This document shows positions 1 through 64,000 of a stretch of 64,000 nucleotides of DNA, one piece after another. A model generated the notes under the pieces. It was not told where the DNA came from and made no database searches. It saw only the letters and a program-made list of their open reading frames with translations. Source of the stretch: Ferruginibacter sp. (lineage in GTDB: Bacteria; Bacteroidota; Bacteroidia; Chitinophagales; Chitinophagaceae); the NCBI GenBank assembly GCA_035317105.1, contig DATHHR010000149.1, positions 172 to 64,171 on the forward strand. The letters are read 5' to 3'. Made by a program: the position numbers and the translations under genes. The first letter of the stretch is position 1, and each line of letters starts with the position of its first letter.

Positions 1-357
1 GTGATAGGGGGTGATTATGAATTCTTGGTCAATAGTGAATTGCGTTTTGCAGTATTAGGAAAATTAAAGGGAGCGTTATTTGCAGATATAGGAAATGTAT
101 GGACAAAAGATACTGTAATATTCGGCAGGGAAGGCCAGTTAAAAAGTGATTGGTATAAAGAGCTTGCCGTATCATCGGGGTTTGGATTACGATATGATGC
201 TACGGTGATATTGATAAGGTTAGATCTTGGTATACCATTGCGCAAACCATATTTACCAGAGGGCCAACGCTGGGTATTTGACCAGATAGCTTTTGGAGAC
301 AAGTATTGGAGAAGAGATAATTTAATTTTAAACCTGGCGATAGGATATCCATTCTAG
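1..357 (+). CDS. Omp85 (BamA/TamA) family outer-membrane protein, C-terminal fragment; 5' end lies outside the window
   Basis: ORF is open from the window edge. Terminal beta-barrel strands carry GNVW and GFGLRYD motifs and an aromatic C-terminus (LAIGYPF), typical of the surface antigen D15 family. Confidence 0.75.
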   Translation: MIGGDYEFLVNSELRFAVLGKLKGALFADIGNVWTKDTVIFGREGQLKSDWYKELAVSSGFGLRYDATVILIRLDLGIPLRKPYLPEGQRWVFDQIAFGDKYWRRDNLILNLAIGYPF

Positions 358-372
358 CCAATAAACAACCGG

Positions 373-2496
373 ATGAAAACATTCACTACAATTCTGCTTG
401 GTATTTTACTTATTGCTGCAATAGGAGGGTATTGGTATCTTCAAAAAAATAAAAAGCATATCGTTAAAGATTCTATTGACAGTATGCTAAAGAAAAAAAC
501 CGACAGCCTTTATTTTGTTCACTACGATAGTTCTAAGATCGATGAAGTAAAGGGCGATGCTTCTTTTTACAATGTATACCTGCAATCAGATTCAATACAA
601 AAAGAGGTGCTTGCTGGGACGGATAGCTTACCCAAAACCATGTATAATATTCATGTTGATGAAATTAAAGTGGCTGGTGTAGATATAGCCGGGTTATTGG
701 AAAATGAAAGTATAGCAGCTAAAAAAATATTGTTGAATGAACCTGTGGTACAGGTAATTAATACAGGGTCTAATAAACCTGTGCCATCCAGTTATAATGA
801 TACTTTAGAATTGTACAAAAGAATATTGGGGAAATTTAAAAGCATTCATGCGGATACGATACAAGTTACTAATGGGATTGTTTTGATTACTGATAAAAAT
901 GGGAATGCACTTACTATATTTAAAAACATAAATGTAACACTGAATAATTTTTTGGTAGATAGTGTACACAATTACCAAAATGTAATCAGTTATTTTATCA
1001 AAGATGTGAAGGTGACTGTGGATAGCATACAGTTACCCGAATCAAATACCGGTACACGTATCAACATTGGCGGGTTGGCGTATGATGCACCTAAAAAAAT
1101 ATTACATGTAAATCAAGTGCTGCAGTATAGGGTTGGTGTTGCGGCGCCATTGATCGATCTAAAGAATATTAATATCAATACATTAAATACGGATGAATTT
1201 ATAGTAGACCAGCAATTAAAAGCCGGCATGATAACCTGCGATGGAGGGATCATCACTGTTTATAAGAATGGTAACAAAAGCCAAAGTAAAGATAAAAACC
1301 CTGAGATCAATTTTTCATCGGATCTTATTGATGAAGTAGCTGTTGATGGAATGAACCTGGGAAGTACAAATGTTATTATAATAGATACCTCCAACTCAAA
1401 AGAAAAACCTTTCATTCTGAATGATGTGCGTTTCACTGTTTCAAAAGTAAATAATGTTACCGATGGAACTAAGATCAGCGATATCATTAATAACGCAGCT
1501 TGGCAATTATCTGTGGGCAGCTTTTTGCTTTCTACAAAAAATAAATTATATGATATTACTGCTGCGGGTGTACAATTAGATAATGTTAAGCAAACAGTTA
1601 GTGTGCACTCTATACAAGTCCAACCAAAACTATCGGAACAACAATTTGTGCGACAAAGTATTCATCAACGGGATCGATTCGATCTTTTGTTCAATAATAT
1701 CGCATTGCAGGGAGTTAATTTTAAAGAATTGATAAGCGATAATAAGCTGGAAGTCAATAATGGTTCTTTACAGCCTATTATTAAAGTATTTAATGATAGA
1801 ACAGTACCTCCTGATAGTTCCAGTAAGGTGAGCAAATACCCTAATCAACAATTGATAAAATTAAATTTCCCGTTTTATATTAAGGAATTGAAAGTAAACA
1901 ATGGATACGTTGCTTATACTGAAAGATCGAAACAATCACTGAAGACAGGCACAGTGTTTTTTAGCAACATCAATGCAACGCTTACCAATATTACAAATAT
2001 TGATGAAAAGGTAAAAGCTAACGAGCTGCTAACTTTGCGTGCTACAGCACTCTTTATGGGAGCAGGGAAACTTACCAGTCAATGGCAACTGCCATTGACT
2101 TTAACGGATACAAGCTTTACTGTAAAAGGTAATTTAGGTACTATGAATACAAGCGTTTTAAACCCTTTAATAGAACCTTTAGGAATGGTATCTGTAAAGA
2201 ATGGAACCATCAATAGACTTACTTTCAATATTCGGGGAGGTAATTACAGGTCTACCGGAAAGGTATTGTTTTTATACAAAGACTTACATGTTAAAGTCCT
2301 TAAAAAAGATAAAGATAATAACCTCAAATCTAAAAATATTGAAAGTATTATTGCTGATGCTGCTATCAAAAGCGATAATCCCCTGAAAGGGAATAATAGA
2401 ACAGGCACGATTGACTTTAACCGTGATACGACCAAATCCTTCTTCAACTTTTTATGGAAAAGTGTTTTTTCTGGCGTAAAGAAAATAGCCCTGTAA
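373..2496 (+). CDS. N-terminally anchored, beta-rich envelope protein (AsmA-like; family assignment is inference)
   Basis: 707-aa ORF starting 16 nt after the Omp85 gene, with an N-terminal TM helix (ILLGILLIAAIGGYWYL). The C-terminal module (LFLYKDLHVKVL ... FNRDTTKSFFNFLWKSV) is shared with the ORF at 58993..62808. Confidence 0.8.
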   Translation: MKTFTTILLGILLIAAIGGYWYLQKNKKHIVKDSIDSMLKKKTDSLYFVHYDSSKIDEVKGDASFYNVYLQSDSIQKEVLAGTDSLPKTMYNIHVDEIKVAGVDIAGLLENESIAAKKILLNEPVVQVINTGSNKPVPSSYNDTLELYKRILGKFKSIHADTIQVTNGIVLITDKNGNALTIFKNINVTLNNFLVDSVHNYQNVISYFIKDVKVTVDSIQLPESNTGTRINIGGLAYDAPKKILHVNQVLQYRVGVAAPLIDLKNININTLNTDEFIVDQQLKAGMITCDGGIITVYKNGNKSQSKDKNPEINFSSDLIDEVAVDGMNLGSTNVIIIDTSNSKEKPFILNDVRFTVSKVNNVTDGTKISDIINNAAWQLSVGSFLLSTKNKLYDITAAGVQLDNVKQTVSVHSIQVQPKLSEQQFVRQSIHQRDRFDLLFNNIALQGVNFKELISDNKLEVNNGSLQPIIKVFNDRTVPPDSSSKVSKYPNQQLIKLNFPFYIKELKVNNGYVAYTERSKQSLKTGTVFFSNINATLTNITNIDEKVKANELLTLRATALFMGAGKLTSQWQLPLTLTDTSFTVKGNLGTMNTSVLNPLIEPLGMVSVKNGTINRLTFNIRGGNYRSTGKVLFLYKDLHVKVLKKDKDNNLKSKNIESIIADAAIKSDNPLKGNNRTGTIDFNRDTTKSFFNFLWKSVFSGVKKIAL

Positions 2497-2557
2497 TTGG
2501 TGGCATGTTCTTTGAAACCTTTGTTAACAGGGGTTTTAAAGCATCCAGATTGAGTAT

Positions 2558-3043
2558 ATGACAAAACATTTATTAGTTACTATATTTTTGGTCGGTATAT
2601 ATTTTACAGGCATCTCTCAGCAGTTAAATTGTGTAGATCCATCGCATATAGCATTTGCAGCTAAAATTACCAGCGTTAAAAATATGGATCAGGGTATTTA
2701 TATTTCAATTAAGACTACCGTTACCAATAATTCTTCTGATACATTAAGGTATTTGTCTACGACCTGTTCCTGGGGTAAAAATTATGTTATCAACAAGGAA
2801 GCACTTAATATTCCTGTTGCTTCCTGTAATGAGGATTCGGCTGTATTAATAACGATCGCGCCACATCAATACAATGAAAAGATCATTAGGATAATATCGC
2901 TTTACAATGCAGAACAATTGCATGGTATAAAATTTAAAGTAGGGATGAAATTTGTACAGGCATGTGACTTAGATAAAGCCTCAAAAGAACTAAGGCGATC
3001 TAAAAATATGATCTGGAGCAATAACCTGCAGCTTAAAAATTAA
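2558..3043 (+). CDS. Secreted hypothetical protein
   Basis: 161-aa ORF with a hydrophobic N-terminal signal-like segment (LLVTIFLVGIYFTGISQQ). A hairpin follows. No family recognised. Confidence 0.6.
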   Translation: MTKHLLVTIFLVGIYFTGISQQLNCVDPSHIAFAAKITSVKNMDQGIYISIKTTVTNNSSDTLRYLSTTCSWGKNYVINKEALNIPVASCNEDSAVLITIAPHQYNEKIIRIISLYNAEQLHGIKFKVGMKFVQACDLDKASKELRRSKNMIWSNNLQLKN

Positions 3044-3074
3044 AAGCATGAATTTCTTTTCGAAATCCATGCTT
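3044..3074. terminator. Hairpin between convergent genes
   Basis: aagcatgaattt / aaatccatgctt, a 12-bp stem with one mismatch, lying between the stops at 3043 (+) and 3096 (-). Confidence 0.5.
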
Positions 3075-3095
3075 TGAAAATAGGGAGGATCAAAA

Positions 3096-3266
3096 CTATT
3101 TTGATTTGAATATGGTAACGCCTAATAAAAAACTCAGCACTACCAGTACTACAAATACAAAGAAAATTGTTTTAGCGATCGAAGCAGCTCCTGCTTCTAC
3201 GCCTGTAAATCCAAATATCCCTGCTATAATAGCAATTACAAAAAATATCAGTGTCCATCTTAACAT
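3096..3266 (-). CDS. DUF1328 (YtjA-like) small membrane protein, 56 aa; below the ORF-track cutoff
   Basis: Hand translation gives [56 protein letters not shown]. This matches the DUF1328 pattern of two TM helices with a GFxG..AG..IAK core. Confidence 0.8.
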
Positions 3267-3490
3267 ATAGATTCATTTTAGTTATCAGGTATACTACAAA
3301 ACTGTTACCAATCATTTTCTAGTGCAAACATTGATACCGGTGGGAAAAAATCGCTTCTTATAAAACTTCTGTGTGGAAGTTTCTCTACGAAACATATTGC
3401 CAGATCAGCCATGGACCTATGCTGGCAACTATGGTATTATTTTTGAAAATACAGAGATAACCGAATTAATTAGTTTATAAAATTCCAATT

Positions 3491-3835
3491 ATGAAAATTC
3501 TTATTTTAGATGATGACACTGACCTTTGTGCATTATTAAAAATGTTCTTTGAAAGAAAAGGGCATATGGTTTTAATGGCCAATACTTTGATCGATGGATT
3601 AACGATCATTGATGAGCAGGAGCCTTTAATTGTTTTCATAGATAATGTGCTGCCTGATGGAGAAGGCTGGAAGGCAGCAAAAACAATTAAATACAAGCAT
3701 CCTGAAATAAAAATAAACCTGATGTCTGGAAAAGATAAAAGCTTTGCTTCAACATACGAAGAAGATGATTTTATCTGGGAAAAACCCATCACATCAACAC
3801 AGCTGGAAACCTACCTGCAATTTATTAAAAAGTAG
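3491..3835 (+). CDS. Stand-alone response-regulator receiver domain
   Basis: 114 aa with an MKILILDDD acidic pocket and an FIDNVLPDGEG phospho-acceptor region. No output domain. Confidence 0.85.
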   Translation: MKILILDDDTDLCALLKMFFERKGHMVLMANTLIDGLTIIDEQEPLIVFIDNVLPDGEGWKAAKTIKYKHPEIKINLMSGKDKSFASTYEEDDFIWEKPITSTQLETYLQFIKK

Positions 3836-3901
3836 GAGGTATCAAGTAGGAAGTATCAGGTATAAAGTAGCAAGATAAAATACAAGATAGATACGGGACA
3901 C

Positions 3902-3933
3902 AAAAAAGCAGATCAAAATGATCTGCTTTTTTT
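3902..3933. terminator. Bidirectional rho-independent terminator
   Basis: A-tract, then the 8-bp perfect stem agcagatc/gatctgct, then a T-tract. Lies between convergent genes. Confidence 0.7.
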
Positions 3934-3971
3934 ATTAGATAATAGCGTGAGTGTTAAATCTTGCTACTTTT

Positions 3972-5393
3972 TTATTGCGATTCCTCGTAATTTTTTATCT
4001 TATTATATAATGTCTTACGGTCTATTTTCAATAGCTCTGCAGCTTTTGTTTTATTAAAATTCACTTCTTTCAGCACGTTCATGATAGCTTCGTATTCTGC
4101 TTTTGAGGCAGTATCCTTAAGGTCTACTGTTGCATCTTTTGGTGCGGCAGCAGTTCCTGCTGTTTTTTGCGGCTCATACGCTGCTTCTGCCGTGGCATTA
4201 GTGATCTCCCACGGTAAGGTAGCTGTAGATATCTTACCGGAATCTGTAAGCAATACAGAGCGCCTTACAACATTTCTAAATTCACGTAAGTTGCCCGGCC
4301 ATGAATAGTTAATGAACATATCCATTATCTCATCTTCAAAACCATCTAAGCTTTTATTGAGTTCATTTTGTGTTCTGCTTAAAAAGAATTCGGCAAAAAG
4401 TGGGATATCGTTCTTTCTTTGTCTTAATGGTGGCAGGTTAATAGAGAATTCATTAAAACGGTGGTATAGATCTTCCCTGAATTTTCCTTTACGGTAAGCT
4501 TCCTGTAAGTTTTCATTAGAGGCTACAATGATGCGTACATCAACATCCATTTCTTTTACGCCGCCAACTCTTTTGAATTTTCTTTCCTGTATCACGCGTA
4601 ATAAAGATGCCTGGATCTCGGCAGATAAATTGGCTACTTCATCTAAAAACAAAGTACCGCCATTGGCTAATTCAAAATGGCCCTCTTTATCTGTCAATGC
4701 GCCGGTGAATGAACCCTTCATGTGACCGAATAATTCGCTGCCAGCCAGTTCTTTTGATAAAGTACCGCAGTCCATTGCAATAAAAGGCTTATTGCTCCTG
4801 CTGCTTTTTTCATGTATTGTTTTGGCAATAACTTCTTTACCTGTTCCGCTTTCGCCGTATAAAATAATACTGAAATTAGTAGGGGCAACAATATCGATCT
4901 GCTTATACAATTCTTTGGTAGCACCAGCGGTACCCACCATAAATTCATTATTAACAGCTGATCTTGATTCTTTTGTTTTTGAAGATGATTGCCCTGTTTC
5001 TTTTAACGAGGCAGCTGTTGCAGAAGGAATATTATTAAGCGCTTTGCTTAAAACATTTAATACTTCATCAGGGATCAGTGGCTTGGTGATATAATCGTAT
5101 GCACCTAATTTGATCACATCTACTGCAGTTTTAATATCCGAATACCCGGTAATGATCAAAACAATGGTTTGGGGATTAATGCTTTTGATCTCCAATAAAA
5201 TATCCTTGCCATCTTTTTTATCGCCTAAACGGAAATCACATAATACCGCATCAAATTTTTGATCTTTGAATTTTTCTATGCCTTTTGTACCTGAATGGGC
5301 CGTATCTACTTCGTAGCCATTCTTAGTAAGAAAACGATCCAATAATACGCACATATCAGCATCATCGTCAATTACTAAAATTCTCTTCTTCAT
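3972..5393 (-). CDS. NtrC-type sigma-54-dependent response regulator (receiver + AAA+ + Fis HTH), intact
   Basis: 473 aa. Contains a receiver (ILVIDDD, CDFRLGD), Walker A GESGTGKE, the GAFTGA-type loop GSFTGA, Walker B LFLDEV, RVGG, FREDLYHRF and a C-terminal Fis-type HTH (DRKTLYNKI). Confidence 0.95.
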   Translation of the reverse strand: MKKRILVIDDDADMCVLLDRFLTKNGYEVDTAHSGTKGIEKFKDQKFDAVLCDFRLGDKKDGKDILLEIKSINPQTIVLIITGYSDIKTAVDVIKLGAYDYITKPLIPDEVLNVLSKALNNIPSATAASLKETGQSSSKTKESRSAVNNEFMVGTAGATKELYKQIDIVAPTNFSIILYGESGTGKEVIAKTIHEKSSRSNKPFIAMDCGTLSKELAGSELFGHMKGSFTGALTDKEGHFELANGGTLFLDEVANLSAEIQASLLRVIQERKFKRVGGVKEMDVDVRIIVASNENLQEAYRKGKFREDLYHRFNEFSINLPPLRQRKNDIPLFAEFFLSRTQNELNKSLDGFEDEIMDMFINYSWPGNLREFRNVVRRSVLLTDSGKISTATLPWEITNATAEAAYEPQKTAGTAAAPKDATVDLKDTASKAEYEAIMNVLKEVNFNKTKAAELLKIDRKTLYNKIKNYEESQ

Positions 5394-5805
5394 ATTCTAT
5401 TTTGTTTTACTAAAGATACAACTTAGTTTTTTGACCCTTTAGTTTGAGGACACTACATACCCTAATTCACCTGTAGTATATTTAATTCCAAGGGTTTATT
5501 ACTTACTGTTGTTTGTGTTAAGGTTAAGATTGAGTAATATTCTATACACTAATGAAATATCTTGCCAAACACGTATTTTCAATAAATTTAGCTGTTACAC
5601 CATTAATTTTTTTAAAAAAAAGTAAAATTTTGTAGTAAAATTTACTCAAAATGGGTAATATCGTACTCGGATAGCATCTTAGTCTTAACGATATTAGGCA
5701 TTAATCTTCGACATTGTTGGCTTATTACAAAAAAATAAATGTTTTTGATAATTGGAAAGAAAATTGTGATAAGCAGTTGGAACTAATATAAATACTTTAA
5801 TAATA

Positions 5806-6162
5806 ATGTCAAACGTGTTAATTATAGATGATGAAATAGATATATGTTATCTGTTAAGTGGTATTTTGAAACACAAGAATTTACATCCCAATTATGTTAA
5901 TTCATTATCAGCCGCAGTCGATGCTTTAAAAAAACAGCGACCTTCAATAATTTTTTTAGATAATCATTTACCCGATGGAATGGGAATGGATTTTATAGAA
6001 TACATAAAAAAACATTCACCCTCAACTAAAATAATCATGATAACAGCCTACGATACTTCTGCCGATAGAAGCAAAGCATTAGAATTAGGCGTTGATGGGT
6101 TTATAGGTAAGCCTTTTACCAGAGAGATCATTTACCAGACAGTTGAGCAGGTAACCAGTTAA
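5806..6162 (+). CDS. Stand-alone response-regulator receiver domain
   Basis: 118 aa with VLIIDDE and FLDNHLPDGMG. Paralogous to 3491..3835. Confidence 0.85.
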   Translation: MSNVLIIDDEIDICYLLSGILKHKNLHPNYVNSLSAAVDALKKQRPSIIFLDNHLPDGMGMDFIEYIKKHSPSTKIIMITAYDTSADRSKALELGVDGFIGKPFTREIIYQTVEQVTS

Positions 6163-6334
6163 TATCCCCTTTTTGTAGAGCATTCTCCCCGCTTTTATGT
6201 TTCTCCTTATTTTTATAATTATAACGACGAAGTAAAACCATTGCTATTACTGTGTTTTAAAGAAATGAAATAGTTGGCAAAGTTTTTAAAGTATATGTTA
6301 TACATTTTATTATTTAACCTTAAAACATTATTTT

Positions 6335-6487
6335 ATGGGAAATTTACTTTATGTTATAGCAGTGATCTTAATAATAGCCTGGGCTATTGGTTTCTTAGGC
6401 TATCATGCCGGCGGCGTGATACATATTTTGTTGATCATCGCGATCATCGCAATATTATTAAGAGTGATACGCGGTGGAACTGTTTAA
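6335..6487 (+). CDS. lmo0937-family small membrane protein, 50 aa; below the ORF-track cutoff
   Basis: Hand translation gives MGNLLYVIAVILIIAWAIGFLGYHAGGVIHILLIIAIIAILLRVIRGGTV, which matches the family pattern. It replaces the implausible 87-aa ORF at 6274..6537. Confidence 0.8.
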   Translation: MGNLLYVIAVILIIAWAIGFLGYHAGGVIHILLIIAIIAILLRVIRGGTV

Positions 6488-6512
6488 ACTTTTTTAATCC
6501 AAAAATTATTTT

Positions 6513-6704
6513 ATGGAAAGCTGGAAACTACAATTGAATGGTAGTTGGAATGATACCAAAGGGAAAATTAAAAAACAATACGCCCAACTTACAGATGACG
6601 ACCTGTTGTATGAAGAGGGCGATGACGATCAGTTGCTTGGTAGATTACAGAAGAAATTAGGCAAAACAAAGCAGGAATTAAAAGATTGGATCGAAAGGTT
6701 ATAA
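6513..6704 (+). CDS. CsbD-family general stress protein
   Basis: 63 aa with KGKIKKQYAQLTDDDL ... GRLQKKLGKTKQE, typical of CsbD. Confidence 0.85.
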   Translation: MESWKLQLNGSWNDTKGKIKKQYAQLTDDDLLYEEGDDDQLLGRLQKKLGKTKQELKDWIERL

Positions 6705-6778
6705 TTCCAATTAGAATAATTATTTTGCAGGTATGCCCTTCATCAACAGGTGAGGGGCATTCTTCTAAAAAAGAAAAT

Positions 6779-7885
6779 ATGGAAAATCAATTACCCTATT
6801 ACATACGCTTGTGCGCAAAATTGTTGCTGCTTTTTTTAATAGGTTGGATAGCTAATATAGGGAAGAGCATTATTGTGCCTGTCTATTTTTCTATATTACT
6901 GGCTATCTTATTATTGCCTTTGGCCAACGCCATTGAAAGATTGAAGATACCAAAAGCAATCGCAGACCTTACATCCGTACTACTTGCAGTAGGCGTAATT
7001 GCAGTGCTCATCTATTTTCTATCTACACAGATATCTTCTTTCGTAGGCGATATGCCATCTATAAGAAGGCATTTGTCTGAACATTATTATGCACTAAGAG
7101 ATTGGGTCAATAGCCAATTAAATATCAGCTTTACGCAGCAAACGGTATTCATCCACAATACAACAAAACAAATAACCAGCTCTGGCGGAAGCTATGTAGG
7201 ACAAACATTTTCTTCCTTAACGGAAACATTTATCACCATGGTGATAGTGACAATATTTACTTTTCTTATATTATTTTACAGGCATTTAATAAGGCAATTC
7301 CTGCTGGCTGTTTTTAGAAAAGAACATGTTAGTAAAGTAGAAGAAGTATTGCAGGAATCAAAAAGCATGGTAAAGCATTATATGCTTGGCCTTTTAACAG
7401 AGATGGCGATCATTGCGACTGTTAATTCAATTATTTTACTTTGCCTGGGTATTAAGTACGCTATATTCCTGGGTGTTTTCATTGCTATTTTAAATGTTGT
7501 TCCTTACATCGGTATCATAACGGGGATCTTATTTACAGTTTTGGTCACGCTTACAACATCGTCTAATTCGCATGACATTATTTGGATAATTATTGCCATA
7601 GGGATAGTGCACATGGTCGATAGCAATGTATTAATGCCAAGGATAGTAGGTTCTAGAGTAAAGATAAATGCATTACTGGCTATAACGGGCGTATTGGTAG
7701 GTGGAAGTATCATGGGAATTGCAGGCATATTTTTAGCATTGCCCACATTAGCCATTCTTAAAATAATATTTGACAGGGTAGAAGGGCTGGAGCCCTGGGG
7801 GTTATTACTTGGAGATGAATTTTATGCCGGGAAAAAAAGTAAGATCAAAAAAAATAAACCCGGTACCGAAGAGTCTGATAATTAG
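6779..7885 (+). CDS. AI-2E (PerM/UPF0118) family transporter
   Basis: Multi-TM protein with the C-terminal signature VDSNVLMPRIVGSRVKINALL...GIFLALP. The start is moved to the ATG at 6779 (MENQLPYY) because the ORF-track start overlaps csbD. Confidence 0.85.
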   Translation: MENQLPYYIRLCAKLLLLFLIGWIANIGKSIIVPVYFSILLAILLLPLANAIERLKIPKAIADLTSVLLAVGVIAVLIYFLSTQISSFVGDMPSIRRHLSEHYYALRDWVNSQLNISFTQQTVFIHNTTKQITSSGGSYVGQTFSSLTETFITMVIVTIFTFLILFYRHLIRQFLLAVFRKEHVSKVEEVLQESKSMVKHYMLGLLTEMAIIATVNSIILLCLGIKYAIFLGVFIAILNVVPYIGIITGILFTVLVTLTTSSNSHDIIWIIIAIGIVHMVDSNVLMPRIVGSRVKINALLAITGVLVGGSIMGIAGIFLALPTLAILKIIFDRVEGLEPWGLLLGDEFYAGKKSKIKKNKPGTEESDN

Positions 7886-9315
7886 TTATTAAAAACTGTT
7901 GTAACAAAATCAAATTTGATCATAAATGTAGTGCCTTGTCCGGGCTTGCTATCTACACTGATTATGCCTTTGTGGTTTAAAATAATGTTTTGGGTATTGG
8001 CTAATCCTAAACCGTTACCTTTTGTTTTAGTAGTGAAATAAGGTTCAAATAATTTACTTACAGCAACTGTATCCATACCTACTCCGTTATCATGTATTTC
8101 AACTATACATTTACCATTTTCTCCACGGGTAACGATCTTTAATACGCCTTTATCAGGTTCCATAGCCTCGATCGCATTGACGATGATATTGAGAAAAGCA
8201 ATTTTTATTTTATTGATATCTACAGCAATATCACACATACTATCGCTGTAATTTTTTTCTATGCGTACACGATTCAATTCTATCCTGTCTTTTGCCAGCT
8301 CCAATGCTTCATCCAATAAAATATTTATAGAAACATTTTCAAAAGTAAGGTCTAAAAATCTTGTTGTATTCAATAGCTCTGTTATCAACTGATTGATACG
8401 TTTACTATTGCGGTTGATCATGTCAAATAGCATTGTAGAATTTTCATCAGGGTTACTGAGATCTGTTTTTAACTGACTAACGGCCAGGTCTATGTTAGTT
8501 AAAGGGTTACGCACTTCATGCGCTATCGTGCGGGCAATTCTTCCTGTGGCAGCAAATTTTTCTGTGTGCCTCATTTGCAGCAATTCCTTATTGGCTACGC
8601 CGAGCTCCTCAATTCTGTTCCTCAGTTCGTCCTGGTATTCGGTAACCTTTTTATCGGCAGTTTTGCGTGCTTTGTTTTCCCTGATATAAGTTATAAATCC
8701 AAAGATGGCGAATAAAAATGCCAATATCAAAGAGGTGACAATGATGATATTCATGGTCACATATCCTGCATGGAGTTCTTTGTTTCTTGCGGCAAACTGC
8801 TCCTGCTCTTTCGTTTTCATCAATCCGATCACGTAGCGGATACTGTCCATTAGCACTTTTCCTTGCGTGTTGCTTTTCCAGGTGCTGTCTTCCAGGCTGA
8901 TCTTATCTATTTTAACACGGTTGATCCCGGCTTGTAATCGATCATACTTCTGATCGATCAGGCTTTTAGCCGTGTATAATAATATCTGTTGTGATGTATT
9001 ATCTTTTGTATCAGCTTCTAATAGGTAAAAAGTGTTGTTGACATTTTTTCTGCTGCCATAATATGGAGCTAAATAACTTTCATCTCTCATTATTATGTAT
9101 CCTCTCACACTTGTTTCGGCATCTTTTACATACGATGCCAGATCTTCCATATGCGTGATAGTAGTATTACTATGCGTAACCAATTTTGATTGGGAGATCA
9201 ATTCCTGATTAGCATACCAGGTAAGTAAATATGAAACCAGTAATAGCAAAAAAGCAGCTCCATAGCCAACTTTAATGCGGTAATCTAATCGTAATTGCTT
9301 TAAGATATTGATCAT
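7882..9315 (-). CDS. CHASE3-domain sensor histidine kinase
   Basis: 477 aa. An N-terminal TM plus CHASE3-like region (ETSVRGYIIMRDESYLAPYY) is followed by a second TM, the H-box IAHEVRNPL and an HATPase_c domain (DNGVGM, GNGLGL). Confidence 0.9.
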   Translation of the reverse strand: MINILKQLRLDYRIKVGYGAAFLLLLVSYLLTWYANQELISQSKLVTHSNTTITHMEDLASYVKDAETSVRGYIIMRDESYLAPYYGSRKNVNNTFYLLEADTKDNTSQQILLYTAKSLIDQKYDRLQAGINRVKIDKISLEDSTWKSNTQGKVLMDSIRYVIGLMKTKEQEQFAARNKELHAGYVTMNIIIVTSLILAFLFAIFGFITYIRENKARKTADKKVTEYQDELRNRIEELGVANKELLQMRHTEKFAATGRIARTIAHEVRNPLTNIDLAVSQLKTDLSNPDENSTMLFDMINRNSKRINQLITELLNTTRFLDLTFENVSINILLDEALELAKDRIELNRVRIEKNYSDSMCDIAVDINKIKIAFLNIIVNAIEAMEPDKGVLKIVTRGENGKCIVEIHDNGVGMDTVAVSKLFEPYFTTKTKGNGLGLANTQNIILNHKGIISVDSKPGQGTTFMIKFDFVTTVFNN

Positions 9316-9489
9316 AATATACTAGCGTCCGGTTTTAGTTTGGGGAATTTAATTCTCAAAAGTAGTAACTCTATTAACTATAATACATAAAAACCAAGCC
9401 AAATTATAGTGGTATAGATATTGTCTTTCCCTAATGAAAGATAAACTATTAAAGAATTTGAATTTCAAATGTAAGAAATAATACTACTT

Positions 9490-10293
9490 ATGGAGCCACA
9501 GGATATCAGTGCCAATAGCGAAATAACACAATCTGCCATTGGCAACTATTTAAAGGAGGCTTTTAAAAGTGTTGGTGAGATCACACAATTTGGTGTTCGC
9601 TTTTTTAAAGAATTATTGCTGCCTCCTTATGAATTTAAAGCATTTTTTATTCAGTGCTATAAAATAGGAAACAAATCTTTGCCCTTAGTAGCTATAACCG
9701 GCTTTATAATGGGGCTGGTACTTACTTTGCAGGCAAGGCCGACCTTAGCAGAATTTGGAGCAGAATCCTGGTTGCCGGGCATGGTAGCTTTATCATTAAT
9801 AAGAGAAATTGCGCCGGTAATAACGGCGTTGATATCTGCAGGAAAAATAGGCTCGGGGATAGGTGCAGAATTGGGGTCGATGAAAGTAACCGAACAGATC
9901 GATGCGATGGAAGTTTCTGCGATCAATCCTTTTAAATATTTGGTGGTCACAAGAATTTTAGCCACCACTTTAATGATCCCGCTATTGGTATTTTTTGCAG
10001 ATGGCATTGGAATGCTGGGCGCTTATGTAGGCGTTAATATACACAACCATGTTACACTTATCAGGTTCTTTCACCAGGCAATATCAAAAATTAATTTCAT
10101 TGACATTATTCCTGCAACGATCAAATCGGTATTCTTCGGTTTCTTTATCGGCCTTATCGGTTGTTACAATGGATATACTGCAGATAACGGAACAGAAAGC
10201 GTAGGCAAGGCCGCCAATACTGCGGTAGTAATGGCTTCGCTCACCATATTTATAATTGATATGCTGGCAGTACAAATTATTGATCTTTTATAA
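9490..10293 (+). CDS. mlaE: MlaE-family ABC transporter permease
   Basis: 267 aa with REIAPVITALISAGKIGSGIGAELGSMKVTEQIDAME, the MlaE/Ttg2B signature. Confidence 0.9.
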   Translation: MEPQDISANSEITQSAIGNYLKEAFKSVGEITQFGVRFFKELLLPPYEFKAFFIQCYKIGNKSLPLVAITGFIMGLVLTLQARPTLAEFGAESWLPGMVALSLIREIAPVITALISAGKIGSGIGAELGSMKVTEQIDAMEVSAINPFKYLVVTRILATTLMIPLLVFFADGIGMLGAYVGVNIHNHVTLIRFFHQAISKINFIDIIPATIKSVFFGFFIGLIGCYNGYTADNGTESVGKAANTAVVMASLTIFIIDMLAVQIIDLL

Positions 10294-10301
10294 TATACAC
10301 T

Positions 10302-11087
10302 ATGCAAGTACAAGAATTACCCATACCCATCGCAACTGATAGTGGACTGATCAAAGATGTTATTCAGATCAAAAACCTGCATAAAACTTTTACAGACCGT
10401 GAGCATGAAGTATTAAAAGGAGTGAACCTTACTGTTGCAAAAGGTGAGAATGTTGTAGTGCTGGGAAAATCGGGAACAGGGAAATCGGTGTTGATCAAAT
10501 GTATTGTAGGACTGATGGCCATTGATGAAGGTGAAATAAATGTATTTGGAAAAAATATCAGTGAGCTAAGTGAGAAAGAATTGAACGATGTACGGGTTAA
10601 AATGGGTTTTCTTTTTCAAAGCGCTGCTTTATATGATTCTATGACAGTAAGAGAAAACCTGAATTTTCCATTGCGGCGATCACTAAAACATCTTTCTGCA
10701 AAAGAAAAAGAAGAAAGGATATTGGAGCAATTACATAATGTGGGATTAGAAAGCGCTATTGATAAAATGCCTTCGGCATTATCAGGAGGTATGCGGAAAA
10801 GAATAGGCCTTGCAAGAACACTTATTTTAAAACCTGAAATAATGTTGTATGATGAGCCAACCACCGGTCTTGATACGATCACTTCAAAAGAAATAAGCGA
10901 GCTGATATTATCAGTCCAGAAAAAAAATAAAACTACTTCCATCATTATTACACATGATATGGAATGCGCTAAATTAACTGCTGACAGGATAGTGATCTTG
11001 AAAGACGGATTCATAGTAGCCGAAGGAACTTATTCATCATTAGAAAACAGCCAGGACGAATGGGTGCGATCATTCTTTAATAAATAA
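10302..11087 (+). CDS. mlaF: ABC transporter ATP-binding protein (MlaF-like)
   Basis: Walker A GKSGTGKS, ABC signature LSGGMRKR and Walker B MLYDEP. Starts 8 nt after the permease gene. Confidence 0.9.
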   Translation: MQVQELPIPIATDSGLIKDVIQIKNLHKTFTDREHEVLKGVNLTVAKGENVVVLGKSGTGKSVLIKCIVGLMAIDEGEINVFGKNISELSEKELNDVRVKMGFLFQSAALYDSMTVRENLNFPLRRSLKHLSAKEKEERILEQLHNVGLESAIDKMPSALSGGMRKRIGLARTLILKPEIMLYDEPTTGLDTITSKEISELILSVQKKNKTTSIIITHDMECAKLTADRIVILKDGFIVAEGTYSSLENSQDEWVRSFFNK

Positions 11088-11090
11088 TTT

Positions 11091-11969
11091 ATGAAAAAAG
11101 ATATACATTATAAATGGAAACTCGGCATGTTCGTAACAATTGGGTTATTGATCTTTATCGTTACGATCTATTTAATAGGAACACAAAAAAATATTTTTGG
11201 ATCTACATTCAAGCTGAAAACTGTTTTCAGGAGTGTAAGTGGATTACAGGAAGGAAACAATGTACGCTTTGACGGGATAAATGTGGGTACTGTTGATAAC
11301 ATACAAATAATGGCGGATACAGCCGTACTGGTTTCAATAGTAATACAGAAAAATGTGCAGCGTTTTATCAGAAAAGATGCAACAGCTTCTATCGGTTCCG
11401 ATGGATTGATGGGTGATAAAGTATTGGTAATAGGTCCGGGTACTTTTTCTCAACCATCGGTTGAAGACAATGCTTTTTTACAATCGGAAAACCCTATGGA
11501 TATGGATGAGATCATGGGAAGTGTAAAAAGTACGGCAGATAATGCCAAATTAATTACCGATCAGCTTGCTTTGTTTACTTATAAAATGAATAACAATAAT
11601 GGCTTGTTACATAAACTGATGGGAGATGAGGGGTTTGCTGATGACCTTAAAAGTACTATGTCTAACCTACAAACAAGCTCTAACAACTTTGCGAAATTCA
11701 CTGATAAAATAAACAGCGGGCAAGGAGCGATAGGTAAATTGACTGATCCAAAATTTGCCAATAAATTAGATTCAACGCTAACAAATTTACAGACAGGTAC
11801 AAAAGGGCTTAGCGATAATATGGAAGCAGCCAAACATAATATTTTATTAAGAGGCTATTTCAAGAAAAAGAAAAAGGAAGATGAAAAACGAGACAAACAG
11901 GTACAGGATTCAATAAAAGCCGTGCAACAAAATATACAGCCAAAGGGTAAAGCCGATACGTTAAAGTAG
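11091..11969 (+). CDS. mlaD: MlaD/MCE-domain protein with a long C-terminal coiled region
   Basis: N-terminal TM, an MCE-like core (VSGLQEGNNVRFDGINVGTV) and repetitive helical LxxT/S segments. Third gene of the operon. Confidence 0.85.
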   Translation: MKKDIHYKWKLGMFVTIGLLIFIVTIYLIGTQKNIFGSTFKLKTVFRSVSGLQEGNNVRFDGINVGTVDNIQIMADTAVLVSIVIQKNVQRFIRKDATASIGSDGLMGDKVLVIGPGTFSQPSVEDNAFLQSENPMDMDEIMGSVKSTADNAKLITDQLALFTYKMNNNNGLLHKLMGDEGFADDLKSTMSNLQTSSNNFAKFTDKINSGQGAIGKLTDPKFANKLDSTLTNLQTGTKGLSDNMEAAKHNILLRGYFKKKKKEDEKRDKQVQDSIKAVQQNIQPKGKADTLK

Positions 11970-12150
11970 TAAAGGATTCAACCAGTGCTCATTAATAATT
12001 TGAGATATAAACTTCTCATTTGGGGAAAACATTGCACAGGTAAAAACCGATAAAAGGCTCTATAGCGTTGAATTTACAAAGAAAAACAGATTGGCAGCGT
12101 TTTAGATATAAACAAAGTATAACAACATTCTTAATCAAAAAAATACAATT

Positions 12151-12420
12151 ATGAAATCGCAAAAAGTTATTGCCGGTATATTAATAGGTGCTGCTGCAGG
12201 CGCAGCGTTGGGCCTTTTGTTTGCTCCATATAAAGGTTCAAAAACAAGAAGAAAATTAGCCAGTGCAGGTGCCGATCTAAAAGATTCATTACAAGAGAAG
12301 ATCGAAGATTTTGTTGAAACGATCACGGATCAGTTTCAAAGCACTAAAAAAGAATTAACGGAACTAGGCAAAGAAAAAATGGCAAGCGTTAAAGCAAATG
12401 CAAAACATGCTTTGTCTTAA
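12151..12420 (+). CDS. YtxH-domain protein
   Basis: 89 aa with IAGILIGAAAGAALGLLFAPYKGSKTRRKL, the typical YtxH N-terminus, followed by a helical tail. Confidence 0.85.
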   Translation: MKSQKVIAGILIGAAAGAALGLLFAPYKGSKTRRKLASAGADLKDSLQEKIEDFVETITDQFQSTKKELTELGKEKMASVKANAKHALS

Positions 12421-12452
12421 TTCTTTATTGCTAAAACAATACAATTGCTATA

Positions 12453-12794
12453 ATGGAAAAACAACAAAACCATATCGGCTCATTGTTCGAAAAGGCAGAA
12501 GCATATCTTGAAACAAAGATGGAGCTATATCGGCTTCATGCAATTGATAAATCAACAACTATAGTTTCGGGCATTGTCGCAAGATTAATAATCGCGTTAT
12601 TCATTGCTTCCTGCTTTTTGATGTTTAGTATCGGATTAGCGATATTAATAGGACGAAGCATGGGAGAGATGTATTATGGATTTTTTATTGTTGCGGGATT
12701 CTATCTTGTTGTTATTATTGTTTTATATGCTTCGCGTGATAAATGGCTTAAAGCACCAGTTAGTAACCTTATTATAAAAAGCATCTTTAATTAA
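12453..12794 (+). CDS. Holin-X-like (holin superfamily III type) two-TM membrane protein
   Basis: 113 aa with an amphipathic N-terminus followed by two TM helices. This is the usual partner of YtxH genes in Bacteroidota annotations. Confidence 0.7.
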   Translation: MEKQQNHIGSLFEKAEAYLETKMELYRLHAIDKSTTIVSGIVARLIIALFIASCFLMFSIGLAILIGRSMGEMYYGFFIVAGFYLVVIIVLYASRDKWLKAPVSNLIIKSIFN

Positions 12795-12800
12795 TCATAT

Positions 12801-13217
12801 ATGCAAATCCATAACAGTGCTGGTCTGAAAGCTGCCATTCATCAGTTAGAACAAAAGCAGTTCATACAAAAAGAAGCGTTGATCGATCAATTTCACGAAA
12901 CGTATGAAAGCCTTAAGCCGCTTAATATTGTTAAGAGCGAATTTAAGAAGATCACCAATTCTATAACCGGTTCTTCGGAAACTAAAGGTACTATTCTTAA
13001 AACTGCACTTGGCCTGGGTGTAGGATTTCTTACCAAGAAAATATTCTTTCGCGGACCTACTAATATTTTAAAAAGATTAATAGGAACTGCTGTAGAGGCA
13101 GGTGTTGCCAAATTGGTTGCCGTAAATGCCGATAAAATAGTAGAAAAAGGAGTGGAGCTTAAAGATAAAGGGTTAGAAATTTTACATGCTTCTTCCAGGG
13201 ACGGAAGAGTTCTATAA
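12801..13217 (+). CDS. Hypothetical protein; third gene of the YtxH/holin-X-like triad
   Basis: 138-aa ORF starting 6 nt after the previous stop. No family recognised. Confidence 0.65.
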   Translation: MQIHNSAGLKAAIHQLEQKQFIQKEALIDQFHETYESLKPLNIVKSEFKKITNSITGSSETKGTILKTALGLGVGFLTKKIFFRGPTNILKRLIGTAVEAGVAKLVAVNADKIVEKGVELKDKGLEILHASSRDGRVL

Positions 13218-13236
13218 ATCAAATTAAACATAAATT

Positions 13237-13404
13237 ATGAAAAAGACTTTATTAGCCGCGATAGTTATGTTGACAGCTTTTGCGACCATATCAAGTGGTT
13301 GTTACGAGGATCGTTATTATCACGAGCACCATCGCCATACGGATGAATATTATCACCGTCATCACCAGGCACCGCCTGCTGATGTGCAGATAGATGTTCG
13401 GTAA
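13237..13404 (+). CDS. His/Tyr-rich mini-lipoprotein, 55 aa; below the ORF-track cutoff
   Basis: Hand translation gives MKKTLLAAIVMLTAFATISSGCYEDRYYHEHHRHTDEYYHRHHQAPPADVQIDVR. It has a lipobox-like SSGC and is followed by a terminator hairpin. Confidence 0.55.
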   Translation: MKKTLLAAIVMLTAFATISSGCYEDRYYHEHHRHTDEYYHRHHQAPPADVQIDVR

Positions 13405-13426
13405 GCGAATGTTAGTCAAATTAATT

Positions 13427-13461
13427 AAGAAGCCGGGTGATTTGCCTGGCTTCTTTTATTT
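13427..13461 (+). terminator. Rho-independent terminator
   Basis: 11-bp stem aagaagccggg / cctggcttctt (one G-U pair) followed by tttatt. Confidence 0.6.
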
Positions 13462-13557
13462 AAATATTAATTTTTATTAAATAAGAGAGACCAATGGGTA
13501 TTGGCACGTTTTTGCTGCTATCAAACAAAACAATTATTCACATTAAAAACGACAATT

Positions 13558-13938
13558 ATGAAAAACGATAATTTTGAAACAACTAACATGGATGCATTTG
13601 AGGATACACGTTTTTATGCTGCGGGCAGAGAAACCGATCCTATTGTTAATGGCAACGATGATGATGAACTGAACCAGGATGATATTACGCCGGAAGATAT
13701 AGCACTACTGGACGCAACAGATTATGACAGCTCAACTGATAGCGATGATGAAGACCTGGATAATGCAGAACTGGATGACACGGATGAAGACGGCGAGGAA
13801 TTGAATGAAAAGAGCTCTGCCAGCGATTTTTCTGGCGAAGACCTGGATGTGCCAGGATCTGAAGATGATGATGAAGACGAGAATATCGGGGAAGAAGACG
13901 AAGAGAATAACAGCTACAGCGAAGCTGATACAGAATAA
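13558..13938 (+). CDS. Highly acidic, probably disordered protein
   Basis: 126 aa counted from the internal ATG (MKNDNFETT). By my count 52 of the 126 residues are D or E. Confidence 0.65.
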   Translation: MKNDNFETTNMDAFEDTRFYAAGRETDPIVNGNDDDELNQDDITPEDIALLDATDYDSSTDSDDEDLDNAELDDTDEDGEELNEKSSASDFSGEDLDVPGSEDDDEDENIGEEDEENNSYSEADTE

Positions 13939-13959
13939 GTAACTTATAAATTATTTGTT

Positions 13960-14109
13960 ATGATAAAGAAACTAAAATCCGGACAATACAGGATATACTC
14001 CATTCATAAGGATCCTAAAACGAATAAGCGAAAGAACCTGGGGACTTTCGACTCATTGGAAAAAGCTAAAAAGCACGAACAGGAAATTCAATATTTCAAA
14101 CATCATTAG
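13960..14109 (+). CDS. Basic 49-aa mini-protein; below the ORF-track cutoff
   Basis: Hand translation gives MIKKLKSGQYRIYSIHKDPKTNKRKNLGTFDSLEKAKKHEQEIQYFKHH. It starts 21 nt after the acidic gene and a strong terminator follows. Confidence 0.6.
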   Translation: MIKKLKSGQYRIYSIHKDPKTNKRKNLGTFDSLEKAKKHEQEIQYFKHH

Positions 14110-14121
14110 CATCATTTGAAT

Positions 14122-14152
14122 AAAAAACCGGCTACATATGCAGCCGGTTTTT
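14122..14152. terminator. Bidirectional terminator
   Basis: aaaaaaccggct...agccggttttt: A-tract, 8-bp stem, T-tract. Lies between convergent genes. Confidence 0.7.
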
Positions 14153-14181
14153 AAATGTCTTGTTGTATCATTTATCTTGAT

Positions 14182-14652
14182 TTAAGAGAACCTGTATGTT
14201 TTTGAATAATCATTTGCCGGCCAGAATAGCTGGCTTAAAATGTTCATTATTTTTCCATTCAGTGGTGTGGTGAATTTCTTTTCAAAATACTCCGCCTGCA
14301 TAATAGTCAGTTTAACCAAAACTACTTTTTCTTCTAATGGAGAAACAATAAGTTCGTTATCGCTTTTAACGATGGATGCTTTTCCTCCAATTCGTAAACG
14401 GCACTCACTCCCTTTTTGATAATATTCAAGGTATGCATAGAACTGTTCATTAATATTTTTTGCGTAATCATCATTAGTACATGATGTAAAGAACCAAATG
14501 TTTCCATGGTCATCGGTTTTAATTGTTGAAATAATATTATTGGGAAGTGTCAAAACAGAATCGATCTCTGCTTTGAACATGGCTATTTTTATCTCTTGTA
14601 TCTTCTTGCGAAGGAAGCCAAGGTTTTTATCTTTTGTTATCATAATTGACAT
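14182..14652 (-). CDS. Pyridoxamine-5'-phosphate-oxidase-like / general stress protein 26 family protein
   Basis: 156 aa. It shares the GNIWFF motif and overall layout with 17184..17690. Confidence 0.7.
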   Translation of the reverse strand: MSIMITKDKNLGFLRKKIQEIKIAMFKAEIDSVLTLPNNIISTIKTDDHGNIWFFTSCTNDDYAKNINEQFYAYLEYYQKGSECRLRIGGKASIVKSDNELIVSPLEEKVVLVKLTIMQAEYFEKKFTTPLNGKIMNILSQLFWPANDYSKTYRFS

Positions 14653-14784
14653 GTTTTTGATTATAGTGTATAATTCAAACCTTGTACCAATTTATAATGG
14701 GTACTTATAAAGCCTTAATGGGTGCGGTTTGTAGAGCCTGTTCCTCACTATTGTAGAAAAGAGATACGTATATGGGATATACGT

Positions 14785-14829
14785 AATAAACAAAAGAGCA
14801 GATCCGGATATCATCCAAACCTGCTCTTT
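14785..14829 (-). terminator. Terminator of the second ytxH-like gene
   Basis: On the minus strand, the 9-bp stem aaagagcag/ctgctcttt is followed by ttgtttatt. Confidence 0.5.
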
Positions 14830-14862
14830 AAAAGTGGTGTTACTAAACACTACTTCAATCTC

Positions 14863-15135
14863 TTACGAAGCATATTCTCTGTCAAATTCTTCTTTTGCAG
14901 TGGCTGTTTTTTGCCTACCAAACTCCATGGCATTTTCTTTCATTGCTTCGTAATTGCTTGTTACGGCTTCTGCTACTTTACCATAGCCTTCTTTAATAGC
15001 ATCCGTTAGTTCACTGCTTTTTTGAGCAATTTTTGCTCTTGTTTCAGATCCCTTATCCGGCGCAAATAAAACGCCCAAAATAGCGCCAGCAGCAGCGCCG
15101 GCCAATATTCCTGTAATTAATTTTCCTGTTGACAT
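14863..15135 (-). CDS. YtxH-domain protein (second copy)
   Basis: 90 aa with ITGILAGAAAGAILGVLFAPDKGSETRAKI. Confidence 0.85.
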   Translation of the reverse strand: MSTGKLITGILAGAAAGAILGVLFAPDKGSETRAKIAQKSSELTDAIKEGYGKVAEAVTSNYEAMKENAMEFGRQKTATAKEEFDREYAS

Positions 15136-15380
15136 GATGGTAGTTTTTAATGATTAACAATTGTTTCATATAAGTATTCCAAAATGCAGCCAAAGTTTAT
15201 TGAGTAGGTCTATGACCTGTAATTCTTTGCTGTAAAGAGTTTTATATGATTTGTCTTTTATGGATCAGATAAATTCCGTGGATTGTTTTCTACCATCTGA
15301 GGAATTTTAAGAACGTGTACCATACCTGTTTAATGGCATGATTATGTCATGGATACTATTTTAAACTTCAAATATTTTAT

Positions 15381-15554
15381 ATGAAAAAGCATTTAGTATT
15401 TACATCATTCATCGCTATGTTACTAACAATAGTTTTATCAGGTTGCCAGGTAATAGGAGGCATTTTTAAAGTCGGTGTCTTGAGTGGCATCGCCATCGTT
15501 GTTGCAGTGATCGCATTAATAGCCTATTTGTTAACAAGAGGAAGCAGCAATTAA
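15381..15554 (+). CDS. Small lipoprotein/membrane protein, 57 aa; below the ORF-track cutoff
   Basis: Hand translation gives MKKHLVFTSFIAMLLTIVLSGCQVIGGIFKVGVLSGIAIVVAVIALIAYLLTRGSSN, with a lipobox LSGC and a second TM helix. Confidence 0.5.
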   Translation: MKKHLVFTSFIAMLLTIVLSGCQVIGGIFKVGVLSGIAIVVAVIALIAYLLTRGSSN

Positions 15555-15696
15555 TATCCACAACGTGTTGACTAATTTCCCCATTTATGGCTATAGTTTA
15601 CAGCATTTGAAGTGGAAAATACTGGCAGGGTATTTTCGGTAATTAACTGATATATAACCCTTGATGGATGAGGGTATTACGAGAAAATTAACATTT

Positions 15697-17079
15697 ATGA
15701 AAAATAGTATTTTAGTTATAGACGATGATGTGGATATGTGTGTACTGCTAAGCAGGTTTCTTGATAGAAATGGATATGAGGTTGATACGTCTTATTCAGG
15801 AGAAGATGGTATTGCGAAATTTGAACAAGGAAAATTTGATATTGTTATCTGTGATTATCGCTTAGGCGATATGGAAGGAAAAGATGTTTTAACAGAGATC
15901 AAAGCACATAATCCAAATACCATCGTTTTGATCATCACGGGCTATTCTGATATTAAAATAGCATTAGATATTATTAAGCTGGGCGCTTATGATTATATAA
16001 CCAAGCCGCTTATACCTACAGAAGTTTTGAATGTGTTGAAATCTGCTTTAAGCAAACATGCTTCATTAAAAGTAGACAATGCGGGTGTTCTAAAAAAAGA
16101 TAACAATACGATCATTATTGAAGACGGAGAATTTTTAATTGGCAGATCAAAATTGTCTATTGAATTATTCCGGCAGATAGAAATTGTTGCTAATACAGAT
16201 TATAGCCTGATACTCTATGGAGAAAGCGGAACAGGTAAAAAAGTAACGGCAAAAGAGATACACAATAAAAGCAGGCGAAAAAAAAATACGTTCATTACAA
16301 TAGACTGCGGCAATTTATCAAAACAATTATCTGCACAAGATCTGCTGAAGTATATAGAAATGGCAAATGGCGGCACTTTATTTTTGGATGAAGTAGCTTG
16401 TCTGCCTTTCGAATTGCAAACCTACCTGCTAAAAGTTATCAAAGAAAGAAAATATATAAAGCCAGGTACAACTACTGATATACCATTAGACCTAAGGTTC
16501 ATCGTATCATCGCATGAAAACCTGCAGGAAGCATATCAGCAAGGGAGATTTATCGAAGAATTATATTATTTGTTCAACGAGTTCTCGATACATATACCGG
16601 CATTAAAAGAAAGAAAAGAAGATATTGTTCTTTTTGCCAATTTCTTTTTACAAAAAACAAGTGCGGAACTGGGTAAAAAAATTACAGGTTTTGAAAAAGG
16701 GATCCAGGAAATGTTTTACAATTATATATGGCCGGGCAATTTGCGTGAGCTCAGGAATGTGGTAAGGCGCGCAGTTCTACTATGTGTAGATAATGTTGTA
16801 ACGATTGAAACCTTGCCACAGGAAATAGTATTTATGAACGACCAATTGGAATCTTACGAATTATCCGGCGAACATAAAAAGATGGAACCGCAAATACTGC
16901 CGATGGGTAAAGATTTTAATTTGAAAGAAATGACAGCAAAAGCAGAATATGACGCTATCATGAAAGTATTAAAAGATGTAAATTTTAATAAAACAAAAGC
17001 TGCAGAGATATTGAATGTAGATCGTAAAACTTTATACAATAAGATAAGAACATATCAGAATACGATCACAGGAATTTAG
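15697..17079 (+). CDS. NtrC-family response regulator paralog with a degenerate AAA+ domain (no GAFTGA loop, arginine fingers lost)
   Basis: Its receiver and Fis HTH are very similar to 3972..5393, and Walker A (GESGTGKK) and Walker B (LFLDEV) are retained. About 15 aa spanning FGHxKGSFTGA are missing (CGNLSKQLSAQDLLKYIEMANGG). RVGG has become KPGT, and FREDLYHRF has become FIEELYYLF. Start placed at the ATG 15697 (MKNSILVIDDD). Confidence 0.9.
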   Translation: MKNSILVIDDDVDMCVLLSRFLDRNGYEVDTSYSGEDGIAKFEQGKFDIVICDYRLGDMEGKDVLTEIKAHNPNTIVLIITGYSDIKIALDIIKLGAYDYITKPLIPTEVLNVLKSALSKHASLKVDNAGVLKKDNNTIIIEDGEFLIGRSKLSIELFRQIEIVANTDYSLILYGESGTGKKVTAKEIHNKSRRKKNTFITIDCGNLSKQLSAQDLLKYIEMANGGTLFLDEVACLPFELQTYLLKVIKERKYIKPGTTTDIPLDLRFIVSSHENLQEAYQQGRFIEELYYLFNEFSIHIPALKERKEDIVLFANFFLQKTSAELGKKITGFEKGIQEMFYNYIWPGNLRELRNVVRRAVLLCVDNVVTIETLPQEIVFMNDQLESYELSGEHKKMEPQILPMGKDFNLKEMTAKAEYDAIMKVLKDVNFNKTKAAEILNVDRKTLYNKIRTYQNTITGI

Positions 17080-17084
17080 TAAAA

Positions 17085-17178
17085 GACGACCGACTACCAA
17101 CGACTGACCACCGCATCAAACTATATGATTCCACATAATTGTATGGTTTACGGTTGTCAGTCGTTGGTAGTTGGTCGT
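17085..17178. repeat. Long imperfect inverted repeat between convergent genes (REP-like / bidirectional terminator)
   Basis: Arms of about 27 nt, gacgaccgactaccaacgactgaccacc versus ggttgtcagtcgttggtagttggtcgt, separated by a loop of about 38 nt. Confidence 0.6.
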
Positions 17179-17183
17179 TATAT

Positions 17184-17690
17184 TTAAAATATGATATTTC
17201 CTTCAATACTGTCATCAGCTACTGTCTCTGTAAATGCACTAGTAAAGATCTTGAATAGGCTCACCATCTTATTATTTTTTGTATCCCAGTAATGGGCCTT
17301 TATTGGCCTCACTTTAATGATGGTCAGATCAGGATCATCCGCGCCGTTTTTAAACCAGGCTTTGGCAATAGGTGTCCACAGCCGCTGCGCCATCTCTTTA
17401 TCTATTATGATCGATGCCTGTCCGTAAACACTTAAATATTCTGCACCGCTTTTATTCGAATAAAATAACTGCACTTTATTATTGTATAAAATATCTTTAT
17501 TCTTCCCGCTGCTGCTACTGCTGAAAAACCAAATATTTCCTGCATCATCTACATCTAAAGTTCCCATTGGTCTTGTTTGCAAAGGCGCTTCATTTAAATC
17601 TGTAGTGAACATACATGTTTCAGCAGATATAACGATCTCTTTTATTTTACTTACAGCCTCTTTGTTTGATAGGTCTTTATGATCGCCCAT
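17184..17690 (-). CDS. General stress protein 26 / PNPOx-like FMN-binding family protein
   Basis: Contains TCMFTT, PMGTLDVDDAGNIWFFSS, AEYLSVYGQASII and IKVRPIKAHYWD. Start placed at the ATG 17690 (MGDHKDL). Confidence 0.85.
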   Translation of the reverse strand: MGDHKDLSNKEAVSKIKEIVISAETCMFTTDLNEAPLQTRPMGTLDVDDAGNIWFFSSSSSGKNKDILYNNKVQLFYSNKSGAEYLSVYGQASIIIDKEMAQRLWTPIAKAWFKNGADDPDLTIIKVRPIKAHYWDTKNNKMVSLFKIFTSAFTETVADDSIEGNIIF

Positions 17691-17752
17691 GACTGATATT
17701 TTTAAAATGAGAAAGCTGCTCAATAAGGAACAGCTTTCTCAACAATTTTTTA

Positions 17753-18442
17753 TTAATATAATTTAATACCTAAGGAAATACTTACTGTACGGTATTTATC
17801 TTTATCATTCTTTTCATCATCTCCCTCTTCAGAATTGATCCTTGTTAATCCAAGACCGTATTGTGCTTTTACTAACACCGGACCAAAGTCGATCCCTCCA
17901 CCCATATTAACGCCAAAATCCCAAAGCTTTAATTTATCATAAGCTGCATTTTCCTGGTCGGATGTAAAAGGATCTTCGTTATCAAATTTTATAGTATTTG
18001 TTTGTGTTGTGCCATCAAAAGAATTGACAGTTTTAGATTGTCCTGCAACACCGATAGCCGCATAAGGACCGGCAAATAAGAAAATATTTGCTTTAGTAAC
18101 TTTCGGGTCGCCTAAAGGAAATTTAACAACAGCGTTCAAAGGAACCTGAACATAATAAGGCCTTAATGTTGTAGTAATATCATTCCCTGCGAAGGTTGTT
18201 ACAGATTTTGCTCCCTGGCCAGTGAATAATGCACCCATTTCCAGGTCAAAAAAATCTGAAATTCCAAACCTTCCCATAAAGCCTGCATTGAATGAACCAA
18301 TAGCATTGCTTCTCTGCGTTTGGCCATCATCTGATGTGCTGATGTTAGCGATATTTAATCCGCCTTGCAGATAAACCTGCGCATTTGTTGTAGCAACACC
18401 AATAAAAGTTGTTGCTAATAATACTGTTAGTATCTTTTTCAT
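17753..18442 (-). CDS. Outer-membrane beta-barrel (OmpA-N/OmpW-like porin family) protein
   Basis: 229 aa with a signal peptide ending TNAQ, alternating beta-strand pattern and the terminal ISLGIKLY. Confidence 0.8.
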   Translation of the reverse strand: MKKILTVLLATTFIGVATTNAQVYLQGGLNIANISTSDDGQTQRSNAIGSFNAGFMGRFGISDFFDLEMGALFTGQGAKSVTTFAGNDITTTLRPYYVQVPLNAVVKFPLGDPKVTKANIFLFAGPYAAIGVAGQSKTVNSFDGTTQTNTIKFDNEDPFTSDQENAAYDKLKLWDFGVNMGGGIDFGPVLVKAQYGLGLTRINSEEGDDEKNDKDKYRTVSISLGIKLY

Positions 18443-18520
18443 CGTAATTCTTTTTAAGTTTTTAGTGTAATTAATAAGCCATACTCCTTCATTGAAATAT
18501 GTCCCTCACAATACTTATTA

Positions 18521-18558
18521 AAACAAAAAGCCTGCCACTGGAATATAGTAGCAGGCTT
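18521..18558 (-). terminator. Terminator of the glucan synthase gene
   Basis: On the minus strand, the stem aagcctgctact/agtggcaggctt is followed by tttttgtttt. Confidence 0.6.
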
Positions 18559-18609
18559 GTATAATTTTCGTAGAATATGCTCTACGTAACTTTCAACATT
18601 GGTATAATC

Positions 18610-21600
18610 TTACTCATATACCAATGTTTTTGTTGGTTGTATTTCAGTATTGCTGATCAGCTTAAATGTATTGCCATCTTGTTCAACACCATTAACGATA
18701 ATTTTAATTATAGTACCGTCGTTATTTTTTGTTTGTGTTAATTCGATATGATAAACTGTTTCTGCAAATTGGTAATCAATTTTTACAGATCCCCATTCTG
18801 CCGGAATGCATGGATTGAACTGAAGCGTATTGCCTTCTCGCTTTAACCCGATAAACGATTCTATGATCATCTGGTACATCCATCCTGCGGAGCCGGTATA
18901 CCATGTCCAGCCACCACGGCCCTTATGCAGCGGCTGTGCGTAAACATCAGCTGCTATCACATACGGTTCTACTTTGTATTCAGTGATCGATGCAACATCG
19001 TTTCCATGATTGATAGGGTTGATCATTTGTAACAGATCCCAAGTTTGTTGTTTATCTCCAATTTCTGCGAATGCCATTATCAACCAAACTGCAGCATGTG
19101 TGTATTGTCCGCCGTTTTCCCTTACACCAGGTACGTAACCTTTAATATAGCCAGGGTTTAAAGTCCCTTTATCAAATGGCGGCGTAAAGAGCTGAATTAT
19201 TTTATCTTCTTTTTTAACAAGATACTTACTCGCTGATCCCATGGCTTGTAAGGAGCGTTTTGGATCGCCTGCTTTTGATAATACAGACCAGCTTTGTGCA
19301 ATGGAATCAATTTTACATTCATCATTTTCTTTAGCGCCTAAAGGCGTGCCATCATCAAAATACGCACGGCGATACCACTCGCCATCCCAGGCATTTTCAT
19401 TTATGTTGATGCGTAATTTTTCTGCTTCTTCTTTACATCTTTCAGCAAAGGCTGTATCTTTTTTTATTTCTGCTACTGCAACAAATTTTGTGAGGATATC
19501 ATATAAAAAGAAGGCTAACCAAACACTTTCACCTTTTCCATGATTACCAACCCTGTCCATTCCATCATTCCAATCGCCGGTGCCGATAAAGGGTAAGCCA
19601 TGCTCGCCAAATTTTAATCCGTGTTCAATTGCTTTTACGCAGTGATCATATAAACTAGATTCCTGACTGGATCTTAACGGAAGGTCATAATAAGATTCTT
19701 CGCCTTCGTTCAATAAACGGCCTTCTAAAAAGTGAACTGATTCATCTAGTATACTACTATCTTTTGTTACAGTGATATATTTATTCAATACAAATGGCAA
19801 CCATAAAAAATCATCCGAGCAGGTTGTGCGAACGCCTCTGCCGATCGGCGGATGCCACCAGTGTTGCGCATCACCTTCTTTAAATTGCCTGGAGGCAGAT
19901 AAAATAATTTGTTCACGTACCAGCGCAGGATCATTGTGCAATAAGGATAATACATCCTGCAATTGATCCCTAAACCCGAATGCACCGCCCGATTGATAGA
20001 AACCGCTGCGTCCCCAAATGCGTGAAGCAAGTGTTTGATAATTTAACCAGCCATTGGCCATAATATTTACAGCAGCGTCTGGCGTTTCAATTTTTACAAC
20101 ACCTAAAGTTTTTTGCCAATATTGTGTAACATTTGCTAAAGCCGTTTTAGCAGTAGCACGACCTTTAAATTTATTTATCGTGCTCAAGGCTTCGCTCATA
20201 TTTAAACCTGCACCAAGTCGGAAAATAATTTCGCGTTCGCCTTCTTCAGGTAAATCAAAAGCTGTTTGTAATACAGTGCAGGGGTCAAGGGCAGCGCCAA
20301 GTTTCCCTGATAACTTTGCCCTGTTCATTCCATCAGGGTTGCTTAGTGTTCCATTGCGCCCAATAAATTCCGTTCTGTCTGTTGTGTAAGTTTTGCTTAA
20401 ATCATCTACATCAAAAAACGCTACCCTGCCTTCAAATTCTGTGTTGTAAGGGTTTGTTGCAAGGATGGCTCCGCTTTCAGTATCTATCTCTGTATTGATA
20501 TGCATCAACGATTTTGCCCGCAGGTCACTCAATACCCATTCAATATATCCTGTTGCAGAAATGCGGCGATCTCTCTTTGAGTTATTTTTTAATTTTAAAA
20601 CGATAAATTTAACGGGCGCTTTAATATCAACATACACGGTCATTTCAGAATCGATACCATCTTCGCTGTGTTCAAATATGCTGTACCCAAATCCATGTCT
20701 TGTAATATAGGGCGATTGTCTACGGCATGGGAGTGGAGCGGGCGACCAGAATTTTCCGCTTTCTTCATCCCTTAAATAAAATGCTTCGCCTTTTAGATCG
20801 ATGATAGAATCATTGTTCCATGGTGTTAAACGGAATTCATGTGCATTCTCTAACCAACTGTATGACTGTCCGCTTTCAGAAATGATGCAGCCAAAATTTG
20901 GATTGGCTAATACATTCACCCATGGCGCCGGTGTTGCTTGTGATGGTGTGGTTGTAATAACATACTCTTTTCCATCTTGTGAAAAGCCACCAATGCCGTT
21001 GAAGAACTGCAGGTTTGTTTTTGGCGCTATAGATGTTGTAACAGATGCATGGAATTTTGTTGGACTGAAATATGGAATAGTAGATTTCAGTTTATTTCTT
21101 CTGTTCATCTGGTCTTCCAAAGATCCAAACCTGTCTGATATAACAATATGTGCCACTGTTTGAAATAATATCCTATCCTCGTTTGATATCTGATCCGAAG
21201 AGCGGATATAAATGCCACCTTGCTGATCTTTTGCATCAACCATACTTGGCGCAACCATGCTGATGATATCATTGTGCAGCACTTGTCTGTAGCCTCCATG
21301 ATCTTCGTTCCAAATTACCAGATCAACCAATACACCTTTTAAACGCCAGTAAGCATGCGCTTGTACCATTTGTTTTACCAATTCAATATTGGCGGCATCT
21401 TCGATCTGTAATAATATTATTGGAAGATCACCGGAAATGGAATAACTCCATAAAGCAGATTGTCCGCGGCGATTTTTTACAATGATCGATGTGTCTGCCC
21501 TTAAAGAGGCGTTAGCAAATATTACTGAGCTGGCAAGCCTTGCATACAATTGCGCATCTGCTTCTGTGGCATTGATCTGTCTTAAAATTACCTGGCTATG

Positions 21601-24600
21601 TGTCCATGCTAATTCAAGTACCCTGTTAGTCAAATGCCTGTCCTGGTATTTTTCGATCAGGCTATTGCATATTTCTCTTGTGTCACCCATGCCATAGATC
21701 ATATCTATGGTCACTGTTTCATGTGGTTCGATAACTATTCTGTATTGGATAGAAACAATAGGATCAAGTACAGCGCCTTCATTTCCTGAAAGCTCATCTT
21801 CCTGTTTCATCACTTTCGGACCACTCATTGAATTGCCTCTGCCGATGAATTGTAGCCGGTCTGTTTCGTAAGCAATATTTTTAATTTCAGCATCATGCAC
21901 TTTCATCAGGTGAAACATAAATGGTGTGGCTTCTTCAGCACGCGGACGGCGCGTACAAATAATAGCATGGCGCTGTTTGTTTACTTCTGTCTGTACAAAT
22001 AAATTGCTGAAAGCAGGATGCGCTTCATCTGCATTTGCCGGTGCTAATACAACTTCTGCATAGCTGGTAATTTCGATCGTTCTTCTTTTGCGGGAGCGGT
22101 TGTTGATATGTACCCTTCTTAATTCAATATCATCTTCGGGAGATACAACAATTTCAGTATGTGTTTCAAGCGACATATCCCTGCGGCGGAATTCTGCACG
22201 GCCCTGAGAAAAAACTGCTTCGTAATTTTCGCCTTGTTGTAAAGTTGGATGATAGGCAGATGACCAGAATATATTATTATCCAGGTCACGGATATAACAG
22301 AAAGTGCCCCAGTTATCACAAGTGGCATCTTCGCGCCAGCGGGTAACGGCAATGTTTTTCCATTTGCTGTAACCACCGCCAGCATTCGTTATCATGGAGT
22401 GATACCTGCCGTTAGACAATAATTGCACTTCAGGCGTAGTGGTATGCGGCGTATTAATTACACGCATAGATGTATCGCTACCCGCAGGCACTACATTAAT
22501 ATCCGATGCGTGCACACTTGGAGAATAGAATGTGGTGATCCTTGGTATTCTCTCTTGCAATAATAATAGTGCAGATTTTATTTGTACTTCCGATTCAAAT
22601 CTTTTTTGCATTGGCTGGTTATGGACCAAATAGCTTATCGATAAAAAGCTCATGCCCTGATGGTGCGCCATGAATGATCGTACAACAGAACTTGTTTGTC
22701 TTCTTAATAAACGGGCTGCTGTATAATCGATAGCTTCGTAAAAACCATATTTACTTTCAAAGCCCGCTTCTTTTAATACCTGTAAATTTTTGTAAGCATC
22801 TTCAGGTGCTACCATCAATGCCATGATAGACGCGTATGGGGCAATAACAGTATCTTCTCCAAGGCCACGTTTAAATCCTAAACCCGGAACACCGAACGCC
22901 TTGTATTGATAATTCAATTGTGCGTCCACCATATTATAACCAGATTCAGAAATCCCCCAGGGCACACCTCGTTTTTTTGCGTAATCAATTTGTTTTTGAA
23001 CAACAGCAAGATTGGTTTGTTCCAACAAAGTATTGGCATAGGTTGGCATCACTAAATTTGGCATCAGGTATTCAAACATAGAGCCGCTCCAGGAAAGAAG
23101 AATAGGTGTAGTACCTAAATTGGTTAATTGCCTGCCTAAAGCAAACCAGCTTTCCTGTGGTAATTTTCCTTGTGCAATCGCAACAAAAGTGGTGAGCCTT
23201 GCTTCTGATGCTAACAGGTCATAATAACTATTGTCTTTTCTTTGTTCGTCAACATTGTAGCCTATCGTTAATAAATGTTGCGATCTGTCATACAGAAAAT
23301 CATAATCAATATTTGACAGATCAGCACATTTTACTGCGAGCTGATCTAGGGTTAATATCATTTCTTTTGCGCGCCTTCCTGATTCTGTAATGCTTTCTCT
23401 AAGGTTAGTTAACCAATCATTTTCTTCGGGTGTATTTTCAGAAGAATAGCATTGAATTATTTTATGTAATAAAAGCTGTTCGATCCTTGATAATTCTTTT
23501 AAGGAAGGAACAAGCGGTAATTCCGGAATCAGCAGATCGAATTTTTTTGGAACAGGAGGTAGTAATAACCATGGTGCCAATGAGGCTAATTCATATTTGA
23601 TGTTTTTTATTTGTATGGATATTTTTTCTGCCCACCAATCATCTTCGTTATCCGGATCAAGATCGAGGTTGACCAGTATTTCAGTAAAAACTGTATCTAA
23701 TTTATCAATGTATTTTTTTGTTTCTGTCAGGCTATTTGTTTCTGCAGGGTAGGCGTCGATTATTTGCTGTAAGAATTTTTTGACATCAGATTTTTCTTTT
23801 GTTCTTTCTACCAGTATTCTCAATGTATCTATGATACCTTCAAAAGTATTGTCATTGATTATCTTTTTATCTGCGATAGATGATAATGCTTGTTTTAAAG
23901 TGATCAGGTGGCCGGTAAGGTTACCACTATCAACAGTAGAAATATATTTTGGATATAACGGCACCAAAGAAACCGTATCGTACCAATTGTATAAATGCCC
24001 CTGGTATCTTTCCATACGAAGCATTGTGCCTATCGTGTTGGAAGTGCGTTCAACCAATTTGCTGGTAGTGATATAACCGAAATCATGCGCGGTAATATTG
24101 GCTAGTAAGGATAAGCCGATATTCGTTGGTGATGTACGATGCGCCACTCTTTCAACCGGGTGCTCCTGGTAATTATCGGGTGGCAGCCAATTGTCTTCTT
24201 CGGTAACAAAAGTTTCGAAGAACGCCCAGATCCTTCTTGCCAATGTTCTTAGATAAATATTTTGATCTACAGAAAGATGATCTTCATATTTTGTGGTTGG
24301 TAAACTTACCAGCCATGCGATGCCTGGCGCCAATGCCCATAAAATTAATATCGGCGTAGCAATAACAAGCGCAAAGTGATTATAAAAACTTAAATAGAGA
24401 AACATGACCACAGCAAAGAAAGGTGCAAACCACATGCTTACATAAGCCTGGAAAATATTACGCTGATTGTTCTGTATACTGCTAAAAGGGTTCCACTGCA
24501 ATAAATTTTTTCTTGAAACAAATATTCTCCAAAGTGTACGAAAGATCGCGTCGTTATTTAAGTAGACCTCATAAGGCAAACAAATAAGATCGATCGCCTG

Positions 24601-27342
24601 TTGAATAAAATGATCCTTCCCTGCACGGACAGAAAAAACAAAATGTTGCGAGAACAGCACATCCGCAGGTTTTTTCCATAGATCCCAGATAAAATTTATA
24701 ATGCTTGGCGTAAGGATTATCAGCACAACAGCCGTATTCCAAAACATCGGCGAAGCAGAAAATATCCACCCATATAAGAACAACAATAAAAAAGAAACAG
24801 GCACAAGGCTTCTGCGGATATTATCAAAAATTTTCCATTTGGAAAGTAATGATAAAGGGTTCTTTACAAAACCTTTTGTTTGTGCCGGTACAAAAGGCAA
24901 TATCCAGGTAGCAATTTGCCAATCACCTCTTATCCATCTTTGGCGGCGTTGCATATCGGTGCTGTACCTCGAAGGGTATGCTTCATACAATTGTACATCG
25001 GTCACTAATCCTGCACGTGTATAAGATCCTTCTAACAGATCATGACTTAATATCCTGTTCTCAGGAAATACATTTGTCAATGTTTGCTCAAACATGGCTA
25101 CATCATAAATTCCCTTACCAACAAAAGAGCCTTCGTTGAACAGATCCTGGTAAACATCTGATATCGCTCTTGTGTACGGATCAGTACCAGGCTCATTTCC
25201 ATGGATCTTTGCATAGATCGAACTGCTTTCATCAGGCAAACTATTGGATACCCTTGGCTGAAGGATCGTATAGCCTTCCGTAACACGTTTTTTCTTTTCA
25301 GAATACAACGCATGATTTAAAGGATGCGCCATTGTGCCGACTAATTTCCAGGCAGTATCACGTGGTAATTGCGTATCCGTATCAAGCGTGATGATATATT
25401 TTACTTTGTTATAAATTTCTTCTTCCCCAACGATCATTAAAAAATTTTCTTTTCCTTCACCGTGTATCAACGAATTTAACTCGCCTAATTTTCCACGCTT
25501 GCGTTCGTAACCCATCCAGATCTTATCATACGCGTTCCATTTGCGCGGACGATGAAAAATAAAAAATGTATCATTTGTATCTCTGCCGTATTTTCTATTC
25601 AGGTCGTTGATCTTTGTTCTGGCTGCATGTAATAACTGTTCATCTTCAGGCAATGTTTCTTGCGAAGCATCTTTAAAATCTGTCAGTAAGGCAAAATATA
25701 AGTTAGCATCGCGGTTAGCTAAAAAACGTACTTCAATGCCTTCTATCAGATCATCCAGTCCGGGAAAGCTTGTCAGCATTGTTGGTATAACAACCAAGGT
25801 TCGGTATTCATCAGGAATACCTTTTGAAAAATCCATTCTTGGTAACAGGCAAGGCTTCGATAATTTAGTTGATGTCCAGTTTATCAATGATACGGCTAAC
25901 TGGCTCGTAGCAAATACCGATACAATGCCGAGTAATGCTAAGGCCCATCCAAATAATCCTTCGTAATAAGCTTCATTGATCAATATCTTTGATAAGATAG
26001 CGGATATTACAACAACACCACCCACATAAAAAAATAAGGGAATGCCATTAAAGATCCTTCCACATCTTTCCAGATTCGAAGACTTCATCTTCGCCATCTT
26101 CTCTGTTTTTCGCGATCCTTTGCCGATAAGGTAATAACCAACATGCGTTAAACGCAGATCGGAGCTTACATCAATATTTTCTTTTGCTAAGCCAATAGCC
26201 ATGGCTGCTATTTCCTGTTCGGAAAAATGACTTTTCTTAGCGATCTTTTCTACAGCATGACGATAATTATCGCGCGTATGGAAATCCATATTAGCGTAAA
26301 TATTATCGATATCATTTCGTAGCGTTGCTTCAACAATGCTGGTGGCTTCAACAAAGTCACGCCAGTCTGTTGTAGTTAAAAAACGCAGGCTGCTAATACT
26401 ATTGCTGATCGATACCTGGTCGGCAGCTTGTTTTTGGTTTTCCTGTTGAATTAATTCACTGCTCGTTAAACCATTTTCTGATAAACGTTGTTCTATCCAG
26501 TTAAGTGGAAGCGTAAGGGAATTTCCTTTTTCCTGTAAGCGCCTTGTCAATTCTGCGACAAAAGAACTATCCATAGGAGGATTAGACCTTGCCATATCGG
26601 CAATGATCAGTACAAGGTTTTTGGGGTCTTTTTCTGCTGTTTCTATCATTTCATCTGCCCAATAATTCGCTAAGGATTTGTTGGTGATATCTATTGATAT
26701 CTGGATAGATAACCTGCGCAAATTTTCTATCAACGCTAACCGGAGCATGATGGGGATCGCCCATAATTCTCCCAGCTTTAAAAAAGTGTTCGTTTGGTAG
26801 GCAGTTACAAAATTTAACAGACTTTTTATGTCCACACGCCCATCACTATGGGAAATAATTTCCACAGCTATATCATAAACTCTCGGTAAACCGATCGATT
26901 CCCCTTTCGATAATCGGGGTAATCCTTTACTATATCCTTTAGGTAAATGCTTTTTTCCGGTGTAGATATGTTCTTCTATCAAATAAAAATTATCCAATAG
27001 CCATTCTCCTGCAGGAACAATACGTGTGTTCTCTTTTATCGCTTCTGTTAATCGTGCATGAACTTCTAATAAGATGCTTTCATTCTCTGCCAGTCGTTTT
27101 AATAATTGTTCAGAAGGGTGTCCTGAAATGAGGGTATGTCTCCGTGCAAGCCCTTTGGCGTGCTGTTCCAGCTGTTCTTCGGTAAATATTTCCGATCTTA
27201 ACGGAGGCCTGTTATCAGCATATTTATTAGCGGCATCATCTCCAAAGAACGGCTCTATAATATTTTTTTTAAGTGCCGTAATAGCTTTTGGAAGCATTTC
27301 AAAAAGGTCTTTTTGCTGATTCTTTCTTTCCGGTGGCCTCAT
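18610..27342 (-). CDS. cgs: Cyclic beta-1,2-glucan synthase (ChvB/NdvB/Cgs type: GT84 + central region + GH94-like C-terminus)
   Basis: A single 2910-aa ORF, the size class of Cgs/NdvB. It has several TM segments and the GT motifs ITLDTDTQLPRD and QRRQRWIRGDWQ. The long C-terminal region reads as an (alpha/alpha)6 phosphorylase (GFRDQLQD, DWNDGMD, GGWTWYTGSAGWMY). Confidence 0.93.
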   Translation of the reverse strand: MRPPERKNQQKDLFEMLPKAITALKKNIIEPFFGDDAANKYADNRPPLRSEIFTEEQLEQHAKGLARRHTLISGHPSEQLLKRLAENESILLEVHARLTEAIKENTRIVPAGEWLLDNFYLIEEHIYTGKKHLPKGYSKGLPRLSKGESIGLPRVYDIAVEIISHSDGRVDIKSLLNFVTAYQTNTFLKLGELWAIPIMLRLALIENLRRLSIQISIDITNKSLANYWADEMIETAEKDPKNLVLIIADMARSNPPMDSSFVAELTRRLQEKGNSLTLPLNWIEQRLSENGLTSSELIQQENQKQAADQVSISNSISSLRFLTTTDWRDFVEATSIVEATLRNDIDNIYANMDFHTRDNYRHAVEKIAKKSHFSEQEIAAMAIGLAKENIDVSSDLRLTHVGYYLIGKGSRKTEKMAKMKSSNLERCGRIFNGIPLFFYVGGVVVISAILSKILINEAYYEGLFGWALALLGIVSVFATSQLAVSLINWTSTKLSKPCLLPRMDFSKGIPDEYRTLVVIPTMLTSFPGLDDLIEGIEVRFLANRDANLYFALLTDFKDASQETLPEDEQLLHAARTKINDLNRKYGRDTNDTFFIFHRPRKWNAYDKIWMGYERKRGKLGELNSLIHGEGKENFLMIVGEEEIYNKVKYIITLDTDTQLPRDTAWKLVGTMAHPLNHALYSEKKKRVTEGYTILQPRVSNSLPDESSSIYAKIHGNEPGTDPYTRAISDVYQDLFNEGSFVGKGIYDVAMFEQTLTNVFPENRILSHDLLEGSYTRAGLVTDVQLYEAYPSRYSTDMQRRQRWIRGDWQIATWILPFVPAQTKGFVKNPLSLLSKWKIFDNIRRSLVPVSFLLLFLYGWIFSASPMFWNTAVVLIILTPSIINFIWDLWKKPADVLFSQHFVFSVRAGKDHFIQQAIDLICLPYEVYLNNDAIFRTLWRIFVSRKNLLQWNPFSSIQNNQRNIFQAYVSMWFAPFFAVVMFLYLSFYNHFALVIATPILILWALAPGIAWLVSLPTTKYEDHLSVDQNIYLRTLARRIWAFFETFVTEEDNWLPPDNYQEHPVERVAHRTSPTNIGLSLLANITAHDFGYITTSKLVERTSNTIGTMLRMERYQGHLYNWYDTVSLVPLYPKYISTVDSGNLTGHLITLKQALSSIADKKIINDNTFEGIIDTLRILVERTKEKSDVKKFLQQIIDAYPAETNSLTETKKYIDKLDTVFTEILVNLDLDPDNEDDWWAEKISIQIKNIKYELASLAPWLLLPPVPKKFDLLIPELPLVPSLKELSRIEQLLLHKIIQCYSSENTPEENDWLTNLRESITESGRRAKEMILTLDQLAVKCADLSNIDYDFLYDRSQHLLTIGYNVDEQRKDNSYYDLLASEARLTTFVAIAQGKLPQESWFALGRQLTNLGTTPILLSWSGSMFEYLMPNLVMPTYANTLLEQTNLAVVQKQIDYAKKRGVPWGISESGYNMVDAQLNYQYKAFGVPGLGFKRGLGEDTVIAPYASIMALMVAPEDAYKNLQVLKEAGFESKYGFYEAIDYTAARLLRRQTSSVVRSFMAHHQGMSFLSISYLVHNQPMQKRFESEVQIKSALLLLQERIPRITTFYSPSVHASDINVVPAGSDTSMRVINTPHTTTPEVQLLSNGRYHSMITNAGGGYSKWKNIAVTRWREDATCDNWGTFCYIRDLDNNIFWSSAYHPTLQQGENYEAVFSQGRAEFRRRDMSLETHTEIVVSPEDDIELRRVHINNRSRKRRTIEITSYAEVVLAPANADEAHPAFSNLFVQTEVNKQRHAIICTRRPRAEEATPFMFHLMKVHDAEIKNIAYETDRLQFIGRGNSMSGPKVMKQEDELSGNEGAVLDPIVSIQYRIVIEPHETVTIDMIYGMGDTREICNSLIEKYQDRHLTNRVLELAWTHSQVILRQINATEADAQLYARLASSVIFANASLRADTSIIVKNRRGQSALWSYSISGDLPIILLQIEDAANIELVKQMVQAHAYWRLKGVLVDLVIWNEDHGGYRQVLHNDIISMVAPSMVDAKDQQGGIYIRSSDQISNEDRILFQTVAHIVISDRFGSLEDQMNRRNKLKSTIPYFSPTKFHASVTTSIAPKTNLQFFNGIGGFSQDGKEYVITTTPSQATPAPWVNVLANPNFGCIISESGQSYSWLENAHEFRLTPWNNDSIIDLKGEAFYLRDEESGKFWSPAPLPCRRQSPYITRHGFGYSIFEHSEDGIDSEMTVYVDIKAPVKFIVLKLKNNSKRDRRISATGYIEWVLSDLRAKSLMHINTEIDTESGAILATNPYNTEFEGRVAFFDVDDLSKTYTTDRTEFIGRNGTLSNPDGMNRAKLSGKLGAALDPCTVLQTAFDLPEEGEREIIFRLGAGLNMSEALSTINKFKGRATAKTALANVTQYWQKTLGVVKIETPDAAVNIMANGWLNYQTLASRIWGRSGFYQSGGAFGFRDQLQDVLSLLHNDPALVREQIILSASRQFKEGDAQHWWHPPIGRGVRTTCSDDFLWLPFVLNKYITVTKDSSILDESVHFLEGRLLNEGEESYYDLPLRSSQESSLYDHCVKAIEHGLKFGEHGLPFIGTGDWNDGMDRVGNHGKGESVWLAFFLYDILTKFVAVAEIKKDTAFAERCKEEAEKLRININENAWDGEWYRRAYFDDGTPLGAKENDECKIDSIAQSWSVLSKAGDPKRSLQAMGSASKYLVKKEDKIIQLFTPPFDKGTLNPGYIKGYVPGVRENGGQYTHAAVWLIMAFAEIGDKQQTWDLLQMINPINHGNDVASITEYKVEPYVIAADVYAQPLHKGRGGWTWYTGSAGWMYQMIIESFIGLKREGNTLQFNPCIPAEWGSVKIDYQFAETVYHIELTQTKNNDGTIIKIIVNGVEQDGNTFKLISNTEIQPTKTLVYE

Positions 27343-27593
27343 ATTCTGTTGAAATTTTTAGTTAGTTTGATATTGAATAGATCCCGATACGCTTATATAA
27401 AGTTTATCGGTATAGTAGTACCAATATCATGCCTTTATGAGGGAAAATATATTTAGCACATAATTTGCGTTAAAATCAATATTGCTTGAATTATAGGATC
27501 AATTTTAAAGAACAACAGTTTTTTCACATTAATTAAATGCGTAATTGGTTAAATTGAATCAACATCTACTAAAAACCGGTATAGAATAATATA

Positions 27594-30500
27594 ATGACAG
27601 ATCCCACTATAGCAACATTATCTAAACATAAGTATCAATTCCTATCTGGCGGTGGCGAAATGGGGGAATTAATGCGTACCAAAGACTGGTCTGATACACA
27701 CGTTGGTAACCCTGATCATTGGCCGCAAAGCTTACGTACAGCACTTAGTATTATTTTACATGCAAGGTCTCCCATGTTTTTATGGTGGGGATCAGAATTG
27801 ACTTGTTTTTATAATGACGCCTATCGTCCAAGTCTGGGTAATGATGGAAAGCATCCTGGAATTTTAGGAAAGCCTGCCGAAAAAGCGTGGACAGAAATAT
27901 GGCATATCATCAAGCCACTAATTGACCAGGTGTTAGCTGGTGGTGAAGCCCCTTATTTTGAAGATACTTTGGTTCCCATCTATCGCAATGGAAAGATTGA
28001 AGATGTTTACTGGACATTTAGCTTCAGTGCGGTAAGAGACGAATCCGGGAAGATCGGAGGTATATTTGTGAATTGTGTAGAAACAACTGATAAGGTTCTG
28101 AATGAGAAGAAAGTAATATATGGGGAGCAGAAATTTAAAAATCTTATAAATGAGTCTCCGATAGCAACGGCAGTTTTTACGGGTGAAGATTTTGTTGTTG
28201 AGCTGGCAAATGAAGAAGCGCTTAAGCTATGGGGCAAAAAAGAAAATGTATTGGGCAAAAAAATAATAGCGGCAATGCCGGAGTTGGAAGGGCAACCTTA
28301 TATGGACCTGCTTAAAAATGTTTATACTTCAGGAGAAACATATTATGGTAATGAAAACCTTGTACAGATAGAGGTTGATGGAAAAATAGTTCCTACCTAT
28401 GTGAATTTTATTTACAAGGCATTGCGTGACCCCGATGATAAGATCTATGGTATACTAACCATGGGGTATAATGTTACGGAACAGGTAGAGACCCGTAAAA
28501 AAATTGAGTATAGTAATGAAAATTCAAGGCTTGCAGTAGATACAGCCATGCTCGGAACAATAGATCTAACATGGCCCGAAAAAAAGTTTACCTGTTCAAA
28601 AAGGGTATACGAAATTTTCGGCTTTCCTGATAGCACACCCCCATACGAAGAATTGTTTAGCCATATTCATCCCGACGATATTCATATCAGAGAGGAAGCT
28701 AACAAGTTAGGTCGTGTTACGGGTAAGATCGATTATGAAGTACGCATTCTATGGCCAGATAAAACAATACATTGGATAACCGCCTATGGTAAAGTTTTTT
28801 ATGGAGAAGATAAAAACCCGGTTAGGGTATTAGCTACAATAAGAGATATCACAGACCAAAAGAATTTTTTAGATAATATTCAAATAAGCGAAAAGAAATT
28901 CCGCAACACCGTAACACAGGCACCTGTAGGGATAGCTATTTTACGGGGACGGGATTTTTTGGTAGAAATGGCCAATAAAAATTACCTGGAGCTTATTGAT
29001 AGAAAAGAAGAAGATTTTGTGGGGAAAAAATTATTTGATGTAATACCCGAAGTAAGAGAATCTGTAGAATCGTTACTTGTAAGTGTTATAGAAACAGGCA
29101 AAGAAGTTACTGCAACAGAATTTGCTATACCAGTTAAGCGAAAAGGTGTTGTAAATATTGGCTATTTTAATTTTGCATACCAGGCGCTTCGCGAAGAAGA
29201 CAATACTATATCAGGTGTCATTGTAACTGTCAATGAGGTTACTTCTTTAGTGAAGGGCAAATATTTATTGGCAGAGAGTGAAAGACAATTCCGTAATGTG
29301 ATCATGCAATCCCCAATTCCTATGACGATCTTTAGAGGAGAGGACCATATTATCGAAATGGCAAATACAGAGATGTTTACAAATATTTGGCGTAAGGAAG
29401 AAAAAGACGTTATCGGTAAAAGATTATTTGATGTATTTCCTGAGTTGAAAGATCAAAAATATCCTCCTTTATTAAAAAATGTATTAAGTACAGGACAACC
29501 TTACAGAGAAAAAGAATCAGTAGTATACATACAAGGTGACGATGGCTTGAAGAAATTCTATTTGGATTATGAATATTCTCCTTTATTAGAAACAGACGGG
29601 ACTATTTCAGGAATAATGATTACTGTAAATGATGTGACCCAAAGGGTAATGGCCAAACAAAAAATAGAAATTGAAGAAGCTCGTTTGCGTTTAGCCATTG
29701 AAGGAACGAAATTAGCCACCTGGGATCTTAATCTTGAAACAAAAAGCATTATTCACTCGCCAAGATTGGCGGAAATTTTTGGCCACCCTTTAACAACGCA
29801 GATCACGCACCAGCATATGCGTGATCAGATCCATCCCGATGATAGACAAAGCATTGTTGAACGGGCTTTTGATATGGCGATGGAAACAGGTTATTATAAT
29901 TATGAAGCCCGTGTTGTAAGGCCCGATAAAACTATTGGCTGGATAAAAACGCAGGGCAAAGTAATGTATGATGAGCAGGGCACTCCAATAAGATTGATCG
30001 GAACGCTGGCTGATACTACAGAAAATAAAATTGCAGAAGAAAAAGTGGCCATGCTTGCCGCGATCGTGGAATCTTCTGAAGATGTCATTATCAGTAAAAC
30101 ATTGGATGGTATCATAACAAGCTGGAATGCGGGGGCGCAAAGAGTTTTTGGATACGAAGGCGCAGAGATCATCGGACAACATATTACAAAGCTTATTCCG
30201 TTGGATCGTTTTGATGAAGAGCCTCAAATTTTACGGCGCATTCAACATGGAGAAAGCGTTGACCATTTTGAAACACAAAGAATAACTAAAGAAGGGAACT
30301 TACTTGATATATCCTTAACTATTTCACCCATCAAGGATACGGCCGGAAATATTATAGGGGCATCAAAGATCGCCCGTGATATTACCAAACAAAAACAAAT
30401 AGAAAGGCTTGTTGCAGAAAGCGAGCTTCGGTTAAACATAGCCATTCAGGCTGCTGAATTGGGCACCTGGGAATTCGATATAAAAAATCAGCAGGCTATT

Positions 30501-32219
30501 TATTCTTCAAGGTACCTCGAGATATTTGGTTATAAGGATAGCGAAGAGCCGTCTCATAACTCATTACTTGAACGAATTCATCGGGATGACCTTGATATGC
30601 GTAATAAGGCTTTACAAGATGCAATTGAAAGCGGATTCCTGAACCTGGAAATGCGTATTGTAACAATTGCAAATGACCTGCGTTGGATACAGGCAAAGGG
30701 AAAAGTATTTTACGATGATAATAATATTGCTACCAAAATAATGGGAACAATAATGGATGTCACCGATGAAAGACAGGCGGAATTAGCCATAAGAGAAAGT
30801 GAAGGAAAATTCCGTTTACTTTCTGATGCCATGCCACAGTTCATATGGACAAGCGACCCTCAGGGAAATCTGATCTATTTTAATCAGGCTGTATATGATT
30901 ATTCCGGCTTAACAGAAGAAGAAGCGATGAACGGTGGTTGGGTTCAAATTATTCATCCTGATGATAAACAAGAAAATATTAAAAAATGGATGCATTCGAT
31001 CACAACAGGAGAAGATTTTGTTTTTGAACACCGGTTTAGAAAATATAACGGAGAGTACAGGTGGCAACTGAGCAGAGCCATTCCTCACAGAGACAGCAGC
31101 GGTAATATCCAAATGTGGATAGGTACCAGTACTGATATTCACGATAGTAAATTATACAGCGATAAATTGCAAAAGAGCGAATTGTTATTTAAAACAATTT
31201 CAAATGCACCGCCGGTTGGTTTATGGATGACGGATAATAAAGGACAAAATGTTTTCGTAAACCAAACCTGGATCAATTGGACAGGAATGCCATTAGAAGA
31301 ACATTATGGTCAGGGATGGTTAAGCCGTGTTGTGGAAGAAGATAAAGCTGCAGTACCTTCTTTTGAGAATGCCATGAAGAGAAGAGAAAAATATACAACA
31401 GAATTCAGATTGCTAAAGCCCGACAATGAAATACGCTGGTGCCTTATCGAAGGATATCCTTTTTATAATATGGATGGAGAGTTTGAAGGATATGCGGGCT
31501 CTGTTACAGATATTACTGATATAAAAAAACTGGAGCAACAAAAAGATTTCTTTATCAGCATGGCCAGCCATGAATTAAAAACACCTATCACCTCTATAAA
31601 AGGATATGTGCAGATATTGTTGAGTATGCACAAGGATAGTCCCGATACTTTTTTAAAGAGTTCACTTACAACAGTAAACAAACAAATAGGGACATTGACG
31701 AAACTGATCGCAGACCTGTTAGATATGTCGAAAATAAAATCCGGCAATCTTCAGTTAAACAAAGAAGAATTTTCTATGAATGAAATGATCCGGGAAACGA
31801 TCGATGAAATAAAACATACACAACCAGGGCATGATATTATGTTTACCCCGGAAAGAGAAAGCGTAGTGTATGCAGATAGATTAAGGATCGCACAGGTATT
31901 GATCAATTTCCTGACAAACGCTATTAAATATTCTCCACATTTTAATATGGTTACGGTTAAGGTTAGTATCGTGGAAAATAACGTAATAGTAGCAGTAATA
32001 GATTCTGGGATAGGAATAAATAAGAATGACCAGGAAAAAATATTCCAGCGTTTTTATCGTGTAGAAGGGAAAGATGAAAAAACTTTTCCGGGTTTTGGAA
32101 TTGGTTTATTTATTGCATCAGAAATTATTCAAAGGCATAATGGAAAAATAGGAGTAGAAAGTGAACCGGGTAAAGGATCGGTTTTCTCTTTTTCACTGCC
32201 ATTGGAAGATAAATTATAA
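27594..32219 (+). CDS. Cytoplasmic multi-PAS sensor histidine kinase (about ten PAS/PAC modules)
   Basis: 1541 aa with no TM segment. It shows a repeated PAS pattern (E.(K/R)FR..... and W....G), the H-box MASHELKTPITSIKGY and an HATPase_c domain (DSGIGI, GFGIGL). Confidence 0.95.
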   Translation: MTDPTIATLSKHKYQFLSGGGEMGELMRTKDWSDTHVGNPDHWPQSLRTALSIILHARSPMFLWWGSELTCFYNDAYRPSLGNDGKHPGILGKPAEKAWTEIWHIIKPLIDQVLAGGEAPYFEDTLVPIYRNGKIEDVYWTFSFSAVRDESGKIGGIFVNCVETTDKVLNEKKVIYGEQKFKNLINESPIATAVFTGEDFVVELANEEALKLWGKKENVLGKKIIAAMPELEGQPYMDLLKNVYTSGETYYGNENLVQIEVDGKIVPTYVNFIYKALRDPDDKIYGILTMGYNVTEQVETRKKIEYSNENSRLAVDTAMLGTIDLTWPEKKFTCSKRVYEIFGFPDSTPPYEELFSHIHPDDIHIREEANKLGRVTGKIDYEVRILWPDKTIHWITAYGKVFYGEDKNPVRVLATIRDITDQKNFLDNIQISEKKFRNTVTQAPVGIAILRGRDFLVEMANKNYLELIDRKEEDFVGKKLFDVIPEVRESVESLLVSVIETGKEVTATEFAIPVKRKGVVNIGYFNFAYQALREEDNTISGVIVTVNEVTSLVKGKYLLAESERQFRNVIMQSPIPMTIFRGEDHIIEMANTEMFTNIWRKEEKDVIGKRLFDVFPELKDQKYPPLLKNVLSTGQPYREKESVVYIQGDDGLKKFYLDYEYSPLLETDGTISGIMITVNDVTQRVMAKQKIEIEEARLRLAIEGTKLATWDLNLETKSIIHSPRLAEIFGHPLTTQITHQHMRDQIHPDDRQSIVERAFDMAMETGYYNYEARVVRPDKTIGWIKTQGKVMYDEQGTPIRLIGTLADTTENKIAEEKVAMLAAIVESSEDVIISKTLDGIITSWNAGAQRVFGYEGAEIIGQHITKLIPLDRFDEEPQILRRIQHGESVDHFETQRITKEGNLLDISLTISPIKDTAGNIIGASKIARDITKQKQIERLVAESELRLNIAIQAAELGTWEFDIKNQQAIYSSRYLEIFGYKDSEEPSHNSLLERIHRDDLDMRNKALQDAIESGFLNLEMRIVTIANDLRWIQAKGKVFYDDNNIATKIMGTIMDVTDERQAELAIRESEGKFRLLSDAMPQFIWTSDPQGNLIYFNQAVYDYSGLTEEEAMNGGWVQIIHPDDKQENIKKWMHSITTGEDFVFEHRFRKYNGEYRWQLSRAIPHRDSSGNIQMWIGTSTDIHDSKLYSDKLQKSELLFKTISNAPPVGLWMTDNKGQNVFVNQTWINWTGMPLEEHYGQGWLSRVVEEDKAAVPSFENAMKRREKYTTEFRLLKPDNEIRWCLIEGYPFYNMDGEFEGYAGSVTDITDIKKLEQQKDFFISMASHELKTPITSIKGYVQILLSMHKDSPDTFLKSSLTTVNKQIGTLTKLIADLLDMSKIKSGNLQLNKEEFSMNEMIRETIDEIKHTQPGHDIMFTPERESVVYADRLRIAQVLINFLTNAIKYSPHFNMVTVKVSIVENNVIVAVIDSGIGINKNDQEKIFQRFYRVEGKDEKTFPGFGIGLFIASEIIQRHNGKIGVESEPGKGSVFSFSLPLEDKL

Positions 32220-32232
32220 AATTTGCTTGTAT

Positions 32233-32613
32233 ATGAATCCTATAATCTTGGTCATTGACGACAATGAAGATATTCTCTTCATGTTAAAAGCTATGCTGCA
32301 ATTAAAAGAGTACAAAGTGTATACTAAAGAAACTGCCGAGAACATTGAAGCTTATATTGAACAACTAGCGCCAAATATTATTTTAATGGATATGCTATTA
32401 TCAGGCGCTGATGGCTGCGAAGTTTGTAAAAGCATTAAAACAAACAGCGCTATATCATCTATACAGGTAATAATGATGTCCGCATTACCTAGTGCAAAAG
32501 AAATGTGTCTTGAAGCAGGCGCCAATTATTTTGTTGGCAAACCTTTTGAAATGACAGATCTTTTTTATACTGTTTCGAATGCATTAGCAAAAAGCGAAAT
32601 GGGGGCAATATAA
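32233..32613 (+). CDS. Stand-alone response-regulator receiver
   Basis: The ATG lies 13 nt after the kinase stop. Contains ILVIDDNEDI, ILMDMLLSGADG and GKPF. Confidence 0.85.
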   Translation: MNPIILVIDDNEDILFMLKAMLQLKEYKVYTKETAENIEAYIEQLAPNIILMDMLLSGADGCEVCKSIKTNSAISSIQVIMMSALPSAKEMCLEAGANYFVGKPFEMTDLFYTVSNALAKSEMGAI

Positions 32614-32637
32614 ATTTCACCCGTAAACAACACTACT

Positions 32638-34071
32638 ATGGGCGATACTTTTATTTGCGATGTTGCAGGTAGCACAGAACCCTTTCCTCATTTTTGGGAA
32701 CATACAGTAGGGAGCTGCCACGCCACCATGGCGCTTCGGGCAGATTGGCAAAAACAATTATTGCGCTGCCACAAAGAATTAGGTTTTCAACATGTTCGTT
32801 TTCATGGCCTGCTTTCAGATGATATGGGCACTTTGATGAATGAGATGGATCAATTGGTCTACTCGTTTTTTAATGCTGACCAGATCTGTGATTTTTTATT
32901 GTCTATTGGCATGAAACCATTTATGGAATTGTCCTTTATGCCATCCGCGCTTTCTTCCGGCAATGATATTGTTTTTCATTATAAAGGAAATATAACACCT
33001 CCAAGAGATTATAATGCCTGGGCAACACTGATAAATAAATTAGTGCAGCACTGGGTTACAAGATATGGGATAGAAGAAGTGAGTAAATGGTTCTTCGAAA
33101 TTTGGAACGAACCTAATCTTTCTGCATTCTGGACCGGCACACAACAAGATTATTTTAATTTATACCAGCATTCTGCCAAAGCGATCAAAGATGTAAATAC
33201 TTTATTGCGGGTAGGAGGCCCCGCAACTGCCGATAATGCCTGGATAAATGAGTTTGTAATTTTTTGTGAAAACAATGCAGTGCCATACGATTTTATTTCT
33301 ACGCACCATTACCCCACAGATGCTTTTGGAAAACCGGGCGATGATACGATCAGTGAGTTAGCTGCCAGCCGGCGAAGCGTATTGCGGGAAGAAGTTATTG
33401 AAACAAAAAAACAGGCAAAGGGCAAACCTGTTTATTATACCGAATGGAGCACCTCATCCAATCCGTTCGATGATCTGCATGATAAACCATATGCTGCTGC
33501 TTTCATAACAAAAACGATCATGGAAGCACACGGACAAGTAGAAGGGTATAGCTACTGGACCTTCTCTGATATTTTTGAAGAAAATTATTTTTCTTCTGTT
33601 CCTTTTCACGGAGGCTTTGGCTTATTAAATATTTATGGTGTGCCAAAACCTGCTTATCGTGCCTATCAATTATTACATCGCCTGGGAAATAATATTTTAA
33701 AAGTAGACGGGCAGCATGAAACGGTAGATGTATGGGTTGTTGAAAATAAAAGCATGATCAATATCGTACTCACGAATTTTTCACTACCCCTTCATCCTGT
33801 AAAAACTGAAGTAATAAAAATTCAGCTGAACAATATCCAACAAGTAAAAGAAGTATTTATTGAACGGATAGATGATACACATGCTAATACAAGACAAGCC
33901 TGGATCGAAATGGGTAGGCCGGATAGCTTACAACCCGAACAGGTAGCAACCTTAGAAACTATTTCTACGTTAGTTAAAGAATCACTGTTATTTAAATTTG
34001 AAAATAATACTGTTATAATGGAAGTTCAATTGCTTCCACAAGCAGCCGCATTGATAACAATAGAAATGTAA
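32638..34071 (+). CDS. GH39-family glycoside hydrolase (beta-xylosidase-like fold), no signal peptide
   Basis: 477 aa. Contains PHFWEHTVGSCHATMALRADWQ and VRFHGLL. The acid/base motif is FEIWNEPN and the nucleophile motif is VYYTEWSTS. Confidence 0.85.
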   Translation: MGDTFICDVAGSTEPFPHFWEHTVGSCHATMALRADWQKQLLRCHKELGFQHVRFHGLLSDDMGTLMNEMDQLVYSFFNADQICDFLLSIGMKPFMELSFMPSALSSGNDIVFHYKGNITPPRDYNAWATLINKLVQHWVTRYGIEEVSKWFFEIWNEPNLSAFWTGTQQDYFNLYQHSAKAIKDVNTLLRVGGPATADNAWINEFVIFCENNAVPYDFISTHHYPTDAFGKPGDDTISELAASRRSVLREEVIETKKQAKGKPVYYTEWSTSSNPFDDLHDKPYAAAFITKTIMEAHGQVEGYSYWTFSDIFEENYFSSVPFHGGFGLLNIYGVPKPAYRAYQLLHRLGNNILKVDGQHETVDVWVVENKSMINIVLTNFSLPLHPVKTEVIKIQLNNIQQVKEVFIERIDDTHANTRQAWIEMGRPDSLQPEQVATLETISTLVKESLLFKFENNTVIMEVQLLPQAAALITIEM

Positions 34072-35396
34072 TGATCGAAGAAAAGAAAATAGCATCACAG
34101 ACCGACAGGGAAATGCTCAATAGTTTACAACGTGAAACATTTGATTATTTTGTTCATCAGGTTGACCCTGTAACTGGATTGACGGTTGATAAAACACAGC
34201 CGGGTTTCCCTTCAAGCATTGCTGTGGTAGGTATGGGTATTGCATCCTATATCGCAGGCATTCATAAAAATTTTATTTCAAGAACAGATGCAGCACAAAG
34301 AATAGTAAAAACATTGCGCTTTTTTTACAACAGCCATCAGGGGCCTGAGCCAGATGCAACAGGATACAAAGGGTTCTATTATCATTTTATTGAAATGAGT
34401 ACCGGTAAACGTTGTTGGGAATGCGAGCTATCAACCGTTGATACTACTTTTTTAATTGCAGGGGCTTTGTGTGCCGCTAATTATTTTACTGATGATACAG
34501 AAACTGAAAAAGAGATAAGAAATTTAGCCGATCTTTTATATCGCCGTGTAGATTGGCAATGGGCGTTAAACGGTGCTACAACTATAAGTCATGGCTGGAG
34601 GCCAGAAACAGGTTTTCTTCCATTTCACTGGGGTGAAGATTATAGCGAAGCCATGTTGATGTATATGTTAGCATTGGCTTCGCCAACTTTTCCTATTGAT
34701 AAAAAAGGATATGACGATTGGACAGCTTCATTCAAATTAAGAACAGCATATAACTTTACCTATTTATATGCGGGCCCTTTATTTATTCACCAGTTCTCAC
34801 ACATGTGGATCGACTTTCGAAATATTTTCGATCGTTTTAATAAAGAATCAGGATTTGATTATTTTGAAAACAGCAAACGTGCAACACATGTTCATCGCGA
34901 ATATGCCATTGATAACCCAATGGGCTTTGCCTGTTATGGGCCTAATTGCTGGGGACTTACTGCTAGTGATGGCCCGGGACCGGCGTTGTTAAAAATAGCG
35001 GATAAGGAATTTACATTTTACGATTACATCGCCAGAGGCGCACCGTTTGGTCCTGATGATGGAACGATATCACCCTGGGGCGTTGTAGCTTCGTTGCCTT
35101 TTGCACCCGAAATTGTAATTGATACGATACGGCATGCCATTGAAAAGCTCGAATTAAAACACCATCGGTTATATGGATTTGATGCAAGCTTTAATCCCAC
35201 ATATCCAGACACATCCAATAATAAAAATGGCTGGGTATCGCCGTGGAGATTTGGGTTGAATCAGGGCCCCATCGTTATCATGATAGAAAATTATCAGACA
35301 GAACTTATCTGGAAAATAATGAAGCAGTGTACGTATTTAGTTAATGGTTTGCGCATAGCCGGTTTTACCGGCGGTTGGCTGAATGAGATAAAATAG
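34071..35396 (+). CDS. Glucoamylase-like (alpha/alpha)6 protein of the PF10091 / GH144 (endo-beta-1,2-glucanase) type, no signal peptide
   Basis: 441 aa. Its start overlaps the GH39 stop (TAATG). Motifs recalled from the family: SSIAVVGMGIASY, GFYYHF, DTTFLIAGAL and GWRPETGF...YSEAMLMYMLALASPT. The family call needs an HMM check. Confidence 0.65.
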   Translation: MIEEKKIASQTDREMLNSLQRETFDYFVHQVDPVTGLTVDKTQPGFPSSIAVVGMGIASYIAGIHKNFISRTDAAQRIVKTLRFFYNSHQGPEPDATGYKGFYYHFIEMSTGKRCWECELSTVDTTFLIAGALCAANYFTDDTETEKEIRNLADLLYRRVDWQWALNGATTISHGWRPETGFLPFHWGEDYSEAMLMYMLALASPTFPIDKKGYDDWTASFKLRTAYNFTYLYAGPLFIHQFSHMWIDFRNIFDRFNKESGFDYFENSKRATHVHREYAIDNPMGFACYGPNCWGLTASDGPGPALLKIADKEFTFYDYIARGAPFGPDDGTISPWGVVASLPFAPEIVIDTIRHAIEKLELKHHRLYGFDASFNPTYPDTSNNKNGWVSPWRFGLNQGPIVIMIENYQTELIWKIMKQCTYLVNGLRIAGFTGGWLNEIK

Positions 35397-35454
35397 ATCG
35401 TTGGCATCATAATTGTTTTTATTGTTCCATCTATTAATCATTAAAACAATTGTT

Positions 35455-35667
35455 ATGAAACCAATAGCTATTATTCTGATCGTACTCGGAATTGCCATGT
35501 TAGTATTTAAGGGCTTTAGTTACACGCAGGAAAAAAATGTTGCGGATATCGGCCCGGTAGAAATAAATAAGACAGAACATAAAACTGTTGATTGGCCGAT
35601 ATATGCAGGTGTGATCGCATTGCTTGCAGGCGGCGCACTTTTAATGGCAGATCGTAAAACGGTATAG
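35455..35667 (+). CDS. Small two-TM membrane protein (70 aa)
   Basis: MKPIAIILIVLGIAMLVF ... WPIYAGVIALLAGGALLMA. It is the last gene before the terminator. Start placed at the internal ATG. Confidence 0.6.
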   Translation: MKPIAIILIVLGIAMLVFKGFSYTQEKNVADIGPVEINKTEHKTVDWPIYAGVIALLAGGALLMADRKTV

Positions 35668-35685
35668 AACATCAATATTTATTTG

Positions 35686-35721
35686 TGCAGAAATTTATGT
35701 TAAATAGATTTCTGCATTTTT
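35686..35721 (+). terminator. Rho-independent terminator of the kinase/hydrolase operon
   Basis: 9-bp stem tgcagaaat/atttctgca followed by tttttat. Confidence 0.65.
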
Positions 35722-35826
35722 ATATATAGAATACAGTTATCTACTCATGTGTGTAATTAATAGTCAATATAATTTTGCTTATTACAAATAATAGTTAGTA
35801 AATTTATTTTCTAAACGATTGCTATT

Positions 35827-38800
35827 ATGAATAAAACGCTACCGCGTCAGCTACTGCTGACTGCTTTTACTATTGCTATATCCTTCATTGTAAAAGCTCA
35901 GCCCGCACAAGTAAGCAAAACAAATCCAATGAAAGTGTATGTTCATTACATGCCCTGGTTCTCTGCACCGGAAAATCCTGGTTCAGGTGTAACAAGTTTT
36001 GGAAATGGTAATACAGGAGATTTCAATAAATGGGGACCGCACTGGAGCCACGTTAACAGTAATGTTGCTAATCCGGATAATTTCACAACGGTTACGGATT
36101 ATACAGGTGCACAAGTGCAGGCACGTAATATCTGCTCGCATTTTCATCCTTTGATCGGGCCATATGATGGACAAGATCCTAATGTAATTGAGTATCATCT
36201 TTTGTTGATGAAACTATCAGGGATAGATGGTGTGATGATCGATTGGTACGGACAAGCAGGAGACGGCGCTGCAGACGCAGGACCATTGTTAACAAACTCG
36301 AATGCTTTAATAAATAAGACTGCAAGCGTAGGCGAGAAATTTGGGTTAGTGATGGAAGATGCAGCATGGGCAGGCATGGGTGGTGCACAGGCAAATGGTA
36401 GCTATGCAGTCAATAATTATTTCGGTAATTCACAATATATAAAAGTGGGAGACATGAGAAATGCTCCCGGCACAGGTGCACCATTGGTTTGTGTTTTTGG
36501 TCCTCAGCAATTCAAATCTCCCGGTCAATGGAATACGATCCTTAGCGGAAACACCGGAGGTTTTTTGCCTTTATACGGACAGTCTTCTCAAATAGGTTCA
36601 GATGCAGGCGGTGAATTTGTATGGCCTTATCCTCAGGCAGGACAAGGAGGTTCGCCACCAGCATGGTATGCTAACAATGCTAATTATTATACCAATACCG
36701 CTGGATCTAAAAATGTTGTTTTAGGTTCAGCTTACCCGGGCTTCAATGATTTTTATGGTGGTGGCGGTGCAGATGTAGATGGTATAATTCCATACACATA
36801 TAATGGAACAAGTACGATCACTGCGATGTTATCATTATGCAATGCTAATAAAGGCGTATTGGATGGCATACAAATAGCCACATGGAATGATTTCAGCGAA
36901 GGAACAATTATTGAACCTACAGTAGAACAGGGGTATGCAAATCTGACTGCGGTACAGGCGTTCACCGGAGTATCTTATACACAGGCAGATCTTCAACAAG
37001 TATATAGATTATTTACTTTAAGAAAAAAATATGCAGGTAACACTACAAAACAATCTCAGTTAGATCAGGCATTTAATTATTTTGTTGCATTAAATATTCC
37101 ACAAGCGAAAGCAGCGATGGATGCTGCTGATGGCGTAACAAATCCTGCGCCTGTAATTTCAAGTGCCACTACTGCAAGTGGTACAACAGGTTCGGCGTTC
37201 AGTTATACTATTACAGCATCAAACACACCAACAAGTTTTAGCGCTACAAACCTGCCTGCAGGATTATCGGTTAATACATCAACGGGTGTTATCAGCGGTA
37301 CGCCAACAACTGTGGCAACTACCAATGTAACAATTGGTGCTACAAATGGCGGTGGTACAGGAAATGGCACATTAACCATTACAATAACGGCACCAGTTGC
37401 AGAATCACCTTACGGTGGAACGGCTGCAACAATACCGGGAACAATACAGGCTGAAAATTATGACCTCGGCGGACAAGGTGTTGCTTATAACGATGTTGAT
37501 GCTATTAATAATGGCGGCAATCAATACAGATCTACTGAAGGAGTAGACGTAGAAGCAACAACAGCACCTGAAACAGGATACGATGTAGGATGGACGGCGG
37601 CAGGAGAATGGATGAAATATACAGTGAATGTTACTACAGCCGGTGTGTATACTTTACAAGTTAGGGTCGCATGTCCAAATCCGGGAGAAAGCATTCATGT
37701 AGAATCTGACGGTGTAAATATTTCAGGCAGTATTGCATTGCCAAATACAGGAGGCTGGCAAACCTATCAGACAGTCAGTGTTACAACATCGAGTTTAACT
37801 GCTGGTCAGCACGTACTTCGTCTATATGAAGAAACGGGTGGTTTTAACCTTGATTATATTACTTTTGTTGCAGCTGCATCAGCACCGGTAATATCCAGTG
37901 CAGCAACAGCAAGTGGTACAACAGGTACAGCTTTTAGCTATGCTATTACTGCATCGAACACACCAACAAGTTATAACGCAACCGGTTTACCTGCGGGTTT
38001 ATCAGTTAATACTTCAACGGGAGTAATTAGTGGTACACCAACAACAGCAGCAACATCTACTGCAACAGTTAGTGCAACCAATGCCGCTGGAACAGGAAGT
38101 AAAACCGTAACCATTACTATCAATGCAGCAGGCGTAGCGCCGGTAATATCCAGTGCGGCAACAGCAACTGGCACGGCCGGTGCGGCTTTTAGTTATGCTA
38201 TCACTGCATCTAATACGCCAACAAGTTATAATGCAACAGGTTTACCGGCTGGCTTATCAGTCAATACTTCAACAGGAGTAATAAGCGGCACACCAACTGC
38301 TGCAGCAACATCAACTGTAACTATCAGTGCAACAAATGCAACAGGAACAGGAAGCAAAACATTGTCGATCACCATAAATGCGGCTTCTTCAACAGAAACT
38401 CCATTCAATGGAACGGCTGCAACAATTCCCGGAACTGTGCAGGCAGAGAATTATGATAACGGCGGACAAGGGGTTGCCTACAACGATGCGGAAGCTACAA
38501 ATCAAGGCGGACAATACAGAACTGCTGATGGTGTAGATATTGAAACAACAACAGATGCAGGCGGAGGATATGATGTAGGCTGGACAAATGCGGGAGAATG
38601 GATGAAGTACACTGTTAATGTAACAACAACCGGTGCATACACTTTACAAGTAAGATTAGCTTCTCCAAATACAGGCGAAACTTTACATATAGAATCTGAT
38701 GGTGTAAATATTTCAGGAACGATCGCAGTGCCTAATACAGGTGGCTGGCAAACATGGCAGACAGTAACTGTTACAACATCAAGCTTAACTGCCGGGCAGC

Positions 38801-40029
38801 ATATATTACGCATCTATGAAGAAACATTGGGCTTTAATATTAACTACTTAACTTTTGTTTCAAGTACACCGGTAGCAGCTCCTGTTGTATCAAGCGCTGC
38901 AACGGCAAGCGGAACAACGGGCTCAGCATTTAGTTATGCTATTACAGCGTCTAACACACCAACAAGTTATAGCACAAGTGCTTTGCCTGCAGGTTTGTCA
39001 GTGAATACATCAACCGGTTTAATAAGTGGAACGCCAACTACTGCGGGTACATTTACTGCAACAGTCAACGCGATCAATAGCGGAGGTACAGGAAGCAAAG
39101 CTGTAACATTCACTATCGCACAAGGATCAGATCCTGCGGGTGTAGTTACTTGCTTTAAAGCACCGGGTGCAATAACTGTTGATGGTGTTTTATCTGAAAC
39201 AGGATGGAACCTGAATAAATCAGTAACCAAAACAACAGTAGGCACACCTAATAATACAACAACATTTGGCGTATTATGGGATAATACAAATTTGTATATC
39301 GCTGCTAAAGTATTGGATGCAAATTTATTCAGCACTCAATCAGCTGCAGCGAATTTCTGGAACGATGATGCGGTTGAAATATACATCGATGCCAATAATA
39401 ATAAATCAACTACTTATGATGGCCTGGATAACCAGATCATTGCAGCGTATAATCAAACAGGTATCTTCTCTAAGTTGTCAATAAGCGGCTTGCAACATGC
39501 ATGGTCCGCCATTAGCGGAGGTTACACCGTAGAGATCGCTATTCCATGGTCTCAATTAGGCATTACAGCTCCTGCAGCGGGTACAAGCATTGGTTTTGAT
39601 CTGGGTAACGATGATGATGACAATGGATCTGGAAGAGCAAACCAGGCTGTGTGGAACGGTAACGTTAATGACTATCAAAATACTTCGGCATTTGGTACAT
39701 TGACATTAAGTGCGTCAACATCTACCATTACGAATGCAAGACCTGATTATGTAGAAGCTGATGATGTTATTGAAATAAAAGCTGCAGATATAGTGTTGAT
39801 GCCAAACCCGGTAATGGCACATCAAAGCCTAACGATCGTAACACCAGGATGGCAGGGCCAGGTAGATCTTCAGGTAAGTAATTTTGAAGGTGTGGTATTA
39901 GAAAGAGGAAACGCACCAATAGAAGGAGACAGGATATATTTAAGCACAGCAAATTTATTGCCGGGGGCTTATATTTTACAAATGAGAAATGGTACTAATA
40001 ATGTTACTAAGAAATTCATAGTTCAGTAA
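35827..40029 (+). CDS. T9SS-secreted modular glycan-active protein: GH99/GH71-like TIM-barrel domain, 4 He_PIG-like Ig, 2 CBM6-like, a CBM9-like domain and a T9SS C-terminal sorting domain
   Basis: Signal peptide AISFIVKAQ. The N-terminal domain has HYMPWF, HPLIGPYDGQDPNVIEYH..SGIDGVMIDWYG and IATWNDFSEGTIIEP. The CBM6-like repeats have IPGT.QAENYD.GGQGVAY ... GGWQT.QTV. The CBM9-like domain has WNDDAVEIYIDANN. The C-terminus (LMPNPV ... KKFIVQ) is a T9SS-type sorting domain. Confidence 0.9.
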   Translation: MNKTLPRQLLLTAFTIAISFIVKAQPAQVSKTNPMKVYVHYMPWFSAPENPGSGVTSFGNGNTGDFNKWGPHWSHVNSNVANPDNFTTVTDYTGAQVQARNICSHFHPLIGPYDGQDPNVIEYHLLLMKLSGIDGVMIDWYGQAGDGAADAGPLLTNSNALINKTASVGEKFGLVMEDAAWAGMGGAQANGSYAVNNYFGNSQYIKVGDMRNAPGTGAPLVCVFGPQQFKSPGQWNTILSGNTGGFLPLYGQSSQIGSDAGGEFVWPYPQAGQGGSPPAWYANNANYYTNTAGSKNVVLGSAYPGFNDFYGGGGADVDGIIPYTYNGTSTITAMLSLCNANKGVLDGIQIATWNDFSEGTIIEPTVEQGYANLTAVQAFTGVSYTQADLQQVYRLFTLRKKYAGNTTKQSQLDQAFNYFVALNIPQAKAAMDAADGVTNPAPVISSATTASGTTGSAFSYTITASNTPTSFSATNLPAGLSVNTSTGVISGTPTTVATTNVTIGATNGGGTGNGTLTITITAPVAESPYGGTAATIPGTIQAENYDLGGQGVAYNDVDAINNGGNQYRSTEGVDVEATTAPETGYDVGWTAAGEWMKYTVNVTTAGVYTLQVRVACPNPGESIHVESDGVNISGSIALPNTGGWQTYQTVSVTTSSLTAGQHVLRLYEETGGFNLDYITFVAAASAPVISSAATASGTTGTAFSYAITASNTPTSYNATGLPAGLSVNTSTGVISGTPTTAATSTATVSATNAAGTGSKTVTITINAAGVAPVISSAATATGTAGAAFSYAITASNTPTSYNATGLPAGLSVNTSTGVISGTPTAAATSTVTISATNATGTGSKTLSITINAASSTETPFNGTAATIPGTVQAENYDNGGQGVAYNDAEATNQGGQYRTADGVDIETTTDAGGGYDVGWTNAGEWMKYTVNVTTTGAYTLQVRLASPNTGETLHIESDGVNISGTIAVPNTGGWQTWQTVTVTTSSLTAGQHILRIYEETLGFNINYLTFVSSTPVAAPVVSSAATASGTTGSAFSYAITASNTPTSYSTSALPAGLSVNTSTGLISGTPTTAGTFTATVNAINSGGTGSKAVTFTIAQGSDPAGVVTCFKAPGAITVDGVLSETGWNLNKSVTKTTVGTPNNTTTFGVLWDNTNLYIAAKVLDANLFSTQSAAANFWNDDAVEIYIDANNNKSTTYDGLDNQIIAAYNQTGIFSKLSISGLQHAWSAISGGYTVEIAIPWSQLGITAPAAGTSIGFDLGNDDDDNGSGRANQAVWNGNVNDYQNTSAFGTLTLSASTSTITNARPDYVEADDVIEIKAADIVLMPNPVMAHQSLTIVTPGWQGQVDLQVSNFEGVVLERGNAPIEGDRIYLSTANLLPGAYILQMRNGTNNVTKKFIVQ
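37147..39120 (+). repeat. In-frame domain-repeat array. Approximate limits: Ig 37147-37389, CBM6-like 37390-37880, Ig 37881-38136, Ig 38137-38390, CBM6-like 38391-38868, Ig 38869-39120
   Basis: Repeated peptide blocks APVISSA.TA.GT.G.AFSY.ITASNTPTS..A..LPAGLSVNTSTG.ISGTPT. The DNA copies differ at many synonymous sites. Confidence 0.8.
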
Positions 40030-40046
40030 TATTATTAATCAATTGC

Positions 40047-40089
40047 AATAAAGAAAAGGTTCCAGCTAAACTGGAACCTTTTCTTTATT
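40047..40089. terminator. Strong bidirectional terminator
   Basis: Perfect 19-bp stem aataaagaaaaggttccag / ctggaaccttttctttatt with a 5-nt loop, between convergent genes. Confidence 0.8.
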
Positions 40090-40104
40090 GATTATTTGTG
40101 TAAA

Positions 40105-41085
40105 TTATTTAAGGTGCTGATGTATTGCAGCTTTTTCAGCTTTCTCTTCTTTTAACCGGTGTTCTGCGATTGATTTTAGTGATTTAATACTAACATTCAA
40201 TTCAAATCCTATCAGCAATACAAGTGAGTTAATATAAATGAGCGCCATAATAACGATCACCGTGCTGATCGAGCCATATAGAACATTATACCTGCCGAAA
40301 TTATTTACAAAGGCTGTAAAAACATAACTCGCAAATAAGCAAAGGGTAGTCGCTAAAATTGTTCCCGGCGAAACAAGCGTCCATCTCTTCTGTACAGCAG
40401 GTGCATACTTATAAATAAAAGCAATAGAATAATATACTAACGCAATAATAAAGACCCATCTGCCGTAAACAATAATATTTCTTACCGTTACACTTTGAAC
40501 ACCAATGAAAACTAAGAAAGCACGTTGTGTAATTAATAAAAGCAGACAAGCCAATACTAAACCAAAAAGTAATGTGGTTAATTTAATGGCCATCCATCTT
40601 TTATTAAAGCCTCTTCTTTTTTCAAAGCCTATATAATCTTTATTGAAAGAGCGCATCAATCCCATCATGGCATTTGACGCAAAAAATAATGCTAAGATGA
40701 TCCCGGTAGAAAGTATCCCAATTCTCGGCGCTTTAAAAAAGGTATCGTTGATAAAATTGATAATGTTTTGATTGTAACCGTTTGCAGGGACAATATCTTT
40801 TACTAAAAAAGTTACCTGCTTTTGTATCTCTTTTGCTTTAATGATGGGTAGCCTTGGCAATAAGGTAAACAGAAATAAAAATGACGGCGGAATAGCCATA
40901 ATAAAATTATAGGCAATAGCAGAAGCTCTTTCCGTTAACCCAACGGTCTTCACCTGTTTGTAAAAAAACTCCATCACATCGTACAATGGCACACCTTCAA
41001 AACCGGGTAGCCGCCAGTGTTTACTTTTTTTTAAGAAAAAAGCAATAGGAGTTTTCGTAATTAAAATGCGTTCTAATTTATTCAT
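40105..41085 (-). CDS. YihY/BrkB (virulence factor BrkB) family membrane protein
   Basis: 326 aa, multi-TM. Contains ERASAIAYNFIMAIPP and RYNVLYGSISTVIVIMALIY, typical of YihY. Confidence 0.85.
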   Translation of the reverse strand: MNKLERILITKTPIAFFLKKSKHWRLPGFEGVPLYDVMEFFYKQVKTVGLTERASAIAYNFIMAIPPSFLFLFTLLPRLPIIKAKEIQKQVTFLVKDIVPANGYNQNIINFINDTFFKAPRIGILSTGIILALFFASNAMMGLMRSFNKDYIGFEKRRGFNKRWMAIKLTTLLFGLVLACLLLLITQRAFLVFIGVQSVTVRNIIVYGRWVFIIALVYYSIAFIYKYAPAVQKRWTLVSPGTILATTLCLFASYVFTAFVNNFGRYNVLYGSISTVIVIMALIYINSLVLLIGFELNVSIKSLKSIAEHRLKEEKAEKAAIHQHLK

Positions 41086-41099
41086 CTAAGGTATAAATG

Positions 41100-42110
41100 C
41101 TATTGTCGGGTTAAATATAAGCTGTCAAGAAAATGCTGATAATTTCTTGCATTGATCTGGTGTTCTTCAAAAGTCGATGAAAAATTTGATAAGCCTGACC
41201 AATCAGGCTTTGCTACAAAATATAAATAATCAGTAGCAGGTTCAGTCAATACCGCATCGATCGTTTTTATTGAAGGTGTGCAGATCGGGCCCGGAGGCAA
41301 TCCCAAATGCTGATAAGTATTGTATGGAGATGGATCAAGCAAATACTTATCATATATTCTTTTCAATGTAAAATCCTGCATGGCAAATTTTACCGTAGGG
41401 TCGGCAGATAATTTCATGCCCTTGTTTTTACGGTTAAGGTAAACGCTTGCAATATTTCCTTTGTCTGAATCTTTTGTTGTTTCTTCTTCAACAATACTTG
41501 CTAAAATATATACTTCTTTTGGCGTTAAATTTAATGCCGCCGCTTGTTGTCTTCTTTCAACCGTCCAGAATTTTTCCTGCTCAGTAAATAGTTTTCTGAA
41601 TATTTTAGAACAAGGGGTTGTCCATAAGATATCATATGTATTAGGGATAACGGCAGTCATTACAGTATTGGTATCTAATCCATAATTCAATAAAGAATCA
41701 TTACTGTTAATGTAGTCGCTGAAAGTAGCGGAATCGCATTCAAAATCCGTAGCAATTTTTTCTGCAAACTCTGCACGTGTACGTAATTTAATGATAACCA
41801 AATTTACCGGCGTTTGTCTGCCTGCCCGGAGCATCCTAATAAATGCAAATAAGCTCGTCTCATTTTTGATCACATATTTACCCGGCTTAACATTTTTATC
41901 GTATCCTACTATTTGCGCAATGTATTTAAATAGTATCGGCGCTTGCAAAATATTGTCTTGTTCAACCGAATCCATAACAGCCGCAAAAGAGCTGCCTGTT
42001 TTTATATACAATGCTTTTTTGCTTTCCTTGAAATTAGTGTCAGTTGCTAAAAAAAACCAGGCAGCAAATGCTATAGCAAGAAGGACCAGTAAGAATAAAA
42101 TTTTTTTCAT
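41100..42110 (-). CDS. mltG: Endolytic murein transglycosylase MltG (YceG-like)
   Basis: N-terminal TM, then ILASIVEEE, ASVYLNR, LSADPTV, YNTYQHLGLPPGPICTPS. Start placed at MKKILFLL. Confidence 0.9.
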   Translation of the reverse strand: MKKILFLLVLLAIAFAAWFFLATDTNFKESKKALYIKTGSSFAAVMDSVEQDNILQAPILFKYIAQIVGYDKNVKPGKYVIKNETSLFAFIRMLRAGRQTPVNLVIIKLRTRAEFAEKIATDFECDSATFSDYINSNDSLLNYGLDTNTVMTAVIPNTYDILWTTPCSKIFRKLFTEQEKFWTVERRQQAAALNLTPKEVYILASIVEEETTKDSDKGNIASVYLNRKNKGMKLSADPTVKFAMQDFTLKRIYDKYLLDPSPYNTYQHLGLPPGPICTPSIKTIDAVLTEPATDYLYFVAKPDWSGLSNFSSTFEEHQINARNYQHFLDSLYLTRQ

Positions 42111-42144
42111 GATATACAAGCGTTGGTTAAATCTGGTTGTGAAA

Positions 42145-42178
42145 ATAAAATAAAAACCCCGCCTTTAAGAGCAGGGTT
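42145..42178 (-). terminator. secG terminator
   Basis: On the minus strand, the stem aaccctgc/gcggggtt is followed by tttttatttt. Confidence 0.5.
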
Positions 42179-42198
42179 CAAGATTTTTGCAAAATATT

Positions 42199-42555
42199 TT
42201 ATTTACCGTTTGGAGTAGCTGCCGGAGCGCTTCCTTGTTGTATTGGAACCGTATTATTTTGTTGCGGTAGTGGAACCGTTGCAGGTGCACTATTCATTAA
42301 ATTATCTGTTTTGGTTGAAGCGCCACCGTCTTTAGGGATAAAAGCAGGAGATATGATACAGATACTGCCCACGATAGCGGCAAATATCCAGGTACCTTTT
42401 TCCAGTACATCTGTAGTTTGTTTAACACCCATTAACTGGTTGCTAAAACCGCCCATAGAACCTGATAATCCACCACCTTTAGGGTTCTGGATCAATATGA
42501 TTAAGCCTAAAATAGCTGAAGACAATATCACTAGAATTACGAATACAATTAACAT
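42199..42555 (-). CDS. secG: Preprotein translocase subunit SecG
   Basis: 118 aa with two TM helices and QNPKGGGLSGSMGG, followed by a P/Q/A-rich tail. Confidence 0.85.
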   Translation of the reverse strand: MLIVFVILVILSSAILGLIILIQNPKGGGLSGSMGGFSNQLMGVKQTTDVLEKGTWIFAAIVGSICIISPAFIPKDGGASTKTDNLMNSAPATVPLPQQNNTVPIQQGSAPAATPNGK

Positions 42556-42556
42556 A

Positions 42557-43330
42557 TTACTGCTCTTTTAAATGGTCAATTTTGGCTGCAAAGTAAGTAC
42601 TTTTAGCGGGATCAAGCAAACTTAATTTTCGGTATAATCCTATGGCAAGGTCCTTTCTGTTTTGCTGTATCAGTATCTCTGCCATTGTTTCCGTGAGGAT
42701 CTCCTGCTTATCATTCGATTTTTCAGCCAGGTTTTGGATCTGGCTATCGTTATTTCCAGCCGTTTCAGATAATAACTGCCCGATATGGATCTGTTTCATC
42801 GTTTTTAACCAGGAAGTAAAGCTTTTAAGCTGAGAGCCTAATTTATCCGATCCTAAAACATCGTCACTTAATTTGATACCCTGACTCGCAAAATAATCTC
42901 TCGTAAATAAGGGTTGAAATAACAGCTCATCTTCCAGCGAATTGTTACCCGAAGCCGTCTCTAATTTTAGGTTGATATGCAGGGGTGCTATTTCGGGTAG
43001 TGATTCTTCCTCTGTATAAATATCTTCTTCGGCTTCTTTAGTAAAATGCTGACTAAAATCCTTACTGAGTGAATTGCTGCTGGTCGTTCTTTCTTTTGCC
43101 TGGTCTAACTGAAAGCTTAACCAAAAAGGGTTATTGAAAAGCAGGGCAGTTTTTGCGGCTTGCTTGTAATATCCTGTTGTATTTTCTCCTGTTTGTTGTA
43201 ACAAAAAAAACTGCGCGGCTGTAAAATAAGGATGCTCTTTTGTTAATTGCAAAAGAAACTCCGTATTATCTGAAGCAGTTATATCCCGTTTAAATAAGGA
43301 TTCAAAAAGTCGATTACTTTCACCCATCAA
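42557..43330 (-). CDS. Conserved hypothetical protein upstream of secG
   Basis: 257-aa ORF ending 1 nt before the secG start. No family recognised. Confidence 0.65.
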   Translation of the reverse strand: MMGESNRLFESLFKRDITASDNTEFLLQLTKEHPYFTAAQFFLLQQTGENTTGYYKQAAKTALLFNNPFWLSFQLDQAKERTTSSNSLSKDFSQHFTKEAEEDIYTEEESLPEIAPLHINLKLETASGNNSLEDELLFQPLFTRDYFASQGIKLSDDVLGSDKLGSQLKSFTSWLKTMKQIHIGQLLSETAGNNDSQIQNLAEKSNDKQEILTETMAEILIQQNRKDLAIGLYRKLSLLDPAKSTYFAAKIDHLKEQ

Positions 43331-43377
43331 TCAAAAATAATAAATAACATTAATTAAAATTACAAAACACCTAGCAA

Positions 43378-43962
43378 TTACCAGTCAGAGAATATTTTAT
43401 TATATATCTGGTCGGTTAAGTTAGTAATGATCTGCGTATTAAGCGCCTGTGCAGCATCTGTAAGTGATGTGTTGGCGCTATAATCAAAACTACTGCTTAC
43501 ATCTGATTCCGAATTTTTCGTATTGTCAACAGCGTCTTTAAAAATAACATGAAAGGTTATCGTTAAACGGTTTTGTGAAGCCGTGCTACCCGAAATACCT
43601 GTAGTAGTTACAGCGTAGTTAGACACATACCCACTAATATCATACTGTGCATCATCTTCATTTGTCTGGCGCAAACGGGTATTGCTGATCACTTTTTGCT
43701 TCATTGCTTCTGTTAATTGTGGCGCAAGCTGCGGATCGGCATAGGGTGCCTGATTTCCAAACTGGTTTACCCTAAAAGTTTTTACCTCGGGTGGAATAGG
43801 AGCCGAGTCTTTAAAAGAGTATTTGCAGGAAGCATAATTAAAAACAGTAATTATAAGCAAGCCTAATACCCAATGACCAATATTCAAAATCCAAAATCCA
43901 AATCTCGAGTTTTGTTTTTTGTTTTTTGTTTTTTGTTTTTTATTTCTACTCATCAATATCAT
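43378..43962 (-). CDS. lptE: LptE-family LPS-assembly lipoprotein (the start may be the ATG at 43953)
   Basis: Lipobox NYASC, size and position match the conserved Bacteroidota synteny miaB / sigma-54 activator / lptE / x / secG. The start overlaps the upstream gene's stop. Confidence 0.65.
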   Translation of the reverse strand: MILMSRNKKQKTKNKKQNSRFGFWILNIGHWVLGLLIITVFNYASCKYSFKDSAPIPPEVKTFRVNQFGNQAPYADPQLAPQLTEAMKQKVISNTRLRQTNEDDAQYDISGYVSNYAVTTTGISGSTASQNRLTITFHVIFKDAVDNTKNSESDVSSSFDYSANTSLTDAAQALNTQIITNLTDQIYNKIFSDW

Positions 43963-45193
43963 ATTCTTTTAATTTTCTGTACAAGGTTCTTTCGCTGATC
44001 CCCAGATCTGTTGATGCGTCTTTTCGTTTGCCCTTGTGTTTTTTTAATGCTTTAATGATCAGTTCCTTTTCTTTATCCATGATGCTTAATGATTCTTCCA
44101 CATCTTCATGGTGATGAATATCATGACCATGATTATTTTGATTGATAAAGACCGGTTGTGCAGGCTGACCGTAATTATTTGTTGAGCTGACAGGTTTTAT
44201 TTCTGCTAATTGCGTATCGTTATTATTGTTGTAAACAGGGATATGCTGTGAGCCGCCTGAATTTTGGTAGACATCAAAGAACATTTTCTTTAATTCGTTT
44301 ACATCTTTCTTCATGTCAAAGAAAAGCTTGTAAAGGATCTCTCTTTCATTGGCAAATTCCTGCTGACTAACGCCATCTTTACCGCCTGCTAATACCGGTA
44401 ATCTGTTGGTATTATTTTCCGGTAAAAATTGTTCTAATTCTTTTGCGGTAATATTTTTATCTGTTGATAATACAGAGATCTGTTCAGCAATATTTTTCAA
44501 TTCTCTTACATTGCCCGGCCAGCTATAATTCTGTAACATGCTTTTTGCCTCATTATTCAAATGAATGGGAGGGGATTTATATTTATCAGAAAAATCTGTA
44601 GCAAATTTTCTAAACAACAGATCGATATCTTCTTTTCTATCCCTCAATGCCGGAACCCTTATTGGTACCGTATTTAAACGATAGTAAAGATCTTCTCTGA
44701 ACCTGCCATTCAAAGCAAATTGTAATAATTCTTTGTTGGTGGCGGCAATAACGCGTACATCTGTTTTTTGTACCTTACTGCTACCCACTCTTATATATTC
44801 GCCTGTTTCTAAAACGCGTAATAACCTTGCCTGTGTGCCCAGTGGCATTTCACCAATTTCATCTAAAAAAATAGTACCGCCATTTACTGTTTCAAAATAG
44901 CCTTTACGGCTTTCTCCTGCACCGGTGAAAGAACCTTTTTCATGTCCGAATAATTCAGAGTCAATTGTTCCTTCGGGAATAGCGCCACAGTTTACGGCGA
45001 TGAAAGGATTATGTTTTCTTGCAGAAAGTGAATGAATGATCTGAGAAAAAATTTCTTTACCAACACCACTTTCACCATTGATCAATACACTAAGGTCCGT
45101 AAGGGCAACCTGCGATGCGATATTCAAAGCCTGGTTTAACCCCGGGGCATTGCCAATAATTCCGAACCTGTTTTTTATTGCTTGTAGATCCAT
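43946..45193 (-). CDS. Receiver-less sigma-54-dependent activator (AAA+ + long linker + Fis HTH; PspF-like layout)
   Basis: 415 aa. The AAA+ domain begins within about 10 residues of the start. Contains GESGVGKE, GSFTGA, IFLDEI, RVGS, FREDLYYRLN and a C-terminal HTH (SERTLYRKLKEY). Confidence 0.9.
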   Translation of the reverse strand: MDLQAIKNRFGIIGNAPGLNQALNIASQVALTDLSVLINGESGVGKEIFSQIIHSLSARKHNPFIAVNCGAIPEGTIDSELFGHEKGSFTGAGESRKGYFETVNGGTIFLDEIGEMPLGTQARLLRVLETGEYIRVGSSKVQKTDVRVIAATNKELLQFALNGRFREDLYYRLNTVPIRVPALRDRKEDIDLLFRKFATDFSDKYKSPPIHLNNEAKSMLQNYSWPGNVRELKNIAEQISVLSTDKNITAKELEQFLPENNTNRLPVLAGGKDGVSQQEFANEREILYKLFFDMKKDVNELKKMFFDVYQNSGGSQHIPVYNNNNDTQLAEIKPVSSTNNYGQPAQPVFINQNNHGHDIHHHEDVEESLSIMDKEKELIIKALKKHKGKRKDASTDLGISERTLYRKLKEYDIDE

Positions 45194-45203
45194 TTTACTA
45201 TTG

Positions 45204-45287
45204 TTTTGAATTTTGTGTGTTGAATTTTGAATGAAATAGGCAACCTCTTTTATGCTTCATTCAAAATTTAAAATTCAACATTCAAAA
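45204..45287. repeat. Long imperfect inverted repeat between miaB and the activator gene
   Basis: ttttgaattttgtgtgttgaattttgaatgaa versus ttcattcaaaatttaaaattcaacattcaaaa, arms of about 32 nt. No T-tract follows on the transcribed strand. Confidence 0.5.
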
Positions 45288-45290
45288 TAA

Positions 45291-46718
45291 TTAACTAATA
45301 ACCTTTCCTAATAATGTACCTGAGGTACAGCTTTCTATTTTTACCATTACATAATCACCAACTTTATGATCGCCTTTAGCAAAGACCACTACTTTATTTT
45401 GATCGTTCCTTCCATAAATATCTTCTTCCGATCTTTTCGAAGTTCCTTCTACCAATACTTTGCAAGTTTTACCCAGGTCTTTTTGCATGCTTTCCAAAGT
45501 TTGAATGCGGTGCAGGTCAACCATTTCTTTTAACCTTCTTTTCTTTATGTCTTCGGGTACATCATCTTTGTATCTTCTTGCAGCCAATGTGCCGGGCCTT
45601 TCAGAATAAAAATACATATAGGCTAAATCGTACTGACAATATTCCATTAAGCTCAATGATTCCTGGTGATCCTCTTCTGTTTCCGTACAAAAACCCGTGA
45701 TCATATCAGTTGATAAACCACAGTTGGGAATGATCTCACGAATGCGGTTCACTTTTGCGATGTACCATTCTCTGCTGTATGTTCTGTTCATTAACTGCAA
45801 AACCCTGCTGCTACCGCTTTGCACGGGCAGGTGAATGTAGTTGCAAATATTATCGTACCTGGCAATAGTAAACAATACATCATCCGTAATATCTTTTGGA
45901 TGTGATGTAGAAAAACGTACGCGAAGCAATGGAGATATCAATGCAACTTTTTCCATTAGCATGGCAAAGCTTACTGTCTCTTCTTTTTGTTCATCTATCC
46001 AATAGTAGCTGTCTACATTTTGTCCGAGTAAGGTTACTTCGCGATAGCCATTTAAAAAAAGATCTTCGCATTCTTTAACGATAGAGTAGGCATCCCTGCT
46101 TCTTTCGCGGCCACGTGTAAATGGCACTACACAAAAAGCACACATATTATTGCAACCACGCATGATGCTTACATAAGCTGTAACACCGTTGCTGTTTAAA
46201 CGAACAGGTGCGATATCAGCATAGGTCTCATCACGACTTAATAATACATTGATCGCTTTTTGTCCTGTTTCTGCTTCTTCAATTAAGCCGGGTAATGTGC
46301 GGTAAGCATCCGGGCCCACAACCATATCCACCAACTTTTCTTCTTCGATGAATTTTGATTTTAACCTTTCGGCCATGCAGCCTAAAACACCTACCATTAA
46401 ACCGGGATTGGTCTTTTTAAATTTGCGGAATTCTGTCAGCCTTTTGCGAACAGTTTGTTCTGCTTTTTCTCTGATGGAACAAGTATTGATGAAGATAAGA
46501 TCAGCTTCTTCTACATTCTTTGTAGCGCCAAAACCATTCTCTTGTAAAATGGAAGCTACCACTTCGCTATCTGCAAAATTCATGGCGCAGCCATAGCTTT
46601 CTATATAAAAATGCTTTTTAAATAGATTACTATCCTTTGCGAGGGGAGAAAAAGCCTCACCCTGGCGATCTTCATTATGTAATTTTGTATCTGTGTTCAG
46701 TAAATGCTCCATCACCAA
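45291..46718 (-). CDS. miaB: tRNA-i6A37 methylthiotransferase MiaB
   Basis: UPF0004 N-terminal domain ([11 protein letters not shown]), radical-SAM CNNMCAFC and a C-terminal TRAM domain. Confidence 0.95.
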
Positions 46719-46875
46719 AAATTAGGTGGCAAAGATAGTAAAATGGGGCTAATTCTGACAGGATGACAGATTAAATGGCAATAATTACTGATGATATATA
46801 ATATAAGTAGTTGATAATCAATAAAAAACAAAAAATAAGCGGTTGTCTTTTCTGAACGATGTGAAGGGCAAATAA

Positions 46876-47253
46876 TTAGATGCTTAATTCCCTATGATGC
46901 ACATAGACAATTTTAGTCTTGTCGATCTCAACCCTTGCATCTTTTATGATATTTTTTAAAATAAAATCTACTTCTTGTTTACTTCTTGCAAATCGGCAGG
47001 AATCATTCGTTCCAAAATCTATTTCCGACATCCTTACAGTAACATCAACATTATGTCGTAAATGTTCAATTATTACTTCATACTTATTAGGATCTAGTTT
47101 TTTTAAATAAGATCGCAATTCTTTAACCAGTCGCTTTAAAGATTTAAGACAGCCACCTAAATCATTTAATTCGTACACATAGTTATTGAATATCTCTAAT
47201 TGAGATGGTAGATTTTCTGTTGTTTTTTTCATAATAGTGTTTGGATAATTCAA
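46876..47253 (-). CDS. Orphan hypothetical protein
   Basis: 125-aa ORF in an AT-rich gap between core genes. No family recognised and the coding status is uncertain. Confidence 0.5.
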   Translation of the reverse strand: MNYPNTIMKKTTENLPSQLEIFNNYVYELNDLGGCLKSLKRLVKELRSYLKKLDPNKYEVIIEHLRHNVDVTVRMSEIDFGTNDSCRFARSKQEVDFILKNIIKDARVEIDKTKIVYVHHRELSI

Positions 47254-47550
47254 TTGTAATATAAAAATAAATTCAATATGCTCTTTTACCGTTCATATAA
47301 AAGAAAGGGCTGTATCTGCAGTCCCCGGTATTGCTAAATTTAGCAAATAGGGTGCCAGCTACAAACAAACAGAGATCTGTAGAAACAGATCTCGCCTAAT
47401 TATTTTTTATCGACCAGCATAGCCGGCACAAATGTAGATAGTAACTATCCTTTTGTATATATAATACCGTGTTTTTTACACCATTTATTCTGTTGTTTTT
47501 CTTATTTCTATATTACCGGCCACTTTTACTATCATTAAACATAGGTCAAA

Positions 47551-47576
47551 TAAAAAATGACTGTAAAAACAGTCAT
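47551..47576 (-). terminator. Terminator of the tauE-like gene
   Basis: On the minus strand, atgactgt tttt acagtcat is followed by tttttta. Confidence 0.6.
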
Positions 47577-47614
47577 CAGTATACTACACTTATTCGGGGA
47601 ATATTATATCCGGG

Positions 47615-48058
47615 TTATCCATTTTTTTCTGAAGTATTGGTTATTGCCGCAGGATCTTTTTCAACAGTTTTTTTATCGAAGAATAACATCTTTATTGCCA
47701 CTATCAACATAAAAACGGCAAATACCTTTTTGATAGTATCCTGTGGTAGAACAAGTGCTATTCTGCTACCAAAAAAACCACCTACCACAAAGCCGAGAGA
47801 TATGATCAATGCGATCCTTATATCGATATAACCATGCTTGTAATATTCCATAACAGCTAATATGCCGACAGGTAAAAGTAAGATGGCCAAAGAAGTTCCC
47901 TGCGCCATCTTTTGAGAAAATTCAAGAAAGATAACGAGCGCAGGAACAATAATTAATCCGCCGCCTACACCTACAAACCCGCTTAGCATGCCAGATGCTA
48001 CACCGATCAAAATAAGTATGATCCACATTTGTATATTCATACCTGGTTTTTTAGACAT
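47615..48058 (-). CDS. Half-size (4-TM) TauE/SafE-family anion exporter-like protein
   Basis: GMLSGFVGVGGGLIIVPAL and AQGTSLA are TauE-type motifs. The start is placed at the ATG 48058, 1 nt after the ppa stop, because the ORF-track start overlaps ppa. Confidence 0.75.
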   Translation of the reverse strand: MSKKPGMNIQMWIILILIGVASGMLSGFVGVGGGLIIVPALVIFLEFSQKMAQGTSLAILLLPVGILAVMEYYKHGYIDIRIALIISLGFVVGGFFGSRIALVLPQDTIKKVFAVFMLIVAIKMLFFDKKTVEKDPAAITNTSEKNG

Positions 48059-48059
48059 G

Positions 48060-48608
48060 TTATTGTTTAGGATAGGTCTTCTTGTAGAGCTCAACAGCTT
48101 CTTCAATAACTTTATAGGCGCCTGCTTTATCCTGGAAATCATCGATCAGTACGATCTTATTTTCCAGGGCTTTGTATTGCTCAAAATAATTTCTTAATAC
48201 GGCGATAAAGTGTTTAGGTAATTCATCAATATTGGTTATGTGATTTACCGTAGGATCTTTTGTTGCTACCGCGATGATCTTATCATCTTTTTCACCGTTA
48301 TCGATCATCTGCATATTGCCGATCACTGTTGCTTCTACCAGGCATAGCGGTTGGATGCTTTCAGAACACATCACCAATATATCCAACGGATCATGATCCT
48401 GACCTAATGTTTGTGGGATAAAACCATAATTGATAGGGTAATGAAAAGAAGAATAAACAACCCTGTCTAGTTTTAATAATCCTGTTTCTTTATCAATTTC
48501 ATATTTAGCACGTGAGCCCTGAGGAATTTCAATTAACCCATTAACAATAGCCGGTGCTTTTTTGCCATAATGAGCGCCGTGCCAGGGGTGAAGAACATGT
48601 TGTTGCAT
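48060..48608 (-). CDS. ppa: Inorganic pyrophosphatase (family I)
   Basis: 182 aa with EIPQGSRAKYEID, YPINYGFIPQT, DHDPLDILV and DDKIIAV. Confidence 0.95.
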   Translation of the reverse strand: MQQHVLHPWHGAHYGKKAPAIVNGLIEIPQGSRAKYEIDKETGLLKLDRVVYSSFHYPINYGFIPQTLGQDHDPLDILVMCSESIQPLCLVEATVIGNMQMIDNGEKDDKIIAVATKDPTVNHITNIDELPKHFIAVLRNYFEQYKALENKIVLIDDFQDKAGAYKVIEEAVELYKKTYPKQ

Positions 48609-48628
48609 AATCGTGTTAGATTTTATTG

Positions 48629-49036
48629 TTAGTTAGTAGAATCAGCTGACGTGGTGTATTTAAAATCGATCTTCCATTGCCCGTTTATTTTTAACACTTT
48701 TATTTGCATCGGCTTATTCATGTATGAGTTAGAATAATCGATGACCGCGGTTGAATCATTCAGGTCTGTATATTTATTGATCGTATAATCCGATTGTTTA
48801 TAATTGTCTTTTGTATCATCCGGCAGCCTGCTGAAAAATGCTTTATAAGACTCGAATATTTCAACATTCATCGTGTCTTTATATAACAGGTCTTCCGCAT
48901 CGTTAAAATTCCCATCAAGTGTGGTCCTGATAAATAACCTTCCGGTATCCAAAGCTGTTGTAGGATTGCCCTTTTTGCTATGGCAAGCAAACAGCATACT
49001 ACTCAATAGAAAAACAGCAAAAATATTTTTTATCAT
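48629..49036 (-). CDS. Lipoprotein, DUF4878-like
   Basis: 135 aa with signal plus lipobox LFAC and a small alpha+beta pattern. Confidence 0.6.
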   Translation of the reverse strand: MIKNIFAVFLLSSMLFACHSKKGNPTTALDTGRLFIRTTLDGNFNDAEDLLYKDTMNVEIFESYKAFFSRLPDDTKDNYKQSDYTINKYTDLNDSTAVIDYSNSYMNKPMQIKVLKINGQWKIDFKYTTSADSTN

Positions 49037-49143
49037 GATCGGCCTGTTGTGGTAAGCAAAAGTAACGATTAATGGATAATTGATAATGGATAATTGACAA
49101 CTGACAGCACTTTGTGTTTTTATTAATATAATCTATTATGGAC

Positions 49144-49173
49144 AAAAAATAAGAGGCAGTAAAACCGCCTCTT
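49144..49173 (-). terminator. phoH terminator
   Basis: On the minus strand, the stem aagaggc...gcctctt is followed by atttttt. Confidence 0.6.
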
Positions 49174-49223
49174 AAAATATTCAGGATAATTATCAATTAT
49201 CCATTAAAAAATTATCAATTGTA

Positions 49224-50186
49224 TTAATTGTCCTTGTCTTTATCATAAGCCTTGATAATGGCTTTAACCAATTTATGTCTTACAACATCTTCTTCATCCA
49301 GTTCGATATGGGAAATGCCATCTACATTTTTTAAAATGCGAAGGGCTTTGTCGATACCACTGCGTTGGTTCTTAGGAAGATCGACCTGTGTTGGATCGCC
49401 CGTAATGATCGCTTTTGCATTAGCGCCGATACGTGTTAAGAACATTTTCAATTGTCCGTCGTTCGTATTTTGTGCTTCATCCAAAATAATGAAGGCATTA
49501 TCTAAAGTACGTCCACGCATATACGCTAAAGGCGCGATCTCAATTGTTCTGGTCGTCATAAAATAAGCCAGTTTATCTGCAGGGATCATGTCATCCAATG
49601 CATCATACAAAGGGCGTAAATATGGATCGATCTTTTCTTTCAGGTCGCCCGGTAAAAAACCCAGGCTTTCACCCGCTTCAACAGCAGGTCTTGTGAGGAT
49701 GATCTTTTTTACTGATTTGTTTTTAAGTGCCCTTACGGCTAAAGCAACCGCGGTATAAGTTTTACCCGTACCGGCAGGCCCGATCGCAAAAACAATATCA
49801 TTTTTATCTACTGCCGTAACCATTCTTTTTTGATTGATAGTTCTTGCCCTTACTGTTTTTCCATTAGGGCCGAATACCAATACATCATTTGGATTGCGCT
49901 CAATAAAATTATCAATTGTTGGTTGATCATCTCCGCCAACGCCTAATATTTGCTCAAAATAATTTTCGCTCATATGCCCGTTACGTTCGATGTACTGGAT
50001 GATGAGGTGAATTTTTTCTTTTGCATCAACGATCTGTTCGGGTGAGCCACTTAGTTTTACTTGCGTTCCGCGACTTAGGATTTTTAACAGCGGGAACTTC
50101 TTTTTAAGGATGTCTAATTTGTCATTGTTAACACCAAAAAATTCTAGCGGGTTAACTGTTTCTAGGTTGATGATGGCTTCTGTCAA
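49224..50186 (-). CDS. phoH: PhoH-family ATPase
   Basis: 320 aa with GPAGTGKTY, ILTRPAVEAGESLGFLPGD and FIILDEAQN. Confidence 0.95.
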   Translation of the reverse strand: MTEAIINLETVNPLEFFGVNNDKLDILKKKFPLLKILSRGTQVKLSGSPEQIVDAKEKIHLIIQYIERNGHMSENYFEQILGVGGDDQPTIDNFIERNPNDVLVFGPNGKTVRARTINQKRMVTAVDKNDIVFAIGPAGTGKTYTAVALAVRALKNKSVKKIILTRPAVEAGESLGFLPGDLKEKIDPYLRPLYDALDDMIPADKLAYFMTTRTIEIAPLAYMRGRTLDNAFIILDEAQNTNDGQLKMFLTRIGANAKAIITGDPTQVDLPKNQRSGIDKALRILKNVDGISHIELDEEDVVRHKLVKAIIKAYDKDKDN

Positions 50187-50315
50187 AGTGCGTTTGGTTT
50201 TAAAGTTTTCTTAAAGATTGTTACAATGTAGATCCATTCGTCTTATTTCAAATTTAATGAATTGGGGCTGAAAAAACAACACTATATTTATCAACACAAT
50301 GTTAAGAATTGAGCG

Positions 50316-50350
50316 AAAAATAAAGTCCTCCCGAAGAATCGGCAGGACTT
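50316..50350 (-). terminator. Terminator-like hairpin about 175 nt downstream of miaE
   Basis: On the minus strand, the 11-bp stem aagtcctgccg/cgggaggactt (one mismatch) is followed by tatttttcg. Confidence 0.5.
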
Positions 50351-50524
50351 GTTTAACCCTTAAAAACAATAAATATCAGCTTGTTTGTACTAACTGTTAT
50401 TATGTGTTTAAATACAGTAATCGTGCCATATCATAAGTAAAAAGTAAAAAGGCAAAACCAAAACCAGTGGCTATTATGCCTGCTTTTACTTCTGCTTTTT
50501 GGTTTTTACTTTTGCCTTGATACA

Positions 50525-51136
50525 TCAATGGATCCTGTCTCCGCGAACTTCTAGATTATTGATGATCTCTTTTTCGTAATGGAGCCACTGTTGCCAGCGT
50601 TTGCGTACAATTTTTTTATCAATATAAGTTTCTGCTAACTCGAGAAATAAAGTGTAATGGCCCGCTTCACTTTCCATAAAACGGCGATAAAAATTACGCA
50701 GGTATTTATCTTCCAATCCCTCGCTTAATCTTTTAAAACGCTCGCAGCTCCTGGCTTCTATCAGTGCCATTATCAGCATCTGGTCTAAAAAACGCTCATC
50801 CGGGCCGCCGCCTTTTACCTGGAATTCGATGAGTTTATTCACGTATTCATCTTTACGTTGTTTGCCTAATTGTAATTTTCGCTTATTTATTTCTGCGAGC
50901 ACTAAACGGAAATGGCCCCATTCTTCTGTAACGAGCGGACTTAATGCCGCCACAACTTTTTCTTTATCGAAATTTTTTTGGACAAGTGAAATGCAGGTAA
51001 GGGCAGCTTTTTGCTCGCAATAAGCATGGTCCGATAAGATATCTTCTAAATGTATTGTAGTAAGATCCACCCAACGTGGGTCGGTAGGTAATTGTAGCCC
51101 GAGGATATTTTTAACGTCCGCACTTTGCTTTTCCAT
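50525..51136 (-). CDS. miaE: tRNA ms2io6A37 hydroxylase MiaE (diiron)
   Basis: 203 aa with DHAYCEQKAA, EEWGHF, EARSCERF and ESEAGHY, the ferritin-like carboxylate/His ligand pattern of MiaE. Confidence 0.85.
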   Translation of the reverse strand: MEKQSADVKNILGLQLPTDPRWVDLTTIHLEDILSDHAYCEQKAALTCISLVQKNFDKEKVVAALSPLVTEEWGHFRLVLAEINKRKLQLGKQRKDEYVNKLIEFQVKGGGPDERFLDQMLIMALIEARSCERFKRLSEGLEDKYLRNFYRRFMESEAGHYTLFLELAETYIDKKIVRKRWQQWLHYEKEIINNLEVRGDRIH

Positions 51137-51173
51137 ACAGCGAAATTAAGCGAGGATAGTAAAATGGCAATGA

Positions 51174-51668
51174 TTAAAATTGTTTGTAAACAAAAAAGTA
51201 ACCGCCGCCGGTATTCATACTTCCTGAACCCCAGCTGCCTTCCATATAAGTACAGGCGCTATCAATAACGGCCATTGTTGAGAAAACGTTGGTGGTATCG
51301 TATAAGTACTTGCAGGTAGTTGTAACAGTGTCGCCCGATACAAGGTAAACACCCTCTGCAGGTGGGATCGCTGAGGTATCAAAATATCCAGGTGTAGTTA
51401 TATTATTATTAAATGCTCTTACCGTTCCGTTACTCCTGAATAAGAATGCCATTTGAAAGCTTGGGTAATCAGTATTATTTCCAATCTTCCCCGTATAAAA
51501 ACCAACGATCGTTGCAGGGCGTGGGGTAGTATCGTTTATTCTAACAGTGTCGTTCACTAAAACCGTATCTTTTATAGTAGAGGTAGTGCCGGCAATTTCT
51601 TTTTTACAAGAACTAAGTATAACTGATGAAAGAAAGGCTGTTGTAAATATGGTGACAAAAATTTTCAT
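51174..51668 (-). CDS. Lipoprotein, tandem paralog A
   Basis: Signal plus lipobox LSSC. Shares FLFRS.GTVR and the overall length with the next gene. Confidence 0.65.
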   Translation of the reverse strand: MKIFVTIFTTAFLSSVILSSCKKEIAGTTSTIKDTVLVNDTVRINDTTPRPATIVGFYTGKIGNNTDYPSFQMAFLFRSNGTVRAFNNNITTPGYFDTSAIPPAEGVYLVSGDTVTTTCKYLYDTTNVFSTMAVIDSACTYMEGSWGSGSMNTGGGYFFVYKQF

Positions 51669-51688
51669 ATGTTAGTTTTAACTATTGG

Positions 51689-52165
51689 TTATTGTTTATG
51701 TGCGATATCGACTAAAAAACCGCTGGTTTGCAGGCCCTGGCCAATTGTTCCTTCATAAAATATAAAGCTGCTATCTGTTGTTCCATAAGTAGAATACAAA
51801 TTGCCACCGACAACAAATTGCGTTGTAACAGTATAGTTAATGATGCGATAAACGCCCTCAGTAACTTCTCCAAAACTTACGGCGCTTGCCGTATCGCCAA
51901 CATTGCCATCGATATATATTCTTACTGTGCTATCGCTCCTGAATAAAAAAGAAAATTGGGATGCAGGATAATTACCAGGACTATTGTAAGTGCCCGGCCA
52001 ATAACCAATAATGTTACCACCATGCACTGTGTCTTTCACAGTGATAGTTTTGGTTACAAGCGTATCTTTTACGTAGATCGTGTTGGTAACTGTTTGCTTT
52101 TTACAAGCCGTAAAGATCGTGGCAAAAAGAAACGCTATTACAAATAGTGTAAAGATGTGCTTCAT
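51689..52165 (-). CDS. Lipoprotein, tandem paralog B
   Basis: Signal plus lipobox FTAC, with the FLFRSDSTVR motif. Confidence 0.65.
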   Translation of the reverse strand: MKHIFTLFVIAFLFATIFTACKKQTVTNTIYVKDTLVTKTITVKDTVHGGNIIGYWPGTYNSPGNYPASQFSFLFRSDSTVRIYIDGNVGDTASAVSFGEVTEGVYRIINYTVTTQFVVGGNLYSTYGTTDSSFIFYEGTIGQGLQTSGFLVDIAHKQ

Positions 52166-52359
52166 ATTTTTATATTGATAAATGAGGTATTAGATTTTTG
52201 GGATAAGGTGTTTATCATAAGTCTCGGATTCATAAAGCTACAATAAATTACATATTTTACTATATAATATTTGTGCCTACAACAGATAGAGTAGTATTGT
52301 TAAAAAAAAGCAGCCCGCAACATATATTAATTACTTAATTTAGGCGTATAAATATTCTT

Positions 52360-54789
52360 ATGAAAGTCTTGCCATTTTTACTTAGTTCTGCCGTAACCGT
52401 TGGACTTGTTGTTACTTTAAACACCAACCTTGTTTTGCCAGCGCCGCTGGGAAGTTTGTTAAGCCCGCAACAAGGTATCTGGCAAAATGCGGAGGATGAT
52501 AATTATAATTTTAGCGCTGATCTGAAATTCCCTCAATTAATAGGGAAAGTAAATGTGTATTTGGATGATAGGTTAGTTCCGCATGTTTTTGCCGAAAAAG
52601 AGAACGATGTATATTTTGTTCAAGGCTACCTGCACGCTAAATTTCGCTTATGGCAAATGGAGCTGCAAACATTAGCTGCTGCCGGAAGAGCGAGTGAAAT
52701 AATTGGTGATAAAGCTTTAGACCATGATAGAGAATTCAGAAGATTAGGCATGGTGTATGCCGCAGAAATTTCAGAAAAAGAAGTAGAAAAAGATCCTGTC
52801 ATAAAAGGAGAATGTGATGCATATACTGCCGGTGTAAATGCCTATATCGATAACCTTACTGAAAGTGAATTGCCTATCGAATATAAATTACTTGGCTATA
52901 AACCTGAAAAATGGAACAATCTTAAAACGGCACTCTTCTTAAAATATATGTCTTATGACCTTGCGGGCCATGATGATGATTTTGAAATGACAAATGCTAA
53001 AAGCTTTTTTAGTCCTGATGATTTTAATAAATTATTTCCGCTGGTACAGGATTCTTTAGATCCTATCATTCCTAAAGGAACAGTCTTTGATAGCGCCAAA
53101 ATAAAACCGGTAGCGCCTGCTAACGTTGATTCTGTTTATTTCGATAATAAGGATATGGCTAATGTGGAAGAAGAGAAACCCGATCGCGATAACGGAAGCA
53201 ATAACTGGGCGGTAAGCGGTTCTAAAACAAGAAGCGGTGCGCCTATTTTGTGTAACGATCCACATCTTGGTTTAAATCTTCCATCGCTTTGGTTTGAGAT
53301 GCAATTATCTACGCCAACATTCAACGCGTATGGTGCAACATTTCCTGGTGCACCCGGTGTTGTTATTGGGTTTAACGATAGCGCAGCATTTGGATTTACC
53401 AATGGGGGAAGAGATGTACGCGATTATTATGAGATCAAATTTAAAGACGATACCCGGAAAGAATATTGGTTTGACAGCGCCTGGAAGAAAACGGATTTTA
53501 GGGTAGAAGTGATCAAAATAAAAGACAAACCAGATTATTTAGATACGGTTGCTTACACCATTTTTGGCCCGGTGATGTATGATAAAAGCTTTACCGGCGG
53601 CAGGTCCGATGTGCATAAAAATTATGCGGTTCGCTGGAAAGCGCACGATCCAAGCGATGACCTGAAAGCATTTAATATGCTGGATCACGCAAATAATTAT
53701 GCCGATTATAATGCTGCAGTAACCAACCTGCATACACCAGGACAAAACTGTGTGTTCGCCTGCAAAAGCGGTGATATTGCTATTCGTGCGCAAGGAGAAT
53801 TTCCTGCAAAATGGAAAGGGCAGGGAGATTTTATAATGCCGGGTGTTGATAGCAGTTATATGTGGCAGGGCATGATCCCCCAGGATGAAGTGCCTTTTCA
53901 ATATGACCCTGCAAGAGGTTTTGTAAGTAGTGCCAATCAAAAACCCGCAGATTCAACTTATCCGTATTATTTGGGAAGAGATTACCCGATGTATCGCGGA
54001 TTATACATCAACAGGAAGCTTACAGAAATGAATGATATAACGGTGCAGGATATGATGGACCTGCAGACCAGTGAATATGATGTTTTTGCAGAGATGGCGG
54101 TACCCATATTTTTAAACAATATGAAAGTAGATCAGCTGAATGATGAAGAAACAAGGTATTTCAATATTTTAAAATACTGGAACCTTACAGACGATGCTGC
54201 ATCAAAAGGAGCTACGGTATTTAATATTGCATGGAAAGATTTTACGAAAGAGGTGTATGATGATGAGTACGCACATGCACCAAAAGTGATCATGCGCCCA
54301 TTTGAAAGCACTTTATTGGAAAGTGTGTTACGTGATAGCGCCTATAAATTTTTAGATAATATTGGAACAGATAAAGTAGAAACATTATCGGATGATGTAA
54401 CAGCCGCTTTTAAAAAAGCAGTGGTAGAATTAAGCAAAGCTGATAAAGAAGGGAAATTAGAATGGGCAAAATATAAGGATACACATATCAGCCATCTCAC
54501 CAAATTAGAAGCATTCAGCAGTTTGCATTTACCTATCGGTGGAGGAACCTATTGCGTGAATGCGGCAAAAAATGACCATGGCCCAAGCTGGAGAATGGTA
54601 GTGAGCCTTAAGCCGCAAACTGAAGCCTATGGTATTTATCCGGGCGGACAAAGCGGAAACCCCGGCAGCAAATATTATGATGATTATGTAAACAAATGGG
54701 TAGAAGGAAAATACAATATACTTTGGATGATGGAAAAAGGAGAAGAAAAAGACCCGCGCGTAAAATGGAAAATGGTATTCAGTAATTAA
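52360..54789 (+). CDS. Penicillin/AHL-acylase family Ntn-hydrolase
   Basis: 809 aa. It has a signal-like N-terminus, QGYLHAKFRLWQME, and the autoprocessing site and nucleophile GSNNWAVSG followed by NDPHL. Confidence 0.9.
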   Translation: MKVLPFLLSSAVTVGLVVTLNTNLVLPAPLGSLLSPQQGIWQNAEDDNYNFSADLKFPQLIGKVNVYLDDRLVPHVFAEKENDVYFVQGYLHAKFRLWQMELQTLAAAGRASEIIGDKALDHDREFRRLGMVYAAEISEKEVEKDPVIKGECDAYTAGVNAYIDNLTESELPIEYKLLGYKPEKWNNLKTALFLKYMSYDLAGHDDDFEMTNAKSFFSPDDFNKLFPLVQDSLDPIIPKGTVFDSAKIKPVAPANVDSVYFDNKDMANVEEEKPDRDNGSNNWAVSGSKTRSGAPILCNDPHLGLNLPSLWFEMQLSTPTFNAYGATFPGAPGVVIGFNDSAAFGFTNGGRDVRDYYEIKFKDDTRKEYWFDSAWKKTDFRVEVIKIKDKPDYLDTVAYTIFGPVMYDKSFTGGRSDVHKNYAVRWKAHDPSDDLKAFNMLDHANNYADYNAAVTNLHTPGQNCVFACKSGDIAIRAQGEFPAKWKGQGDFIMPGVDSSYMWQGMIPQDEVPFQYDPARGFVSSANQKPADSTYPYYLGRDYPMYRGLYINRKLTEMNDITVQDMMDLQTSEYDVFAEMAVPIFLNNMKVDQLNDEETRYFNILKYWNLTDDAASKGATVFNIAWKDFTKEVYDDEYAHAPKVIMRPFESTLLESVLRDSAYKFLDNIGTDKVETLSDDVTAAFKKAVVELSKADKEGKLEWAKYKDTHISHLTKLEAFSSLHLPIGGGTYCVNAAKNDHGPSWRMVVSLKPQTEAYGIYPGGQSGNPGSKYYDDYVNKWVEGKYNILWMMEKGEEKDPRVKWKMVFSN

Positions 54790-54815
54790 ATAATAGAAAC
54801 GAATAAATAAATAAA

Positions 54816-55160
54816 ATGAAATTTTTAATCTCTTTAATAATAACAGCTGCACTAAGTTTTGCTATCTGTTTGTATTGTCCCTGGTGGAGCATCGCTATTA
54901 TAGCATTTATTGTTGCTGTACTAATTCCGCAGAAGCCGTTTGTTGCTTTTCTTTCAGGTTTTTTTGCATTATTTATTTTTTGGTTTGTTTTGACCTTATA
55001 TATCAGCAACAATAACGAGCATATATTGGCGCATAAGGTTTCTATGATCATTTTAAAATCTGATAACCCTTTTGCATTGATATTGATCACGGCATTGATA
55101 GGAGCTTTAGTTGCCGGCTTTGCAGCACTGGCAGGAAGTTTTGCCCGAAAAACCAAATAG
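54816..55160 (+). CDS. Small multi-TM membrane protein
   Basis: 114 aa with four hydrophobic segments, starting 26 nt after the acylase gene. Preferred over the antisense ORF at 54779..55156. Confidence 0.55.
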   Translation: MKFLISLIITAALSFAICLYCPWWSIAIIAFIVAVLIPQKPFVAFLSGFFALFIFWFVLTLYISNNNEHILAHKVSMIILKSDNPFALILITALIGALVAGFAALAGSFARKTK

Positions 55161-55215
55161 CATTTTTAGAGAATTTTATTTTTCAATAACGAAATGAAAG
55201 TTAATTTCGTTTGCG

Positions 55216-57756
55216 ATGCGTAAATTTCTGTTGCTTATATTTATTGGTATCTCTCTTCATTCATCTTCACAGAAAATTTACGGAGTTGTTTATAATGCTA
55301 CGGGCGATCTATTGCCTTATGCATCAGTAACCATCAAAGGCACAACCATCGGCGCCAGCGCAAATAATAAGGCTAAATATTCGCTTAGCGTTCCACCAGG
55401 TAAGTATACGTTGGTTTGTCAATACATAGGGTTTATCGAACAGGAAAAAAATATACAGCTAACCGATAGCAGCGATGAAGAACTGGTATTTGTTTTAAAA
55501 GAACAAAAGCTTACACTGCAAGAAGTAGTGGTAAAACCCGGAGAAGATCCTGCGTATGAAATTATCAGGCAAGCCATAAAAAAACGGCCGTATTATAATA
55601 AGCAGGTAAGATCTTTTGATTGTGACCTCTACACAAAGAACATCATAAAGCTGCGCCATTTACCAAACGAGATATTTGGCCAAAAGATATCTGCAGATGA
55701 TAAAGCAGCATTACAATTAGACTCAACAGGAAAAGGTATTGTATACTTATCCGAATCTGTCGGAAAAATTTCTTCTCAACAGCCCAATAAATATAAAGTA
55801 GAAATAAAGAAAAGCCGTGTTAGCGGTAGCGGAAATTTTGGATTTGCCTTTCCTACCTTTATTAATTTTTACCAGAATAATGTCAGCATTTTTAGCAATC
55901 GCCTGAATCCCCGTGGTTTTATTTCACCCATTGCTAACGGTGCTATGAACTATTATAAATTTAAATACCTCGGCAGTTTTTGGGAGGATGGCAAAGAGAT
56001 CAATAGTATCCGCGTTACACCGCGTAGAAATTATGAGCCATTGTTTTCGGGTGTCATAAATATTACTGAAGATGATTGGCGCATCCATAGTGTGGAGTTA
56101 TCACTCATAAAAAAACAATCTTTAGAATTTTTAGATACATTGACTATCACACAGTTTTATGTTCCGGTAAATGATACTGTATGGCAGCTTAAGAACCAGG
56201 TATTGCATTTTAATTTTCAGCAATTCTCTATCGATGCTATCGGCAATTTCATAAGCGTTTATTCAAAGTACAGGATCGATCCAACCTTTCCGAAGGGTTT
56301 TTTCGATAATGTTATTCTTAAATACGATACAGGAGTAAATAAAAACCCTGCAACCTATTGGGATAGCACGCGCCCCGTGCCGCTAGAAAAAGAAGAAATA
56401 AAAGATTATGAAGTAAAAGATAGCCTGTACCAGGTTGGGAAAGACTCGGCATTAACCAAAAGGGTTGTTGACTCTCTTCGAAAAAAACAAGGTCCTATAA
56501 ACCCTTTTAAAGTATTGTATTTAGGTGTTGATAGAATGCATTACAGCCAGACCTTTACGTATCGATGGGCAGTGGACGCTTTATTACAAAAAATGGAATA
56601 CAACCTCGCAGAAGGAGTTGTCATAAATGCAAACGGCCATTTTGATAAGGATCTGGATGATAAGCATGCTCACTTGTCGATTAGTCCGACTGTCCGATAT
56701 GGTTTTAGTAATACACATTTAAATGCATGGGCCAATATTGTGTACACTACCAGGCATTTTAAAGATGATAAATTTGCAAAAGACACCTGGAGTTTAGGGG
56801 GTGGCAAAAGAGTGAGTCAATTCAACAATGCGAACCCGATCACTGCTGATGTAAATAGTATCAGTACACTTTTTTCAGGAAAAGATTTTATGAAGACCTA
56901 TGAGAATTATTTTGTGTCGGCAGGTTTTTCCAGGAAGTTTGATAATGGCTTACAGGTTGGCATTAATGGTTTGTACGAAGACAGGATACCTTTAGATAAT
57001 ACAACAGATTTTATCTTTTTCAAAAAAGACCTGCCACATATCACACCCAATTATCCCTATCAAAAAATAGCGGCGCAGTTTACGCCTTACCAGGCATTTT
57101 TGATCGATGCCAATATTAGTTATCAACCGGGACAAAGATTCATTCAATATCCCAATGGAAAAATTTCTTTAGGATCAAGGTATCCGGTCTTTACATTGAA
57201 TTATATCAAAGGGATCAAAAATATCTTTGGCAGTGATGTTGATTTTGATAAATGGAACTTATCTATCAGGAACGAGTTCAATTTTAAACTCGCAGGCATA
57301 TTGAAATATAATTTTGTGCTTGGTGGATTTTTGAATACCAATAAAGTATTCATACAAGATTATACGCACATCAACGGGAATGAATATTTTGCCGCAAGTG
57401 CTTATCTGAACAGCTTTCAATTAGCCGATTATTATTTATACAGTAATACATCCCGCTTTTATACTGAAGCACATATCGAGTATCATTTAAACGGTTTACT
57501 CACTAACAAGATCCCGTTATTTAATAAATACGATTGGAATTTAGTGCTGGGTTCTAACGCGTTTTACATCAATGAAGACGGCAACTACACTGAAGTATTT
57601 GTGGGTATAGAGAATTTTTTACGCTTATTCAGAATAGATTTTGTAGCTGGCTTTAGGGATGGAAAAACCGCAGAGACAGGCATAAGGCTTGGTACACAAG
57701 GTTTGCTGGGTGGACAAAACAAGTTCAGGCGCCAGCAAAATCCGCTTAAATTTTAA
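55216..57756 (+). CDS. CarboxypepD_reg-like domain + DUF5686 family protein
   Basis: 846 aa. The N-terminal part (IYGVVYNATGDLLPYASVTIKGT) matches the carboxypeptidase regulatory-like fold, and the long beta-rich body is typical of DUF5686. Confidence 0.8.
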   Translation: MRKFLLLIFIGISLHSSSQKIYGVVYNATGDLLPYASVTIKGTTIGASANNKAKYSLSVPPGKYTLVCQYIGFIEQEKNIQLTDSSDEELVFVLKEQKLTLQEVVVKPGEDPAYEIIRQAIKKRPYYNKQVRSFDCDLYTKNIIKLRHLPNEIFGQKISADDKAALQLDSTGKGIVYLSESVGKISSQQPNKYKVEIKKSRVSGSGNFGFAFPTFINFYQNNVSIFSNRLNPRGFISPIANGAMNYYKFKYLGSFWEDGKEINSIRVTPRRNYEPLFSGVINITEDDWRIHSVELSLIKKQSLEFLDTLTITQFYVPVNDTVWQLKNQVLHFNFQQFSIDAIGNFISVYSKYRIDPTFPKGFFDNVILKYDTGVNKNPATYWDSTRPVPLEKEEIKDYEVKDSLYQVGKDSALTKRVVDSLRKKQGPINPFKVLYLGVDRMHYSQTFTYRWAVDALLQKMEYNLAEGVVINANGHFDKDLDDKHAHLSISPTVRYGFSNTHLNAWANIVYTTRHFKDDKFAKDTWSLGGGKRVSQFNNANPITADVNSISTLFSGKDFMKTYENYFVSAGFSRKFDNGLQVGINGLYEDRIPLDNTTDFIFFKKDLPHITPNYPYQKIAAQFTPYQAFLIDANISYQPGQRFIQYPNGKISLGSRYPVFTLNYIKGIKNIFGSDVDFDKWNLSIRNEFNFKLAGILKYNFVLGGFLNTNKVFIQDYTHINGNEYFAASAYLNSFQLADYYLYSNTSRFYTEAHIEYHLNGLLTNKIPLFNKYDWNLVLGSNAFYINEDGNYTEVFVGIENFLRLFRIDFVAGFRDGKTAETGIRLGTQGLLGGQNKFRRQQNPLKF

Positions 57757-57769
57757 TAGGTTTAATCGT

Positions 57770-57859
57770 TTAACCGCAAAGAACGGTAAGTAAGCGCAGA
57801 GACCCGCAAAGAAAACTTTGCGATACTTTGTGGTATTTCTTTGTGTTCTTTGCGGTTAA
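57770..57859. repeat. Nested inverted repeat (REP-like element / terminator)
   Basis: The outer arms are ttaaccgcaaagaac / gttctttgcggttaa (15 bp, perfect). They enclose the inner hairpin cgcaaag aaaa ctttgcg. Confidence 0.6.
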
Positions 57860-57950
57860 TTTTTTTGTATTTTTGCAAAGTATTTGGTTTGCCCTGCAAG
57901 CATCCAACTTTTAAAAGTTTTCCGATCAAGATCGGGATCAAATTAATTTT

Positions 57951-58991
57951 ATGACTTTATACAATCGTATCTCCCAAACGGAGCTTAAACAATTGTTGTA
58001 CGCCGAAACGGAGCATCGTACAACTATTTCTTTCTATCAATATTTTCCTGTCGACGATGATAAACAATTCAGGGATGAGCTGTATGCTAACCTGAATGCC
58101 TTAAAAGTTTTTGGCAGGATATACATTGCGCAGGAAGGTATCAACGCGCAGATAAGTGTGCCTGATAGTAATTTCGAGGCGCTTAAAACTTACCTTTCTT
58201 CTGTCGCTCCACTAAATGGTATTCGTTTAAATGTGGCCATTGATGATGACGGGAAATCTTTCTGGGTATTAAAAATAAAAGTGCGGGATATGATCGTAGC
58301 AGATGGCATTACTGATCCGGGCTTTAGCATGGAGAAAAAAGGCAAGTATGTAAATGCTACACAAATGAATGAGTTATTGCTTGATGAGAATACGATCGTG
58401 ATAGATATGCGCAATCATTACGAATATGAAGTAGGGCATTTTGTAAAAGCAGTAGAGATACCCAGTGATACTTTTCGTGAGCAATTGCCAATGGCTGTTG
58501 AAATGATGAAGGAACATAAGGATAAAAATATCATTATGTATTGTACTGGCGGTATCCGTTGCGAAAAAGCGAGCGCTTATATGTTGCACAATGGCTTTAA
58601 TAATGTTTTTCATTTAGAAGGCGGTATTATTAATTATGCCAAACAAACCAAAGAAGAAAAGATCGAAAGTAAATTTATCGGTAAAAATTTCGTTTTTGAT
58701 AACAGGCTGGGAGAGCGTATAACAGAAGATATTATTTCTTTGTGCCATCAATGCGGGCAACCTGCCGATACACATACCAATTGCAAAAATGATGGCTGCC
58801 ATATTCTTTTTATTCAATGTGAAGTATGTGCAACAAAATACGATGGCTGTTGCAGTGAAGATTGCCAGGCAGTTTACAACTTGCCGGTAGAAACACAAAA
58901 AGAAATGCGCAAAGGAATTGATAAAGGCAATATGGTTTTTAATAAATCAAAACACCGCTTACGGCCATCTATACACGATAAAAAAGTGTGA
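57951..58991 (+). CDS. trhO: Rhodanese-domain tRNA U34 hydroxylase TrhO (UPF0176/YceA) with a Cys-rich C-terminal extension
   Basis: 346 aa with [17 protein letters not shown], the rhodanese active-site loop [12 protein letters not shown] and the C-terminal CHQCGQP...CEVC...CCSEDC. Confidence 0.9.
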
Positions 58992-58992
58992 C

Positions 58993-61900
58993 CTATTGAG
59001 GTATTGGCGGTAATGGATGGGTTTTATGCAGCTCATTATAGTGCTTAATGTATTTGCTGTCTTTTTGTAAGCCTATACTCGACAGCGCGCCCTTTAATAC
59101 TGTTTTCAGCCAATCATTAAATATGAATTTCCCCCTGTCACGCTCAAAAAATATCAATGTTTCTTTTTTATTGTCTGGATTGACAACGTTGCCTGCAAGG
59201 CCATTCTCGATCCTAAGTTTAAGAGAATTTTTAGTTGGGTTGACCGGATCTAATATTTTAATGGCAAGGTCCTTATAATATAAATTCATTTTACCTACGG
59301 CTGCATATTTATTGCCTCTCCAATTCGCAAATAAAGTATCGGCACTTCCTTTTTCGATCTCTATAGCAGCCAGGGGCTTTGTTATTGGATTTAATTCAAC
59401 AAAGTTAATAGGAGAAACATTGACAGACATAGTAAAGTTTGAAAGAGAATCGTCATAACGCTCACTGTAATAGAAATGCCTTATCGATGTACTGAATAAA
59501 GATGCGGTAGCAGTTACTGTCAGGTTCTTATTTTTGTTATTTATATTGCCGATATTCGACACAGTACCATTTATATTTTTCAGTGGGATAATACCCATCT
59601 GATTTGTTTTGGCAGATATTTCCTGAACCGTTGCAGCGCTGTTTTCTATTACAACAGTATTCACTGAAAACGGAAATGCAATGGCACTGATAAGTTTGGT
59701 AGGCATCGGCTTTTCTATATTATGATGGAAAGGCATCCTTTTATCCCTGCTTGCAGTTAAAGAAACATTGTTAACAATGATCTTATCTGCAGTAATAGAC
59801 GAATCGTTTTTTTGTTGATTAATGTGCAGGTTATTGACCGTTACATCATCACCTTTTATAACCACATAATCTGCCTGCCATTTTGCTTTTTTAAATGTCT
59901 CTTCCATGCTAAGGTTTGGCGTTACATCAAAGCCTTTGATGTGTAGTGTATTCTCAGCAGGCAGCCAGCTATACGATCGTATATTTATTGTTTGTGTTTT
60001 TCCTTTTAAATGCAGGTCGCCTTTTGTGATGGCAGATCTACCCAAAAGATAGGACCATTTGTACTTTGATCTTTCATGGTAAGAAAAAGTATTGTCTTCA
60101 AAAGATCCGGATAAATTGTTGATCGCTAAATCAGTGTTGCCTTTTTTGTTTTTGATCACCGCATCGTCCCATTTCAGCAATAAGCCAGACGTCAATGATA
60201 ATTTATCATTCGCATCTTTTGTCAGTGCACCATTATCAAGCTGTAAAGAAGATCTTGGTATACTGATCGAGAGCTGTTTTTTGTGTATAGAAAGATCAGT
60301 TAAAGTAACTGCGATCTTTTTGTATTCCAGCATGGCATCGCCTTCTTTATGTCCATGCACTTCACTTGCAGCGATCGATACTTTTGCAGAAATTTTTGAA
60401 CTATCTATTGTTGTTTCTGAAACATAATTGATCTGTGAATTGTTAACAAGTAGATTATCCGTATTAAAATTTAGGGGTATTGATAAATGCCTGCTCTTCT
60501 TTTTTGCCACAGCCGTATTATAAATATTGATCGTAGGATCTTCAACAATAAAGGAAGTGAGCTTGTTGATACCGAAATCGCTGGAATGTATATCGCCTTT
60601 TATTTTTGCTATAGGTATTTCAAGCTTTGTGTAGCCACTGTCTTTATGTATATCAACTATAGCGCCTTCAATAACATTGGTATAATTATTATCAAGCACC
60701 AGTTTTTTTGCAAAAACGGTTGTGTTTTGATCACTGAAACTGATATCATTAAATATCCCCATGGCACTATTCCAGGTAAAAAATCTTTTGACAGAATTAA
60801 TATTATCAACACGAATAGCACTCGCAGTTAAATGAATATTATTCTTTGCAGATGATTTTGTGAAATCTAAATTATTCACATCTATGCTATCGATATGAAT
60901 GAGCGGAAGGTCTTTTGCCGTTTTATTAGCAGCTTCTTCACCATTGCCTGTCGAGTTTACAAATAGTTTATTTACTTCGATATGATCGATCATTATCTTT
61001 CTGTAATTCACGTATTGATCCCAGTCTAATACCTGCCAGGATAATTGCGTGCCCTTTACAGATAAATTTTCTCCATAGGTCAATTGGAAGTTATCTGCAT
61101 AATTGCGCCGGTTATATCCTTTGAAATCAAAATCGTTTATTTGTAGTGTGATCTTTCCTGCCTGAACATTTACCTGTCCAATATCAAGTTTCGGCATGGA
61201 ACGTTTAACATCTATCAATGAATCACTCAAAAAAAAGTGGTGCAATAAAACATCTGCATTTACATTTTTCATGCTCATCGTTATCGGCTGGGCTCCCAAT
61301 AATTTATATTTTAGATTGCCATTCACTATATGAAAGCTATCCACGTTGATCAATTCACTAATGCTGTGCAGTATTTTATAAATATGATTATTGGCATCTA
61401 TAATAGTAGAAGCTGACCTTTGCGGTTTCTTTTTTTGATTGGCAGTTATGGAAATAACGGGCTTGTATAAATACGCCTGTGTGGCTTTTAATCTTTTTTC
61501 TACTAAAGCATCCAGGCTGATATTTTTAAGGTACAAAGACGGCGTTGAAAAAGTTAATCCCTTACCCGACTTGTTTTGAGGCGTAGGGCCAAACACAGCA
61601 TGACTAAAAAGCAGATCGCTGTTCTTAAAAATAAATTCATCAACGGCTAATTGGAATAGGCTATCCTTTGTGATAAATGTAAGGCGCTTCACATTGAACA
61701 AAATGCTATCAGCCTGGATCTTGGTAGCGCTATCGGGGTTTATTTGTAAATTATATACTTTGAGCGTAGCTTTTTGTGTGCCATACGAAGGCTTGTTCTT
61801 ATTGGTAAATACCAACTGGCCTTCTTCGATGCTGATATAGTTGAAGTTGATATAATCGAAAATAAAATCGGTAGACTTCTTTACTATTTTAGCTTTTGCA

Positions 61901-62808
61901 TCATCGCTGGTATCCTTATTATCTCCCGGAACGGTTAAGACGGGCTTTATACAAATAAGCGTATCAATTATGAGTTGTTGTTTTTGATAGATAGCCGGTA
62001 GTTGGGCAGAGTTAAAAAATAATTTATCTGCTGTTAAAGTGATCTCGCCTTTATTGTCTTGTGCTTTTTTATGGATATAACAGGAATCTAATTCAAAAAG
62101 ATCGCTTTTGCCTGAAAAGTGTAGTGATTTAAAATTGATATCATGCAATCCATCGGGCAATGCCCAATGCTGATCATTCATGCTAAGGTCGATATTGTCG
62201 GAAGCGAAAGTATGTGCACTATCGTTGTTCTCTTTTGTAAAATTAGAAACTGTAAAATCAATATTGTTACAGATCAACGGTTCTGCAACGCCAACCTTAC
62301 CGTACGCTACTGATCCATTTTCCAAATGAAGCGCACGCACTTTTAAATGAACCAATATTTTTTGAAAGCTCCTCACAATATCCGTTATGTGAAAACGTGT
62401 TGCGGTAGTATCTTCAATATGTTCTCTGTGTTCGTGGATCTTTACCGCAGGAGATATTACCGCAAGACTATCAATTCCAAAGGTCTGATGAAGGATCAGG
62501 TCTTTCCATGATTGAATGGTTAAATACATGCGGGGTATTCTTACATCATAGTGCGGTGTAGTATGTAAAGTATCATTGCAAATAATGGAAACGCCATTTA
62601 CAATGATTGATTTGTTCCAGAGCGAGACTTCTAATGTTGAATCTTCAAATCTGTAAGCGCCTTTCGTTTCTTTAGTTACCGTGAACTGAATGATCCGTTT
62701 GAATTTGTATTCTATAACAAAATATAAAATGAGGCTCACCGCAAAGCGAACGATCAATAGGATAAGAAAAGTTTTTATCCATTTTTTATATTTGGGTGAA
62801 AGCTCCAT
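58993..62808 (-). CDS. Giant N-terminally anchored beta-rich envelope protein (AsmA-like; paralog of 373..2496)
   Basis: 1271 aa with an N-terminal TM (FLILLIVRFAVSLILYFV). The C-terminal module NLYYKDLAIKIL ... FFERDRGKFIFNDWLKTV aligns with the 707-aa protein. Confidence 0.8.
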   Translation of the reverse strand: MELSPKYKKWIKTFLILLIVRFAVSLILYFVIEYKFKRIIQFTVTKETKGAYRFEDSTLEVSLWNKSIIVNGVSIICNDTLHTTPHYDVRIPRMYLTIQSWKDLILHQTFGIDSLAVISPAVKIHEHREHIEDTTATRFHITDIVRSFQKILVHLKVRALHLENGSVAYGKVGVAEPLICNNIDFTVSNFTKENNDSAHTFASDNIDLSMNDQHWALPDGLHDINFKSLHFSGKSDLFELDSCYIHKKAQDNKGEITLTADKLFFNSAQLPAIYQKQQLIIDTLICIKPVLTVPGDNKDTSDDAKAKIVKKSTDFIFDYINFNYISIEEGQLVFTNKNKPSYGTQKATLKVYNLQINPDSATKIQADSILFNVKRLTFITKDSLFQLAVDEFIFKNSDLLFSHAVFGPTPQNKSGKGLTFSTPSLYLKNISLDALVEKRLKATQAYLYKPVISITANQKKKPQRSASTIIDANNHIYKILHSISELINVDSFHIVNGNLKYKLLGAQPITMSMKNVNADVLLHHFFLSDSLIDVKRSMPKLDIGQVNVQAGKITLQINDFDFKGYNRRNYADNFQLTYGENLSVKGTQLSWQVLDWDQYVNYRKIMIDHIEVNKLFVNSTGNGEEAANKTAKDLPLIHIDSIDVNNLDFTKSSAKNNIHLTASAIRVDNINSVKRFFTWNSAMGIFNDISFSDQNTTVFAKKLVLDNNYTNVIEGAIVDIHKDSGYTKLEIPIAKIKGDIHSSDFGINKLTSFIVEDPTINIYNTAVAKKKSRHLSIPLNFNTDNLLVNNSQINYVSETTIDSSKISAKVSIAASEVHGHKEGDAMLEYKKIAVTLTDLSIHKKQLSISIPRSSLQLDNGALTKDANDKLSLTSGLLLKWDDAVIKNKKGNTDLAINNLSGSFEDNTFSYHERSKYKWSYLLGRSAITKGDLHLKGKTQTINIRSYSWLPAENTLHIKGFDVTPNLSMEETFKKAKWQADYVVIKGDDVTVNNLHINQQKNDSSITADKIIVNNVSLTASRDKRMPFHHNIEKPMPTKLISAIAFPFSVNTVVIENSAATVQEISAKTNQMGIIPLKNINGTVSNIGNINNKNKNLTVTATASLFSTSIRHFYYSERYDDSLSNFTMSVNVSPINFVELNPITKPLAAIEIEKGSADTLFANWRGNKYAAVGKMNLYYKDLAIKILDPVNPTKNSLKLRIENGLAGNVVNPDNKKETLIFFERDRGKFIFNDWLKTVLKGALSSIGLQKDSKYIKHYNELHKTHPLPPIPQ

Positions 62809-62887
62809 ACTCAGATCGGGATATTCTCAAATATACAAAATGTATAATAAATGATTTAGATAGAAATGAGCAGACTAAACCGGGGAA

Positions 62888-63547
62888 TTACTTAGACAAT
62901 GCAACAATATCCGGCGATTCAAGTGTGTTACTAGGATAGCCTTTCGTTACGGTATGGATCATTGCTAATCCAAGCTCTCGCAAAGTACAAACGTACTTAG
63001 GCAATAATTTTTTTAAGAAAGGGTACATCCAGTCAATATAGTTGTAAGCTTTAATAGTATTTTTTAAACCTTTTGTTGGTTGTATATAACCTGGACGAAA
63101 CATATAGGCGGCTTTAAACGGCAAAGCTAATAAATGGTTTTCTGTTTTGCCTTTTACTCTTGCCCACATTGATTTTCCTTTTTCTGTCCGGTCTGTTCCA
63201 CCACCTGAAACATAACAGAACACCATATCGTGGTTATATTTTACCAGGGTATCTGCCACATATGTGGTAAGATCGTAAGTAAGCTTGGTGTACTCCGGTT
63301 CTTTTTTACCTACTGAAGTAACGCCTAAACAAAAAAAGCAGGCATTATAATTTTGTAATTGCGATTCGATCGGAGAGAAGTTGTAGAAATTGGCATGAAT
63401 GATCTCTTTTAATTTTGGATGTACAACACCACAAGGTTTTCGGTTGATCACCAATACCTGTTCAACATCATCGCTTAATAAGCATTCGTGTAAAACGCCT
63501 TCGCCTACCATGCCTGTTGCTCCTGTTATGATCGCTCTTACTTTCAT
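62888..63547 (-). CDS. NAD(P)H-binding (atypical SDR/epimerase-like) protein
   Basis: 219 aa with the Rossmann motif ITGATGMVG. The start overlaps the purC stop (ATGA). Confidence 0.8.
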
Positions 63548-64000
63548 ACGCCTAAATTATTTAATGCTGTTGTTATTTTCTTTGCTGTTTCTTCATCGCT
63601 TAATTCTTCCGGTGCAAATTTCTCGCCAATTACTTTTTCGTATAGTTCGATATAACGTTTACTGATGGTGTTGATCCATTCATCCGTCATTTCCGGAACA
63701 GTCTGACCTTCTTTGCCCATAAAATTATTTTCGATCAGCCATTCTCTTACAAATTCTTTACTTAATTGTTTTTGTCTTTCGTTGGCGGCCTGTCTTGCTT
63801 CGTAACCATCAGCATAAAAATACCTTGATGAATCGGGTGTATGAATTTCATCCATCAAATAAATAGTGTCGCCAATTTTTCCGAATTCATATTTTGTATC
63901 CACCAATATCAATCCCTGCTTTGCCGCCATTTCTTTTCCTCTTTGAAAAAGTGCACGTGTGTATTTTTCTAAAATGGTATAGTCTGCTTCACTGGCAATG
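63544..64000 (-). CDS. purC: SAICAR synthetase PurC, C-terminal part; 5' end lies outside the window
   Basis: [11 protein letters not shown] and [11 protein letters not shown]. The reading frame stays open upstream of the ORF-track Met (..[14 protein letters not shown]) to the window edge. Confidence 0.9.

Follow-up and report, generated by a model that had tools for sequence, protein, structure and literature searches.

A conserved bEBP-derived response regulator that lacks the GAFTGA loop and both arginine fingers, probably a brake bound to DNA or a regulator independent of sigma-54 in a stress-gene island of a Ferruginibacter-like genome

Bacterial enhancer-binding proteins (bEBPs) without the GAFTGA motif have already been described, namely TyrR, NtrX, HupR, VpsR and the NtrC proteins of Rhodobacter and Caulobacter. 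Brucella NtrX, E. coli TyrR and DhaR, Rhodobacter HupR, Pseudomonas PhhR and Myxococcus HsfA have a defective or absent GAFTGA motif, and they regulate sigma-70 promoters. The atypical group-I proteins Rhodobacter capsulatus NtrC and Caulobacter NtrC are response regulators with a REC-AAA+-HTH architecture, in which a deletion in loop L1 has removed GAFTGA and the phospho-Asp site has been kept. The protein described here shares this architecture, a deletion of GAFTGA in L1 and the kept phospho-Asp site. A literature search for an atypical EBP from Bacteroidota or for a dead paralog acting as an antagonist of a bEBP found nothing relevant, and we know of no natural dominant-negative paralog among the bEBPs. 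The gene lies in a stretch of 64,000 nt from Ferruginibacter sp. (contig DATHHR010000149.1), which is called the window below. Judged by its sequence, that is, by homology to bEBPs and the absence of GAFTGA, the encoded protein can be assigned to the known class of atypical EBPs. The gene has the following main parts:

15697..17079, plus strand: degenerate bEBP-like response regulator, 460 aa (BLASTP, Pfam, MAFFT)
15709..16035, plus strand: receiver domain (Pfam Response_reg, 92 bits)
16138..16605, plus strand: AAA+ core, fold kept, catalytic and sigma-54-contact residues lost
16732..16758, plus strand: sensor-II motif PGNLRELRN, retained
16942..17055, plus strand: predicted Fis-type HTH_8 DNA-binding domain (Pfam, 39 bits)
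17020..17046, plus strand: recognition helix DRKTLYNKI, with the same residues in the paralog 3972..5393

The ATG at 15697 agrees with the N-terminus in all homologues, and the in-frame TTG at 15661 (ORF 15661/15697..17079, plus strand) is an unlikely start. Pfam recognized Response_reg, Sigma54_activat, AAA_lid_14 and HTH_8. An alignment to bEBP HMMs had been proposed in an earlier note on this DNA, and it yielded a Sigma54_activat (PF00158) match that was split into two separate stretches. The score was 128 bits (cut-off 20.2) versus 218 bits for the intact paralog at 3972..5393; a third bEBP of the window, 43946..45193, scored 227 bits. The acidic pocket, phospho-Asp, Thr and Lys that define two-component response regulators are all present; in the alignment, D9-D11, D53 and K103 do not vary at all and T81 hardly does. 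The AF2 model of the protein has a mean pLDDT of 84.6, and its AAA+ domain superposes on those of LuxO, ZraR and NtrC1 with an rmsd of about 2.2 A. The best full-length structural match was NtrX, an atypical EBP.

The lesions are concentrated in the AAA+ core, the motifs of which read as follows:

16219..16242, plus strand: Walker A GESGTGKK, P-loop retained, Glu after the Lys changed to Lys (GTGKE to GTGKK)
16339..16365, plus strand: junction of the 15-residue deletion, DLLKYI joined to EMA, L1 hairpin with GAFTGA gone
16369..16392, plus strand: Walker B GGTLFLDE, DE in the window copy
16453..16470, plus strand: L2 remnant YIKPGT in place of FKRVGG (MAFFT alignment)
16501..16521, plus strand: sensor-I region IVSSHEN, Asn changed to His (ASNEN to SSHEN)
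16549..16575, plus strand: former arginine-finger helix FIEELYYLF, formerly FREDLYHRF, both Arg replaced

The degenerate protein is 55% identical to the intact activator 3972..5393, and the BLASTP alignment contains one gap of 15 residues, which removes MKGSFTGALTDKEGH. The same gap was recovered in the MAFFT alignment and against Aquifex NtrC1. In the AF2 model, helix 213-223 leads directly into the Walker-B strand at the site of the lost L1 hairpin. From a comparison by eye, the earlier note had described a deletion of about 15 aa at nt about 16330-16365, the replacement of RVGG by KPGT, and the loss of both arginines through the change of FREDLYHRF to FIEELYYLF. The alignments bore out all three, with the deletion junction falling inside that interval. 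The note had named an intact GAFTGA loop and arginine fingers in a proper alignment as a refutation, and the alignments showed neither. Its estimate of a receiver roughly three-quarters identical between the window paralogs agrees with the measured 74.6%, and DRKTLYNKI is indeed identical in both. The changes of the sensor-I Asn and of the Walker-A Glu were missing from its list.

The distribution of the lesions was analyzed with a set of eight degenerate sequences, comprising the window copy and seven other representatives of 90%-identity clusters from Ferruginibacter-like metagenome contigs, which are 81-90% identical. GAFTGA is absent in all eight clusters, whereas G[AS]FTGA and FREDLYHRFN are present in 113 of 113 intact top matches, and all 214 intact relatives examined retain the motifs lost from the degenerate clade. 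The sensor-I Asn, invariant in the intact relatives, is His in all eight sequences; the Glu after the Walker-A Lys is likewise invariant in the intact relatives. The arginine finger that acts in trans is R299 in NtrC1 and R168 in PspF (PMC7175178). L292 of the degenerate protein is the equivalent of this residue, and the complete arginine pair is R293/R299 in NtrC1 and R162/R168 in PspF. The degenerate clade has I or L at position 286 and L or I at position 292, with I286 and L292 in the window copy. Altogether, 33 positions with a conservation of 95% or more among the 214 intact relatives are altered in all eight degenerate sequences, and 27 of these fall within the AAA+ core. Because eight independent cluster representatives carry the same lesions, neither chance nor an assembly error can account for them. 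The Walker B motif is DE in the window copy and two orthologues, EE in four and EG in one, and the L2 remnant differs in both length and sequence between the orthologues. These differences indicate relaxed selection on catalysis.

On the basis of the established bEBP mechanism, we infer that the degenerate protein would be unable to contact sigma-54 or to hydrolyse ATP. With GAFTGA and both arginines gone, and with a phospho-acceptor pocket and an HTH that are invariant or nearly so, the expected outcome is a protein that has lost sigma-54 remodelling and retained phosphorylation and DNA binding. This part of the prediction in the earlier note is sound by the motifs. The note had also expected binding to the same enhancers as the paralog, which the identical helix does not support: DRKTLYNKI is invariant across 222 aligned family sequences, and thus its identity is no specific evidence for enhancers shared by the two paralogs. 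For the same reason, target sites cannot be assigned to the degenerate protein over its paralogs.

In spite of the lost catalytic motifs, the whole gene is under purifying selection, which is strong in the receiver and the HTH. Synonymous sites are saturated in the degenerate clade, the overall dN/dS is about 0.045, and the reading frame is open in all eight representatives; on these figures the gene is no decaying pseudogene. The constraint differs between the domains, with dN/dS values of 0.004 for the HTH, 0.034 for the receiver and 0.069 for the AAA+ domain. Pairs of degenerate sequences have an AAA+/REC distance ratio of 3.0, versus 0.41 for intact pairs. Purifying selection nevertheless continues to act on the AAA+ domain, and Walker A has been preserved, so that the protein may still depend on nucleotide binding or oligomerisation, as in Rhodobacter NtrC. 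Moreover, new constraint has been gained:

16813..16881, plus strand: newly constrained segment LPQEIVFMNDQLESYELSGEHKK, 23 residues in the lid-to-HTH interval, with little or no variation within the degenerate clade but variable among intact relatives

This segment belongs to a newly constrained stretch at residues 365-397, and 20 of 36 gain-of-constraint sites are found in residues 365-414. The AF2 model places a helix at residues 375-389, which suggests a new partner; this could be RNA polymerase. The word "degenerate" of the earlier note overstates decay for a gene with such a low dN/dS and a new conserved segment.

An intact paralog is located 10 kb from the degenerate gene:

3972..5393, minus strand: intact A-type paralog with GSFTGA and FREDLYHRF (BLASTP, Pfam)
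5806..6162: divergent REC partner of the A-type paralog

Derivation of the degenerate gene from this neighbour was ruled out by three results. In NJ bootstraps, the degenerate gene never clusters with the A-type group of the neighbour, but joins the B-type/P0025 group. Intact members of that group occupy the same chromosomal position (YtxH, small ORF, bEBP ... GH94), and the upstream box TGGCAGGrTATTTwC is common to the degenerate gene and intact B-type genes. By these comparisons, the degenerate gene descends from the intact B-type bEBP that F. paludis and other genomes have at this chromosomal position. A midpoint-rooted NJ tree had put the degenerate clade as sister to everything; this was treated as a long-branch artefact, and bootstrap attachment tests were used instead.

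The intact bEBPs of this group (P0026 of F. paludis, P0009 and P0025) have the same domains as the degenerate protein, i.e., REC, AAA+, lid and HTH_8, and are 58-61% identical to it. Their genes also sit between a 707-aa gene, YtxH and a small ORF on one side and a GH94 cyclic-glucan synthase on the other. The upstream box TGGCAGGATATTTTC of the degenerate gene is found at P0026 and P0009 and is absent at P0025, and a CHASE3 kinase is encoded near P0009 and P0025, as in the island of the degenerate gene. In contrast to the degenerate protein, the intact members retain GAFTGA, RVGG, the sensor-I Asn and both arginines, and a REC partner is transcribed divergently from their genes, whereas the degenerate gene is without one. 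The HTH-region DNA of the two window paralogs is 86% identical over 114 nt. There, pS is 0.48 between the window paralogs versus 0.69-0.74 between degenerate orthologues of other contigs and the window A-type gene, and 22 of 31 codons are identical versus 15-17 of 31. The difference was judged too small to claim gene conversion.

A degenerate and an intact gene were also found together in one other checkable lineage, in which P0128 and P0005 are on the same 58.7 kb contig. A contig scan anchored on the CHASE3 kinase, with back-translated patterns that corresponded to generic kinase motifs, gave a best match of 44% identity and no orthologous locus. In locus L091, an HTH-less, independently degenerated relative is the sole bEBP within 10 kb of the same island, and therefore an adjacent intact partner is no general requirement. 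At least three seemingly independent degenerations were observed in this bEBP family of the Chitinophagaceae, i.e., the studied clade (B-type), P0223 (group C2) and the HTH-less P0229 (A-type). These similar dead forms suggest a repeatable outcome rather than an accident.

The stress island around the gene is conserved and contains promoter-like boxes, dyads and a kinase gene:

7882..9315, minus strand: CHASE3 histidine kinase, candidate cognate kinase
14674..14689, minus strand: sigma-54-like box TGGTACAAGGTTTGAA preceding the PNPOx-like gene 14182..14652, without variation across 5 lineages
14741..14757, minus strand: second dyad-like copy TCTACAATAGTGAGGAA, about 55 nt upstream of the box 14674..14689
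15177..15192, minus strand: sigma-54-like box TGGCTGCATTTTGGAA upstream of YtxH90 (14863..15135)
15289..15304, plus strand: dyad-like element TCTACCATCTGAGGAA in the divergent YtxH90/small-ORF intergenic region, conserved
15623..15638, plus strand: -24/-12-like box TGGCAGGGTATTTTCG, 74 nt 5' of the ATG of the degenerate gene, conserved
18522..18537, minus strand: sigma-54-like box TGGCAGGCTTTTTGTT preceding the OMP gene

At least 10 conserved TGGYA-N6-T(T/A/G)(G/T/A) boxes are present in the island, 37-95 nt 5' of start codons, and TGGYA-N6-TTG occurs 6 times in 2.9 kb of its intergenic DNA versus 0.14 occurrences expected. A search of the whole window for TGGCACN5TTGC with 2 mismatches gave no enrichment (42 matches versus 53 expected); enrichment was confined to TGGYA-N6-TTG in the intergenic DNA of the island. 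The box upstream of the degenerate gene also precedes intact B-type genes (loci L003 and L005) and the dead gene of L091, and the box upstream of YtxH90 is conserved in L003, L005, L007, L090 and L091 as well. At 50-90 nt upstream of the boxes there are conserved dyads, which persist in intact-only lineages and in the degenerate lineage alike; the dyad-like TCTACCATCTGAGGAA occurs in the intact-only loci L003 and L005, too, and a dyad CGTAGA-N6-TCTACG is located upstream of the OMP box. A strict search for the 20-nt TTTTCTACN5TGAGGAA found one site because the spacing varies; with flexible spacing the motif is present in all related loci. In their -12 parts the boxes depart from TTGC, and the box upstream of the degenerate gene has no G at the usual -13 position, so that sigma-54 can be assigned to the island promoters only by inference. 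The -7 motif of Bacteroidetes sigma-A is TAnnTTTG. The boxes were considered as such elements and the idea was rejected, as only 1 of 13 fits this motif by eye. The CHASE3 kinase is 40-45% identical to the kinases adjoining the intact B-type/P0025 genes, and two single-domain receivers are also encoded in the island.

Taken together, the degenerate bEBP probably acts as a DNA-bound brake or as a sigma-54-independent regulator in the stress-gene island. Our preference, which is tentative, is for a conserved bEBP-derived regulator that works by occupancy at the sigma-54-type promoters of the island and not as an activator. The CHASE3 kinase of the island would phosphorylate the protein, the phosphorylated form would bind to dyads that precede the island's sigma-54-type promoters, among them those on either side of its own gene, and activation by one or more intact paralogs would be damped or timed through this occupancy. 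A more specific proposal, which we regard as rather doubtful, is a phosphorylation-gated decoy within the sigma-54 regulon that occupies island enhancers or joins intact rings and thereby sets a threshold or a shut-off timer.

The protein could also be a regulator independent of sigma-54, with its own regulon, that directly activates or represses ordinary promoters of the housekeeping sigma-A and contacts RNA polymerase or a partner with the new helix. This is a possibility to be taken seriously, as the characterised GAFTGA-less bEBPs all work at sigma-70-type promoters, NtrX tops the structural matches, Walker A is retained as in Rhodobacter NtrC, which requires ATP binding but not hydrolysis, and the new constraint at residues 365-397 with its modelled helix would fit such a contact. 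However, the conserved cis-elements near the gene are of the -24/-12 type and the same as in genomes with an intact orthologue, the boxes hardly resemble the sigma-A motif, and a candidate sigma-A target was not found. Co-assembly with the intact paralog via the AAA+ domain is unlikely in our view. In such mixed rings, the degenerate subunit would tether active subunits to DNA or, having neither an arginine finger to offer nor a sensor I, would poison the hydrolysis of ATP in trans. In favour of this, the scaffold of the AAA+ domain and the lid are conserved and modelled with confidence, conserved aliphatic residues replace both arginines at the inter-subunit face, the pair co-occurs 10 kb apart, the HTH-less P0229 would be limited to acting via its receiver or protein contacts, and HrpR/HrpS offers a precedent for a hetero-oligomeric bEBP pair. 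Yet the identity between the AAA+ domains of the window pair is only 55.5%, versus 79% between intact paralog groups, no folded domain of the degenerate clade evolves faster than this one, unlike the prediction for a maintained hetero-interface, and a pure poison role leaves the extreme HTH conservation unexplained.

For a phosphate sink, in which the receiver would draw phosphoryl groups off the CHASE3 kinase while the remainder of the protein mattered little, the strong conservation of the receiver and the two single-domain receivers of the island can be cited. It is very unlikely, as the HTH is conserved more than the receiver, and purifying selection also acts on the new helix, the lid and the AAA+ domain. 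That the gene is a non-functional relic heading for loss strikes us as extremely improbable. The catalytic motifs are gone, Walker B and L2 are drifting still and the clade is a narrow one of 8 clusters at the 90% identity level, but all eight frames are intact despite saturated synonymous sites, dN/dS is low and the upstream box is conserved.

Proteins of the degenerate clade are annotated as "sigma-54 dependent transcriptional regulator" or "HydG" by NCBI and JGI. As the GAFTGA loop and the arginine fingers are missing, these names are very probably wrong, and they inflate the counts of sigma-54 activators. The clade is a clean natural experiment in how a sigma-54 activator can turn into something else. 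Because sister genomes have intact orthologues at the same site, with the same box and -24/-12-type promoters, this conversion can be reconstructed step by step: all members share the excised L1, the altered sensor I and the absence of both arginines, Walker B and L2 are drifting still, and a new conserved helix has been acquired. If the degenerate protein does antagonise its intact paralog, it would be a built-in brake on a sigma-54 stress regulon in soil Bacteroidota.

The comparison with known systems shows both likenesses and differences. Rhodobacter NtrC is reported or predicted to need ATP binding and Caulobacter NtrC binding and hydrolysis, whereas the degenerate bEBP is without the arginine fingers, sensor I and the Walker-A Glu. 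The deletion in Caulobacter NtrC comprises 8 residues versus 15 here, and both species belong to the Alphaproteobacteria. The degenerate protein missed the NCBIfam equivalog cut-offs for NtrX (244 versus 600 bits), TyrR (130 versus 576) and DhaR (174 versus 551), and its nearest relatives are intact sigma-54 activators. The residue-level features of NtrX and VpsR were compared with it from their descriptions in the literature. Vibrio cholerae VpsR likewise has no GAFTGA, and its hydrolysis residues are non-consensus, with ND instead of DE in Walker B; in a structural alignment it is 26% identical to the degenerate protein. It works without sigma-54, acting with c-di-GMP as a sigma-70 activator at promoters lacking -24/-12 elements, unlike the boxes around the degenerate gene, which are of the -24/-12 type. 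HrpR and HrpS of Pseudomonas syringae are paralogous bEBPs of one locus that act jointly on the same regulon. Both are described as co-operative sigma-54 activators, whereas the pair in the window has one partner that is predicted to be dead.

The gene in question and its intact neighbour are located as follows:
15697..17079 (+), degenerate bEBP-like response regulator of 460 residues (ORF call)
3972..5393 (-), intact A-type bEBP

The ATG at 15697 agrees with the N-terminus of all homologues, and an in-frame TTG lies at 15661. Pfam detected Response_reg, Sigma54_activat, AAA_lid_14 and HTH_8 in the degenerate protein. Alignment to the Sigma54_activat model, one of the checks proposed in the earlier note, yielded 128 bits in two stretches, compared with 218 bits for the intact neighbour. 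The two proteins are 55% identical in BLASTP, with one 15-residue gap that takes out MKGSFTGALTDKEGH. The same gap recurred in a MAFFT alignment and against Aquifex NtrC1, so the deletion of the GAFTGA loop that had been noticed by eye was confirmed. The alignments also bore out that KPGT stands in place of RVGG and that FREDLYHRF is replaced by FIEELYYLF, with loss of both arginines. The second of these corresponds in the alignment to R299 of NtrC1, the arginine finger that acts in trans and is equivalent to R168 of PspF (PMC7175178). The receiver, estimated as roughly three-quarters identical, was 74.6% identical, and the recognition helix DRKTLYNKI is indeed the same in both proteins. The earlier description was thus right on every point, but it was incomplete: the sensor-I Asn is changed to His, and the Walker-A Lys is followed by Lys, compared with Glu in all intact relatives. 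Altogether, 33 positions with at least 95% conservation among 214 intact relatives carry a change in every degenerate sequence, 27 of them in the AAA+ core.

An AlphaFold2 model of the degenerate protein (mean pLDDT 84.6) retained the AAA+ fold, which superposed on LuxO, ZraR, NtrC1 and FleQ at about 2.2 A. In the model, helix 213-223 passes directly into the Walker-B strand, and therefore the L1 hairpin is cleanly excised. Residues 375-389 were predicted to form a helix. The top full-length structural match was the atypical EBP NtrX.

A search of 5.8 billion proteins, with 90%-identity clusters as representatives, retrieved seven further representatives with 81-90% identity, one of them named Ferruginibacter sp. 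by NCBI; beyond these, identity falls sharply to 59%. The L1 deletion, both arginine losses, and the Asn-to-His and Glu-to-Lys changes are common to all eight degenerate sequences, while G[AS]FTGA and FREDLYHRFN are kept in 113 of 113 intact hits. The degenerate form is a conserved clade and no accident. Its Walker B motif varies (DE in three, EE in four and EG in one of the eight), and the L2 remnant differs in sequence and length, which is consistent with an ATP site freed from selection for catalysis.

dN/dS in the degenerate clade, from six coding sequences with saturated synonymous sites (dS >1.7 or undefined)
Overall: 0.045
Receiver: 0.034
AAA+: 0.069
Lid: 0.054
Second linker: 0.056
HTH: 0.004

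These values, obtained with saturated synonymous sites, indicate that the gene is maintained by selection. The ratio of the AAA+ to the receiver rate is 0.41 in intact pairs versus 3.0 in the degenerate clade, so the domain ranking is inverted. In addition, 36 positions are invariant in the clade but variable among intact relatives, and 20 of these lie in residues 365-414, which include the newly conserved segment LPQEIVFMNxQLxSYELSGEHKK.

Among the best 150 hits of a profile-free HMMER search against 1.84 billion representatives, about 17 more proteins lack a GAFTGA-like L1, and most of these are also missing one or both arginines. By these sequences, the degenerate gene is not unique in its bEBP family. 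Several of the proteins are about 380-400 aa long and have no HTH. The following were recorded:
P0223, P0229, P0233, P0246, P0250, P0256
P0267, P0269, P0297, P0342, P0364; L091 10001..11143

In P0223, which is closest to the intact group C2, L1 is scrambled but of full length. P0229, closest to the A-type, shares the 15-residue deletion and lacks the arginines and the HTH. Both are singletons, and they appear to be independent degenerations because they are closest to different intact groups. The P0229 locus (L091) is an island of this type and carries the same boxes, and within 10 kb of P0229 no intact bEBP was found. The window also contains a third, receiver-less bEBP of 415 aa (43946..45193, -; Sigma54_activat 227 bits) with an intact GSFTGA, lid and HTH_8, flanked by a MiaB-like radical-SAM gene (45291..46718) and LptE (43378..43962).

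The island that contains the degenerate gene is conserved in the window and four related contigs, compared as far as each contig reaches.

Gene order of the island
TamB, Omp85, 707-aa protein, 161-aa protein, REC114
Intact A-type bEBP (-), REC118, DUF5670, CsbD, AI-2E transporter
CHASE3 kinase (-), MlaEFD, YtxH, holin-like gene, several small genes
PNPOx-like gene (-), YtxH90 (-), 57-aa membrane ORF (+)
Degenerate bEBP (+), PNPOx-like gene and OMP (-), 2910-aa GH94 cyclic-glucan synthase (-)

Its content is general-stress-like (CsbD, DUF5670, two YtxH genes, PNPOx-like/GSP26 genes, a holin-X-like gene, together with the AI-2E transporter, MlaEFD and OMP; the GH94 gene adjoins) at window 2500..18600 and at loci L001, L004, L006, L088, L003, L005, L090 and L091. 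Where the degenerate bEBP and PNPOx genes converge, a 28-nt inverted repeat at 17086..17113 / 17151..17178 (93% complementary, 37-nt spacer) probably serves as a terminator for both directions.

In F. paludis (L003) and the MAGs L005 and L090, the position of the degenerate gene is held by a single intact bEBP, which has a YtxH-like gene upstream and a divergent REC partner. It is flanked by a small ORF and a GH94 gene in L003 and L005 and accompanied by a CHASE3 kinase in L005 and L090. The intact L003/L005 loci and the degenerate loci have in common the box TGGCAGGATATTTTC, which precedes the start by about 55 nt, and a dyad in the YtxH / small-ORF intergenic region. In neighbour-joining bootstraps, the degenerate clade never joined the A-type cluster, to which the intact gene of the window belongs. 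When all columns were used, it joined the intact P0025 in 53%, C2 plus C3 in 26% and the B-type in 14%; after removal of the AAA+ core columns, 87% of the replicates placed it with B and/or P0025. REC118 of the window shares 72% identity with the partner receiver of an A-type gene (L007) but 56% with B-type partners. The degenerate gene thus is a lineage-specific descendant of the site's B-type regulator, and a recent copy of the intact neighbour is ruled out by bootstraps, gene position and upstream elements. Co-occurrence of the pair, for which a survey had been suggested, was seen again: P0128, an orthologue (90%) of the intact A-type gene in the window, occurs in the same gene order in the 58.7-kb contig family that carries the degenerate orthologue P0005.

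The small ORF (57-58 aa; window 15381..15554 (+), L003 9087..9263, L005 about 7719..7889) is lipoprotein- or membrane-like (MKK...LSGCQ...), has no Pfam match, and lies directly upstream of the bEBP in degenerate and intact-only lineages alike. The HTH-coding DNA of the two window paralogs (3992..4105 and 16937..17050) is 86% identical over 114 nt. Here pS is 0.48, versus 0.69-0.74 between degenerate orthologues of other contigs and the window A-type, and 22 of 31 codons are identical, versus 15-17. A short gene-conversion tract may be present, although so small a difference does not suffice to claim one.

Alignment of orthologous intergenic regions revealed invariant boxes, TGG(C/T)A-N6-T(T/A/G)(G/T/A), 37-95 nt upstream of start codons amid variable DNA. 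Nearly every gene or operon of the island has such a box together with an upstream dyad; the boxes precede at least 10 of them:
REC114, DUF5670, MlaE, kinase
YtxH89, 145-aa gene, PNPOx153, YtxH90
Small ORF, degenerate gene, OMP gene

The stricter pattern TGGYA-N6-TTG has six occurrences in the 2,889 nt of intergenic DNA of the island (expectation 0.14; none of 5000 shuffles reached six) and a single one in the island's 24 kb of coding DNA. Dyad-like elements (TTCTAC-N3-5-TGAGGAA, CGTAGA-N6-TCTACG, TTCTCA-N2-TGGGGAA) are conserved 50-90 nt upstream of the boxes, and together they form the classical enhancer-plus-promoter layout. The -12 parts depart from TTGC, and therefore the assignment to sigma-54 is inferred. 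The boxes persist where the local bEBP is intact (L003, L005, L090, L007) as well as in L091 and the degenerate lineage. The sole perfect TGGCAC-N5-TTGC of the window (47343..47357, -) is found outside the island, some 90 nt ahead of a 125-aa ORF (46876..47253) without a Pfam match, and is likely a canonical sigma-54 promoter, unlike the deviant island elements. The window's intact A-type gene has a box, TGGCAAGATATTTCAT (5552..5567, -), 174 nt upstream; it closely resembles TGGCAGGATATTT, which precedes degenerate and B-type genes.

GAFTGA touches sigma-54 region I, and the R-finger works in trans on the gamma-phosphate (PMC7175178; PMC3162934). Because the established mechanism needs L1/GAFTGA, L2, sensor I and the arginines, a protein without them is predicted to be unable to use ATP hydrolysis for remodelling the sigma-54 holoenzyme. 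Selection has kept the receiver pocket and the scaffold, and most of all the HTH. The reading with the best support, which we favour tentatively, is that DNA binding of the protein would be controlled by phosphorylation, that it would act through occupancy of the island dyads, and that this occupancy would modulate activation by intact family members. A sigma-A-dependent regulator, in the manner of characterised atypical EBPs, is a less probable alternative. That the protein enters mixed rings together with its intact paralog seems rather improbable, a mere phosphate sink is very improbable, and a relic, in a gene maintained by selection, is hardly credible. The identical recognition helix cannot separate these readings, since none of the 222 aligned family sequences deviates in it. 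The earlier interpretation is partly supported: it stood as to the lost sigma-54 remodelling and the retained receiver and HTH, but its argument from helix identity was uninformative, and the gene is not the neighbour's copy.

P0005 and P0007, orthologues of the degenerate protein, are publicly named 'sigma-54 dependent transcriptional regulator' or 'two-component system response regulator HydG'; these names are doubtful because the GAFTGA loop and R-fingers are missing. GAFTGA-less bEBP homologues are well documented (TyrR, DhaR, HupR, PhhR, HsfA, NtrX and VpsR, the last also with a non-consensus Walker B), and they include Rhodobacter NtrC and Caulobacter NtrC, the latter with an 8-residue L1 deletion. 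The sequence feature that defines this class is present in the degenerate protein, which adds a member to it; with NCBIfam scores far below the cut-offs, it belongs to no named atypical family. It offers an evolutionary snapshot and is a candidate for an antagonist built into a sigma-54 stress regulon. In contrast to the known atypical EBPs, its catalytic loss is more complete, it has close intact orthologues, its gene sits within a -24/-12-type regulon, and it has gained a conserved helix.

Follow-up and report, generated by a model that had tools for sequence, protein, structure and literature searches.

A synthase locus for cyclic beta-1,2-glucan in Ferruginibacter with a neighbouring pair of predicted cytoplasmic glycosidases

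What becomes of a cyclic beta-1,2-glucan in a bacterium that encodes its synthase beside glycosidases bearing no secretion signal? Most of what is known of cyclic beta-1,2-glucans concerns alpha-proteobacteria, in which they serve as osmoprotectants and in interaction with hosts, either in the periplasm or as secreted products, and we know of nothing published on their role in Bacteroidota. The question is raised by a locus in a 64,000-nucleotide stretch of Ferruginibacter sp. DNA (the window), where a ChvB/NdvB/Cgs-type synthase gene (cgs) lies head-to-head with genes for a histidine kinase, a receiver, two glycosidases and a small membrane protein (Table 1). The original prediction, made from the sequence alone, read the locus as a module for beta-1,2-glucan synthesis and intracellular turnover under PAS-sensor control. 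Its layout agrees with the ORF coordinates throughout, including the 251-bp spacer, the gaps of 13 nt (kinase to receiver) and 24 nt (receiver to GH39), the 1-nt overlap of GH39 and GH144, and the final membrane protein and terminator. It also held the arrangement to be undescribed, and the searchable literature indeed contains no description of it.

Table 1. Features of the locus, in window coordinates
Feature	Coordinates	Strand	Basis
sigma54-dependent response regulator (receiver, AAA+, HTH_8)	15661..17079	+	Pfam
cgs, ChvB/NdvB/Cgs-type synthase, 2910 aa	18610..27342	-	ORF call, Pfam, structure-sequence matches
Divergent control region, 251 bp	27343..27593	.	spacer between cgs and kinase
Soluble multi-PAS histidine kinase, 1541 aa	27594..32219	+	TIGR00229, HisKA, HATPase_c
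Stand-alone CheY-like receiver, 126 aa	32233..32613	+	PF00072 E=3e-20
Predicted cytoplasmic GH39 retaining exo-glycosidase, 477 aa	32638..34071	+	PF01229 E=2e-137
Predicted cytoplasmic GH144 endo-beta-1,2-glucanase homologue, 441 aa	34071..35396	+	PF10091 E=4e-74
Two-TM membrane protein, 70 aa	35455..35667	+	TM prediction
Intrinsic-terminator-like hairpin + T run	35685..35727	+	14-bp stem, hairpin 35685-35717

The synthase

The 2910-aa protein aligns as a full-length homologue of the Agrobacterium Cgs in which every known catalytic residue is conserved, and its predicted product is cyclic beta-1,2-glucan. It matches the A. tumefaciens Cgs structures 8RF0/8RF9 collinearly over its full length (E=0, 2050 bits, with residues 1344-2855 as the best-aligned stretch and the glycosyltransferase region aligned separately) and also 8WY1, the cyclase domain of TiCGS (E=2e-136). 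Pfam recognises two stretches of GH94 supersandwich and one GH94 catalytic domain, besides an internal PF10091. The predicted ChvB/NdvB/Cgs architecture, with GT84 and GH94 parts, is borne out, and both motifs quoted for it are present, DTDTQLPRD at residue 654 and QRRQRWIRGDWQ at residue 798. The GT84 catalytic residues of the A. tumefaciens enzyme are D624, D626 and D739, together with a Q(R/Q)xRW motif (PMC10901819); alignment gives their counterparts as D654, D656 and D768, with QRRQRWIRGDWQ as the motif, and the primer tyrosine is Y723, in a conserved G-x-D-P-Y context (A. tumefaciens Y694). For the GH189 cyclase, the nucleophile and acid/base of TiCGS with their supporting residues (E1442, E1356, E1400, H1536/H1537; PMC10834661) are kept as E1466, E1380, E1424 and H1560/H1561, spaced exactly as in 8WY1, and the Asp pair of the GH94 phosphorylase is likewise retained (D2459 and D2593; counterparts D2393 and D2528). 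About six transmembrane helices in three pairs are predicted, with hydropathy peaks at 437-487, 845-888 and 963-1008, by a simple Kyte-Doolittle scan rather than a dedicated predictor.

Identity of 88-89% to the Cgs of two Ferruginibacter MAGs agrees with the Bacteroidota origin that had been predicted. The architecture was correctly said to be characterised in alpha-proteobacteria, but not there alone, the cyclase domain of the Thermoanaerobacter italicus enzyme having been characterised as well (PMC10834661). In the solved A. tumefaciens Cgs, all soluble domains are cytoplasmic, and synthesis takes place in the cytoplasm on a covalently tethered primer (PMC10901819). By homology with this structure, the Ferruginibacter enzyme would prime on tyrosine, extend from UDP-glucose, trim the chain with phosphate to release glucose-1-phosphate and then cyclise it, with every step at the cytoplasmic side of the inner membrane.

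The two hydrolases, their predicted location and the search for an exporter

The 441-aa protein belongs to PF10091/GH144, as predicted, and its best solved relative is the characterised beta-1,2-glucanase XcSGL (8XUL, E=1e-106), ahead of CpSGL (5GZH, E=2e-45) and of PgSGL3 from a different family (E=6e-7); beta-1,2-glucanase is its predicted activity. The GH144 enzymes that have been characterised act specifically on beta-1,2-glucan, the clan-defining residues of XcSGL being E239, F286 and Y367 and the acidic base candidate being E142 of CpSGL (PMC12102758). All four are kept, as E193, F238, Y319 and D124 respectively. The mapping was confirmed by the offset of 14 that separates the 8XUL chain index from the published numbering; the 8XUL crystal itself has Q at the E239 position.

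The 477-aa protein was rightly called GH39-like. It matches XynB-type beta-xylosidases (E=3e-91), and its catalytic pair, E158 as acid/base (NEP) and E269 as nucleophile (TE), is invariant in 18 orthologues. Set against the subsite residues described for XacXynB/CcXynB (PMC7242879), its -1 subsite is largely kept and nearly identical to the beta-xylosidase pocket, while the +1 subsite is remodelled: the Tyr284 equivalent is Ser274 in 18/18 cassette GH39s. The F118 equivalent is His114 in 15/18, and the differences listed as fixed in the subfamily are S274, W270, H224 and H114. Given the Tyr284 and F118 replacements, the enzyme was not filed as a XynB-type beta-xylosidase. Since so little sets its -1 pocket apart from the beta-xylosidase one, beta-glucosidase is a candidate activity only, and the substrate that we propose for it below is a provisional one.

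Neither hydrolase of the window has an N-terminal hydrophobic segment, and no signal peptide is hidden upstream, because the ORF finder gives the longest possible N-terminus of both. The predicted lack of signal peptides therefore stands, and it extends to ~40 GH144 orthologues and to every GH39 orthologue; the two enzymes and all their orthologues are predicted to be cytoplasmic. As regards export, Pfam finds no fused ABC_membrane + ABC_tran exporter in the window, whose only ABC ATPase is MlaF (10302-11087) of MlaEFD, and a search of the 10-kb flanks of cgs in 80 loci for an ORF with Walker A and ABC signature gave no ChvA-type exporter in any of them. The claim that there is no exporter holds for the window and these flanks, but not as a genome-wide inference. 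The Brucella cgt is not known to lie beside cgs either, and an exporter of the cyclic glucan may be encoded elsewhere in the present genome; if so, little glucan would be left in the cytoplasm.

Conservation of the neighbourhood and its regulation

From cgs matches in 160 species-level genomes, 80 loci were kept, most of them from Chitinophagaceae, in which cgs is common by these matches. Compared across them, the genes from kinase to GH144 prove to be a composite of two modules, kinase-receiver and a GH39-GH144 cassette. The predicted synteny of all five genes is found in very close relatives only (L001, L002, L081-L086) but fails in most of the 80 loci, where none of the window's neighbour genes adjoins cgs; at ~70% Cgs identity only kinase-receiver still does. 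In 16 other loci (L001-L005, L007-L009, L013, L014, L081-L086) a kinase orthologue stands divergent to cgs, the arrangement spans two Ferruginibacter clades, and a receiver follows the kinase in every kinase-bearing locus.

The GH39-GH144 pair is an autonomous two-gene cassette, widespread in Chitinophagaceae and mostly far from cgs, with overlaps of 1-4 nt in at least 20 loci and a pairing kept over a wide identity range. It adjoins cgs in only ~8 of the 80 species-level loci, in two clades between which the GH144 tree places lineages that lack the adjacency. In the window clade it is downstream of kinase-receiver and divergent from cgs; in the Hanamia/Ginsengibacter clade it is upstream of pgm-cgs and runs in the same direction. 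In the Hanamia clade it is accompanied by genes for phosphoglucomutase, G6P dehydrogenase, lactonase, phosphoketolase, aldolase and a sugar MFS transporter. This twofold adjacency and the glucose-phosphate context in Hanamia support a functional link to endogenous glucan. In the loci examined, stand-alone cassettes lie outside SusC/D loci and have no oligosaccharide importer adjacent, and no pairing of cgs with the hydrolases was seen in the Bacillota cgs loci examined. Among cultured isolates, Ferruginibacter paludis carries cgs with kinase-receiver, and Ginsengibacter hankyongi carries the cassette.

The kinase is a multi-PAS protein as predicted; TIGR00229 gives eight PAS stretches, and the protein is long enough for the ten or so that were proposed. 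The two-component hallmarks are present, with HisKA, HATPase_c (E=9e-28) and a single H-box, HELKTP (H1326), in the kinase, and D9/D10, the phospho-acceptor D53 and a K-P motif in the translated receiver; neither a transmembrane segment nor a LOV motif occurs in the whole 1541-aa kinase. The longest receiver ORF opens at GTG 32161, inside the kinase gene, and ATG 32233 is the sensible start. Pfam gives the receiver PF00072 alone, with no DNA-binding or enzymatic output domain, and a classical response regulator was accordingly rejected. PAS-sensor control was for this reason overstated, and it is conjecture that the PAS kinase governs transcription. A possible regulatory partner is the sigma54-dependent response regulator at 15661..17079; members of its family (cluster c3) also turn up in ~10 genome loci, no more than 10 kb away from cgs.

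Intergenic alignment of the window and F. paludis clades reveals two conserved blocks in the spacer: 27418-27440, with the invariant core AATATCATGCC at 27423-27433, and 27453-27468, with AGCACATAATTTG at 27455-27467. The second is one mismatch off the sigma54 consensus, in the -24 GG, and matches of this kind are not enriched within the window; an Rfam search of the spacer returned no element. At the other end, the 70-aa protein appears confined to close relatives, with tblastn matches only in L001, L002, L081 and L083-L087, and the terminator-like hairpin closes a predicted operon whose genes would be co-transcribed.

Weighing the readings against known systems

We give an even chance to the reading in which Cgs makes beta-1,2-glucan and the cytoplasmic GH144 and GH39 enzymes break down this endogenous product, in association with kinase-receiver. 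GH144, which has no signal peptide, would break cyclic or linear glucan down to sophoro-oligosaccharides, and GH39, likewise signal-less and translationally coupled to GH144, would take these on to monosaccharide, whether to mobilise a cytoplasmic pool (reserve or osmolyte) or to clear unexported or aberrant chains. Hydrolase transcription might be tied to the kinase and single-domain receiver, which have a conserved divergent control region in common with cgs. Enzyme identities, predicted cytoplasmic hydrolases and adjacency in two clades favour the module originally proposed, but its general conservation and PAS control find no such support.

The cassette might instead degrade exogenous sophoro-oligosaccharides, cut outside from the beta-1,2-glucan of neighbours and then imported, its place beside cgs reflecting shared regulation or chance. 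Most cassette copies are unlinked to cgs, signal-less beta-1,2-glucanases (PgSGL1, PgSGL2) do occur in catabolic clusters (PMC12102758), and a sugar MFS transporter lies directly upstream of GH39 in L052 and L070. This transporter is, however, of the monosaccharide-type Sugar_tr family, in none of the loci examined is the cassette accompanied by SusC/D, an ABC oligosaccharide importer or a secreted glucanase, and chance hardly accounts for two independent cases of a place beside cgs; we consider import unlikely. It also seems quite unlikely that the cassette is a quality control of the synthase, its cytoplasmic glucanase clearing stalled, over-long or uncyclised chains while the glucan leaves by a transporter encoded elsewhere. 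Hydrolases beside polysaccharide synthases are a recurrent theme (BcsZ, AlgL, PslG), and synthesis on a tethered primer in the cytoplasm would suit two hydrolases predicted to be there, but most cgs loci have no nearby cassette and most cassettes no nearby cgs, unblocking needs no exo-glycosidase partner, and the metabolic context in the Hanamia clade resembles carbon flux more than repair. Were there no functional link at all, GH39 would be an ordinary intracellular beta-xylosidase, GH144 would act on another substrate and the cgs neighbourhood would be fortuitous. The -1 subsite and the rarity of cgs adjacency fit such a view, which is nevertheless very unlikely in the face of the strict, translationally coupled pairing, the specificity of characterised GH144 enzymes, the repeated recruitment beside cgs and the invariant change from Tyr to Ser at +1.

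A bolder form of endogenous turnover, and an unlikely one, would have Chitinophagaceae build up and break down cyclic beta-1,2-glucan in the cytoplasm much as glycogen is cycled. Cgs would make a reserve or osmolyte that stays in the cell, a dedicated GH144 with no signal peptide would open the rings and break them up, GH39 with its remodelled +1 subsite would be the family's first beta-1,2-glucosidase, and flux would pass via phosphoglucomutase to pentose-phosphate and phosphoketolase routes, with the soluble multi-PAS kinase setting the balance. The repeated recruitment of a cytoplasmic beta-1,2-glucanase beside the synthase offers a handle on the fate of cytoplasmic-side glucan, and raises the questions of whether free-living soil and freshwater Bacteroidota use beta-1,2-glucan as reserve or osmolyte and whether GH39 holds a new beta-1,2-specific activity. 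As cultured isolates exist, these are within reach of standard enzymology.

With the ChvB/NdvB/Cgs systems of Agrobacterium, Sinorhizobium and Brucella the locus shares architecture, all catalytic residues and six TM helices; it differs in its Bacteroidota host, in standing beside genes for a soluble PAS kinase, receiver and cytoplasmic glycosidases, and in having no ABC exporter (ChvA/NdvA/Cgt) or succinyl-modifying gene nearby. XcSGL (Xanthomonas campestris XCC2207) and CpSGL (Chitinophaga pinensis) have the same family, acid, base candidate, Phe and Tyr as the cassette GH144, yet they carry signal peptides and act outside the cytoplasm, whereas the cassette subfamily is uniformly signal-less and GH39-paired. 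The GH39 beta-xylosidases GsXynB1, TsXynB and XacXynB share fold, Glu pair, a near-identical -1 pocket and intracellular location (PMC7242879), but not the +1 Ser, W270, H224 and H114, and the gene context here is beta-1,2-glucan rather than xylan; the GH39 beta-glucosidase CmGH1, with fold and Glu pair in common, is a distant relative (E=1e-8). Catabolic beta-1,2-glucan clusters (Listeria lin1839-1841, Streptomyces SGR_2422-2427, Photobacterium gaetbulicola) similarly join an endo-glucanase, in some cases signal-less, to an exo-acting partner (PMC12102758, PMC12369401). In those clusters the exo role falls to a beta-glucosidase or phosphorylase (GH3, GH1 or GH94) and ABC importers are present, whereas here the partner is GH39, there is no importer and the neighbour is a synthase. 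Degradation encoded beside synthesis is also common to the BcsZ, AlgL and PslG operons and the glycogen glg operons, as an analogy only, the first three enzymes being periplasmic and the glg operons concerning an alpha-glucan. PslG, like the exo partner of the cassette, is a GH39 enzyme (PMC6933502).

The synthase and the layout of its locus

An ORF map of the window reproduced the coordinates and spacings of the original prediction, in which the cgs gene, for a synthase of cyclic beta-1,2-glucan (Cgs), lies head to head with an operon for a kinase, a receiver, two hydrolases of families GH39 and GH144, and a small membrane protein (TM70). The expected enzyme domains were likewise recovered by Pfam, with GH94 matches in the giant ORF, PF01229 (GH39) in the 477-aa protein (E=2e-137) and PF10091 in the 441-aa protein (E=4e-74), and the two motifs quoted for Cgs were located at residues 654 (DTDTQLPRD) and 798 (QRRQRWIRGDWQ). 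Origin from a member of the Bacteroidota is borne out by a T9SS sorting tail on the next gene and by the nearest Cgs kin, which are Ferruginibacter MAGs (88-89% identity).

Features of the cgs locus and of other parts of the window
Feature	Position	Strand	Remarks
cgs	18610-27342	-	2910 aa; ORF map
cgs/kinase spacer	27343-27593		divergent, 251 bp
spacer block 1	27418-27440		core AATATCATGCC
spacer block 2	27453-27468		core AGCACATAATTTG
kinase	27594-32219	+	1541 aa; ORF map
receiver	32233-32613	+	13-nt gap after kinase
GH39	32638-34071	+	24-nt gap after receiver
GH144	34071-35396	+	1-nt overlap with GH39
membrane protein (TM70)	35455-35667	+	70 aa, two TM
terminator-like hairpin	35685-35717		14-bp stem and T run
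T9SS multi-CBM protein	35827-40029	+	1400 aa
BrkB/YihY-family protein	40105-41085	-	4.4 kb from operon
sigma54-dependent response regulator	15661-17079	+	receiver, AAA+, HTH_8
near-perfect hairpin	17082-17182		~100 nt, between two convergent genes
sigma54 consensus TGGCACCCTATTTGC	47343-47357	-	exact match
125-aa ORF	46876-47253		no Pfam match
large ORF	373-2496	+	707 aa; no Pfam match at E<=1e-3
large ORF	58993-62808	-	1271 aa; no Pfam match at E<=1e-5

The Pfam matches in Cgs are a GH94 catalytic domain, two stretches of GH94 supersandwich and, internally, a PF10091 domain; the predicted number of TM helices is about six. The protein aligns over its whole length to the cryo-EM structures of Agrobacterium tumefaciens Cgs (8RF0/8RF9, E=0) and matches the cyclase domain of Thermoanaerobacter italicus (TiCGS; 8WY1) at E=2e-136. 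Published functional residues were transferred through HMMER alignments: the reference GH94 residues D2393/D2528 fall on D2459/D2593; the GT84 residues D624/D626/D739 and the primer tyrosine Y694 fall on D654/D656/D768 and Y723 (PMC10901819); and the GH189 residues E1356/E1400/E1442/H1536-H1537 of TiCGS fall on E1380/E1424/E1466/H1560-H1561 (PMC10834661). Because the mapped residues are kept in each, all modules of the enzyme look competent at the level of sequence. In the solved homologue every soluble domain lies on the cytoplasmic side (PMC10901819). Literature searches returned no account of Cgs in Bacteroidota; the window protein joins the family without complication, from a phylum in which Cgs is unstudied.

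The secreted protein encoded downstream of the operon carries CBM6, CBM35, CBM9 and He_PIG repeats; its gene has a G+C content of 0.43 against 0.35-0.39 around it, and keeps this position only among close relatives. Considered as a component of the system, it was taken as unrelated because its N-terminus is merely faintly GH99/GH71-like. The near-perfect hairpin at 17082-17182 probably serves as a terminator in both directions; a miRNA-precursor model matches each of its strands, though below threshold.

Kinase, receiver and intergenic region

The kinase has multiple PAS domains (counted with TIGR00229), HisKA and HATPase_c by Pfam, and is soluble, with no TM segment. The PAS-sensor control proposed for the locus is borne out in part: regulation by the kinase and receiver is plausible given the operon structure and the conserved pairing of these genes with cgs, although the receiver is, by Pfam, a bare receiver domain that lacks an output domain. 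The missing transcriptional output may be supplied by a sigma54-type response regulator such as the one in the window; in about ten species (L001, L003, L005, L007, L011, L028, L030, L036, L057 and the window) one lies no more than 10 kb from cgs, often accompanied by a small stand-alone receiver (cluster c2). The kinase itself is much longer in the window than in L002, L082 and L084 (~1164 aa) or in L003-L014 (~1060-1110 aa), differing by hundreds of residues even at 83-88% C-terminal identity. Since length varies among relatives whose C-terminal part is similar, this suggests that PAS units have been gained and lost in the sensor array.

Alignment of the intergenic region picked out two conserved blocks that both Ferruginibacter clades share, outside which the spacer cannot be aligned between them; at one locus cgs and the kinase gene are 4 kb apart. 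No Rfam element, whether riboswitch or other known RNA, was found in the 251-bp region. A near-consensus site in the second block (27454-27468) was tried as a sigma54 promoter and demoted to a conserved block, because AG stands in the position of the -24 GG and the window shows no enrichment of such matches. The exact sigma54 consensus in the window lies ~90 nt upstream of the 125-aa ORF.

The hydrolase cassette and its distribution

The top solved relative of the GH144 protein is XcSGL (XCC2207, 8XUL; E=1e-106), a GH144 beta-1,2-glucanase with biochemical characterisation (PMC12102758); the characterised GH144 enzyme CpSGL matches at E=2e-45, against just E=6e-7 for a member of another SGL-clan family. 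The chain index of 8XUL and its published numbering differ by an offset of 14, for which F286 and Y367 served as validation; on this basis the window protein presents E193 (equivalent to the acid E239), F238, Y319 and the base candidate D124. An identical database entry, "glucoamylase family protein [Ferruginibacter sp.]", is unstudied. The enzyme thus belongs to a characterised family, but to a signal-less subfamily thereof.

E158 and E269 form the catalytic pair of the GH39 protein, which is similar to XynB-type beta-xylosidases of intracellular location (E=3e-91). Of the -1 subsite residues given for the beta-xylosidase XacXynB (PMC7242879), nearly all are invariant among 18 orthologues from the cassette; the +1 tyrosine is replaced by Ser274 without exception (18/18), W270 and H224 are likewise fixed, and H114 replaces an aromatic residue in 15; the +1 site does not match that of a xylosidase. 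This pattern points to a xylosidase-like sugar pocket with a remodelled aglycone side. No GH39 partner of beta-1,2-glucanases was described in the literature searched. As originally predicted, neither hydrolase has a signal peptide: the N-termini are not hydrophobic, one hidden upstream is excluded because the ORF finder gives the longest possible N-terminus, and every full-length GH39 and GH144 orthologue lacks an N-terminal hydrophobic segment. In several MAGs GH39 is broken into fragments (L002 2472-3907, L084 7241-8676, L043 1901-2290, L069, L070), as are GH144 and cgs in L070; these splits are either frameshift errors of sequencing in assemblies of long reads or cassette decay.

A search of one genome per species with the N-terminal third of Cgs, which leaves the view upstream of cgs unbiased, gave 160 matches, and 80 loci were kept for neighbourhood comparison by tblastn and ORF clustering (mostly Chitinophagaceae, with a few Cyclobacteriaceae, one Omnitrophota MAG and several Bacillota). 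The closest relatives (L001, L002) have the complete operon divergent from cgs, and the reverse search, with GH144 against metagenome contigs, recovered the full arrangement in further close relatives (L081-L086). The five-gene module is conserved at short range but is not complete at ~70% Cgs identity: in the Ferruginibacter paludis clade (L003-L005, L007-L009, L013, L014) the hydrolases are absent and just a shorter kinase (~1060-1110 aa) and receiver are divergent to cgs. A DUF2911 protein comes next, except in L013, whose contig stops within the kinase gene. In the Hanamia/Ginsengibacter clade (~55% identity; L043, L052, L069, L070, with partial traces in L047 and L025) the GH39-GH144 pair shares the strand of cgs and is found upstream of it, with phosphoglucomutase in between. 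Most of the remaining loci among the 80 have none of the operon genes nearby, custom HMMs for divergent GH144/GH39 genes overlooked by BLAST near cgs gave only fragments, and no cgs-hydrolase pairing was found outside Bacteroidota in the Bacillota loci examined, where cgs is flanked by genes for MscS, a PGI-like protein, a helicase and the like.

The GH39-GH144 cassette also exists as an autonomous, translationally coupled pair to ~55% identity (L088, L091-L093, L096, L102, L103, L109, L115, L121), and there cgs is absent from the 10 kb around it. This autonomy is confirmed by three long contigs, one of them from the isolate Ginsengibacter hankyongi, on which the neighbours are unrelated housekeeping genes. 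In a neighbour-joining tree of GH144 (without bootstrap), non-adjacent lineages fall between the two cgs-adjacent groups, a split that implies at least two independent juxtapositions of cgs and cassette, or repeated losses.

Genomic context, export and a proposed fate of the glucan

In the Hanamia clade cgs closes a co-directional string of genes for phosphoketolase, class-I aldolase, a sugar MFS transporter, (GH39-GH144), G6P dehydrogenase, 6-phosphogluconolactonase and phosphoglucomutase, accompanied at some loci by an aquaporin-type MIP and a P-type ATPase. In one Bacillota MAG (L071) the gene directly upstream of cgs encodes an MscS-type mechanosensitive channel (8088-9233), which hints at an osmotic role outside proteobacteria. 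Together these neighbours point, weakly, to glucose-phosphate flux and osmotic adaptation. Phosphoglucomutase precedes cgs on the same strand in L044-L046, L052, L054, L069 and L075, the other flux genes being variable.

The predicted lack of an exporter is borne out in part: it holds for the window (ORF motif scan and Pfam) and for the 10-kb cgs flanks of the 80 loci (motif scan), where no ChvA-like fused ABC exporter was found, and one may be encoded elsewhere. One exporter candidate, the ~548-aa protein of cluster c5, whose gene in 10 loci is the immediate upstream neighbour of cgs, is actually phosphoglucomutase. The sole recurrent membrane protein observed near cgs is of the BrkB/YihY family, immediately upstream in L033, L037, L038 and L040 and also present in L042 and L059.

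Our leading reading, which we are as ready to accept as to doubt, is that the cassette degrades endogenous glucan. Cgs would make cyclic beta-1,2-glucan at the cytoplasmic membrane face, the signal-less GH144 would cut cyclic or linear glucan to sophoro-oligosaccharides, and the coupled GH39 would convert these to monosaccharide; their products, with glucose-1-phosphate from the GH94 domain, would pass back into central metabolism. The process may serve bulk turnover of a cytoplasmic pool or housekeeping clearance. A quality-control variant, in which the cytoplasmic glucanase would remove aberrant chains left by Cgs, seems quite unlikely. Catabolism of imported glucan, with which the cassette copies away from cgs agree, is unlikely: a SusC/D pair, an oligosaccharide importer and GH3 are all absent from the neighbourhood of the stand-alone cassettes. 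That cassette and cgs have no link, which the overall rarity of their adjacency would allow, is very unlikely beside their adjacency in two separate groups of the tree.

Degradation of endogenous glucan would have company, as self-hydrolases beside polysaccharide synthases are a familiar theme. Literature searches gave no cgs-linked cytoplasmic hydrolase cassette, in keeping with the earlier belief that the arrangement is undescribed. The cgs-cassette locus is a well-founded and testable lead, and it differs from the setting in which signal-less beta-1,2-glucanases are already known, namely catabolic clusters containing importers (PMC12102758).
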